DNA of 64,000 bases, taken from positions 146,198,001-146,262,000 of the forward strand of contig CM059431.1 in assembly GCA_030390025.1 (NCBI GenBank). Direction: 5' to 3'. The notes below the pieces were generated by a model that searched no databases, had not been told where the DNA came from, and was given only the letters and a program-made list of their open reading frames with translations. This stretch comes from Squalus acanthias (taxonomy: Eukaryota). The first letter of the stretch is position 1. The number at the start of each line of letters is the position of its first letter. A program made the translations under genes and the position numbers. Shown one piece after another: positions 1-64,000 of this stretch.

Positions 1-532
1 ACATTCATTGTGGATACACAGAAACTGCCTGATCCCGCACACTGCAGACACACCCATGTCACCGCCAACCAGCTCTCCTGCCACTGGTGCCGTCTCCCTT
101 CCAGCCTTTCGCTGCCTTGTTTGTTACGAAGCATTCTGATTGTCCCGGTATTAATTTCTGACCTGCACTAATGAGAATCCATTAAATGGCTCAGAACAGT
201 TAATTGCACAGATAAAAGAATTACATTTTGTGGAAGATGTGTAAAATTATGACCCGTTGCTCCACTGGGCCACAGTTTGAACTGTTCCGGGAAAAACTTA
301 CAAACTTGGGCAGGTGGAATAGTTCGTCGCAACTTTCTGCTTTCAATGTTCAACGACCCACCGCAAAATATAGTTTGGTGCAGTAATGTTAGAGTAGAGT
401 CACCACCAGTAATGCTCGAGTAGTGTGACCACCAGTAATGTTAGAGTAGAGTCACCAACAATAATACGATAGCAAAATACTGCAGGTGCTGGAAATAAAA
501 CGCTGGAAAAACTCAGCAGGCGAGGCAGCATC

Positions 533-1237
533 GACGACACGGCCCTCGACCGTGTCCGTTCTATCTCCCGCACTTCTGCCCTCACCCCTGCCCCTCCCTC
601 CTGGAACCACGATAGAGTTCCCCTTGTCCTCACCTTTCACCCCACCAGACTCCACATTCAACGGATCATCCTCCGCCATTTCTGCCACCTCCAGCGTGAT
701 CCCACCACCAAACGTATCTTTCCCTCACCTCCCCTTTCAGCATTCCGCAGGGACCGCTCCCTCCGCGACACCCTAGTCCACGCCTCTACCACCCCCAGCA
801 CCCCTTCCCCTTCGCCCGGGACCTTCCCGTGCAAGCGCAGGAGATGCAACACATGCCCTTATACCTCCCCTCTTCCCACTGTCCAGGGCCCCAAACACCC
901 CTTCCAGGTGAAACTGCGATTTACTTGTACTTCCTGCAATTTAGTATACTGTATTCGCTGCTCACGATGTTGTCTCCTCTACATTGGAGAGACCAACTGC
1001 AGATTGGGTGACCGCTTTGCGGAACACCTCCGTACAGTCCGTAAGGGGGACCCCGAGCTCCCGGTCGCCTGTCACTTTAATTCACCACTTCACTCCCACA
1101 CTGACCTCACCGTCCTCGGCCTATTACACTGTTCCACGGAAGCGCAGCGTAAGCTCGAGGAACAGCACCTCATCTTTCGTTTAGGCACGCTACAGCCCTC
1201 TGGACTCAATATCGAGTTCAACAATTTTAGATCATAA
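533..1237 (+). pseudogene. PLE ORF C-terminal fragment (linker + GIY-YIG endonuclease), no start codon
   Basis: ORF 908..1237 extends upstream in frame without stops to the inversion junction at ~533. Confidence 0.88.
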
Positions 1238-1515
1238 CCTTAGCCCCATCACATTTATATTTTATTTTCTCATCCACCCTTTTATTTGCATCCCCCCTTT
1301 TTTTGCCCCTCCTAGTAGCTGCCAGCACTACTTCATTCTGCCAGTGCATTTCACACTTCTTTCAGCCTTAACCTGTCACATTAACACCACCTCTTGCCTT
1401 GAATATCTCTTAATGTCTCTTAATGTCTCTTAATCTCTCCTTTTGTTCTTTCATCCCCTCCCCCTTTTCCCAGCTTTATCCTTGCCTTAAATCTATTTGA
1501 CTTCCTGCAGTCTCC

Positions 1516-1552
1516 AGTTCTGATGAAAGGTCTTCGATCTGAAACGTTAACT
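1516..1552 (+). ncRNA. Minimal type I hammerhead ribozyme motif in PLE pLTR (family A)
   Basis: AGTT-CTGATGA-A-AGGTC-ttc-GATCT-GAAA-CGT-T-AACT. Core boxes present, stem II, palindromic ACGT stem III, stem I AGTT/AACT. Confidence 0.8.
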
Positions 1553-4500
1553 CTGTTTCTCTCTCCAGGAATGCTGCCTCGCCTGCTGAGTTTTTCCAGC
1601 GTTTTCTGTTGTTATTTCACCAACAATAATGTTAGAGTAGAGTCACCACCAGTAATGTTGGAGCAAGGTTATAGTAGGGTAACCACCAGATATGTTAGAG
1701 CAAAAACTCAAACATTAATGTTAGAGTAGAGTCAACACCAATAATGTTAGAGTAGAGTCACCACCAGTAATGTTAAAATAGGGACACCACCAGTTATGTT
1801 ATAGTAGGGTCACCACCAATAATGCTATAGTAGAATTACTACCAGTAATGTTAGAGTAGAGTCACCACCAGTAATGTTAGAGTAGAGTCACCACCAGTAA
1901 TGTTAGAGTAGAGTCACCACCAGTAATGTTAGATTAGAGTTACCATCAGTAATGTTAGAGTAGAGTCACCACCTGTAATTTTAGTGTATATTCACTACGA
2001 GTAATGTTAGAGTTGAGTCACGACCAGTAATGTTAGAGTAGATTCAGAACCAGTAATGTTAGAGTAGAGTCACTAACAGTAATGTTAGAGTAGATTCACC
2101 ACCAGTAATTTTTGAGTACAGTCACCACCACCAATGCTGGAGTAGATTCACCACCTGTAATTTTAGAATATATTCACCACGAGTAATGTTAGAGTAGAGT
2201 CACCACCAATAATGTTAGAGTAGAGTCACCACCAGTAATGTTAGAGTAGAGTCACCACCTTTAATTTTAGAATATATTCACCTCGAGTAATGTTAGAGTA
2301 AAGGCACCAGCAGTAATGTTGAAGTAGGGGGATCACCAGTAATGTTAGCGTAGAGTTACCACCAGTAATGATATATTAGAATAACCACCGGTAATGTTAG
2401 TGTAGATTCACCACCAGTAATGTTAGAGTAGGGTGACCACCATTGATGTTAGAGTAGGGTCACCACCAGTAATGTTACAGTAGGGTCACCACCAGCATTG
2501 TTATTGTAGAGTCACCACGAGTAACGGTGGAGTAGGGTCACAACCAGTAATGTTCGAATAGAGTGACCACCAGTAAAGTTCGAGTCGTGTCAACAACAAT
2601 AATTTCCGAGTAGGGTCACCACCAATAACGTTAGAGTAGTGTCACCACCAGTAATGTTGGAGTAGTGGCATCACCAGTAATGTTAGACTAGGGTCGCCAT
2701 CAGTCATGTCAGAGTAGATTCACAACCTGTAACGCTAGAGTAAAGTCACCACCAGTAATGTTAGAGTAGAGTCGCCGCTAGTAATGTTAGAGTAGGCTCA
2801 CTAACAGTAAAGTTAGAGCAGGTCACCTCCAGTAATGTTAGATTAGTGTCATCACCAGTAATTTTAGATTAGGGTCACCACAAGTAATGTTAGACTCGGG
2901 TCACGGCCATTACTGTTGAGTAGAGTCACCACCAGTAATGTTTTAGTAGATTCACCACGAGAAATGTGAGAGTAGAATCACCACCAGTAATGTTAGAGTT
3001 GGGTCACCAGCAGTAATGTTAGAGTAGAGTAACCACCCGTAATTTTCGAATCCGGACAACACCAGTTATGTTAGAGCAGTTCCACCACCAGTAATGTTAT
3101 AGTAGAATTACCGCCAGTAATGCTAGAGTTGGGTCACCACCAGTTATGTTAGAGTAGAGTCACCAGATGTAATGTTAGAGTAGAGTCACCATCAGTAATG
3201 TTAGATTAGGGTAACCAGCATTAATGTTAGATAAGGGTCACCACAAGTAATGTTAGACTAGGGTCACCGCCATTAATGTTAGAGTAGGGCACCACCAGTA
3301 ATGTTAGTGTAGAGTCACCACCAGTAATGTTGGAATAGGGTGAATACCAGTAATGTAAGGGTAGAGTGACAACGAGTAATGTTAGAGTCGGGACAACAAC
3401 AGTAATTTTAGATTAGAGTCAGCACCAATAATGTTAAAGTAGAGTCAACACCATTAATGTTGGAGATGGGGCACCGCCAGTAATGTTAGAATGGAGTCAC
3501 CACCAGTAATGTTAGAGAACATTCACCACCAGCAATGTTAAAGTAGGCTCACCACAAGTAATGATAGAATAGAGTTACCATCAGTAATGTTAGAGCAGCG
3601 TCACCAACAGTAATGTTAGAGTAGAGTCACCACCATTAATGTGTGAATAGGGACAACACCAGTTATGTTAGAGTAGTGCCACCACCAGAAAAGTTATAGT
3701 AGAATTACCACTAGTAATGTTAGAGTAGGGTCACCAGCAGTAATGATAGAGTAGATTCACCAGCAGTAATGATAGAGTAGATTCACCAGTAGTAATGTTA
3801 TAGTAGAGTCACCATTAGTAATGTTAGATTACAGTCATCACCAGCAATGTTAGATTAGGGTCGCCGCAAGTAATGTGAGAGTAGGGTCTCCACCAGTAAT
3901 GTTAGTGTCGGGTCACCACCATTAATGGTGGAGTAGGGTCGGTACCTGTAATCTTAGGGAAGAGTGACAAACAGTAATGCCAGAGTAGGGTCAACAACAG
4001 TAATTTTAGAGTAGGGTCACTATCAATAATGTAAGAGAATAGTCACCATCATTAATTTTGTAGTTGGGACATTACCAGTAATGTTAGAGTAGAGTCATGA
4101 TCAGTAATGTTAGGGTTTATTCACCACCAGTAATGTTAAAGTGGAGCCATCACCTGTAATATTATTGTAGAGTCACCACCAGAAATTATAGATTATGGTC
4201 ACCACCAGTAAAGTTAGAGTAGGTCACCTCCAATAATGTTAGATTAATGTCACCACCAGTAATGTTAGAGTAGAGTCACCAACTGTAATGTTTGAGTATA
4301 GTCACCACCAGTAATGTTAGAGTAGAATCACCAGCATTCATGTTAGAGTAGAGTAAACGCCAGTTGTGTTGGAGTAGCGTCACCATCAGTAATGTTAGTG
4401 TAGAGTCCCCACCAGTAATGTTGGAGTAGGGTCACTACCAGTAATGATAGAGTAGAGTGACCACCAGTAATGATAGAGTATGGTCAGCAACATTAATGTT

Positions 4501-5903
4501 AGAGCAGTGTCTCCACCAGTAATGTTGGAGTAGGGGCACCAACAGTAATGTTATAATACAGTCACCACAATAAATGTTAGATTAGAATCACCACCAGTAA
4601 TGTTAGAGTAGAGTCAAAAACCAATAATGTTAGAGTAGATTCAACACCAGTAATGTTCGAATACGGACAACACCAGTTATGTCAGAGTAGTGCCACCACC
4701 AGTAATGTTATAGTAAATTTATCGCCAGTAATGTTAGAGTATAGTCACCAACAGTAATGTTGGTGTAGAGTCACCAGATGTAATGTTAGAGTAGAGTCAA
4801 CACCAGTAATGTTAGGTTAGGGTCACCACCAGCAATGATAGATTAGGGTCACCACCAGTAATGTTAGAGTAGAGACACCACCAGTAATGTTAGAGCAGAG
4901 TCACCAACAGTAAGGTTAGAGTAGCGTCACCAACAGTAATGATATATTAGAATAACCACCAGTAATGTTAGAGTAAAGTCACCAGCAGTAATGTTAGAGT
5001 GGAATAACCACCAGTAATGTTAGAGTAGAGTCAGCACCTGTAATTTTAGAATATATTCACCACGAGTAATGTTAGAGTAGAGTCACCACCAGTAATGTTA
5101 GATTAGACTCACCACCAGTAATGTTACAGTAGAGTCAGCACCTGTAATTTTAGAATATATTCACCACGAGTAATGTTAGAGTAGAGTCACCACCAGTAAT
5201 GTTACAGTAGAGTCACCACCTTTAATTTTAGAATATATTCACTACGAATAATGTTAGAGTAGAGTCACCACCAGTAATGTTAGATTAGAGTCACCACCAG
5301 CAATTTTAGAGTATAGTCACCACGAGTAATGTTAGAATAGGTTCATCATCAGTAATGTTACAGTAGCGTCATTACCAGTAATGTTTGAATAGAATCACTA
5401 GCAGTAAAGCTACAGTAGAGCCACCACCAATAATGTTAGATTAGTTTCACCATCAGTAATGTTACAGTAGCGTCATTAACAGTAATGTTTGAATAGAATC
5501 ACTAGCAGTAAAGTTATAGTAGAGCCACCACCAATAATGTTAGATTAGTTTCATCATCAGTAATGTTACAGTAGCGTCATTACCAGTAATGTTGAAGAAA
5601 GGTCACCACAAGTTATGTTAGATTGGATTCACCAGCAGTAATGTTAGAGTAGAGATACAACCAGTAATGTTAGATTAGGGTCACGAACAGTAATGTTAGA
5701 GTAGAGTCACCACCAGTAATGTTAGAGTAGAGTCACCACCAGTAATGTTAGAGTAGAGTCACCACCAGTAATGTTAGAGTAGTGTCACCACCAGGAATCT
5801 TAGTGTAGAGTCACCACCATTAATGTTGAAGTAGGGTCACTACCCGTAATGTTACAGTAGAGCGACCACCAGTAAAGTTAGAGTCGGGTCAACAACAGTA
5901 ATT

Positions 5904-6035
5904 CCGACGAAGGGTTTCGACCTGAAACGTTAACTCTGTTTCTCTCTCCACCGATGTTGCCTGTCCTGCCGAGTTTTTCAAGCGTTTTCTGTTGTTATTT
6001 CGGATTTCCAGCATCCGCAGTATTTTGCTATCGTC
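5904..6035 (+). mobile_element. Solo PLE pLTR fragment (family A) with mutated hammerhead core
   Basis: Homologous to 1520-1618 and to the reverse complement of 466-500. Flanked by direct repeat ACAGTAATT (5895-5903, 6036-6044). Core reads CCGACGA. Confidence 0.85.
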
Positions 6036-9000
6036 ACAGTAATTTCCGAGTAGGTTCACCACCAATAACGTTAGAGTAGAGTCACCAGCAGTAATGTTGG
6101 AGTAGGGGCATCACCAGTAATGATAGCGTAGAGATAACACCAGTAATGATATATTAGAATAACCACCAGTAATGTTAGAGTAAAGTCACCTGCAGTAATG
6201 TTAGAGTGGAAGAACCACCAGTAATGTTAGAGTAGATTCACCACCAGTAATGTTAGAGTAGGGTCACCACCATAAATGTTAGAGTAGGGTGACCACCATT
6301 AATGTTAGAGTAGGGTCACCACCAGTAATGTTACAGTAGGGTCACCACCAGTATTGCTAATGTAGTGTCACCACCAGTAATGGTGGAGTAGGGTCACAAC
6401 CAGTAATGTTCGAATAGAGTGACCACCAGTAAAGTTCGAGTCGTTTAAAGAACAATAATTTCCGAGTAGGGTCACCACCAACAACGTTAGAGTAGTGTCA
6501 CCACCAGTAATGTTGGAGTAGTGGCATCACCAGTAATGTTAGACTAGGGTCGCCATCAGTAATGTCAGAGTAGATTCACCACCTGTAACGCTAGAGTAAA
6601 GTCACCACCAGTAATGTTAGAGTAGAGTCGCCACCAGTAATGTTGGAGTAGGCTCACTAACAGTAAAGTTAGAGCAGGTCACCACCAGTAATGTTAGATT
6701 AGTGTCATCACCAGTAATGTTAGATAAGGGTCACCACAAGTAATGTTAGACTAGGGTCACGGCCATTACTGTTGAGTAGAGTCACCACCAGTAATGTTTT
6801 AGTAGATTCACCACGAGAAATGTGAGAGTAGAATCACCACCAGTAATGTTAGAGTTGGGTCACCAGCAGTAATGTTAGAGTAGAGTCACCACCAGTAATG
6901 TTGGAATCCGGACAACACCAGTTATGTTAGAGTAGTTCCACCAGCAGTAATGTTATAGTAGAATTACCGCCAGTAATGCTAGAGTAGGGTCACCACCAGT
7001 TATGTTAGAGTAGAGTCACCAGATGGAATGTGAGAGTAGAGTCAGCATCAGTAATGTTAGATTAGGGTCACCACCAGTAATGTTATATTAGGGTCACCAC
7101 AACTAATCTTAGATTAGGGTCACCGCCATTAATGTTAGAGTAGGGTCACCACCAGTAATGTTAGTGTAGAGTCACCACCAGTAATGTTGGAATAGGGTCA
7201 GTACCAGTAATGTAAGGGTAGAGTGACAACCAGTAATGTTAGAGTCGGGTCAACAACAGTAATTTTAGATTAGAGTCAGCACCAATAATGTTAAAGTAGA
7301 GTCAACACCATTAATGTTGGAGATGGGGCGCCACCAGTAATGTTAGAATGGAGTCACCACCAGTAATGTTAGAGTAAATTCACCACCAGTAATGTTATAG
7401 TAGGGTCACCACCAGTAATGATAGAGTAGAGTTACCATCAGTAATGTTAAAGCAGCGTCACCACCAGTAATGTTAGAGTAGAGTCACCTCCATTAATGTG
7501 CGAATAGGGACAACACCAGTTATGTTAGAGCAGTATCAACAGCAGAAAAGTTATAGTAGAATTACCACCAGTAATATTAGAGTAGGGTCACCGCCAGTAA
7601 TGATAGAGTAGATTCACCAGCATTAATGTTATAGTAGAGTCACCATTAGTAATGTTAGATTACGGTCATCACCAGCAATGTTAGACTAGGGTCACCGTCA
7701 GTAATGATAGAGTAGGGTCACCACCAGTAATGTTCGTGTAGGGTCACCACCATTAATGGTGGAGTTGGGTCGGTACCTGTAATGTTAGAGAAGAGTGACA
7801 AGCGGTAATGCCAGAGTCGGGTCAACAACAGTAATTTTAGAGTAGGGTCACCATCAATAATGTTAGAGAAGAGTCACCACCATTAATGTTGTAGTTGGGA
7901 CACTACCAGTAATGTTAGAGTAGATTCACGATCAGTAATGTTGGAGTAGAGTCACCACCAGTATTGTTAGAGTAGAGTCACCACCAGTAATGTTAGAGTA
8001 GAGTCACCACCAGTAATGTTGGAGTAGAGTCACCACCAGTAATCTTAGAGTAGAGTCACCACCAGTAATGTTAGAGTAGACTTACCAAAAGTAATGTTAG
8101 AGTAGAGTCACCACCAGTAATGTTAGAGTAGAGTCACCACCAGTAATGTTAGAGTAGAGTCACCACCAGTAATGTTGGATTAGAGTCACCACTAGTAATG
8201 TTAGAGTAGAGGCACCACCAGTAATGTTAGAGTAGAGTCACCGCCAGTAATGTTAGAGCAGTTTCACCACCAGTAATGTTAGAGCAGAGTTACCGCCAGT
8301 AATGTTAGAGTACAGTCACCGCCAGTAATGTTAGAGCAGTTTCACCACCAGTAATGTTAGAGTAGAGTCACCACCAGTAATGTTAGAGTAGTGTCACCGC
8401 CAGTAATGTTAGAGTAGAGTCACCGCCAGTAATGTTAGAGCAGTTTCACCACCAGTAATGTTAGAGTAGAGTCACCGCCAGTAATGTTAGAGTAGTGTCA
8501 CCACCAGTAATGTTAGAGTAGTGTCACCACCAGTAATGTTAGAGTAGAGTCACCACCAGTAATGTTAGATTAGAGTCACCACCAGTAATGATAGAGTAGA
8601 GTCACCACCAGTAATGTTAGTTTAGAGTCACCACCAGTAATGATAGAGTAGGCTCACCACCAGTAATGTTAGTTTAGAGTCACCACCAATATTGTTCGAG
8701 TAGAGTCACCACTATTAATGTTCGAGTAGAGTCAGCACAAGTAATGTTAGAGCAGAGTCACCAATAGTAATGTTAGAGTACAGTCACCACCAGTAATGTT
8801 AGAGTATGTTCACCACCAGCAATGTTAGTGTAGGGTCACCACCAGTAATGTTAAATTAGAATCACCACCAGTAATGTTAAAGTGGGCCCTCACCAGTAAT
8901 ATTTGCTTAATGTTAGCGGTGAATCATCGCCAGTATTGTTAGCGATGAATCATCGCCTGTAATTTTAGAGAGGAGTCATCACTACAGTAAAAAAAATAAT

Positions 9001-9219
9001 AATGAGGCAATGGATGAGTGAAGTTTTCACCGAATGAATTTGAGACCCCAAGAGCCTAACACAGTGTCCAGGAGGAATGGTCCATTCAGAGTTCCGTACA
9101 ATTTCCCCATTGGCGGCCCGGCGCACGGAAGCGGAAAATCGCCCCTTGTTTGTTAAGTGACTGTAACTAACGCCACTTATTGTGTAATATGTTTTTTCTG
9201 ACCGTGACACCGATTGCTC

Positions 9220-9226
9220 TATAAAT
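9220..9226 (+). promoter_or_regulatory. TATA box of GPCR copy 1
   Basis: TATAAAT 83 bp upstream of the exon 1 ATG; conserved in copy 2. Confidence 0.6.
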
Positions 9227-9302
9227 GGGGAGTATTTACTGATCTCAGATACATTCCAGTCCGAACCGTAAAGCTGGACAGATTTCGCACCGTTCTTTTA
9301 AA

Positions 9303-9372
9303 ATGGAGCAGCTAATACTTCTACAGATAAAGCAAATTTACTGCCCTATTCTCGCAACCTTTGGGGCTCCCG
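9303..9372 (+). CDS. Class A GPCR (probable GPR139-like family), copy 1, coding exon 1 (MEQLILLQIKQIYCPILATFGAP)
   Basis: ATG in AAAATGG context. Phase-1 donor G|GTAATT joins exon 2 in frame to complete TM1 (GAPANIL). Confidence 0.85.
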
Positions 9373-10332
9373 GTAATTCAATGTATTCTGTTGCCTAATA
9401 GCTGTTGGTTATCTCAGTGTTAATGTAACATATTCCGAGAATGTCCTCATTGCAGAGTCATTTATCCACCGGGATCAATCGGTGAATATCAGCGGGAATC
9501 CGATGAGTCGCGCGGCCGCTGAGGCGCTGTTTCTGTCGCTCGATCGTGGCCAACGGGAGCTGAACCTTCCTCCCTATACTGAGGGAGGGCGAGGCTGATT
9601 CCCCGGCCCCTCCAATAGTACATAGATCACCAAAGAATGTGTTGCTTAGTGCCCATGTTAATCATTTCATTTGTACCGTTGTTCCCTGTCTACTTTAAGT
9701 TGATAATTCCTATTACTGCAGGCACCTCCACCCATCAGAGGACTGTGAAAGATATTTGGAGCAATAATTTCCGCTCAGGGAGCTGCTCCACTCCCCTCGG
9801 CTTAAAGAACCTTCGCGTTCCACCAGCTCCCGCTCTGTTACCGAGCAGCTCCCTCAGGGCCATTAGAAATAGAAAAAGCGCAGTTTCGACCCACATCGAA
9901 TGTTTGTGTCTCAGCTGAATGTATTATTTGAATTCATATCTTTCCAGTAATTGTTTGTAAATTATATTTAATACAGCTGACATCTGATGCCGCTCCCGAG
10001 ATCCCCCTCGCCAATTAAGCCGATGAGATTAAATGTAAAATTCCATCGATTGCTCCCTGGGGCCGCTGTAGTAACTCATCAAATTGGCTCGGTGCATCAC
10101 ATGGTCCCAGCCTCATGGCGGGATGGTTTCAGCGCTCCACACTGCAATGGAATGTGTGTTTGGATGTATGTAAGGGAATCCGCTTCTTTATTGACTGTGA
10201 AAATTAACAAGTTATATAACCGTCAAAGGTTGCCCCTTAAGGGACTTTAATCTCTTACTGTACCGTCCCTGCGAGGTACTGCGGCTTGACCTGGTCCGCA
10301 CCGTTAACGTGTGAATGGAGCCTCAATGGATT

Positions 10333-10428
10333 TCTAATGAAAGGTTTCGACATGAAGTGGTAACTTTGTTTCCTTCTCCACAGATGATGCTTGTCCTGTT
10401 GAGTATTTCCAGAATTTTCTGATTTTTT
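10333..10428 (+). mobile_element. Old degenerate PLE pLTR remnant (family A-related) in GPCR intron
   Basis: CTAATGAAAGGTTTCGACATGAAG..TAACTTTGTTT..TCTCCACAGATG..GAGTATTTCCAG resembles 1520-1610. A second copy lies at ~43273-43368. Confidence 0.6.
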
Positions 10429-10885
10429 TCATGAATATAGTGTCAGTGGCGATATCGATGGAGATTCAATTGGAAGAGATGTATCATGGTCGACTGATCC
10501 ATTGTCGCCCGTTTCACACTGTTGCCCAAAGTCAAAATTCCCCTCCGTTCAGCCATCAGTGCCTGGGTGTCGGTGGTGTTGGGGGTCGCTATCCGATACC
10601 ATTAAGATATTGAATACGAGTGAACTTCCCAGCACCAAACTCCACCCACCGGCTTGACACAGTCTGACTGAAGTGTGCTGGAATGACGGCGCATTCTCAG
10701 TCCCTCGATATTGTGTGTTTAATGATTACTTTCGTTTGAAAAATATATTGTCAATGCTCGCCTACATTATGAAGAGAAACCGTGTGCATAACCCTCAGTA
10801 GGAACACATCGGTTCATTCCCCACAATACGCTGTGAGATTTATCCGACTGTCCCCATTACTTACTCTTGTCCCTCTTTCTTACAG

Positions 10886-11814
10886 CGAACATATTGACAA
10901 TGGTGATTCTCTCCAGAGGGAAATGCGGCCTTTCCAAATGTATCTCGGTCTACATGGTGGCCATGGCAACAGCAGATCTACTGGTCATTATCCTCAATGT
11001 AATCGTATATAACATTTTGAATAAACACTTCCCATTTTCATTCCTGTCCTACACTGCCGTTTGTAAGTTCATGATGTACATGTGTTGTGTCAGCCTGGAT
11101 ATGTCGGTGTGGTTTACCGTCTCCTTCACATTTGATCGATTTGTAGCTATATGTTGTCAGAAGTTTAAAACAAAGTATTGCACAATGAGAACTGCGGCCG
11201 CGGTCATAACAACGGTCTCTGTTCTGGTTTTTTTACAGAACATCCCCTTTTTGTTTGCCTATAAGCACAAACTAATAATCAACAATGTTCCCTGGGGTTG
11301 TCGCCCCAGTATGGTCTTCTTTTTATCTCCTGCAGGTGTAGCCTACTACCATTTACAAAGTATTTTAATTACATATCTTCCTTTTGCTTTGATATTACTG
11401 TTTAATTGTTTGACAGTCAGACGTATTTTAGCTGCCAGTAGAGCCCGCAGGGAACTCCGGGGTCACAGCAGTGAGAATCAGAGCGATCCAGAGATGGAGA
11501 GCCGAAAGAAATCCATCATTTTACTGTTCATTGTATCGGGCAGTTTTGTATTGTTGTGGCTGACATCTGCCGTGAGTTCTGTAGTTAACAACCTGGCCGT
11601 GCATCACCGACCCGATTATGCAGACCCTGCATACATCGCCACTGAAACCGGATATCTACTCATGTATTTGAGTTCCTGTACAAACACTTGTATTTATGCA
11701 GCTTCACAAACTAAATTCAGGGAAGAGCTGAAGAAGGTGGTGAAATCTCCTTGGACATTGATTCTGATATTGGTTAAAAAAAATGAAAAATTAACTGCAG
11801 CTTTCTTTAACTAG
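10886..11814 (+). CDS. Class A GPCR (probable GPR139-like family), copy 1, coding exon 2; spliced protein 332 aa
   Basis: Polypyrimidine tract + TACAG acceptor. Hydrophobic TM1(end)-TM7. Motifs MATADLL (TM2), C at top of TM3, FTFDRF (DRY), WGC in ECL2, LPF (TM5), FVLLWL (TM6), NTCIY (NPxxY), KFREEL (helix 8). Confidence 0.93.
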
Positions 11815-11956
11815 AGTAAAATTGCAGCCCGTGTTCCATTTTAGAATGGCCGTCTTACCGTTCGGACGAAAGCCGATTGTTGCTCTGAAAATGAACAGGT
11901 ATCAGAAAACCTTTCTTCCTTTTTGTGCCGTGTGTTTTGTGTCTGCTGCTTTCCCT

Positions 11957-12419
11957 GGGTCAGTCGTGGCTCAGCTGGTAGCAACCTCGTGAGAAGGTTG
12001 TGGCTTCAAGTCCCACTCCAGAGACTCAATAATCTACCATAATCTAGGCTGACACTCCAGTGCAAGGCTGAGGGAGTGCTGCACTGTCGGAGGTGCCCTC
12101 TTTCGAATGAGACGTTAAACCGAGACTCCGTCTGCCGTCTCAGGTGGACGTAAAAGATCCTTTGCCCTATCTCGAAGAGGAGCAGGAAGTAATCCCAGGT
12201 GTCCTAGCCAATATTTATCTTTCAATAAACATCACTAAAAAAATAATTATCTGGTCATTCTAACGTTGCTGTTTGTGGGAGCTTGCTGTGCGTAAATTGG
12301 CTGCCGTGTTTGCTACATTAGAATAGTGGTTGCACCTCAAAAAGTACTTCATTGGCTCTAAAGGGCCGGTGGTCGTGACAGGAGCTATATAAATACAAAT
12401 CTTTCCTTTTCTTTCTTTT
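11957..12419 (+). mobile_element. tRNA-derived SINE with Deu-like central domain (SacSINE1/DeuSINE-like)
   Basis: A box TGGCTCAGCTGG, B box GGCTTCAAGTCC, central GGAGGTGCC..GAGACGTTAAACCGAG..GTAAAAGATCC, tail GCTATATAAATAC followed by CTTT repeats. Confidence 0.8.
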
Positions 12420-15400
12420 ACCCCGGGTCAATATAATCATTCCCCGCTAATCAGAATATCCTAAAATCTGCTAACGTGATTCTGTAATGGTTTGTCTTTC
12501 TAATGTAGCCATGTTAACCTTTAACCTTTTCCTGTTAAGCAGGGAAGCACTGGTCTGTTTAAAGTACCGCTGGGCTATTGGGCCAGGGCTGACCCTGCAG
12601 CAATGGTCAGTTTCAGGATGAAGTAATAAGCGATTTAATGAAATTCATGACTTTGCAAACAGATTCATCAATTTCAGGGAACTTTAATCATTTGGTAACA
12701 GTTTGGGAAGAGAGTTAGTCCTGCAAAGGAGAACATCTGGACATACATCATCATTTTCAATTAGTACAATAGATACAGAAGCAGACAGTCTTACTGTTAA
12801 AGGTTTCACTTGGTACAATTGCAATTATAAGGGTCAAAAGTAAAACTATCGATCAGATAAATCAATTCAATTATCTTTATGTGGAGTTTTATTTTAACTT
12901 TGATATAATTGTGTAATGCAGATTTGTGAGGATTGTCGAGATGAGGGAGTGAGAAAAATGAATAAAAACTAACAGTTTTGAATGAGTATTCGGTTTGGTT
13001 AAGGCCTAAGATACTGAGCTCAGGACTGTGACATGTTTGGTCTCCACACCAACCATCATCAGGTGTGGTTCTCATTTCTACCTTTTAAGTGTGTGTGTAA
13101 GTACTATTGCATGTGTTCTGCGCTAAACAACCTATGGCACCTCACTCCAATGTTCAAGAACATTAATGAAAAGCTTATGCTGACAATAGCCTTTGTACTT
13201 TAACCAACAGTAATGTTAGATTCGGGCACCACCAGTAATGTTAGACTACTGTCACCGCCATTAATGATAGCGTACGGTCACCACCAGTAATGTTAGTGTA
13301 GAGTCACCACCAGTAATGGTGGAATAGGGTAAGTACCAGTAATGTTACAGTAGAGTGACAACCAGTAATGTTAGAGTTGGGTCAACAACAGTAATTTTAG
13401 ATTAGAGTCACTACCAGTAATGTTAAAGTAGAGTCAACACCATTAATGTTGGAGGAGGAGCACCACCAGTAATGTTAGAATAGAGTTACCACCAGTAATG
13501 TTAGAGTAGAGACACCAACAGTAATGTTAGAGTAGAGTCACCACCAGTAATGTTAGTGTAGAGTCACCACCAGTAATGTTAGAGTAGAGTCACCACCAGT
13601 AATGGTGAAGTAGGGTCACCACCAGTATTGTTAGTGTAGAGTCACCACCAGTAATGGTGGAGTAGGGTCAGTACCTGTAATGTTAGAGAAGAGTGACAAC
13701 CAGTAATGTCAGAGTAGGGTCAACAACAGTAGTTTTAGAGTAGGGTCACCACAAATAATGTTAGAGAAGAGTCACCATCATTAATGTTGTAGTTGGGACA
13801 ACATCAGTAATGTTAGAGTAGAGTCACCACCAGTAATGTTAGAGTTTAATCACCACCAGTAATGTTAAAGTAGAGTTACCACCAGTATTGTTATAGGAGA
13901 GCCACCACCAATAAAGTTAAAGTAGGGTCACTACCAGTAATAATAGGGTAAAGTTACCACAAATAATGTTAGAGTAGGATCACCACCAATAATGTTAGAG
14001 TAGAGTCACCACCATAAAGGATACAGTAGAGTCACCAACAGTAATGTTAGAGTAGGGGCAACATCAGTAATGTTAGAGTAGTGTCACCACCTGTAATGTT
14101 ACAGTATAGTCATCACCAGTAACGTTAGATTAGAGTCACCAGCATTAATGTTAACGTAGAGTCATCACCAGTAATGTTGGAGTAGGGTCACTACCAGTAA
14201 TGATAGTGTAAAAGTGTCCAACAGTAATGCTAGAGTATGATCACCAACATTAATGTTAGAGCAGTGTAAACACCAGTAATGTTGGAGTAGTGGCACCAAC
14301 AGTAATGTTATAATAGAGTCACCACAAGAAATGTTAGATTAGAATCACCACCAGTAATGTTAGAGTAGAGTCAGCACCAATAACGTTAGAGTAGATTCAA
14401 CACCAGTAATGTTCGAATACGGACAACACCAGTAATGTTAGAGCAGTGCCACCACCAGTAATGTTATAGTAGAATTACGGCCAGTAATGTTAGAGTAGGG
14501 TCACCACCAGTAATGTTAGAGGAGAGTCACCAGATGTAATGTTAGAGTAGATTCACCACCAGTAATGTTAGATTAGGGTCACCACTAGTAATATTAGATT
14601 AGGGTCACCAAAAGTAATGTTAGACTAGGGTCACCGCTAGTAATGTTAGAGTAGTGCCACCAACAGTAATGTTTTGTGTAGAATTACCGCCAGTAATGTT
14701 AGAGTAGTGTCACCATCAGTAATGTGAGAGTAGAGTCACCAGATGTAATGTTAGAGTAGAGTCACCATCAGTAATGTTAGATTAGGGTCACCACCAGTAA
14801 TGTTAGATTTGGAACACCACCAGTAATGATAGACTACTGTCACCGCCATTAATGATAGAGTACGGTCACCACCAGTAATGTTAGTGTAGAGTCACCAGCA
14901 GTAATGGTGGAATAGGGTAAGTGCCAGTAATGTCACAGTAGAGTGACAACCAATAATGTTAGAGTTGGGTCAACAGCAGTAATTTTAGATTAGAGTCACC
15001 ACCAGTGATGTTAAAGTAGAGTCAACACCATTATTGTTGGAGGAGGAGCATCACCAGTAATGTTAGAATAGAGTTACCTCGAGTAATGTTAGAGTAGAGA
15101 CACCACCAGTAATGTTAGAGTAGAGTCACCACCAGTAATGTATTTGCAGAGTCACCACCATTAAAGAGCGAATAGGGACAACACCAGTTATGTTAGAGTA
15201 GTGCCACCAACAGAAATGTTATAGTAGAATTACCACCAGTAATGTTAGAGTAGTGTCACCAAGAGTAATGTTGGAGTACTTTCACCACCAGTAATGTTAG
15301 AGCAGAGTCACCACCAGTAATGTTAGAGTAGTGTCACCACCAGTAATGGTGAAGTAGGGTCACCACCAGTAATGTTAGTGTAGAGTCACCACCAGTATTG

Positions 15401-18400
15401 TTAGTGTAGAGTCACCACCAGTAATGGTGGAGTAGGGTCAGTACCTGTAATGTTAGAGAAGAGTGACAACCAGTAATGTCAGAGTAGGGTCAACAACAGT
15501 AGTTTTAGAATAGGGTCACCACCAATAATGTTTGAGACGAGTCACCATCATTAATGTTGTAGTTGGGACACCATCAGTAATGTTAGAGTAGAGTCACCTC
15601 CAGTAATGTTAGAGTTTAATCACCACCAGTAATGTTAGAGTAGAGTCACCACCAGTAGTGTTATAGGAGAGCCACCACCAATAAAGTTAAAGTAGGGTCA
15701 CCATCAGTAATAATAGAGTAAAGTTACCACAAATAATGTAAGAGTAGGATCACCAGCAATAATGTTAGAGTAGTGTCACCACCATAAAGGATACAGTAGA
15801 GTCACCAACAGTAATGTTAGAGTAGTGTCACCACCTGTAATGTTACAGTATAGTCATCACCAGTAATGTTAGAGTAGAGTCACCAGTATTAATGTTAGAG
15901 TAGACTCACCGCCAGTAATGTTGGTGTAGGGTCACTACCTGTAATGATAGTGTAAAAGTGACCAACAGTAATGTTAGAGTATGGTCACCAACATTCATGT
16001 TAGAGCAGTGTAACCACCAGCAATGTTGGAGTAGTGGCACCAACAATAATGTTATAATAGAGTCACCACAAGAAATGTTAGATTAGAATCACCACCAGTA
16101 ATTTTGGAGTAGATTCAACACCAGTAATGTTCGAATACGGACAACACCATTTATGTTAGAGCCGTGCCACCACCAGTAATGTTATGGTAGAATTACCGCC
16201 AGTAATGTTAGAGTAGGGTCACCACCAGTAATGTTAGAGGAGAGTCACTAGATGTAATGTTAGAGTAGAGTCACCACCATTAATGTTAGATTAGGGTCCC
16301 CACTAGTAATATTAGATTAGGGTCACCGTCAGTAATGTTAGAGTAGTGTCAGCACCAGTAATGTTAGAGTAGGGTCACCACCTGTAATAGTGGAGTAGGG
16401 TCAGTACCAGTAATGTTAGAGTAGAGTGACAACCAGTAATGTTAGAGTCAGGTCAACAACCAAAATTTTAGATTAGACTCAACACAAATAATGTTAAAGT
16501 AGAGTCAACACCATTAATATTGGAGGTGGAGCACCACGAGTAATGTTAGAATAGAGTCACCACCAGTAATGTTATAGTAAAGTCACCACCAGTAATTTTA
16601 GAGTAGAGTCACCACCAGTAATGTTAGATTAGGGTCACCAGCAGTAATGTTAGAGTAGAGTCACCACCAGTAATGTTAGAGTAGGGTTACCAACAGTAAT
16701 GTCAGAGTTGAGTCACCACCAGTAATGTTAGAATACGGTCAGCACGAGTAACGTTAGGGTAGAGTCACCACCTGTAATGTTAGATTAGTGTCACCCCCGG
16801 TAATATTAGAGTAGGTCACCACAAGTAATGTTAGAGTCGGGTCAAAGCCAGTAATGTTAGAGTAGGTTCACCAACAATAATGTTAGTGTTGGGTCACCAC
16901 CAGTAATAGTGGAGTAGGGTCAGGACCAGTAATGTTAGAGTCTGGTCAACAACAAAACCCACATAATGTTAAATTAGAGTCAACACCATTAATATTGGAG
17001 GTGAGGCACCACCAGTAATGTTAGAGCAGATTCAACACCAGTAAAGTTTGAGTAGAGTCACTACCAGTTATATAAGAGTTGGGGCAACACCTGTAATGTT
17101 AGAGTAGAATCACCACCAGTAATGGTAGAGTAGGGTCACCACCAGTAATGTTAGAGTAGGGTCACCACCAGTAATGTTAGAGTAGGGTCACCACCAGTAA
17201 TGTTAGAGTAGGCTCACCAACAGTAAAGTTAGAGCAGATCATCACCAGTAATGTTAGATTAGTGTCACCACCAGTAATGTTTGATTAGTGTCACCAACAT
17301 TAATGTTAGATTAGGGTCACCACAAGTAATGCTAGACTAGGGTCACCGCCATTAATGTTAGAGTAGGGTCACCACCAGTAATGTTTTAGTAGATTCACCA
17401 CGAGAAATGTGAGAGTAGAATCACCACCAGTTATGTTAGAGTTGGGTCACCGGCAGTAATGTTAGAGTTGAGTCAACACCAATAACGTTAGAGTAGAATC
17501 ACTACCAGTTATGTCAGAGTAGGGTCACCACCAGTTATGTTAGAGTAGAATTACCGCCAGGTATGTTAGAGTAGGGACACCACCAGTTATGTTAGAGTAG
17601 AGTCACCAGATGTTATGTTAGAGTAGTGTCACCACCAGTAATGTTAGCTTAGGGTCACCACAAGTAATGTTAGACTTGGGTCAGCGCCATTAATGTTAGA
17701 GTAGTGTCACCACCAGTAATGTTAGAGTAGATTCACCACCAGTAATGTTAGAGTAGGGTCACCACCATAAATGTTAGAGTAGGGTGACCACCAGTAATGT
17801 TACAGTAGGGTCACCACCAGTATTGCTAATGTAGTGTCACCACCAGTAATGGTGGAGTAGGGTCACAACCAGTAATGTTCGAATAGAGTGACCACCAGTA
17901 AAGTTCGAGTCGTTTAAAGAACAATAATTTCCGAGTAGGGTCACCACCAACAACGTTAGAGTAGTGTCACCACCAGTAATGTTGGAGTAGTGGCATCACC
18001 AGTAATGTTAGACTAGGGTCGCCATCAGTAATGTCAGAGTAGATTCACCACCTGTAATGCTAGAGTAAAGTCACCACCAGTAATGTTAGAGTAGAGTCGC
18101 CACCAGTAATGTTAGAGTAGGCTCACTAACAGTAAAGTTAGAGCAGGTCACCACCAGTAATGTTAGATTAGTGTCATCACCAGTAATGTTAGATAAGGGT
18201 CACCACAAGTAATGTTAGACTAGGGTCACGGCCATTACTGTTGAGTAGAGTCACCACCAGTAATGTTTTAGTAGATTCACCACGAGAAATGTGAGAGTAG
18301 AATCACCACCAGTAATGTTAGAGTTGGGTCACCAGCAGTAATGTTAGAGTAGAGTCACCACCAGTAATGTTGGAATCCGGACAACACCAGTTATGTTAGA

Positions 18401-21400
18401 GTAGTTCCACCAGCAGTAATGTTATAGTAGAATTACCGCCAGTAATGCTAGAGTAGGGTCACCACCAGTTATGTTAGAGTAGAGTCACCAGATGGAATGT
18501 GAGAGTAGAGTCAGCATCAGTAATGTTAGATTAGGGTCACCACCAGTAATGTTATATTAGGGTCACCACAACTAATCTTAGATTAGGGTCACCGCCATTA
18601 ATGTTAGAGTAGGGTCACCACCAGTAATGTTAGTGTAGAGTCACCACCAGTAATGTTGGAACAGGGTCAGTACCAGTAATGTAAGGGTAGAGTGACAACC
18701 AGTAATGTTAGAGTCGGGTCAACAACAGTAATTTTAGATTAGAGTCAGCACCAATAATGTTAAAGTAGAGTCAACACCATTAATGTTGGAGATGGGGCAC
18801 CACCAGTAATGTTAGAATGGAGTCACCACCAGTAATGTTAGAGTAAATTCACCACCAGTAATGTAATAGTAGGGTCACCACCAGTAATGATAGAGTAGAG
18901 TTACCATCAGTAATGTTAAAGCAGCGTCACCACCAGTAATGTTAGAGTAGTTTCACCTCCATTAATGTGCGAATAGGGACAACACCAGTTATGTTAGAGT
19001 AGTGCCACCACCAGAAAAGTTATAGTAGAATTACCACCAGTAATATTAGAGTAGGGTCACCGCCAGTAATGATAGAGTAGATTCACCAGCAGTAATGTTA
19101 TAGTAGAGTCACCATTAGTAATGTTAGATTACGGTCATCACCAGCAATGTTAGATTAGGGTCACCACAAGTAATGTTAGAGTAGGGTCACCACCAGTAAT
19201 GTTAGACGAGGGTCACCGTCAGTAATGATAGAGTAGGGTCACCACCAGTAATGTTCGTGTAGGGTCACCACCATTAATGGTGGAGTTGGGTCGGTACCTG
19301 TAATGTTAGAGAAGAGTGACAAGCGGTAATGCCAGAGTCGGGTCAACAACAGTAATTTTAGAGTAGGGTCACCATCAATAATGTTAGAGAAGAGTCACCA
19401 CCATTAATGTTGTAGTTGGGACACTACCAGTAATGTTAGAGTAGATTCACGATCAGTAATGTTGGAGTAGAGTCACCACCAGTATTGTTAGAGTAGAGTC
19501 ACCACCAGTATTGTTAGAGTAGAGTCACCACCAGTATTGTTAGAGTAGAGTCACCACCAGTAATGTTAGAGTAGAGTCACCACCAGTAATGTTAGAGTAG
19601 AGTCACCACCAGTAATCTTAGAGTAGAGTCACCACCAGTAATGTTAGAGTAGACTTACCAAAAGTAATGTTAGAGTAGAGTCACCACCAGAAATGTTAGA
19701 GTAGACTCACCACCAGTAATGTTAGAGTAGAGTCACCACCAGTAATGTTAGAGTAGAGTCACCACCAGTAATGTTAGAGTAGAGTCACCACCAGTAATGT
19801 TGGAATAGGGTAAGTGCCAGTAATGTCACAGTAGTGTGACAACCAGTAATGTTAGAGTTGGGTCAACAGCAGTAATTTTAGATTAGAGTCACCACCAGTG
19901 ATGTTAAAGTAGAGTCAACACCATTATTGTTGGAGGAGGAGCATCACCAGTAATGTTAGAATAGAGTTACCTCGAGTAATGTTAGAGTAGAGACACCACT
20001 AGTAATGTTAGAGTAGAGTCACCACCAGTAATGTTATTGCAGAGTCACCACCATTAAAGAGCGAATAGGGACAACACCAGTTATGTTAGAGTAGTGCCAC
20101 CAACAGAAATGTTATAGTAGAATTACCACCAGTAATGTTAGAGTAGTGTCACCAAGAGTAATGTTAGAGTACTTTCACCACCAGTAATGTTAGAGCAGAG
20201 TCACCACCAGTAATGTTAGAGTAGTGTCACCACCAGTAATGGTGAAGTAGGGTCACCACCAGTAATGTTAGTGTAGAGTCACCACCAGTATTGTTAGTGT
20301 AGAGTCACCACCAGTAATGGTGGAGTAGGGTCAGTACCTGTAATGTTAGAGAAGAGTGACAACCAGTAATGTCAGAGTAGGGTCAACAACAGTAGTTTTA
20401 GAATAGGGTCACCACCAATAATGTTTGAGACGAGTCACCATCATTAATGTTGTAGTTGGGACACCATCAGTAATGTTAGAGTAGAGTCACCTCCAGTAAT
20501 GTTAGTGTTTAATCACCACCAGTAATGTTAGAGTAGAGTCACCACCAGTAGTGTTATAGGAGAGCCACCACCAATAAAGTTAAAGTAGGGTCACCATCAG
20601 TAATAATAGAGTAAAGTTACCACAAATAATGTAAGAGTAGGATCACCAGCAATAATGTTAGAGTAGTGTCACCACCATAAAGGATACAGTAGAGTCACCA
20701 ACAGTAATGTTAGAGTAGTGTCACCACCTGTAATGTTACAGTATAGTCATCACCAGTAATGTTAGAGTAGAGTCACCAGCTTTAATGTTAGAGTAGACTC
20801 ACCGCCAGTAATGTTGGAGTAGGGTCACCATTTGTAATGTTAGCGTAGTGTCACCACCAGCAATGTTGGTGTAGGGTCACTACCTGTAATGATAGTGTAA
20901 AAGTGACCAACAGTAATGCTAGAGTATGGTCACCAACATTCATGTTAGAGCAGCGTAACCACCAGCAATGTTGGAGTAGTGGCACCAACAATAATGTTAT
21001 AATAGAGTCACCACAAGAAATGTTAGATTAGAATCACCAGCAGTAATTTTGGAGTAGATTCAACACCAGTAATGTTCGAATACGGACAACATCATTTATG
21101 TTAGAGCCGTGCCACCACCAGTAACGTTATGGTAGAATTACCGCCAGTAATGTTAGAGTAGGGTCACCACCAGTAATGTTAGAGGAGAGTCACTAGATGT
21201 AATGTTAGAGTAGAGTCACCACCATTAATGTTAGATTAGGGTCCCCACTAGTAATATTAGATTAGGGTCACTGTCAGTAATGTTAGAGTAGTGTCAGCAC
21301 CAGTAATGTTAGAGTAGGGTCACCACCTGTAATAGTGGAGTAGGGTCAGTACCAGTAATGTTAGAGTAGAGTGACAACCAGTAATGTTAGAGTCAGGTCA

Positions 21401-22805
21401 ACAACCAAAATTTTAGATTAGACTCAACACAAATAAAGTTAAAGTAGAGTCAACACCATTAATATTGGAGGTGGAGCACCACGAGTAATGTTAGAATAGA
21501 GTCACCACCAGTAATGTTATAGTAAAGTCATCACCAGTAATTTTAGAGTAGAGTCACCACCAGTAATGTTAGATTAGGGTCACCAGCAGTAATGTTAGAG
21601 TAGAGTCACCACCAGTAATGTTAGAGTAGGGTTACCAACAGTAATGTCAGAGTTGAGTCACCACCAGTAATGTTAGAATACGGTCAGCACGAGTAACGTT
21701 AGGGTAGAGTCAACACCTGTAATGTTAGATTAGTGTCACCCCCGGTAATATTAGAGTAGGTCACCACAAGTAATGTTAGAGTCGGGTCAAAGCCAGTAAT
21801 GTTAGAGTAGGTTCACCAACAATAATGTTAGTGTAGGGTCACCACCAGTAATAGTGGAGTAGGGTCAGGACCAGTAATGTTAGAGTCTGGTCAACAACAA
21901 AACCCAAATAATGTTAAATTAGAGTCAACACCATTAATATTGGAGGTGAGGCACCACCAGTAATGTTAGAGCAGATTCAACACCAGTAAAGTTTGAGTAG
22001 AGTCACTACCAGTTATATAAGAGTTGGGGCAACACCTGTAATGTTAGAGTAGAATCACCACCAGTAATGGTAGAGTAGGGTCACCACCAGTAATGTTAGA
22101 GTAGGGTCACCACCAGTAATGTTAGAGTAGGCTCACCAACAGTAAAGTTAGAGCAGATCATCACCAGTAATGTTAGATTAGTGTCACCACCAGTAATGTT
22201 TGATTAGTGTCACCAACATTAATGTTAGATTAGTGTCACCACAAGTAATGCTAGACTAGGGTCACCGCCATTAATGTTAGAGTAGAATCACCACCAGTAA
22301 TGGTAGAGTAGGGTCACCACCAGTAATGTTAGAGTAGGGTCACCACCAGTAATGGTAGAGTAGGCTCACCAACAGTAAAGTTAGAGCAGATCATCACCAG
22401 TAATGTTAGATTAGTGTCACCACCAGTAATGTTTGATTAGTGTCACCAACATTAATGTTAGATTAGGGTCACCACAAGTAATGCTAGACTAGGGTCACCG
22501 CCATTAATGTTACAGTAGAGTCATTACCAGTAATGTTAGAGAAGGGTCACCACCAGTAATGTTTGATTAGGGTCACGAACAGTAATGATAGAGTAGAGTC
22601 ACCAGCAGTATTGTTAGTGTAATGGTGGAGTAGGGTCACTACTTGTAAAGTTCGAGTCGCGTCAACAACAATAATTTCCGAGTCGGCTCACCACCAATAA
22701 CGTTAGAGTAGTGTCACCACCAGTAATGTTGGAGTCGGGGCATCAGCAGTAATGTTAGCGTAGAGTCACCACCAGTAACGTTGGAGTAGTGGCATCACCA
22801 GTAAT

Positions 22806-23000
22806 GAGAAATCGCACAACACCAGGTTATAGTCCAACTGCTTTATTTGAAATCACAAGCTTTCGGAGCGGCTGCTCCTTCGTCAGACTTCACGTGACGA
22901 AGGAGCAGCCGCTCCGAAAGCTTGTGATTTCAAATAAAGCTGTTGGACTATAACTTCTCACTTTTGTCCACCCCAGTCCAACACCGGCATCTCCGCATCA
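22806..23000. mobile_element. Palindromic (inverted pLTR pair) PLE-derived insertion, family B, with hammerhead motifs
   Basis: ~60-bp near-perfect inverted arms around the centre at ~22890. Motif TGACGA-A-GGAGC-agcc-GCTCC-GAAAGCTT occurs on both strands. Confidence 0.8.
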
Positions 23001-26000
23001 ATACCAATAATTTTAGTGTAGAGTCACCACCAGTAATGTGCGAATAGGGACACAACCAGTTATGTTAGAGTAGTGCCACCAGCAGAAATGTTATAGTAGA
23101 ATTACCACCAGTAATCTTAGAGTAGGTCAACGCCAATAATGTTAGAGTAGATTCAGCAGCAGTAATGATAGATTAGGGTCACCACCAGCAATGTTATATT
23201 ACGGTCACCACCAGTAAAGTTAGAGCAGGGTCACCACCAGTAATCTTCGTTGAGAGTCACCACAAGTAATGGTGGAATAGGGTCAGTACCAGTAATGTTA
23301 GAGAAGAGTGACAACCAGTAATGTCAGAGTAGGGTGAACAACATTAATTTTAGAGTAGGTTCACCACCAATAAATGTTAGAGAAGAGTCAGCACCAGTAA
23401 TGTCAGAGTTTAATCACCACCAGTAATGCTATAGTAGAGTCAGCACCAATAAGGTTAAAGTAGGGTCACCATCAGTAATGATAGAGTAGAGTCACCACCA
23501 TTAACGTTACATTAGAGTCACCACCAGTAATGTTAGAGTAGGGTCACCACCAGTAATGTTAGAGTATAGTCACCACCAGTAATGTTAGAGTAGAATCACC
23601 AGCAGTAATGTTATAGTAGAGTCACCGCCAGTTGTGTTGGATTAGCGTCACCACCAGTAATGTTAGTGTAGAGTCACCACCACTAATGTTGGAGTAGGGT
23701 CAGTAGCAGTAATGATAGAGTAGAGTGAAAACCAGTAATGATAGAGTATGGTCAGCAACATTAATGTTAAAGGAGAGTCACTGCCAGTAATGTTCGAGTA
23801 ACTGTAATATTATGACACAGTCATCACAAGAAATGATAGATTAGAATCCCACCAGTAATGTTAGAGTAGAGTCAAAAACCAATAATGTTAGAGTAGATTC
23901 AACACCAGTAATGTTCAAATACGGACAACACCAGTTATGTCAGAGTAGTGCCACCACCACAAATGTTATAGTAAATTTATCGCCAGTAATGTTAGAGTTG
24001 GGTCACCAACAGTAATGTTGGAGTAGAGTCACCAGATGTAATGTTAGATTAGAGTCACCACCAGATGTAATGTTAGATTAGGGTCACCACCAGCAATGTT
24101 AGATTAGGGTCAACACAAGTAATGTTCGATTATGGTCACCGCCAGTAATGTTAGAGTAGGTTCACCACCGTTAATGTTAGTGTAGAGTCACCACCTGTAA
24201 TGGTTGGTTAGGGTCAGTAGCAGTAGTGTTAGAGTAGAGTGACAACCATTAATGTTAGCCTCAGGTCAACAACAGTAAGTGTAGAGTACAGTCACCACCA
24301 ATAATGATAGAGAAGAGTCAACATCATTAATGTTGGAGCTGGGGCACCACCAGTAATGTTAGAGTAGAGTCACCACCATTAATGTTAGAGTAGGATCAAC
24401 ACCAGTAATGTTAGAGTAGAGACACCATCAGTAATGTTATCGTAAAGTCACCACCAGTAATGTTAGAGTAGGGTCACCACCAGCAATGTTAGAGTATATT
24501 CACCACCATTAAGGTTACAGTAGAGTCACCACCAGTAATGTTTGAGTAGAATCATCACCTGTAATGTTGCAGTAGTGGCACCACCAGTAATGTTAGAGTA
24601 GATTCACCACCTGTAATGTTAGATTGGACTCACCACCAGTAATGTTCGAGCAGAGTCAAAACTAGTAATGTTAGAGTAGAGTCACTACCAGTAATGTTAG
24701 AGTAGAGTCATCACCAGTAATGTTATAGTAGAGTCAACACCATTAATGTAAGAGTAAAGTCACTATCAGTATTGTTAGATTAGGTTCAGCACCAGTAACG
24801 TTACAGTCGCATCACTATCAGTAAAGTTAGAATAGTTTCAGCACAATTAATAATAGATTAGAGTCACGAGCAGTAATGTTAGAGTAGAGTAACCACCAGT
24901 AATGTTAGGGTAGGTTCACCAGCAGTAATGTTAGAGTAGGTTCACCAACATTTACCTTACAATAGGGTCACCACCAGGAATGTTAGTGCAGAATCACCAC
25001 CAGTAATGTTGGAGTAGGTTCACTACCAGTAATGTTAGAGTAGAGTGATCACCAGTAATTTTAGAGTAGGGTCACCACCAATAATGATAGAGTAGAGTCA
25101 CCACCATTAATGTTGTAGTAGGGGCCCCAACAGTAATGTTTTAGTAGAGTCACCACGAGAAATGCTGGAGTAGAATCACCGCCAGTTATGTTAAAGTAGA
25201 GTCACCCCCAGTAATGTTAGAGTTGGGTAACCCCCAGCGCGGTTAGAGTAGAGTCATCACCTGTAATGTTACAGTATAGTCACCGCCAGTAATGTTGGAG
25301 TAAAGTCACCACCAGTGATGTTCGTGTAGAGTCACCACCAGTAATGTTGCAGTAGGGGCACCAACAGTAATGTTATAGTAGAGTCACCACGAAAATTGTT
25401 AGAGTAGAATCACCAAAAGTAATGTTGGATTAAATTCAATAACAATTATGTTAGAGTAGAGTCACCATCAGTAATGTGCGAATAGGGACAACACCAGTTA
25501 TGTTAGAGTAGTTCCACCACCAGAAATGTTCTAGTAGAATTACCACCAGTAATGTTACAGTAGGGTCAACTCCAGTAATGTTAGAGTAGATTCACCAGCA
25601 TTAATGGTAGAGTAGAGTCACCATCAGTAATGTTAGATTAAAGTCACCACCAGCAATGTTATATTAAGGTCACCACCAGTAATGTTAGAATAGGTTCACC
25701 GCCAGTAATGATAGAGTAGGGTGACCAACAGTAATGTTAGTGTAGAGTTACAACAGTAATGGTGGATTAGGGTCAGTACCAGTAATGTTAGAGAAGAGTG
25801 ACAAACAGTAATGTGAGAGTAGGGTCAACATAATTAATTTTAGAGTAGGGTCACCAACAATAACGTTAGAGACGATTCACCACCAGTAATGTTAGAGTTT
25901 AATCACCACCAGTAATGGTATAGTAGCGTCACCACCAGTAATGTTAGAGTAGAGTCACCACATGTAATGTTAGGTTAGAGTCACCAGCAGTAATGTTGGA

Positions 26001-29000
26001 GTAGAGTCACCAGCAGTAATGTTATAGTAAAGTCACCACCAGTAATGTTAGAGTAGAGCCACCAGCAGTAATGTTATAGTAAGTCACCAGCAGTAATGTT
26101 ATAGTAAAGTCACCAACAGTAATGTTGGAGTAGTGTCACCACCAGTAATGTTAGCATAGAGTCACCACCAGTAATGTTGGAGTAGGGTCACTACCAGTAA
26201 TGATAGAGTAAAAGTGACCAACAGTAGTGCTAGAGTATGGTCACCAACACTAAAGTTAGAGCAGCGTAAACACCAGTAATGTTGGAGTAGTGGCACCAAC
26301 AGTAATGTTATAATAGAGTCACCACAAGAAATGTTAGATTAGAATCATCACCAGTAATGTTAGATTAGAGTCACCAGCAGTAATGTTAGAGTAGAGCCAC
26401 CAGCAGTAATGTTATAGTTAAGTCACCAACAGTAATGTTGGAGTAGGGTCACCAACAGTAATGTTAGCGTCGAGTCACCACCAGTAATGTTGGAGTAGTG
26501 TCACTACCAGTAATGATAGTAGTAAAAGTGACCAACAGTAATGTTAGAGTATGGTCACCAACATTATTGTTAGAGCAGTGTAACCCCAGTCATGTTGGAG
26601 TAGTGGCACCAACAGTAATGCTATAATAGAGTCACCACAAGAAATGTTAGATTAGAATCACCACCAGTAATGTTAGAGTAGAGTCAGCACCAATAACGTT
26701 AGAGTAGATTCAACACCAGTAATGTTCGAATACGGGCAACACCAGTTATGTTAGAATAGTGCCACCACCAGTAATGTTATAGTAGTATTACCACCAGTAA
26801 TGTTAGAGTAGGGTCACCACCAGTAATGTTAGAGAAGAGTCACCAAATGTAACGTTAGAGTAGAGTCACCACCAGTAATGTTAGTGTCGAGTCACTACCA
26901 GTAATGTTAGAATAGAGTCACCACCAGTAATGTTAGAGCAGATTCAACACCAGTAATGTTATAGCAGAGTCACTACCAGTAATGTTAGACTTGGGTCACA
27001 CCTAATAATGATAGAGTAGAATCACCACCAGTAATGTTAGTGTAGGGTCTACACCAGTAATGTTAGAGTAGAGTCATGACCAGAAAAGTTATAGTATTGT
27101 CAACACCATTAATGAAAGAGTAGAGTCACCACCAGTAATGTTAGATTAGGTTCAGCACCAGTAATGTTACAGTAACGTCAATACCAGTAAAGTTAGAGTA
27201 GGTTCAACACAATTAATATTAGATTAGAGTCACAAGCAGTAATGTTAGTGTAGAGTCACAACCAGTAATGTTAGTGTCGGGTCAACAACAGAAACTTTAG
27301 AGTCGAGTCACCACCAGTAATGTTAGAGAAGAGTCCACAACATTAATGTTGGAGCTGGGGCACCACCAGTAATGTTAGGGTAGAGTCACCATCAGTAATG
27401 TTATAGTAAAGTCACCAACAGTAATGTTAAAGTAGGGTCACCACCAGTAATAATCGAATAGAGTTAACACCAGTAATGTTACAGTAGAGTCACACCAGTA
27501 ATGTTAGAGTAGGATCACCACCAGTAATGTTAGAGTAGAGTCACCAGCAGTAATGTTAGAGTAGAGTCACCAGCAGTAATGTTATAGTAAAGTCACCAAC
27601 AGTAATGTTAAAGTAGGGTCACCACCAGTAACGATAGAGTAGATTTACCACCAGTAATGTTAGAGTAGCGTCACAAACAGTGATGTTAGTGTAGAGTCAC
27701 CACCATTAAGTTTATAGTAGAGTCACCACCAGTAATGTTTGAGAGGAATCATCACCTGTCATGTTAGAGTAGGGTCACCACCAGTAATGTTTGAGTGGAA
27801 TCACCACCTGTAATGTTCGAGTAAAGTCACCACCAGTAATGTTAGAGTAGAGTCGCCACCAGTAATGTTAGAGTAGGCCCACCAACAGTAAAGTTAGAGC
27901 AGATCATCACCAGTAATGTTAGATTAGTGTCGCCACCAGTAATGTTTGATTAGTGTCACCACCATTAATGTTAGATTAGGGTCACCACCAGTAATGTTTG
28001 ATTAGTGTCACCACCAGTAATGTTAGATTAGGGTCACCACAAGTAATGCTAGACTAGGGTCACCGCCATTAATGTTAGAGTAGGGTCACCACCAGTAATG
28101 TTTTAGTCGATTCACCACGAGAAATGTGAGAGTAGAATCACCACCAGTTATGTTAGAGTTGGGTCACCGGCAGTAATGTTAGAGTAGAGTCGACACCAAT
28201 AACGTTAGAGTAGAATCACTACCAGTTATGTCAGAGTAGGGTCACCAACAGTTATGTTAGAGTAAAATTACCGCCAGATATGTTAGAGTAGGGACACCAC
28301 CAGTTATGTTAGAGTAGAGTCACCAGATGTAATGTTAGAGTGGAGTCACCACCAGTAATGTTAACTTAGGGTCACCACAAGTAATGTTAGACTTGGGTCA
28401 ACGCCATTAATGTTAGAGTAGTGTCACCACCATAATGATAGTGTAGAGTCACTACCAGTAATGTTGGTATAGGATCAGTACCAGTCATGTAAGGGTAGAG
28501 TGACAACCAGTAACGTTAGAGTCGGGTCAACAACTGTAATTTTAGATTAGAGTCACCACCAATAATTTTAAGGTAGAGTCAACACAATTAATGTTGGAGG
28601 TGGGACACGACCAGTAATGTTAGAATGGAGTCACCACCAGTAATGTTAGAGTAGAATCACCATCAGTAATGATAGAGCAGAGTCAGCACCAGTAATGTTA
28701 TAGTAAATTCACCACCAGTAATGTTAGAATAGAATCACCAGCAGTAAAGTTATAGTAGAGTCAACACCATTAATGTTAGAGTAGAATCACCACCAAAAAT
28801 GTTAGATTAGGTTCACCATCAGTAATGTTACAGTAGCGTCATTACCAGTAATGTTAGAGAAGGGTCACCACCAGTAATGTTAGATTAGAATCACCATCAG
28901 TAATGATAGAGCAGAGTCAGCACCAGTAATGTTATAGTAAATTCACCACCAGTAATGTTAGAATAGAATCACCAGCAGTAAAGTTATAGTAGAGTCAACA

Positions 29001-29371
29001 CCATTAATGTTAGAGTAGAATCACCACCAAAAATGTTAGATTAGGTTCACCATCAGTAATGTTACAGTAGCGTCATTACCAGTAATGTTAGATTAGGTTC
29101 ACCACCAGTAATGTTAGATTAGGGTCACGAACAGTAATGATAGAGTAGAGTCACCAGCAGAAATGTTAGTGTAGAGTCACCACCAGTAATGCTGGAGTAG
29201 GGTCACTTCAATACAGTTCGAGTCGGGTCAACAACAATAATTTCCGAGTCGGCTCACCACCAATAACGTTAGAGTAGTGTCACTACCAGTAATGTTGGAG
29301 TCGGGGCATCAGCAGTAATGTTAGCGTAGAGTCACCACCAGTAACGTTGGAGTAGTGGCATCACCAGTAAT

Positions 29372-29715
29372 GTGAAATCGCACAACACCAGGTTACAGTC
29401 CAACTGCTTTATTTGATATCACAAGCTTTCAGAGCTGCTGACTGAGGAGCAGCAGCAGCAGCAGAGTGGTGGTCTCTGTGAGCAGGAAGAGGAGAAGGAG
29501 AAGGAACCAAAAAGATCAACACCAGGTTACAGTCCAACTGCTTTATTTGATATCACAAGCTTTCGGAGCGGCTGCTTGTTCGTCAGACTTCACCTGACGA
29601 AGGAGCAGCAGCTCCGAAAGCTTGTGATTCCAAATAAAGCAGTTGGACTATAACCTGGTGTTGTGCGACTTCTCACTTTTGTCCACCCCAGTCTAACACA
29701 GGCATCTCTGCATCA
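29372..29715. mobile_element. Family B palindromic PLE-derived insertion with duplicated left arm and 81-bp foreign insert
   Basis: Same satellite flanks as the 22806 copy. Right arm retains CTGGTGTTGTGCGAC, which is deleted in the 22.8 and 37.7 kb copies. Confidence 0.8.
29590..29627 (+). ncRNA. Minimal type I hammerhead ribozyme motif (family B)
   Basis: TCAC-CTGACGA-A-GGAGC-agca-GCTCC-GAAA-GCT-T-GTGA. Stem I TCAC/GTGA, perfect 5-bp stem II, palindromic AGCT stem III. Identical copy at ~33639-33676. Confidence 0.75.
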
Positions 29716-32700
29716 ATACCAATAATGTTAGTGTAGAGTCACCACCAGTAATGTGCGAATAGGGACAAAACCAGTTATGTTAGAGTAGTGCCACCAGCAG
29801 AAATGTTATAGTAGGATTACCACCAGTAATCTTAGAGTAGGTCAACCCCAATAATGTTAGAGTAGATTCAGCAGCAGTAATGTTAGATTAGGGTCACCAC
29901 CAGCAATGTTATATTACGGTCACCACCAGTAAAGTTAGAGCAGGGTCACCACCAGTAATCTTCGTGTAGAGTCACCACAAGTAATGGTGGAATAGGGTCA
30001 GTACCAGTAATGTTAGAGAAGAGTGACAACCAGTAATGTCAGAGTAGGGTCAACAACAGTAGTTTTAGAATAGGCTCACCACCAATAATGTTTGAGACGA
30101 GTCACCATCATTAATGTTGTAGTTGGGACACCATCAGTAATGTTAGAGTAGAGTCACCACCAGTAGTATTATAGGAGAGCCACCACCAATAAAGTTAAAG
30201 TAGGGTCACCATCAGTAATAATAGAGTAAAGTTACCACAAATAATGTAACAGTAGGATCACCAGCAATAATGTTAGAGTAGTGTCACCACCATAAAGGAT
30301 ACAGTAGAGTCACCAACAGTAATGTTAGGGTAGTGTCACCACCTGTAATGTTACAGTATAGTCATCACCAGTAATGTTAGAGTAGAGTCACCAGCTTTAA
30401 TGTTAGAGTAGACTCACCGCCAGTAATGTTGGAGTAGGGTCACCATTTGTAATGTTAGCGTAGTGTCACCACCAGTAATGTTGGTGTAGGGTCACTACTT
30501 GTAATGATAGTGTAAAAGTGACCAACAGTAATGTTAGAGTATGGTCACCAACATTCATGTTAGAGCAGCGTAACCACCAGCAATGTTGGAGTAGTGGCAC
30601 CAACAATAATGTTATAATAGAGTCACCACAAGAAATGTTAGATTAGAATCACCACCAGTAATTTTGGAGTAGATTCAACACCAGTAATGTTCGAATACGG
30701 ACAACACCATTTATGTTAGAGCCGTGCCACCACCAGTAACGTTATGGTAGAATTACCGCCAGTAATGTTAGAGTAGGGTCACCACCAGTAATGTTAGAGG
30801 AGAGTCACTAGATGTAATGTTAGAGTAGAGTCACCACCATTAATGTTAGATTAGGGTCCCTGCTAGTAATATTAGATTAGGGTCACCGTCAGTAATGTTA
30901 GAGTAGTGTCAGCACCAGTAATGTTAGAGTAGGGTCACCACCTGTAATAGTGGAGTAGGGTCAGTACCAGAAATGTTAGAGTAGAGTGACAACCAGTAAT
31001 GTTAGAGTCAGGTCAACAACCAAAATTTTAGATTAGACTCAACACAAATAATGTTAAAGTAGAGTCAACACCATTAATATTGGAGGTGGAGCACCACGAG
31101 TAATGTTAGAATAGAGTCACCACCAGTAATGTTATAGTAAAGTCACCACCAGTAATTTTAGAGTAGAGTCACCACCAGTAATGTTAGATTAGGGTCACCA
31201 GCAGTAATGTTAGAGTAGAGTCACCACCAGTAATGTTAGAGTAGGGTTACCAACAGTAATGTCAGAGTTGAGTCACCACCAGTAATGTTAGAATACGGTC
31301 AGCACGAGTAACGTTAGGGTAGAGTCACCACCTGTAATGTTAGATTAGTGTCACCCCCGGTAATATTAGAGTAGGTCACCACAAGTAATGTTAGAGTCGG
31401 GTCAAAGCCAGTAATGTTAGAGTAGGTTCACTAACAATAATGTTAGTGTAGGGTCACCACCAGTAATAGTGGAGTAGGGTCAGGACCAGTAATGTTAGAG
31501 GAGAGTCACTAGATGTAATGTTAGAGTAGAGTCACCACCATTAATGTTAGATTAGGGTCCCCACTAGTAATATTAGATTAGGGTCACCGTCAGTAATGTT
31601 AGAGTAGTGTCAGCACCAGTAATGTTAGAGTAGGGTCACCACCTGTAATAGTGGAGTAGGGTCAGTACCAGTAATGTTAGAGTAGAGTGACAACCAGTAA
31701 TGTTAGAGTCAGGTCAACAACCAAAATTTTAGATTAGACTCAACACAAATAATGTTAAAGTAGAGTCAACACCATTAATATTGGAGGTGGAGCACCACGA
31801 GTAATGTTAGAATAGAGTCACCACCAGTAATGTTATAGTAAAGTCACCACCAGTAATTTTAGAGTAGAGTCACCACCAGTAATGTTAGATTAGGGTCACC
31901 AGCAGTAATGTTAGAGTAGAGTCACCACCAGTAATGTTAGAGTAGGGTTACCAACATTAATGTCAGAGTTGAGTCACCACCAGTAATGTTAGAATACGGT
32001 CAGCACGAGTAACGTTAGGGTAGAGTCACCACCTGTAATGTTAGATTAGTGTCACCCCCGGTAATATTAGAGTAGGTAACCACAAGTAATGTTAGAGTCG
32101 GGTCAAAGCCAGTAATGTTAGAGTAGGTTCACCAACAATAATGTTAGTGTAGGGTCACCACCAGTAATAGTGGAGTAGGGTCAGGACCAGTAATGTTAGA
32201 GTCTGGTCAACAACAAAACCCAAATAATGTTAAATTAGAGTCAACACCATTAATATTGGAGGTGAGGCACCACCAGTAATGTTAGAGCAGATTCAACACC
32301 AGTAAAGTTTGAGTAGAGTCACTACCAGTTATATAAGAGTTGGGGCAACACCTGTAATGTTAGAGTAGAATCACCACCAGTAATGGTAGAGTAGGGTCAC
32401 CACCAGTAATGTTAGAGTAGGGTCACCACCAGTAATGTTAGAGTAGGCTCACCAACAGTAAAGTTAGAGCAGATCATCACCAGTAATGTTAGATTAGTGT
32501 CACCACCAGTAATGTTTGATTAGTGTCACCACCATTAATGTTAGATTAGGGTCACCACAAGTAATGCTAGACTAGGGCCACCGCCATTAATGTTAGAGTA
32601 GGGTAACCACCAGTAATGTTTTAGTAGATTCACCACGAGAAATGTGAGAGTAGAATCACCACCAGTTATGTTAGAGTTGGGTCACCGGCAGTAATGTTAG

Positions 32701-33323
32701 AGTTGAGTCAACACCAATAACGTTAGAGTAGAATCACTACCAGTTATGTCAGAGTAGGGTCACCACCAGTTATGTTAGAGTAGAATTACCGCCAGGTATG
32801 TTAGAGTAGGGACACCACCAGTTATGTTAGAGTAGAGTCACCAGATGTAATTTTAGAGTAGTGTCACCACCAGTAATGTTAGCTTAGGGTCACCACAAGT
32901 AATGTTAGACTTGGGTCAACGCCATTAATGTTAGAGTAGTGTCACCACCAGTAATGTTAGTGTAGAGTCACTACCAGTAATGTTGGAATAGGATCAGTAC
33001 CAGTCATGTAAGGGTAGAGTGACAACCAGTAACGTTAGAGTCGGGTCAACAACTGTAATTTTAGATTAGAGTCACCACCAATAATGTTAAGGTAGAGTCA
33101 ACACCATTAATGTTGGAGGTGGGGCACGACCAGTAATGTTAGAATGGAGTCAACACCAGTAATGTTAGAGTAGAATCACCACCACTAATGATAGAGCAGA
33201 GTCACCACCAGTAATGTTATAGTAAAATCACCACCAGTAATGTTAGACTAGAATCACCAGCAGTAAAGTTATAGTAGAGTCAACACCATTAATGTTAGAG
33301 TAGAAACACCACCAAAAATGTTA

Positions 33324-33523
33324 GAAATAACAACAGAAAACGCTGGAAAAACTCAGCAGGCCAGGCAGCATCCGTGGAGAGAGAAAGAGAGTTGACGTTT
33401 CAGGTCGATGACCTTTCATCAGAACTGGGAAGAGCTGGAAATCAAATAGATTTAAGGCCAGGGTAAAGCTGGGAAAAGGGGGAGGGGATAAAGGAACAAA
33501 GGAGGAGATGAAGAGACATTAAG
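33324..33523 (-). mobile_element. PLE 3' UTR/pLTR fragment (family A)
   Basis: Reverse complement matches ~1420-1618. Confidence 0.88.
33390..33426 (-). ncRNA. Minimal type I hammerhead ribozyme motif (family A) with canonical GUC site
   Basis: Minus strand AGTT-CTGATGA-A-AGGTC-atc-GACCT-GAAA-CGT-C-AACT. Confidence 0.82.
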
Positions 33524-33620
33524 GAGCAGATTCACCACGAGAAATGTGAGAGTAGAATCACCACCAGTTATGTTAGAGTTGGGTCACCGGCAGTAATGTT
33601 AGAGTTGAGTCAACACCAAT

Positions 33621-33764
33621 CTGCTCCTTCGTCAGACTTCACCTGACGAAGGAGCAGCAGCTCCGAAAGCTTGTGATTCCAAATAAAGCAGTTGGACTAT
33701 AACCTGGTGTTGTGCGACTTCTCACTTTTGTCCACCCCAGTCTAACACAGGCATCTCTGCATCA
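33621..33764. mobile_element. Left-truncated family B PLE-derived insertion
   Basis: Matches ~29572-29715. Confidence 0.8.
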
Positions 33765-36700
33765 ATACCAATAATGTTAGTGTAGAGTCACCACCAGTAA
33801 TGTGCGAATAGGGACAAAACCAGTTATGTTAGAGTAGTGCCACCAGCAGAAATGTTATAGTAGGATTACCACCAGTAATCTTAGAGTAGGTCAACCCCAA
33901 TAATGTTAGAGTAGATTCAGCAGCAGTAATGTTAGATTAGGGTCACCACCAGCAATGTTATATTACGGTCACCACCAGTAAAGTTAGAGCAGGGTCACCA
34001 CCAGTAATCTTCGTGTAGAGTCACCACAAGTAATGGTGGAATAGGGTCAGTACCAGTAATGTTAGAGAAGAGTGACAACCAGTAATGTCAGAGTAGGGTC
34101 AACAACAGTAGTTTTAGAATAGGCTCACCACCAATAATGTTTGAGACGAGTCACCATCATTAATGTTGTAGTTGGGACACCATCAGTAATGTTAGAGTAG
34201 AGTCACCACCAGTAGTATTATAGGAGAGCCACCACCAATAAAGTTAAAGTAGGGTCACCATCAGTAATAATAGAGTAAAGTTACCACAAATAATGTAACA
34301 GTAGGATCACCAGCAATAATGTTAGAGTAGTGTCACCACCAAAAAGGATACAGTAGAGTCACCAACAGTAATGTTAGGGTAGTGTCACCACCTGTAATGT
34401 TACAGTATAGTCATCACCAGTAATGTTAGAGTAGAGTCACCAGCTTTAATGTTAGAGTAGACTCACCGCCAGTAATGTTGGAGTAGGGTCACCATTTGTA
34501 ATGTTAGCGTAGTGTCACCACCAGTAATGTTGGTGTAGGGTCACTACCTGTAATGATAGTGTAAAAGTGACCAACAGTAATGTTAGAGTATGGTCACCAA
34601 CATTCATGTTAGAGCAGCGTAACCACCAGCAATGTTGGAGTAGTGGCACCAACAATAATGTTATAATAGAGTCACCACAAGAAATGTTAGATTAGAATCA
34701 CCACCAGTAATTTTGGAGTAGATTCAACACCAGTAATGTTCGAATACGGACAACACCATTTATGTTGGAGCCGTGCCACCACCAGTAACGTTATGGTAGA
34801 ATTACCGCCAGTAATGTTAGAGTAGGGTCACCACCAGTAATGTTAGAGGAGAGTCACTAGATGTAATGTTAGAGTAGAGTCACCACCATTAATGTTAGAT
34901 TAGGGTCCCTACTAGTAATATTAGATTAGGGTCACCGTCAGTAATGTTAGAGTAGTGTCAGCACCAGTAATGTTAGAGTAGGGTCACCACCTGTAATAGT
35001 GGAGTAGGGTCAGTACCAGTAATGTTAGAGTAGAGTGACAACCAGTAATGTTAGAGTCAGGTCAACAACCAAAATTTTAGATTAGACTCAACACAAATAA
35101 TGTTAAAGTAGAGTCAACACCATTAATATTGGAGGTGGAGCACCACGAGTAATGTTAGAATAGAGTCACCACCAGTAATGTTATAGTAAAGTCACCACCA
35201 GTAATTTTAGAGTAGAGTCACCACCAGTAATGTTAGATTAGGGTCACCAGCAGTAATGTTAGAGTAGAGTCACCACCAGTAATGTTAGAGTAGGGTTACC
35301 AACAGTAATGTCAGAGTTGAGTCACCACCAGTAATGTTAGAATACGGTCAGCACGAGTAACGTTAGGGTAGAGTCACCACCTGTAATGTTAGATTAGTGT
35401 CACCCCCGGTAATATTAGAGTAGGTCACCACAAGTAATGTTAGAGTCGGGTCAAAGCCAGTAATGTTAGAGTAGGTTCACTAACAATAATGTTAGTGTAG
35501 GGTCACCACCAGTAATAGTGGAGTAGGGTCAGGACCAGTAATGTTAGAGGAGAGTCACTAGATGTAATGTTAGAGTAGAGTCACCACCATTAATGTTAGA
35601 TTAGGGTCCCCACTAGTAATATTAGATTAGGGTCACCGTCAGTAATGTTAGAGTAGTGTCAGCACCAGTAATGTTAGAGTAGGGTCACCACCTGTAATAG
35701 TGGAGTAGGGTCAGTACCAGTAATGTTATAGTAGAGTGACAACCAGTAATGTTAGAGTCAGGTCAACAACCAAAATTTTAGATTAGACTCAACACAAATA
35801 ATGTTAAAGTAGAGTCAACACCATTAATATTGGAGGTGGAGCACCACGAGTAATGTTAGAATAGAGTCACCACCAGTAATGTTATAGTAAAGTCACCACC
35901 AGTAATTTTAGAGTAGAGTCACCACCAGTAATGTTAGATTAGGGTCATCAGCAGTAATGTTAGAGTAGAGTCACCACCAGTAATGTTAGAGTAGGGTTAC
36001 CAACAGTAATGTCAGAGTTGAGTCACCACCAGTAATGTTAGAATACGGTCAGCACGAGTAACGTTAGGGTAGAGTCACCACCTGTAATGTTAGATTAGTG
36101 TCACCCCCGGTAATATTAGAGTAGGTCACCACAAGTAATGTTAGAGTCGGGTCAAAGCCAGTAATGTTAGAGTAGGTTCACCAACAATAATGTTAGTGTA
36201 GGGTCACCACCAGTAATAGTGGAGTAGGGTCAGGACCAGTAATGTTAGAGTCTGGTCAACAACAAAACCCAAATAATGTTAAATTAGAGTCAACACCATT
36301 AATATTGGAGGTGAGGCACCACCAGTAATGTTAGAGCAGATTCAACACCAGTAAAGTTTGAGTAGAGTCACTACCAGTTATATAAGAGTTGGGGCAACAC
36401 GTGTAATGTTAGAGTAGAATCACCACCAGTAATGGTAGAGTAGGGTCACCACCAGTAATGTTAGAGTAGGGTCACCACCAGTAATGTTAGAGTAGGCTCA
36501 CCAACAGTAAAGTTAGAGCAGATCATCACCAGTAATGTTAGATTAGTGTCACCACCAGTAATGTTTGATTAGTGTCACCACCATTAATGTTAGATTAGGG
36601 TCACCACAAGTAATGCTAGACTAGGGTCACCGCCATTAATGTTAGAGTAGGGTAACCACCAGTAATGTTTTAGTAGATTCACCACGAGAAATGTGAGAGT

Positions 36701-37691
36701 AGAATCACCACCAGTTATGTTAGAGTTGGGTCACCGGCAGTAATGTTAGAGTTGAGTCAACACCAATAACGTTAGAGTAGAATCACTACCAGTTATGTCA
36801 GAGTAGGGTCACCACCAGTTATGTTAGAGTAGAATTACCGCCAGGTATGTTAGAGTAGGGACACCACCAGTTATGTTAGAGTAGAGTCACCAGATGTAAT
36901 GTTAGAGTAGTGTCACCACCAGTAATGTTAGCTTAGGGTCACCACAAGTAATGTTAGACTTGGGTCAACGCCATTAATGTTAGAGTAGTGTCACCACCAG
37001 TAATGTTAGTGTAGAGTCACTACCAGTAATGTTGGAATAGGATCAGTACCAGTCATGTAAGGGTAGAGTGACAACCAGTAACGTTAGAGTCGGGTCAACA
37101 ACTGTAATTTTAGATTAGAGTCACCACCAATAATGTTAAGGTAGAGTCAACACCATTAATGTTGGAGGTGGGGCACGACTAGTAATGTTAGAATGGAGTC
37201 AACACCAGTAATGTTAGAGTAGAATCACCACCAGTAATGATAGAGCAGAGTCACCACCAGTAATGTTATAGTAAAATCACCACCAGTAATGTTAGACTAG
37301 AATCACCAGCAGTAAAGTTATAGTAGAGTCAACACCATTAATGTTAGAGTAGAAACACCACCAAAAATGTTAGATTAGGTTCACCATCAGTAATGTTACA
37401 GTAGCGTCATTACCAGTAATGTTAGAGAAGGGTCACCACCAGTAATGTTAGATTAGGGTCACGAACAGTAATGATAGAGTAGAGTCACCAGCAGTAATGT
37501 TAGTGTAATGGTGGAGTAGGGTCACTACTAGTAAAGTTCGAGTCGCGTCAACAACAATAATTTCCGAGTCGGCTCACCACCAATAACGTTAGAGTAGTGT
37601 CACCACCAGTAATGTTTGAGTCGGGGCATCAGCAGTAATGTTAGCGTAGAGTCACCACCAGTAACGTTGGAGTAGTGGCATCACCAGTAAT

Positions 37692-37886
37692 GAGAAATCG
37701 CACAACACCAGGATACAGTCCAACTGCTTTATTTGAAATCACAAGCTTTCGGAGCGGCTGCTCCTTCGTCAGACTTCACGTGACGAAGGAGCAGCCGCTC
37801 CGAAAGCTTGTGATTTCAAATAAAGCTGTTGGACTATAACTTCTCACTTTTGTCCACCCCAGTCCAACACCGGCATCTCCGCATCA
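37692..37886. mobile_element. Family B palindromic PLE-derived insertion, near-identical to 22806-23000
   Basis: Same flanks, same 15-bp deletion and same GTGACGA core change. Confidence 0.8.
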
Positions 37887-40800
37887 ATACCAATAATTTT
37901 AGTGTAGAGTCACCACCAGTAATGTGCGAATAGGGACAAAACCAGTTATGTTAGAGTAGTGCCACCAGCAGAAATGTTATAGTAGAATTACCACCAGCAA
38001 TCTTAGAGTAGGTCAACGCCAATAATGTTAGAGTAGATTCAGCAGCAGTAATGTTAGATTAGGGTCACCACCAGCAATGTTATATTACGGTCACCACCAG
38101 TAAAGTTAGAGCAGGGTCACCACCAGTAATCTTCGTTGAGAGTCACCACAAGTAATGGTGGAATAGGGTCAGTACCAGTAATGTTAGAGAAGAGTGACAA
38201 CCAGTAATGTCAGAGTAGGGTCAACAACATTAATTTTAGAGTAGGTTCACCACCAATAATGTTAGAGAAGAGTCAGCACCAGTAATGTCAGAGTTTAATC
38301 ACCACCAGTAATGCTATAGTAGAGTCAGCACCAATAAGGTTAAAGTAGGGTCACCATCAGTAATGATAGAGTAGAGTCACCACCATTAAGGTTACATTAG
38401 AGTCACCACCAGTAATGTTAGTGTTGGGTCACCACCAGTAATGTTAGAGTATAGTCACCACCAGTAATGTTAGAGTAGAATCACCAGCATACATGTTAGA
38501 GTAGAGTCACCGCCAGTTGTGTTGGATTAGCGTCACCACCAGTAATGTTAGTGTAGAGTCACCACCACTAATGTTGGAGTAGGGTCACTATCAGTAATGA
38601 TAGAGTAGAGTGAAAACCAGTAATGATAGAGTATGGTCAGCAACATTAATGTTAAAGGAGAGTCACTGCCAGTAATGTTGGAGTAACTGTAATATTATGA
38701 CACAGTCACCACAAGAAATGATAGATTAGAATCCCACCAGTAATGTTAGAGTAGAGTCAAAAACCAATAATGTTAGATTAGATTCAACACCAGTAATGTT
38801 CTAATACGGACAACACCAGTTATGTCAGAGTAGTGCCACCACCACAAATGTTATAGTAAATTTATCGCCAGTAATGTTAGAGTTGGGTCACCAACAGTAA
38901 TGTTGGAGTAGAGTCACCAGATGTAATGTTAGATTAGAGTCACCACCAGATGTAATGTTAGATTAGGGTCACCACCAGCAATGTTAGATTAGGGTCAACA
39001 CAAGTAATGTTCGATTATGGTCACCGCCAGTAATGTTAGAGTAGGTTCACCACCGTTAATGTTAGTGTAGAGTCACCACCTGTAATGGTTGGTTAGGGTC
39101 AGTAGCAGTAGTGTTAGAGTAGAGTGACAACCATTAATGTTAGCCTCAGGTCAACAACAGTAATTGTAGAGTACAGTCACCACCAATAATGATAGAGAAG
39201 AGTCAACATCATTAATGTTGGAGCTGGGGCACCACCAGTAATGTTAGAGTAGAGTCACCACCATTAATGTTAGAGTAGGATCAACACCAGTAATGTTAGA
39301 GTAGAGACACCATCAGTAATGTGATCGTAAAGTCACCACCAGTAATGTTAGAGTAGGGTCACCACCAGTAATGTTAGAGTAGATTCACCACCTGTAATGT
39401 TAGATTGGACTCACCACCAGTAATGTTAGAGTAGATTCACCACCTGTAATGTTAGATTGGACTCACCACCAGTAATGTTCGAGCAGATTCAAAACTAGTA
39501 ATGTTAGAGTAGAGTCACTACCAGTAATGTTAGAGTAGAGTCATCACCAGTAATGTTATAGTAGAGTCAACACCATTAATGTAAGAGTAAAGTCACTATC
39601 AGTATTGTTAGATTAGGTTCAGCACCAGTAACGTTACAGTCGCATCACTATCAGTAAAGTTAGAATAGTTTCAGCACAATTAATAATAGATTAGAGTCAC
39701 GAGCAGTAATGTTATAGTAGAGTAACCAGCAGTAATGTTAGGGTAGGTTCACCAGCAGTAATGTTAGAGTAGGTTCACCAACATTTACCTTACAATAGGG
39801 TCACCACCAGGAATGTTAGTGCAGAATCACCACCAGTAATGTTGGAGTAGGGTCACTATCAGTAATGTTAGAGTAGATTGACCACCAGTAATTTTAGAGT
39901 AGAGTCACCACCATTACTGTTGTAGTAGGGGTCCCAACAGTAATGTTTTAGTAGAGTCACCACGAGAAATGCTGTAGTAGAATCACCGCCAGCTATGTTA
40001 AAGTAGAGTCACCCCCAGTAATGTTAGAGTTGGGTCACCCCCAGTGCTGTTAGAGTAGAGTCACCACCTGTAATGTTACAGTATAGTCACCGCCAGTAAT
40101 GTTGGAGTAAAGTCACCACCAGTGATGTTAGTGTAGATTCACCAACAGTAATGTTGAAGTAGGGTCACCAACATTAATGTTAGAGTAGGATCACCACCAA
40201 TAATGATAGAGTAGAGTCAGCACCAGTAATGTTGCAGTAGGGGCAGCAACAGTAATGTTATAGTAGAGTCACCACGAAAATTGTTAGAGTAGAATCACCA
40301 AAAGTAATGTTGGATTAAAGTCAATACCAATAATGTTACAGTAGAGTCACCATCAGTAATGTGCGAATAGGGACAACACCAGTTATGTTAGAGTAGTTCC
40401 ACCACCAGAAATGTTATAGTAGAATTACCACCAGTAATGTTACAGTAGGGTCAACTCCAGTAATGTTAGAGTAGATTCACCAGCATTAATGGTAGAGTAG
40501 AGTCACCATCAGTAATGTTAGATTAAAGTCACCACCAGCAATGTTATATTAAGGTCACCACCAGTAATGTTAGAATAGGTTCACCGCCAGTAATGATAGA
40601 GTAGGGTGACCAACAGTAATGTTAGTGTAGAGTTACACCAGTAATGGTGGATTAGGGTCAGTACCAGTAAGGTTAGAGAAGAGTGACAAACAGTAATGTG
40701 AGAGTAGGGTCAACAAAATTAATTTTAGAGTAGGGTCACCAACAATAACGTTAGAGACGAGTCACCACCAGTAATGTTAGAGTTTAATCACCACCAGTAA

Positions 40801-42154
40801 TGGTATAGTAGAGTCACCACCAGTAATGTTAGAGTAGAGTCACCACATGTAATGTTAGTTTAGAGTCACCAGCAGTAATGTTGGAGTAGGGTCACTAACA
40901 GTAATGATAGTGTAGAGTGACCACCAGTAATGATAGAGTATGGTCAACAGCATTAATGTTAGAGCAGAGTCACCACCAGTAATGTTAGAGTAGAATCACC
41001 ACCAGTAATGTTAGAGTAGAGTCAACACCAGTAATGATAGAGTAGAGTCACCGCCAGTAATGTTAGAGTAGGGTCACCACCAGTAATGTTAGAGCAGAGT
41101 CACCACCAGTAATGTTAGAGTAGAGTCAACACCAGTAATGTTAGTGTAGAGTGACAACCATTAACGTTAGAGTCGGGTCAACAACACTAATTTTAAATTA
41201 GTCACCACCAATAACGTTAGAGATGAGTCAGCACCATTAATGTTGGAGCTGCGGCACCACCAGTAATGTTAGTGTAGAGTCACCACCAGTGTTAGGGTAG
41301 AATCAACAGCAGTAATGTTAGAGTAGAGACACCACTAGTAATGTTATAGTAAAGTCAGCACCAGTAATGTTACAGTAGGGTCACCACCAGTAATGATAGA
41401 GTAGAGTTACCACCAGTAATGTTAGAGTAGGGTCACCACCAGTAATGATAGAGTAGAGTCACCACCTGTATGTTAGATTAGGTTCACCACCAGTAATGTT
41501 AGGTTATGGTCACCACCAGTAATGTTAGAGTAGGGTCTCCCCCAGTAATGTTAGAGTAGAGTCACCTCCAGTAATGTTAGTATAGAGCCACCACCAGTAA
41601 TGTTAGCTTAGGGTCACCAACAGTAACGTTAGTGTAGGGTCTCCCCCAGTAATGTTAGAGTAGAGTCACCTCCAGTAATGTTAATATAGAGCCAACACCA
41701 GTAATGTTAAATTAGGGTCTCCCCCAGTAATGTTACAGTACAGTCACCACCAGTCATTCTAGAGTCGGGTCACCACCAGGACTGTTAAATTAGAATCACC
41801 ACCAGTAATGTTAGAGTGGGCCCTCACCAGTAATATTTGCTTAATGTTAGCGGTGAATCATCGCCAGTATTGTTAGCGATGAATCATCGCCTGTAATTTT
41901 AGAGAGGAGTCATCACTACAGTAAAAAAATAATTTAAAAGTGGCAATGGATGAGTGAAGTTTTCACCGAATGAATTTGAGACCCCAAGAGCCTAACACAG
42001 TGTCCAGGAGGAATGGTCCATTCAGAGTTCCGTACAATTTCCCCAAGGCGTCCCGGCGCACTGAAGCGGAAAATCGCCCTTGTTTGTTAAGTGACTGTAA
42101 CTAACGCCACTTATTGTGTAACATGTTTTTTTCTGACCGGGACACCGATTGTTC

Positions 42155-42161
42155 TATAAAT
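42155..42161 (+). promoter_or_regulatory. TATA box of GPCR copy 2
   Basis: TATAAAT 83 bp upstream of the ATG at 42238. Confidence 0.6.
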
Positions 42162-42237
42162 GGGGAGTATTTACCGATCTCAGATACATTCCAGTCCGAA
42201 CCGTAAAGCTGGACAGATTTCGCACACTTCTTTTAAA

Positions 42238-42307
42238 ATGGAGCAGCTAATACTTCTACAGATAAAGCAAATTTACTGCCCTATTCTCGCAACCTTTGGG
42301 GCTCCCG
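42238..42307 (+). CDS. Class A GPCR (probable GPR139-like family), copy 2, coding exon 1
   Basis: Same peptide as copy 1; consensus donor G|GTAAGT. Confidence 0.87.
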
Positions 42308-43825
42308 GTAAGTCAATGTATTCTGTTACCTAATAGCTGTTGGTTATCTCAGTGTTAATGTAACACATTCCGAGAATGTCCTCATTGCAGAGTCATTTAT
42401 CTACCGGGATCAGTCGGTGAATATCAGCGGGAATCTGAACAGTCCGCGCGGTCGCTGAGGCGCTGTTCTGGTCGCTCGATCCTGGCCAACGGGAGCTGAA
42501 CCTTCCTCCCTATACTGAGGGAGGGCGAGGCTGATTCCCCGGCCTCTCCAATAGTACATAGATCATCAAATAATGTGTTGCTTAGTGCCCATGTTTATCA
42601 TTTCATTTGTACCGTTGTTCCCTGTCTACTTTAAGTTGATAATTCCTTGTACTGCAGGCACCTCCACCCATCAGAGGACTGTGAAAGATATTTGGAGTAA
42701 TAATTTCCGCTCAGGGCGCTGCTCCCCTCCCCTCGGCTGCAAACAACCTTCGCGGCTCCACCAGCTCCCGCTCTGTTACCGAGCAGCTCACTTTGGGCCA
42801 TTATAAATAGAAAAAGAGCAGAGTTTCGACCAACATCGAACGTTTCTATCTCAGCTGAATGTATTATTTGAATTCTTATATTTCCAGTAATTGTGTTTAA
42901 AATATATTGAATACAGCTGGCATCGGATGCCGCTCCCGAGATCCCCCTCGCCAATTAAGCCGATGAGATTAAATGTAAAGTTCCATCGATTGCTCCCTGG
43001 GGCCGCTGTAGTAACTCATCAAATTGGCTCGGTGCATCACATGGTCCCAGCCTCATGGCGGGATGGTTTCAGCGCTCCACACTGCAATGGAATGTGTGTT
43101 TGGATGTATGTAAGGGAATCCGCTTCTTTATTGACTGTGAAAATTAACAAGTTATATAACCATCCAAGTTTGCCCCTTAAGGGACTTTAATCTCTTACTG
43201 TACCGTCCCTGCGAGGTACTGCGGCTTGACCTGGTCCGCAGCGTTAAAGTGTGAATAGAGACTCAATGGATTTCCAATGAAAGGTTTCGACATGAAGTGG
43301 TAACTTTGTTTCCCTCTCCACAGATGATGCTTGTGCTGTTGAGTATTTCCAGAATTTTCTGATTTTTTTCATGAATATAGTGTCAGTGGCGATATCGATG
43401 GAGATTCAATTGGAAGAGATGTATCATGGTCGACTGATCCATTGTCGCCCGTTTCACACTGTTACCCAAAGTCAAAATTCCCCGCCGTTGAGCCATCAGT
43501 GCCTGGGTGTCGCTGGTGTTGGGGGTCGCTATCCGATACCATTAAGATATTGAATACGAGTGACCTTCCCAGCACCAAACTCCACCCACCGGCTTGACAC
43601 AGTCTGACTGAAGTGTGCTGGAATGACGGCGCATTCTCAGTCCCTCGATATTGTGTGTTTAATGATTACTTTCGTTTGAAAAATATATTGTCAATGCTCG
43701 CCTACATTATAAAGAGAAACCGTGTGCATAACCCTCAGTAGGAACACATCGGTTCATTCCCCACAATACGCTGTGAGATTTATCCGACTGTCCCCATTAC
43801 TTACTCTTGTCTCTCTTTCTTACAG

Positions 43826-44727
43826 CGAACATATTGACAATGGTAATTCTCTCCAGAGGGAAATGCGGCCTTTCCAAATGTATCTCGGTCTACATGGTGG
43901 CCATGGCAACAGCAGATCTACTGGTCATTATCCTCAATGTAATCGTATATAACATTTTGAATAAACACTTCCCATATTCATTCCTGTCCTACACTGCCGT
44001 TTGTAAGATCATGATGTACATGTGTTGTGTCAGCCTGGATATGTCGGTGTGGTTTACCGTCTCCTTCACATTTGATCGATTTGTAGCTATATGCTGTCAG
44101 AAGTTTAAAACAAAGTATTGCAGAATGAGAACTGCGGCCGCGGTCATAACAACGGTCTCTGTTCTGGTTTTTTTAGAGAACATCCCCTTTTTGTTTGCAT
44201 ATAAGCACAAACTAATAATCAACAATGTTCCCTGGGGTTGTCGCCCCAGTATGGTCTTCTTTTTATCTCCTGCAGGTGTAGCCTACTACCATTTACAAAG
44301 TATTTTAATTACATATCTTCCTTTTGCTTTGATATTACTGTTTAATTGTTTGACAGTCAGACGTATTTTAGCTGCCAGTAGAGCCCGCAGGGAACTCCGG
44401 GGTCACAGCAGTGAGAATCAGAGCGATCCAGAGATGGAGAGCCGAAAGAAATCCATAATTTTACTGTTCATTGTATCGGGCAGTTTTGTATTGTTGTGGC
44501 TGACATCCGCCGTGAGTTCTGTAGTTAACAACCTGGCCGTGCATCACCGACCCGATTATGCAGACCCTGCATACATCGCCACTGAAACCGGATATCTACT
44601 CATGTATTTGAGTTCCTGTACAAACACGTGTATTTATGCAGCTGCACAAACTAAATTCAGGGAAGAGCTGAAGAAGGTGGTGAAATCTCCTTGGACATTG
44701 ATTCTGATATTGGTTAAAAAAAAATGA
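43826..44727 (+). CDS. Class A GPCR (probable GPR139-like family), copy 2, coding exon 2; spliced protein 323 aa
   Basis: TACAG acceptor; intact 7TM frame with the same motifs as copy 1. Confidence 0.93.
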
Positions 44728-44896
44728 AAAATTAACTGCAGCTTCTTTAACTAGAGTAAAATGACAGCCCGTGTTCCATTTTAGAATGGCCGTCTTTCCG
44801 TTCGGACGAAAGCCGATTGATGCTGTGAAAATGAACAGGTATCAGAAAACCTTTCTTCCTTTATGTGCCGTGTGTTTTGTGTCTGCTGCTTTCCCT

Positions 44897-45358
44897 GGGT
44901 CAGTCGTGGCTCAGCTGGTAGCAACCTCGTGATAAGTTTGTGGCTTCAAGTCCCATACCAGAGACTCAATAATCTACCATAATCTAGGCTGACGCTCCAG
45001 TGCAAGGCTGAGGGAGTGCTGCACTGTCGGAGGTGCCCTCTTTCGAATGAGACGTTAAACCGAGACTACGTCTGCCGTCTCAGGTGGACGTAAAAGATCC
45101 TTTACACTATCTCGAAGAGGAGCAGGGAGTAATCCCAGTGTCCCAGCCAATATTTATCCCTCAATCACCATCACTATAAAACTAATTATCTGTTCATTAT
45201 TACATTGCTGTTTGTGGGAGCTTGCTGTGCGTAGATTGGCTGCCGTGGTTCCTACATTAGAATAGTGGTTACACCTCAAAAAGTACTTCATTGGCTCTAA
45301 AGGGCCGGTGGTCGTGACAGGAGCCATATAAATACAAATCTTTCCTTTTCTTTCTTTT
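44897..45358 (+). mobile_element. tRNA-derived Deu-domain SINE (duplicated copy)
   Basis: Paralog of 11957-12419. Confidence 0.8.
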
Positions 45359-46539
45359 ACCCCGGGTCAATATTATCATTTCCCGCTGATCAGAATATCC
45401 TAAAGTATGCTAATGTGATACTGTGTTTGTTTGTCTTTCTATTGTTGCAATTTAGCCTTTTCCTGTTAAGCAGTGAAGCACTGGTCTTTTTAAAGTACCA
45501 CTGGGCTGTTGGACCAGGGCTGACCCTGCAGCAATGGTCAGTTTCAGGATGAAGTGATAAGCAATTTAATGAAACTCATGACTTTGCAAACAGCTTCATC
45601 AATTTCAGGGAACTTTAATCATTTGGTAACAGTTTGGGAATAGAGTTAGTCCTGCAAAGGAAAACATCTGGACATCCATCATCATTTTCAATTAGTACAA
45701 TAGATACAGAAACCAACAGTCTTACTGTTAAAGGTTTCACTTGGTACAATTGCAATTATATGAACCAAAAGTGAAACTATCGATCAGATAAATCATTTAA
45801 AATATCTTTGTGTAGAGTTTTATTTTAAATTTGATATCATTATGTAATACAGCGAGGGTTCTCAAGCACAGGGAGTGAGAAAAATCTATAAAAATGTATT
45901 CGGTTTGGTAAAGGCCTAAGATACTGAGCTCAGAACTGTGACATGTTTGGTCTCCACCCAACCATCATCAGGTGTGGTTTTAATTTCTATCTTTTAAGTT
46001 TGTGTGTAAGTATAATTGCATGTATTATGTGCTGAATAAACCTATGGCACCTCACTCCAATGTTCAAGAACATTATGGAAAAGCTTATGCTAACAATAGC
46101 CTTTGTACTTTAATTGTGAATGGGCTTCATTTATTAACTGTGATTAAGAGCCCGCTTTACCCGTCACTCTTTAACGTTCCACTTGACCCAGACGTTCTCC
46201 AAAACCACAATCCTCTTGGTGGCAGGGCCCCGTGGAGCCCGGGCTCTGCCAATCCGGCTGGCATCCAGCTTCTGGAGGACGTGGTGATTAGTTGCGGGAA
46301 GTTTTGTAAAAGAGCCACATTCTCATTTACCTGGATGCGGACAACCAGTAGTATTTAAGGCCCGAGTTAGGCAGCCGGCAGAGGTTTTAATTCCATCAGT
46401 CAGAGATGTTCTGCGCCCAGCTACAATCCTGAGAAGGCGACCTTCAATAAACCACATCATCCAAACTCCACAGGTGAAATAGAAAGCAATTAACTATTAC
46501 ATTACTGTGCCACATTCAATCTGATGTGCTTGAGATTTC

Positions 46540-47080
46540 CCGCCCCCTGTTTCGAATTAACCAGTTGTTGTATTCCCTTGTGTTTCTCTATTTCTAATTA
46601 AACAGTTACTGTGTTTCCCTGACATTCGCATCCCCTCTAATTCTACATAAACAGTTACTGTCTCCCCAGTCCCCCACTTTTAAATAAACAGTTACGATGT
46701 TACCCCACGTCTCCTTTTATTATACTTCTAATTAGACAGTTAGTTTATTCCCCTGAATCTCCCTGTCCTCTATTTCTAATTGAACAGTTTCTGTCTTCCC
46801 CTGCCCCCTACTTCTAAATGAAGGGATATTGTGTTCCGCTGGCCCCTATTTCTATTGTCAGTTGCCATATTCCCCTGACCGATATTTCGAATTAAACAAT
46901 TCCTGTGTTCCCCTATATTCCCTTTATTCTATTTCTAATTAACAACTCGTTGGTTCCATTTAATTTTCCTATTCTCCATTTCTAATGTAACATTTACAGT
47001 GTTTCCCTGAATTCCCCTTCATTCTATTTCTAATTATGCTTCTCGTGATCCGCTGAATTCCCCTGTCCTCTAGTTTTAAC
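46540..47080. repeat. Degenerate pyrimidine-rich minisatellite (~35-45 bp unit, TTCCCCTG..CTATTTCTAATTAAACAGTTACTGTG)
   Basis: Recurring TTCTAATT/AAACAGTT/TTCCCC motifs. Confidence 0.7.
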
Positions 47081-47389
47081 TCGAAAGATTAGCAGCAAGT
47101 CTGTTCCATAGGTAGACAGTCGCTCTTTGACATAACAGGTCCAGAAATTAGTTTTGTATTTACCCCCATCAATCTCAGCCCATGGTCTCTGGTTTTACAG
47201 TTCTGGATAAGGTGAAACAGCCCGTTATGATCAACCATATCGAGTGGATAAAGAGCACATATTCATGTCCCGGATATTCCTGTGAACTTTTTATGTTTGT
47301 CATAGGATTGTTAACATGAAAAGGGTAATTAAACTTCTGGTGCTGAGGCCAGCTACAATTCAACAGTTTCATTGGTAATTTTCATTGTA

Positions 47390-48525
47390 CAATGAACTCA
47401 AATGCAGCATGTGACAAATTAAGGGTACAGCCCTTTAACACTACCCAATGAAGCTCACCATCTCACGTACAGCATGGCATAAATACAGGATAAAAATACC
47501 TGTACATGTAAACATCACGCACTTCCAGGTGAGGTATGGACTTGCTGTACAAATCAGTGAATCACCAGTAATATTGACGAATCAAATGCCGAGCACTTTG
47601 CCGGAAATTAAACGGCTTGTAATAACTAGTTAGACTGTCATCTTGAAAAAAAATCCTGTACTGATGGAGCTTCTCGCTTTTCCAATCATTGATGAAGCTT
47701 TCTGTTTTATCCTGTCTTGTTCAACGGTAGTGTTGGTCCCACCAGATTTGCTCTGTGAAATGAGCGGCCTTACTCTTGTGCCATTTAGTGTGGTGGTAAT
47801 TCAATTTGCTCTCTCCACCTTCCTGAGATAATTCTCACTCCTAGAATATTTTAAAATTAAAAAATCATGTTAATTCTAGAATCAGTTCCTAGAAAACAAT
47901 GGGATAAGATTTGCAGCGATCAATATATTTAATTTGAACGTACTTAATTACATAATTAATTACATTTTGTTGATTTGATTACTTAAACATTACATTGCTC
48001 TTTTCTTCCCTTGCCCCTATTTATAGGGACTGTACTCACTCACAATATGTGCTGCCAACTGCAGCTCCGCCAACAGTAACACACCACTGATGGTGAATAA
48101 CCAGTGCTGTAAACCTGTCTCCAGGTGACATCACAAAGGAGCCATCAGCCAATCATACAGCAGCCAGTAACAATATAACAAAGCAGCCGGAACTCTGACC
48201 AGCCGATGTGTCACAGGGTCACATGACCAGACTCTGCTCCTGGTATGAAGTCTCACCGGCGATGAACATAGTTACTCATTCAGTCCGGTCTCCGACCCCG
48301 TTCTCGGTCCTCATGCGAAAAATTACCTCTTACGAAATGCCCCCTCTAATTCTCCAAATATGATGTCCCACTATTGAATGGAACAAATTTAGAACTTTTG
48401 AATTATATATCCCAAGGCGTCCGTCACAAAATAGCAGGCAGTTTGACTCCCTCCTGTCTTGGCAGTGAAAGGCAGATTGACGTAATGGTGCTTGGATGAA
48501 GATATAACAACGTCCTCTGTATTCC
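47390..48525. repeat. Ancient ~1.1-kb low-copy unit, copy A
   Basis: Colinear with ~49278-50425 and with 51522-51961 + 52757-53010 (e.g. CAGCATGG, GATGAAGCTT, CCCACCAGAT, TACTCACTCACAATAT). Confidence 0.8.
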
Positions 48526-48644
48526 GAAACCAGTCAATTTCCTGTAACAAGAAGGGGCATCAGAGGCAATGTGTAAGGATCATCAGGACTATCAATTGGT
48601 TGGGCCATGTGAGCAATAAATGGAGGGGAAATCATGGGCAATAA

Positions 48645-49255
48645 TAGTAAAACTCCGTCTACTCTGTCCCATCAAACACTCGCAGTTCTGGTACGGCACG
48701 AGATACATGCAGAGTAAAAATACCTCTACACCATCCCATTAAACACTCCCAGGTCAGGTACAGCTTGGGTTACATACAATGTAAAGCTCCCTCTACACTG
48801 TCCCATTAAACACAGGTTAGGTACAGTATGCGTTATATAAGGGGAAAGCTCTGTCTGCATTGTCCCATCAAACACACCCACATTAAGTATAGTATTGGTT
48901 AAATACAGAGTAAATGTCCCTCTAAAAAGTCCCATCATACATTTCCAGGTCAGGTACTGCACGGGCTAGATGGAGAGCAAAGCTCCCTCTAAACTGTTCC
49001 ATAAAACAGTCCCAGGACAGGTACAGCACGGGCTAGATACTGAGTAAAGCTCCCTCTAAACATTTCCATAAAACACTCCCAAAATATGAACAGCACGGGT
49101 CAGACACAGAATAAAGCTACCTCGACACTGTTACACCAAACATTCAGAGGGCACGTAAAGCACGGGTTAGAAACAGAGTAAAGCTCCCTCAACACTTTCG
49201 CATCAAAAATTCCCAGGGCACGTAGATAGGGATTAGATACAGTATAGCTCTCACT
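48645..49255. repeat. Degenerate ~65-bp minisatellite (CAGAGTAAAGCTCCCTCTACACTGTCCCATCAAACACTCCCAGG..GGTACAGCACGGGTTAGATA)
   Basis: About 9-10 diverged tandem units. Confidence 0.8.
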
Positions 49256-49277
49256 GTACAATCGTTCGTCAAGAACA

Positions 49278-50425
49278 GTGAATTCAGATACAGCATGTGG
49301 ACAATTCAGCGGCCAACTCATCTGACACTACACAATAAAGCACATCATCTCACTTACAGCATGGCATGAATGCATGACAGAAATCCCTATACATGGAAGC
49401 ATCACACACTCCCAGGTGAAGTATGGGCTAGCTTTACATACCAGTGAATCTACACTAAAATTACTGCATCGAAGGCAGAGCTTTTTGCCAGAATTAAACG
49501 GCTCCCTATCGCTTGTTAGACTTTCACCGTGAAAAAATTCTGTACTAATGGGATTCTCAGTGCAGCTCCTCGCCTTTCCAGTCTTTCATGAAGCTTCCAG
49601 TTTTATCCCGTCTTGTAGAAGTGTTGGTCCCACCAGATCTGCTCAGTGAAAGCAGCGACCTTTCTCCAGTTAGTGTGTTGCTGATTCGATTCTGCTCTCT
49701 CCACCTTCCTGAGATAATGCTCACTCCAAGAATGTTTTAACATCAAAACGATACATATTAATTATGGAATCTGTTATTCGAAAACAAGGGGCTAATTTTG
49801 CAACTACCATTGTATCTAATTTTAATATATTTAAAATTAACGACATTTGGTTGAATTACTTGCTTTAATATTAAATTGTTCCTGTCTTTCCATGCCCCTG
49901 TTTATAGGGACTATACTCACTCACAATATCTGCTGCCAACGCCAGCTCCGCCCACATTAACAGTACTGCAGGTGCGTAACCAGGGGCGGAACCTGTCTCC
50001 AGGTAACATCACAAAGGAGCCAGGAGCCAATCATACAGCAGCCAGTAACAATGTCACAAAGCAGCCGGAGCTCCGCCCCGTCGAGGTGTCGCAAGGTCAC
50101 ATGACCATGCTCTGCTCCTGGTGTGCAGGCCCACTGGGCATGAACACATGTTGTACATTCAGTCCTGTCTCCGACCCTGTTCCCATGTACTGAGGCTCCA
50201 GGCAGGAAGACAAACCGCGCAAAAATTCCCATTGTGCATTCTCCTCCCATCCTCCAAATATGAAGACCCACTATTCAATGGATCTTGTGTTCACCTTTTT
50301 AATCTATAAACCCCAGGGCGTACCTCGAATAATATCAGGAAGTATGTCTCCCTCCTGCCTTGGAAATGAAAGGCAGTTTGTGGTAATGGTGCTTGGATGA
50401 AGATTTAACTTCCACCTCTGTGTTC
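49278..50425. repeat. Ancient ~1.1-kb low-copy unit, copy B
   Basis: Colinear with copy A. Confidence 0.8.
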
Positions 50426-50427
50426 TC

Positions 50428-50722
50428 CCAGGTCAGGTGCAGCACGGGGTAGATACAGAGTTAAGCTCTGCCTAAACGGTCTCATCAAACACACCCAGTT
50501 TAGAATTGTATGAATTAAAAAAGCAATTAAGGTCCCTCTACAAAGTCCCACCATACACTCCAGGGGTAGTTACAGCATGGTCTAGATACAGAGTAATGCT
50601 CCATCTACACTGTCCCATATAACACTCCCAGGTCAGGAACAGCACAGGTAAAATACAGAGTATAGTTCCTTCTAAACTGTCCCATCAAAAAGTCGCAGTG
50701 CCGGTAGACGGGGATTAGATAC
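50428..50722. repeat. Second block of the ~65-bp minisatellite
   Basis: Same unit as 48645-49255; follows copy B as the first block follows copy A. Confidence 0.75.
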
Positions 50723-50725
50723 AAT

Positions 50726-51486
50726 GGCCCAGAAATTAGACTTTGATGGTTGCCGCGGGGTTAAGGATCGTGCGCGATCTTACCTACCGCGCCTGCCTTA
50801 ATGGTTTGGGCCCACACGAACCTCTGGTCCTGGGCCTCTCCCTGGTGCCGGCGCTCAGTGTGTGCTTGTCCCAGAGGCGCAGTTAGTTCGATGCGAGCTC
50901 TGGGATCACGTGGGCCAGTTAGAGCCAATGGCAGCACACCATCTTTCATTCATAGTTTTGACATGAGAACTGTCAAAACTATGAATACAACTTGCCCCCA
51001 AAAGAACAGCTAAACCTCAATTAAATTTTAAAAAAACATCACATTAATAAAATAACTATAGTTAAATAAATTAACCACTTTAAACAAAAATTTAAATTTT
51101 TTAAAAATTTAAATTCTTTTTAAAAGTTATAAAAATAAACTTACCTTTCTTTAAAGTCTCTAAAAAAGATAAACCTGTTGAAATTTTTTTTAAATAATAC
51201 TTAATTAACTACTTACCTTGTTAAAAGGGGATCTTACGCCTCCTTTTTTCATGTGTAAAATCTTGCATACTTACCCTCGCGTTGAAACCTGAAAAAAAAC
51301 CTAAGTGTGCTGCGTGCGCACAGCCTGTAGTGCGCACGCGGTTCACTTAGGAACCGCCCCCTTCGCAATATCGGAAGTGCCGGTTTCCCGCTCATGCGCA
51401 GTGCATGCAGGAAACCGGCACTTCGGGACCGAATACGCGAGAGTGCACAGTGCGTACTCTCCCGTATTCGGCCGAATTTCTGGGCC
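50726..51486. mobile_element. Non-autonomous DNA transposon (PIF/Harbinger-like MITE)
   Basis: Perfect 12-bp TIR GGCCCAGAAATT/AATTTCTGGGCC, 3-bp TSD AAT (50723-50725, 51487-51489), GC/CpG-rich ends with an AT-rich core. Confidence 0.8.
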
Positions 51487-51521
51487 AATGTCTATCTCAT
51501 TGCATATTCATTCGGAAGCAC

Positions 51522-53010
51522 AGTAAACTCAATGCAGCATGTGTTCAATGCAACGTACAGCTCCTCTGACAATGACCAGTGAAGAACACTATCTCATGCA
51601 CAGCATGGTATGAATAATGAACAAATGTCCCTGTACATGTATGGATGACGCAGTCCCAGGCTAGCTTTACATATCAGTGAATCCCCAGTCAAATTGCCGC
51701 ATCAAGTGCCGAGCCTTTTGCCCAAAATTAAATGGCACCCAATAGCTTGTAAGACTCTCACCTTGAAAAAATTCTGTGCTGATGGGATTCTCAGTGGCGC
51801 TCCTCACCTTTCCAATCATTGATGAAGCTTCCTATTTCATCCCATTTTTTTTGATGGGTGTGTTGCTCCCACCAGATCTGCTCTGTGAAACCAGAGTCCT
51901 TTCTCTCGTCCCAGTTTGTGTGGTGCTGATTCAATTTTGCTCTATCCACCTTCCAGAGATATCTTTTATTCGTTTATGTGTGTGTCGCTGGCAAGGCCAG
52001 CTGTTATTACCCATCCCTAATTGCCCTCCAGAAGGTGGTGGTGAGCCGCCTTCTTGAACTGCTGCAGTCCGTGTGGTGAAGGCAATCCCACAGTGCTGTT
52101 AGGGAGGAACTTACAGGATTTTGACCCAGCGACGGTGAAGGATCGGCGATAAATTTCTAAGTCAGGATGGTGTGTGACTTGGAGGGGAACTTGGAAGTGG
52201 TGGTGTTCCCATACGCCTGCTGCCCTTGTCCTTCTAGGTGGAAGAGGTCGCGGGTTTGGGAGGTGCTGCCGAAAAAGGCTTGGCGAGTTGCTGCAGTGCA
52301 TCTTGTAGATGGTCCACACTGCAGCCATGGTAAGCCGGTGGTGAAGGGAGTGAATGTTTAAGGTGGTGGATGGGGTGCCAATCAAGCGGGCTGCTTGTTC
52401 CTGGATGGTGTCCAGCTTCATGAGTGTTGTTGGAGCTGCACTCATCCAGGCAAGTGGAGAGTATTCCATCACACTCCTTACTTGTGCCTTGTAGATGGTG
52501 GAAAGGCTTTGGGGAGTCAGGAGGTGAGACACTCGCCGCAGAATACCTAGCCTCTGACCTGCTCTTGTTGCCACAGCATTTATGTGCCTGGTCCAGTTAA
52601 GTTTCTGGTCAATGGTGACCCCCAGGATGTTTATGGTGTGGGCTTCGGCGATAATAACGCAGTTAAATGTCAAAGGGGAGGTGATTAGACGCTCGCTTGT
52701 TGAAGATAGTCATTGCCTGGCACTTCTCTGGCGCGAATGTTGCCTGCCACTTATCAGCTCACCCCAAGAATCTGTTAGCATCAAATTGATTCATATTAAT
52801 TCTGAAATCTGTTACTCGAAAACAAGGGGCTAATTGTGCAACTACCAATATATTTAATGTTAATATATTTTCAACTCATGACATTTGTTCGCATTACTTA
52901 TATTAATATGAAATTATTATTTTCTTTCCTTGCTCCTATTTTTAGCGGCTATACTCACTCACAATATCTGCTGCCAACTGATGGTGTGTAACCAGGGGCG
53001 GAAACCCGTC
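51522..53010. repeat. Ancient low-copy unit, copy C (split by a LINE, 3'-truncated)
   Basis: Homology to copy B stops at ..CCTTCCAGAGATA (51961) and resumes at GCTCACCCCAAGAAT (~52757). Confidence 0.75.
51962..52756 (-). mobile_element. 5'-truncated LINE (CR1/L2 group), 3' end of ORF2
   Basis: ORF 52017..52673(-): ILGVTIDQKLNWTRHI..LGILRR..IYKAQVRSVMEYSPLAW..LDTIQ..SLHHR, the RT thumb and C-terminal region of CR1-group LINEs; short 3' UTR with AATAAA. Confidence 0.9.
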
Positions 53011-53634
53011 TGCTGGTGCCAGCTAGAATGGCCGCCAATCAGTGCATTGGAACCGCGATCACTGTACAAGACAATAAGGAACTGAGTGAAGAACTAGCCA
53101 GTAAATAGCAAAGGTTGGATGATACGCGACTCGCTCTGCAGAGGCCATCCTGAAATACAGAACATCATAAAGTCTGTAAAAGGGAACTAAATAAGGAACA
53201 ATGGAAAACTGAATGTGTGCGACGGGTAGCAGGCAATTTGAATACCCGGCTAGGGGATGATGACAATGAGATAGATTGGGACTCACCGGAGTATGAGGAG
53301 GCTCTTTATCAGGGTGATGATGAAAGGCCCTCACAACAGACATCGGGTAGCGCCTTATCTGTCAAATCATCAGCGCCGCCGATAGAAACAGTCCGCCTAG
53401 TGGCAGTAGTAACACGCACCAACAATTATAACAACATCTTTAACCAAGTTAGAACAGAATATTCAGAACAACCCAGACTTCTCAATGGTATTGAGGCTAG
53501 AGCAGAAACATCGGAATTGTGATTCATTGATATGGATTCCGAATTCAAAGACACTATACAGAGGTTGTTCAACTATACGGCCTGCGCCAATTTCACACGC
53601 CTGCCGATATCCACACTTCAAAACCTAGCCCGTG

Positions 53635-54580
53635 CCACCTTTTCACACCCCAGCCAGGGCCCCGTCAGCCCACCCAGTGTCTCCCTCACAAATAAGCCCG
53701 TGCTCCCTCTTCACACCAGCCCGTGCCCCATATTCAAAACTCAGCCCGTTCCCCCTTCACACGCCAGCCCGTTCCCCGTCACACGCCAGCCCGTTCACAT
53801 TTCACACCCCAGCCAGTTCACCCTTCACACCCCAGCCCGGTCACACTTCACACCCCAGCCCGGTCACACTTCACACCCCAGCCCGTTCACACTTCACACC
53901 CCAGCCCGTTGACCCTTCACACCCCAGCCCGTTCACCCTTCACACCCCAGCCCGGTCACACTTCACACCCCAGCCCGTTCACCCTTCACACCCCAGCCCG
54001 GTCACACTTCACACCCCAGTCCGAACACCCTTCACACCCCAGCCCGTTCACCCTTCACACCCCAGCCCGTTGACCCTTCACACCCCAGCCCGTTCACCCT
54101 TCACACCCCAGCCCGGTCACACTTCACACCCCAGCCCGTTCACCCTTCACACCCCAGCCCGTTCACCCTTCACACCCCAGCCCGTTCACCCTTCACACCC
54201 CAGCCCGGTCACACTTCACACCCCAGCCCGTTCACCCTTCACACCCCAGCCCGTTCACCCTTCACAGCCCATCCCGTTCACCCTTCACACCCCAGCCCGT
54301 TCACCCTTCACACCCCAGCCCGTTCACCCTTCACACCCCAGCCCGTTCACCCTTCTCAACCAGCCCGTTCACCATTCAAACCCCAGCCCGTTCACCTACA
54401 CACCCCAGCCCGTTCACTCTTCAAACCCCAGCCCGCTCACCCTTCACACCCCAGCCCGTTCTCCCTTCACACTTCAGCCCGTTCGCACTTCACACCCCAT
54501 CCCGTTCAACCTTCACACACCAGCCCGTTCACCCTTCACACAGCAGTCCGTTTGCACTTCACACCCCAGCCCGTGCCACC
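53635..54580. repeat. 23-bp C-rich minisatellite (CCCTTCACACCCCAGCCCGTTCA)n
   Basis: About 40 tandem units; homogeneous centre, degenerate edges. Confidence 0.95.
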
Positions 54581-54589
54581 CGTTCTGAA

Positions 54590-55300
54590 ATTCAGCAGCA
54601 AACTGCGCATGGCTGAGTCCGGCGGTGGCGCACAGGGAGCAGTCCCGCCCCTTCTACTGGTTGCGCGGCTCCCATAAGCCACGACACGTCCCCGCTCCTC
54701 AGCACCGACACGCTGTGGCCGAGGGCCTGACGTCACACGCGATGTGGCAGGGCCTATGACTTCACATGCGCTGTGGCCGGTCCTCTGACTTCACACGCGC
54801 GCTCTAGGGCTCGCGCTGAGGCGGGCTGCCGGCCCCGCGGTTTAAAATCTGGACGCACGTGACCCCGAGCTGCCCTGGGGTTTGATCAATACAGTGGGAG
54901 GGATCTGTGTGGCAATGCCGGACTCCGATTGGTGGGAGGGGATGCCAATTTCCTGTGTGCAGCCAATTGAAAGGGCGGACTCACTGTGGGACTTTAATTT
55001 ATGCATGCTCTCTACACCCGAATGGTGCGAGGTTTTCCTGTAAAATTCAGTAGAAGAGGCAACAATTCCGTAGCCAAAATGTCCGGGAAACGATGGCAGC
55101 TGCTAACCCGTGCAATGAGCGGCGACTGGAGCCGGGCGCTGTGGACTTCCCGGAAACCGGATCAGAGCGCTTGGAGGTCGGGCGGGAATGGTGCGTGTGA
55201 GTTGGGGATCAGAGCGCTGGGCGGGCGGGAATTGTGCGACTAAGTGTCCAGGACTGAGTGCCGCACGGCCGGGGGTATCAAGGGGGGAGATGTGTCCGGA
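54590..55300. promoter_or_regulatory. CpG-rich promoter-like region
   Basis: High CpG. CRE TGACGTCA at 54728-54735, CCAAT boxes at 54928(rev)/54945/54963, GC box at 54973, GGCGGGAA E2F-like sites. Confidence 0.6.
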
Positions 55301-55567
55301 TAACTCAGCTTTTATACCGAAAGTGAAACAGGTTAATCGGTGATCGATTTTAATTTCTTTTGTTGTCTCTCGCTCTCCAAAATGGTGAAAGTTCCCTCTG
55401 TAATTTCCCACACTGAGACACAGTTAATGCCTATTTTGACTTTTGAATATTATTATTAAGATATTCTCCTTAGTTTCATTAGTAGTTAGAAACCTTACTT
55501 CCCCGCCCCAGACCCGGGGACTTTAAGTAAGCAGCGAACGGTAGACACAGCGCGGCTCCCAGAGTCA

Positions 55568-55592
55568 GCGAGAGAGAGAGAGAGAGAGAGAC
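55568..55592. repeat. (GA)n microsatellite
   Basis: About 11 GA units at the start of the 61-bp array. Confidence 0.85.
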
Positions 55593-55595
55593 AGA

Positions 55596-58500
55596 GGCCC
55601 ATTAACTCAGATACACACTGCTCCTGGAGATGGAACGGGGAGAAAGGTCAGAGAGAGTCCCATTGACTCAGATACACACTGGCCCTGGAGATGGACCGGG
55701 GAGAAAGGTCAGAGAGAGTCCCATTGACAGAGATACACACTGGTCCTGAAGATGGACTGGGGAGAAAGGTCAGAGAGAGTCCCATTAACTCAGATACACA
55801 CTGGTCCTGGAGATAGACCGGGTAGAACGTTCAGAGAGTCCCATTGACTCAGATACACACTGGTCCTGGAGATGGACCGGGTAGAAAGGTCAGAGAGAGT
55901 TCCATTGACTCAGATACACACTGGTCCTGGAGATGGACCGGGTAGAAAGGTCAGAGAGAGTCCCATTGACTCAGATACACACTGGTCCTGGAGATGGACC
56001 GGTGAGAAAGGTCAGAGAGAGTCCCATTGACTCAGATAAACATTGGTCCTGGAGTTGTACCGGAGTGGCAGGTCATAGTGAATCCCATTGTCTCAGATAC
56101 ACAGTGGTCCTGGAGATGGACCGGTTAGAAAGGTCAGAGAGAGTTCTATTGACTCAGATAAACATTGGTCCTGGAGATGGCCCGGGGAAAAAGGTCAGGG
56201 AGAGTCCCATTGACTTAGATACACACTGGTCCTGGAAATGGACCGGGGAGAAATGTCAGAGAGAGTTCCATTGACTCAGATACACACTGGTCCTGGAGAT
56301 GGACGGGGAAGAAAGGACAGAGACACTCCCACTGACTCAGCTAGCCACTGCTCCTGGAGATGGACTGTGCAGAAATGTCAGAGAGAGACCCATTGACTCA
56401 GATACATACTGGTCCTGGAGATGGACTGGCGAGAAAGGTCAGAGAGAGTCCCATTGACTCAGATACACACTGGTCTGGAGATGGACTGGCGAGAAAGGTC
56501 AGATAGAGTCCGATTGACTCAGATACACACTTATCCTGGAGATGGACTGGAGAGAAATGTCAGAGAGTGCCTCGCTGACTGAGATAGACAATGGTCCTGG
56601 AGATGGGCCGGGGAGACATGTCAGAGAGAATCCCATTTACTCAGATCCACACTGGACCCGGAGATGGAAGCGGAGAAATATCAGTGGGAGTCTCATTGAT
56701 TCAGATACACAGTGGTCCTGGAAATGTACTGGGTAGAAAGGTCACAGAGAGTCCCATTGAATCAGATACACACTGGTCCTGGAGATGGACTGAGGAGAAA
56801 GGTCAGAGAGTCCCAATGACTCAGATACACATTGGTCCTGGAGATGGACTGGGCAGAAAGGTCAGAGTGAATTCCATTAATTCAGAAACACACTAGTCCT
56901 GGAGATGGACAGAGGAGAAAGGTCGTAGAGAGTCCCATTGACTCAGATACACACTGGTCCGGGAGAAGGACTGGGGAGAATGGTCAGAGAGAGTCACATT
57001 GACTCAGATACACACTGGTCCTGGAGATGGAACGGGGAGAATGGTCAGACGAACTCCCATTTACTCAGATACACACTGGTCCCGGAGATGTACTGGGGAG
57101 AAAGGTCAGAGAGCCCCATTGACTCAGATACACACTGGTCCTGGAGATGGACCGGGGAGAAATGTCAGAGAGTGTCCCATTGACTCAGATACACAATGGT
57201 CCTGGAGATGGACTCGGGCCAATGGTCAGAGAATGTCACATTGACTCAGATACACACTGGTCCTGGAGATGGACTTGGGAGAAAGGTCAGAGAGAGTCCC
57301 ATTGACTCAGATACACACTGGTCCTGGAGATGGACTGGGGAGAAATGTCAGAGAGAGTCCCATTGACACAGATGGACACTGGTCCTGGAGATGGACTGGG
57401 GAGAAAGGTCAGAGAGAGTCCCATTGACACAGCTAAACACCGGTCATGGAGATGGACTTGTGAGAAAGGTCAGAGAGTATCCCATTGAGTCAGCTACACA
57501 CTGGTCCCGGAGATGGACAGCGGAGAAATGTCAGAGGGTTTCCCATTGGCTCAGCGACACACTGGTCCTGGAGATGGACGGGGAAGAAAGGTCAGAGAGA
57601 CTCCCACTTACTCAGCTAGACACTGCCCCTGGAGATGGACTGTGCAGAAATGTCAGAGAAAGTCCCACTGACTCAGATACATACTGGTCCTGGAGATGGA
57701 CTGGGGAGAAAGGTCAGAGAGAGTCCCATTGACTCAGATACACACTGGGCCTGGAGATGGACTGGGGAGAATGTTCAGAGAGTGTCCTATTGACTCAGAT
57801 ACACACTGGTTCTGGAGATGGAATTGGGAGAAAGGTCAGAGAGAGTCCCATTGACTCAGATACACACTGGTCCTGGAGATGGACCGGGGAGAAAGGTCAG
57901 AGAGTGTCCTATTGACTCAGATACACACGGGTCCTGGAGATGGACTTGGGAGAATGGTCAGAGAGAGTTCCATTGACACAGATACACACTTTTCCTGGAG
58001 ATGGACTGTGGAGAAAGGTCAGAGATAGTCCCATTGACACAGATACACACTGCTCCTGGAGATGGACTGTGGAGAAAGGTCAGAGGGATTCCCTTTGGCT
58101 CAGCTACACATTTCTCCTGGAGATGGACAGGGAAGAAAAGTCAGAGAGAGTCCCATTGACTCAGATACACACTGGTTCTGGAGATGGACTGGGGAGAAAG
58201 GTCAGAGAGAGTCCCATTGACTCAGATACACACTGTTCCTGGAGATGGACCGGGGCAATAGGTCAGAGAGATACCAATTGACTCAGATACACACTGGTCC
58301 TGGAGATGGACTTGGGAGAAAATTGAGAGAGAGTCCCATTGACTCAAATACACACTGGTCCTGGAGATGGACTGGGGAGAAAGGGCAGAGAGTGTCCTAT
58401 TGACACAGATACACACTGGTCCTGGAGATGGTCTTGGGAGAAAGGTCAGAGAGAGTCCCATTGACTCAGATACACACTGGTCCTGGAGATGGACTGGGGA

Positions 58501-61500
58501 GAAAGGTCAGAGAGAGTCTATTGGAAACAGATAGTCACTGCTCCAGAAAATGGACTCGGGTGAAAGTTCAGAGAGTGTCCCATTAACTCAGATACACACT
58601 ATTCCTGGAGATGGACCGGGGCGAAAGGTCAGAGAGATACCCATTGACTCAGATACACACTGGTCCTGGAGATGGACGTGGGACAATGTTCAGAGAGATT
58701 CCCATTGATTCAGATACACGCTGGTCCTGGAGATGTACAGGTGAGAAAGTTCAGAGAGAGTCCTTTTGACACAGATGGACACTGGTCCTGGAGTTTGATT
58801 GAGGAGAAATGCCAGACAGAGTCCGATTGACACAGATTCACAGTGGTCCCGGAGATGGACTGGGGAGAAAGGTCAGAGAGAGTCCCATTGACTCAGATAC
58901 ACACTGGTCATGGAGATGGACAGGGGAGAAAGTTCAGAGAGAACCCCATTTACTCAGATACACACTGGTCCTGGAGATTGACTGGGGAGAAATATCAGAG
59001 AGTGCCTCGTTGACTGAGATAGACAATGGTCCTGGAGATGGGCCGGGGATACATGTTAGACAGAATCCCATTTACTCAGATCCACGCTGGTCCCGGAGAT
59101 GGACAGCGGAGATATGTCAGTGGGAGTCTCATTGACTCAGATACATACTGGTCCTGGAGATGGACGTGGGAGAAATGTCAGAGAGTGTCGCATTGACACA
59201 AATGTACACTGGTCCTGGAAATGTACTGGGTAGAAAGGTCAGAGAGTGTCCTATTGACTCAGATACACACTGGTCCTGGAGATGGACTTGGGAGAAAGGA
59301 CAGAGAGAGTCCCATTGACACAGATACACACTGGTCCTGGAGATGGACTGGGGAGTAAGGTCAGAGAGAGTCCCATTGACACTGATGGACACTGGTCCTG
59401 GAGATGGGCTGGGGAGAAAGGTCAGAGAGAGTCCCATTGACACAGATACACACTGGTCCTGGAGATGGACTGTGGAGAAAGTTCAGAGGGATTCACTTTG
59501 GCTCAGCTACACACTTCTCCTGGAGATGGACAGGGAAGAATGGTCAGAGAGTGTCCCATTGACTCAGATACACGCTGGTTATGGAGATGGACTGGGGAAT
59601 AATGTCAGACAGTGTCCTATTGACTCAGATACACACTGGTCCTGGAGATGGACTGGGGACAAATGTCAGAGAGTGTCCTATTGACTCAGATACACACTGG
59701 TCCTGGAGATGGACTTGGGAGAAAGGTCAGAGAGAGTCCCATTGACTCAGATACACACTGGTCCTGGAGATGGACTGGGGAGAAAGGTCAGAGAGAGTCC
59801 CTTTGACACAGATGGGCACTGGTCCTGGAGATGGACTGGGGAGAAAGGTCAGAGAGAGTCCCATTGACACGGATACACACTGGTCCTGGAGATGGACTGG
59901 GGAGAAAGGTCAGAGAGAGTCTATTTGACTCAGATACACACTGCTCCAGGAAATGGATTCGGGTGAAAGTTCAGAGAGTGTCGCCTTAACTCAGATACAC
60001 ACTGTTCCTGGAGATGGACCGGGGCGAAAGGTCGGAGAGATACCCATTGACTCAGATACACACTGGTCCTGGAGATGGAAAGTGGGACAATGTTCAGAGA
60101 GATTCCCATTGACTCAGATACACGCTGGTCCTGGAGATGTACAGGGGAGAAAGTTCAGAGAGAGTCCTATTGAAACAGATGGACACTGGTCCTGGAGATG
60201 GACTGGGGAGAAAGGTCAGAGAGAGTCTGTTGGAAACAGATACACACTGCTCCAGAAAATGGACTCGGGTGAAAGTTCAGAGAGTGTCCCATTAACTCAG
60301 ATACACACTATTCCTGGAGATGGACCGGGGCGAAAGGTCAGAGAGATACCCATTGACTCAGATACACACTGGTCCTGGAGATGGACGTGGGACAATGTTC
60401 AGAGAGATTCCCATTGATTCAGATACACGCTGGTCCTGGAGATGTACAGGTGAGAAAGTTCAGAGAGAGTCCTTTTGACACAGATGGACACTGGTCCTGG
60501 AGTTTGATTGAGGAGAAATGCCAGACAGAGTCCGATTGACACAGATTCACAGTGGTCCCGGAGATGGACTGGGGAGAAAGGTCAGAGAGAGTCCCATTGA
60601 CTCAGATACACACTGGTCATGGAGATGGACAGGGGAGAAAGTTCAGAGAGAACCCCATTTACTCAGATACACACTGGTCCTGGAGATTGACTGGGGAGAA
60701 ATATCAGAGAGTGCCTCGTTGACTGAGATAGACAATGGTCCTGGAGATGGGCCGGGGATACATGTTAGACAGAATCCCATTTACTCAGATCCACGCTGGT
60801 CCCGGAGATGGACAGCGGAGATATGTCAGTGGGAGTCTCATTGACTCAGATACATACTGGTCCTGGAGATGGACGTGGGAGAAATGTCAGAGAGTGTCGC
60901 ATTGACACAAATGTACACTGGTCCTGGAAATGTACTGGGTAGAAAGGTCAGAGAGTGTCCTATTGACTCAGATACACACTGGTCCTGGAGATGGACTTGG
61001 GAGAAAGGACAGAGAGAGTCCCATTGACACAGATACACACTGGTCCTGGAGATGGACTGGGGAGTAAGGTCAGAGAGAGTCCCATTGACACTGATGGACA
61101 CTGGTCCTGGAGATGGGCTGGGGAGAAAGGTCAGAGAGAGTCCCATTGACACAGATACACACTGGTCCTGGAGATGGACTGTGGAGAAAGTTCAGAGGGA
61201 TTCACTTTGGCTCAGCTACACACTTCTCCTGGAGATGGACAGGGAAGAATGGTCAGAGAGTGTCCCATTGACTCAGATGCACGCTGGTTATGGAGATGGA
61301 CTGGGGAATAATGTCAGACAGTGTCCTATTGACTCAGATACACACTGGTCCTGGAGATGGACTTGGGAGAAAGGTCAGAGAGAGTCCCATTGACTCAGAT
61401 ACACACTGGTCCTGGAGATGGACTGGGGAGAAAGGTCAGAGAGAGTCCCTTTGACACAGATGGGCACTGGTCCTGGAGATGGACTGGGGAGAAAGGTCAG

Positions 61501-64000
61501 AGAGAGTCCCATTGACACGGATACACACTGGTCCTGGAGATGGACTGGGGAGAAAGGTCAGAGAGAGTCTATTTGACTCAGATACACACTGCTCCAGGAA
61601 ATGGATTCGGGTGAAAGTTCAGAGAGTGTCGCCTTAACTCAGATACACACTGTTCCTGGAGATGGACCGGGGCGAAAGGTCGGAGAGATACCCATTGACT
61701 CAGATACACACTGGTCCTGGAGATGGAAAGTGGGACAATGTTCAGAGAGATTCCCATTGACTCAGATACACGCTGGTCCTGGAGATGTACAGGGGAGAAA
61801 GTTCAGAGAGAGTCCTATTGAAACAGATGGACACTGGTCCTGGAGTTTGATTGGGGAGAAATGTCAGACAGAGTCCTATTGACACAGATTCACAGTGGTC
61901 CCGGAGATGGACTGGGGAGAAATGTCAGAGAGAGCCCCATTGACTCAGATACACACTTCTCCTGGAGATGGACCGGGGAGAAATGTCAGAGAGAGTCCCA
62001 TTGACTCAGATACACACTCGTCCTGGAGATGGACTGGGGAGAAAGTTCAGAGAGTGTCCCATTGACTCAGATACACACTGGTCCTGGAGATGGACTGGGG
62101 AGAAAGGTCAGAGAGTGTCCTATTGACTCAGATACACACTGGTCCTGGAGATGGACTGGGGAGAAAGTTCAGAGAGTGTCCCATTGACTCAGATACACAC
62201 TGGTCCTGAAGATGGACTGGGGAGAAAGGTCAGAGAGTGTCCTATTGACTCAGATACACACTGGTCCTGGAGATGGAATGTGGAGAAAGTTCAGAGGGAT
62301 TCACTTTGGCTCAGCTACACACTTCTCCTGGAGATGGACAGGGAAGAATGGTCAGAGAGTGTCCCATTGACTCAGATACACGCTGGTTATGGAGATGGAC
62401 TGGGGAATAATGACAGACAGTGTCCTATTGACTCAGATACACACTGGTCCTGGAGATGGACTGGGGACAAAGGTCAGAGAGTGTCCTATTGACTCAGATA
62501 CACACTGGTCCTGGAGATGGACTTGGGAGAAAGGTCAGAGAGAGTCCCATTGACTCAGATACACACTGGTCCTGGAGATGGACTGGGGAGAAAGGTCAGA
62601 GAGAGTCCCTTTGACACAGATGGGCACTGGTCCTGGAGATGGACTGGGGAGAAAGGTCAGAGAGAGTCCCATTGACACGGATACACACTGGTCCTGGAGA
62701 TGGACTGGGGAGAAAGGTCAGAGAGAGTCTATTTGACTCAGATACACACTGCTCCAGGAAATGGATTCGGGTGAAAGTTCAGAGAGTGTCGCCTTAACTC
62801 AGATACACACTGTTCCTGGAGATGGACCGGGGCGAAAGGTCGGAGAGATACCCATTGACTCAGATACACACTGGTCCTGGAGATGGAAAGTGGGACAATG
62901 TTCAGAGAGATTCCCATTGACTCAGATACACGCTGGTCCTGGAGATGTACAGGGGAGAAAGTTCAGAGAGAGTCCTATTGAAACAGATGGACACTGGTCC
63001 TGGAGTTTGATTGGGGAGAAATGTCAGACAGAGTCCTATTGACACAGATTCACAGTGGTCCCGGAGATGGACTGGGGAGAAATGTCAGAGAGAGCCCCAG
63101 TGACTCAGATACACACTTCTCCTGGAGATGGACCGGGGAGAAATGTCAGAGAGAGTCCCATTGACTCAGATACACACTCGTCCTGGAGATGGACTGGGGA
63201 GAAAGTTCAGAGAGTGTCCCATTGACTCAGATGCACACTGGTCCTGGAGATGGACCGGGGAGAAAGGTCAGAGAGTGTCCTATTGACTCAGATACACACG
63301 GGTCCTGGAGATGGACTTGGGAGAATGGTCAGAGAGAGTTCCATTGACACAGATACACACTTTTCCTGGAGATGGACTGTGGAGAAAGGTCAGAGATAGT
63401 CCCATTGACTCAGATACACACTGCTCCTGGAGATGGACTGTGGAGAAAGGTCAGAGGGATTCCCTTTGGCTCAGCTACACATTTCTCCTGGAGATGGACA
63501 GGGAAGAAAAGTCAGAGAGAGTCCCATTGACTCAGATACACACTGGTTCTGGAGATGGACTGGGGAGAAATGTCAGAGAGTGTCCCATTGACTCAGATAC
63601 ACACTGTTCCTGGAGATGGACCGGGGCAAAAGGTCAGAGAGATACCAATTGACTCAGATACACACTGGTCCTGGAGATGGACTTGGGAGAAAATTGAGAG
63701 AGAGTCCCATTGACTCAAATACACACTGGTCCTGGAGATGGACTGGGGAGAAAGGGCAGAGAGTGTCCTATTGACACAGATACACACTGGTCCTGGAGAT
63801 GGTCTTGGGAGAAAGGTCAGAGAGAGTCCCATTGACTCAGATACACACTGGTCCTGGAGATGGACTGAGGAGAAAGGTCAGAGAGAGTCTATTGGAAACA
63901 GATACACACTGCTCCAGGAAATGGACTCGGGTGAAAGTTCAGAGAGTGTCCCATTAACTCAGATACACACTATTCCTGGAGATGGACCGGGGCGAAAGGT
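55596..64000. repeat. 61-bp tandem satellite (CCCATTGACTCAGATACACACTGGTCCTGGAGATGGACTGGGGAGAAAGGTCAGAGAGAGT)n, runs off the window
   Basis: About 138 monomers. Higher-order blocks are visible as identical or near-identical ORF translations. Confidence 0.97.

Follow-up and report, generated by a model that had tools for sequence, protein, structure and literature searches.

The window, that is the whole stretch of 64,000 nucleotides of Squalus acanthias DNA that was analysed, contains two copies of a GPCR gene, each located downstream of an array of a 26-bp satellite (Table 1). The 26-bp unit was detected by TRF at 381-465, 1668-8883 (278 copies) and 13203-41817 (1100 copies), with degenerate monomers at 8908-8980 and 41842-41914. 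In the whole window every 26-bp array lies on the + strand. No monomer-like signal above that of shuffled sequences was found in positions 1-380, the promoter, the gene or the downstream DNA, apart from a lone minus-strand 26-mer match near 49440. This match was rejected as fortuitous: the homologous sites in two sister units do not resemble the satellite.

The distance between the last degenerate monomer and the TATAAAT sequence is 230 bp in both copies, and the earlier note was right in describing, for both, the same satellite in the same orientation with the same degenerate terminal monomers. The sizes given there were also correct (8,610 bp and 28,721 bp for the spans of arrays 1 and 2, and 4,214 bp for the island that copy 1 forms with satellite on both sides), but the monomers of array 1 amount to only ~7.5 kb because a 1.15-kb insertion lies inside the span. 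To call genes and arrays 'fused' was too strong, the array being non-coding DNA upstream of the gene. Since tandem repeats make up 72% of the window, a gene beside some satellite is to be expected and adjacency alone means little. The equal spacing and the shared terminal monomers are not a matter of chance, but duplication accounts for both.

Table 1. Position of the satellite arrays, receptor genes and associated features in the window
Feature	Position	Strand	Remarks
5' start of array 1	381..465	+	3.3 monomers, TRF
Retroelement fragment inserted in array 1	466..1616	+	14-bp target-site duplication 452-465 / 1617-1630; 35-bp inverted ends; open frame
Array 1 body	1617..8842	+	monomers 87% identical to consensus
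Young common block	6219..8166 (array 1) vs 17714-19739 (array 2)	+	74 monomers, ~1.9 kb
Terminal five monomers, array 1	8843..8990	+	all but the first degenerate; orthologues at 41777-41925 (2.3% divergence)
Putative promoter region, copy 1	8991..9302	+	TATAAAT at 9220, CpG o/e 1.0
Copy 1 exon 1 (predicted)	9303..9372	+	ATG to phase-1 donor GTAATT
Copy 1 exon 2 to stop	10886..11814	+	332-aa protein
High-copy interspersed repeat (SINE-like), 3' flank	11937..12400	+	depth >10^6 in runs X4, X10; in both copies
Duplication junction	13204..13205	+	copy-1 3' flank bluntly meets canonical satellite; homology to copy 2 stops
Array 2 body	13205..41776	+	duplications of 0.3-3.7 kb nested in one another, identity mostly 98-99.6%
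Four related insertions in array 2	22806-22998, 29372-29715, 33615-33765, 37686-37885		two pairs at 99%
Presumably Penelope-like piece in array 2	33322-33525		family name is our assumption
Terminal five monomers, array 2	41777..41925	+	orthologous to 8843-8990
Putative promoter region, copy 2	41926..42237	+	TATAAAT at 42155, CpG o/e 0.96
Copy 2 exon 1	42238..42307	+	identical to copy 1 exon 1
Copy 2 exon 2 to stop	43826..44727	+	323-aa protein
Copy-2 3' flank	44728..46113	+	homologous to 11815-13203; runs on into non-satellite DNA

Both genes consist of two exons separated by a GT-AG intron (1513 bp in copy 1, 1518 bp in copy 2). The spliced frames are open and both products match Pfam 7tm_1 (E 6e-24 and 2e-23), which places them among the class A (rhodopsin-like) GPCRs and bears out the claim that the receptor genes are intact. 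The GTAATT donor of copy 1 is replaced by GTAAGT in copy 2 and in most contigs; exon 1 of copy 1 was matched by family proteins in tblastn. One extra A in a run leaves copy 2 with a tail nine residues shorter, as in several relatives. In run X16, an RNA run by guess, exon 2 and the 3' flank were matched by a small number of family contigs of low depth, and those listed include no spliced joint. No further GPCR fragments were found in the window, and an Rfam search gave no match at the gathering score.

The insertion in array 1 is, we assume, Penelope-like, with an open frame ending in what looks like a GIY-YIG motif. Array 1 also carries a small insertion near 5904-6040 and an internal duplication (2311-4101 / 6089-7932) whose halves are 5.7% apart. 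Array 2 consists largely of nested young internal duplications: 56% of its 1098 eight-monomer windows have a partner at ≤2% divergence within the same array, compared with 1.4% of 278 in array 1.

The receptor family

Both genes belong to a family of elasmobranch proteins that are automatically labelled 'probable G-protein coupled receptor 139' in RefSeq and UniRef. At E ≤ 1e-10 the search returned 2419 matches among 3788 candidates, and all 120 of the 120 matches listed were elasmobranch proteins, from 17 species. Identity to these 120 members is 50-76%, with the same short N-terminus and the same family motifs, and the window protein departs at only six positions from the columns conserved at ≥85% in 63 relatives. 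There is no essential difference from the listed elasmobranch 'GPR139' proteins, whose names are automatic.

With the family profile as query the best solved structure was human GPR139 (PDB 7VUG, 9M42; E 6.8e-18, the next at 1e-12). The single window protein matched human GPR139 weakly (E 3.6e-6 over residues 2-119), with five other receptors ranking ahead of it. Relatives nearer than GPR139, at 31-34% identity, occur in salamanders, the coelacanth and a teleost, and the coelacanth relative is itself far from GPR139 (E 1.8e-18). PMC5430874 names F109, H187, W241 and N271 as residues of the Trp/Phe pocket of GPR139; the aligned window residues, mapped by hand on the profile alignment, are C, Q, W and Y, so that one of the four is kept. 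Judged by these comparisons, the family is related to GPR139 and not orthologous with it. The term 'GPR139-like' used in the earlier note is acceptable in the loose sense of relatedness, but the weak partial match and the poorly kept pocket speak against orthology.

A literature search found no paper on this receptor family in sharks; the tandem clusters of bioRxiv 10.1101/2025.06.08.657570 (Fig. S3, Table S4) may include it. According to PMC8455134 and PMC11979771, cartilaginous fishes have few GPCRs and few olfactory receptors, yet a single query retrieved 2419 related proteins with variable pocket positions. If these were chemosensory or immune receptors, a large repertoire would be missing from shark sensory biology. 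The receptor family itself is a more interesting lead than the satellite linkage.

Divergence of the genes and of the arrays

The homologous units (8884-13203 and 41818-46113) are 94.7% identical over ~4.3 kb. A segment of this length and identity is a recombination substrate in its own right. Between the coding sequences five non-synonymous differences at 751 sites were counted against six synonymous differences at 218 sites (p 0.02, dN/dS ~0.24, the frameshifted last codon left out); purifying selection on both copies since the duplication is weakly indicated. Divergence of the non-coding parts is patchy, ranging from 2.0% to 8.8% (chi-square p 1e-9); it is 5-9% in the 5' intron and the 3' flank and in most neutral flanks of the genes.

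CpG o/e is 0.26-0.32 in the arrays and 0.96-1.0 in the promoters, and the consensus monomer contains no CpG. CpG decay was scored as a sign of germ-line methylation: promoter plus intron had four CpG-type transitions, against an expectation of six if CpG sites are not hypermutable and 26 if they are so tenfold. The control regions (3' flank, downstream unit and array blocks) likewise gave little or no sign of CpG decay.

Positional homology between the two arrays is limited to about five terminal monomers (8843-8990 and 41777-41925), those upstream of them not being orthologous. The claim that the duplicated unit comprises satellite and gene therefore stands for the 3' end of the array, where the terminal monomers are 2.3% apart, and for the shared interior blocks, but the interiors have otherwise been rewritten. 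The young common block diverges by 0.9% in the monomer alignment and 1.4% in the base alignment. Its 25 differences in 1831 bp are far fewer than in the 5' intron and the 3' flank together (p 2e-18), but compared with the non-coding gene segments of lowest divergence (2.0%, p 0.24; 2.7%, p 0.05) it is not significantly closer. Site patterns (77 / 16 / 9) identify the partner copy in array 1 and not the donor of the transfer. Older blocks common to the arrays, such as 4283-4855 and its counterparts at 23551-24116 and 38436-39001, are 6-10% apart, not far from the 5-9% seen in the 5' intron and in the 3' flank.

Origin of the two units

At the duplication junction (13204/13205) microhomology is at most 1 bp, and no satellite was found 3' of copy 2 in 9.5 kb of downstream DNA. 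With such a blunt junction and no array 3' of copy 2, crossover between satellites is not by itself enough to account for the founding duplication, for which a non-homologous break was most likely required. In runs X4 and X10 the contigs over 13115-13166 end at 13204-13205. Other copies may lack satellite there, which would fit, or the ends may mark an old shared branch point, which would not fit a private junction.

We consider it probable that the two units arose by a tandem duplication broken within an ancestral upstream satellite, the satellite being an inherited, recombination-prone passenger able to ease later changes of copy number. An ancestor in the large shark orphan-GPCR family would already have had the 26-bp array upstream of its promoter, because the degenerate terminal monomers are common to both copies. 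One break would have fallen inside this array and the other 1.4 kb past the stop codon, giving the order array 1, gene 1, junction, array 2, gene 2, unique DNA. Afterwards unequal exchange would have rewritten the interiors of the arrays. Array 2 has grown through the nested duplications observed in it, and the two arrays, probably the two genes too, would have swapped blocks, as the young block and the patchy divergence suggest. Against such exchange, the young block may instead stem from a younger duplication, other paralogs having supplied the segments that diverge more. Moreover, conservation of the 230-bp spacing and of the terminal monomers is as good as that of the promoter (2.3-2.7%), and this would also fit a function.

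The idea of satellite-driven unequal crossover, put forward in the earlier note, was upheld in part, for the later exchanges, with the young block at 0.9-1.4% against flanks at 5-9% and with the young duplications of array 2, but not for the founding step with its blunt junction and a copy 2 free of downstream array. That the satellite is the engine of the family's expansion, with genes moved or multiplied between arrays through ectopic recombination or the insertion of circular DNA, appears rather unlikely. Such a process would fit the satellite-flanked island of copy 1 and the young block, and contigs of three organisms cover 30 of 30 bins of the unit, so that the unit is multicopy there, contig depth being no measure of copy number and the SINE-like repeat dominating the contig matches. 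An analogous precedent is the Drosophila Dox superfamily with its 359-bp (1.688) satellite, for which bioRxiv 10.1101/2021.08.05.454923 describes dispersed insertions into pre-existing arrays with empty sites in sister species. Unlike the Dox genes, the shark copies are tandem with a blunt, non-homologous junction, and satellite lies on both sides of copy 1 but not of copy 2. Besides, the family is large in all shark and ray groups among the matches listed; satellites turn over fast, and the same 26-mer is unlikely to accompany all of them. No contig bridging satellite and promoter occurred among the 32 pieces listed of >100,000, promoter and monomers each being present in several organisms.

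It is quite improbable that the array acts in cis as a chromatin element keeping the promoters repressed or poised, with a stochastic or array-length-dependent release that would give receptor choice. The heterochromatic or stochastic expression suggested in the earlier note finds no support in the present results. The fixed orientation and the exact 230-bp spacing would suit such an element, but duplication suffices for the spacing, and the promoters, with CpG o/e near 1 beside CpG-poor arrays, give no hint of methylation spreading. In favour of such an element, the family is very large, its predicted pocket positions vary widely, and dispersed TCAST1 satellite in the beetle Tribolium offers a model of copy-number-dependent repression, repression and H3K9me2/3 having been measured after heat stress according to PMC4537270. 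As with TCAST1, the shark satellite lies near genes and array-length-dependent repression could be modelled on it; unlike TCAST1, it belongs to a duplicated cassette. Against such an element, a neighbouring CpG-rich promoter-like region likewise has satellites, different ones, on both sides. We regard as very unlikely the wider proposal that each gene of the large GPR139-related shark family, with its diversified pockets, is tied in this lineage to an oriented array driving both copy-number change and one-receptor-per-cell choice. Hardly any credence is given to an assembly artefact, in which two haplotypes were joined or array reads mis-stitched: array 2 contains repeats of a 3.7-kb block that are 99.6% identical and no contig among those listed spans the stretch, but the array duplications are mostly 1-5% apart. 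Moreover, the two genes are separated by 5% divergence and by indels, and at many positions the letter of copy 2 is the prevailing one in contigs from other runs, so that the genes are real paralogs.

Comparison with known gene clusters

Eichler et al. (1998) reportedly found that in the human 19p12 cluster of KRAB zinc-finger genes beta-satellite was duplicated with each gene. The shark locus resembles 19p12 in that the same satellite is duplicated along with the members of a tandemly expanded vertebrate family, here with both of the two copies in the window; it differs in its 26-bp satellite, its GPCR family, its shark genome and its arrays of up to 29 kb ending 230 bp from the TATA box. On the duplication reading favoured above, the locus would clearly illustrate, in a vertebrate, how a satellite accompanies the members of a gene family and recombines between them; both the breakpoint and common array blocks of two different ages can be read from a single window. 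If the array also controlled expression, natural variation of array length would make this control directly testable. In sharks, simple tandem repeats are enriched on short chromosomes (PMC10620051). A neighbouring unit that has a 67-bp satellite and no gene is triplicated as well.

Satellite arrays and the duplicated unit

Every cluster of 26-bp monomers in the window lies on the plus strand, and 72% of the window consists of tandem repeats. The arrays upstream of the two class A GPCR genes (array 1 and array 2, preceding copy 1 and copy 2, respectively) span 8,610 and 28,721 bp including their degenerate ends, and are separated by an island of 4,214 bp. In both copies the last monomer is followed after 230 bp by TATAAAT, and this after 83 bp by the ATG. 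The array positions and sizes, the shared orientation and the ~230-bp gap to the TATA box described in the earlier note were borne out. Array 1 is broken by a fragment with a 14-bp target-site duplication, which we take to be Penelope-like because of its GIY-YIG-like motif. The three Penelope-like pieces (87-92% alike) are separate insertions into the arrays, and none of the three occupies a position common to array 1 and array 2.

Features of the window
Feature	Position	Strand	Remark
26-bp unit, array 1	381-465, 1668-8883	+	Tandem Repeats Finder
26-bp unit, array 2	13203-41817	+	Tandem Repeats Finder
Degenerate 26-bp monomers	8908-8980, 41842-41914	+	Tandem Repeats Finder
Penelope-like fragment breaking array 1	466-1616		14-bp target-site duplication
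Other Penelope-like pieces	5904-6040, 33322-33525		
Copy 1, exons	9303-9372, 10886-11814		predicted splicing
Copy 2, exons	42238-42307, 43826-44727		predicted splicing
Triplicated unit	47389-53000		67-bp satellite between copies
LINE fragment	~51962-52757		
Coding-like stretch	53040-53560		
23-bp array	53742-54574		
Promoter-like region	54575-55320		possible first exon
61-bp array	55589-64000		

The duplicated unit had been taken to be satellite plus gene. This holds for the non-satellite sequence (8884-13203 versus 41818-46113, 94.7% identity) and for the promoter end, where both arrays fade out through four degenerate monomers almost identical between the copies, but positional homology at this end is limited to five monomers and the array interiors are otherwise not positionally homologous. 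At the junction 13204/13205 the copy-1 flank abuts canonical monomers, sharing no more than one base with them; at the matching point copy 2 runs on into non-satellite DNA, and in the 9.5 kb downstream of its unit no monomer signal was found beyond one chance match. This layout suggests a tandem duplication with one break within an old upstream array and the other in unique DNA, which would yield tandem array-plus-gene copies. An array-array crossover as the founding event would require satellite on both flanks of the ancestral gene, and would be possible only if copy 2 subsequently lost a downstream array.

Possible exchange between the arrays and possible roles of the satellite

A partner within the same array at ≤2% divergence was found for 56% of the 1098 eight-monomer windows of array 2 and for 1.4% of the 278 of array 1. 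Duplicated blocks in array 2 reach 3.7 kb at 99.6% identity and contain four related insertions, forming two pairs at 99%. In a variant-weighted alignment 20 inter-array segments exceeded the maximum of only three shuffles: a 74-monomer block (6219-8166 versus 17714-19739; 0.9%), its older sister (5.4%), the five end monomers (2.3%) and a further 17 that differ by 6-10%. The 74-monomer block (25 differences in 1831 bp) was much less diverged than the 5' intron plus 3' flank (p 2e-18); relative to the 3' intron (2.0%, p 0.24) and the promoter side (2.7%, p 0.05) its lower divergence was not clear-cut. Non-coding divergence between the copies was patchy (p 1e-9). The arrays may have traded DNA long after the unit was duplicated; alternatively, the duplication may be younger and the more diverged gene segments may derive from other paralogs. 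Either way, recombination among cassettes would be required.

Transversions exceeded transitions in every comparison, both between 8990-13203 and 41925-46113 and among the array duplications (e.g. 42 versus 27, 54 versus 45, 129 versus 67). CpG decay was weak even in control segments, which were equally flat, so the CpG-decay test had no discriminating power. Transversion excess with weak CpG decay is unusual for neutral vertebrate DNA.

The cassette is real and the earlier description of it correct. It is probably an inherited passenger array, subject to recombination, on an orphan receptor that was duplicated in tandem; an artefact is very improbable. That the satellite drives unequal crossover, as had been proposed, agrees with the young shared block and the recombination among cassettes, but as the engine of family expansion the satellite is an unlikely candidate, given the near absence of shared bases at the founding junction and of satellite downstream of copy 2. 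Still less likely is a regulatory role, for which the Tribolium satellite TCAST1 would offer a precedent by analogy (PMC4537270): CpG observed/expected ratios (promoters of copies 1 and 2, 1.0 and 0.96; arrays, 0.32 and 0.26; no CpG in the consensus monomer) give no hint of methylation spreading, although histone-based repression would still be compatible with them.

The cassette resembles the human 19p12 beta-satellite/KRAB zinc-finger cluster, which is reportedly a satellite-linked gene cluster. Drosophila Dox with its 359-bp repeats is also satellite-linked but less close (bioRxiv 10.1101/2021.08.05.454923).

The receptor genes and their family

The main interest of the finding lies in the receptor family. 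Both copies have a 70-bp coding exon 1, a ~1.5-kb GT-AG intron and a long exon 2 (predicted splicing), and the predicted proteins (332 aa for copy 1, 323 aa for copy 2, whose shorter tail is similar to several relatives) match Pfam 7tm_1. With family proteins tblastn matched both exons and, across the window, nothing else notable. When the last, frameshifted codon is left out, 5 of 751 non-synonymous sites and 6 of 218 synonymous sites are changed between the copies (dN/dS 0.24, p 0.02). As judged from sequence, both genes look intact. The splice donor of copy 1 (9373-9378) reads GTAATT; since GTAAGT stands here in copy 2 and in every contig listed (three runs), the copy-1 donor may be weakened.

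Part of the promoter-to-stop stretch was present in 15 of 18 listed runs (seven studies), none of the 15 recorded as RNA. Contigs were compared for four of the 18 runs; in three of these, which are DNA runs from organisms A, E and I, all 30 bins of the unit were covered, with many contigs per site. This indicates a multicopy unit that is older than a single species. The 26-bp monomers occur in contigs of A and E, and in these two organisms the contigs over 13115-13166 end, ambiguously, at 13204-13205; among the contigs listed none bridged array and promoter.

A protein search gave 2419 matches at E ≤ 1e-10 among 3788 candidates (best identity 76%). All 120 matches listed were from sharks and rays (32 Pristiophorus, 28 Heptranchias, 23 Heterodontus, 37 from 14 other species), most with the automatic name 'probable GPR139'. 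An exhaustive search yielded 105 representatives at E ≤ 1e-30; ten distant ones that were looked at comprised three elasmobranch, one salamander, one coelacanth and one teleost sequence, and four without informative name. The shark family with its salamander, coelacanth and teleost relatives suggests an old jawed-vertebrate lineage of orphan receptors.

The label 'GPR139-like' was apt as to relationship, since among solved structures a 65-sequence profile matched human GPR139 best (E 6.8e-18), but not as to identity. A single window protein matched it weakly (E 3.6e-6). PMC5430874 reports four residues to be key to GPR139 activation; the window proteins retain only the tryptophan, and the remaining pocket positions differ widely across 63 relatives (all positions mapped by hand). 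These results indicate that both copies are GPR139-related orphan receptors, not GPR139. The distant relatives P0221, P0229 and P0241 (31-34%; salamanders, coelacanth and teleost, one each) are likewise not GPR139 itself. A literature search found no paper about this shark receptor family; the supplements of the Squalomix preprint may name it.

Neighbouring sequence

Simple tandem repeats are reported to be more abundant on short shark chromosomes (PMC10620051). A CpG-rich promoter-like region (o/e 0.88) between the 23-bp and 61-bp arrays is probably the start of a further gene with a satellite-filled intron. Upstream of it a gene-less unit of ~1.1-1.9 kb occurs three times (~75-80% identity). 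Together these indicate that satellite next to a promoter, and joint duplication of satellite and unique DNA, are local norms. In each copy of the triplicated unit an initiator-like stretch comes after a conserved TATA-like word; neither a long ORF nor an Rfam match was found in it. The third copy is interrupted by the LINE fragment, and past it lies a coding-like stretch of another element, acidic and gag-like by eye.
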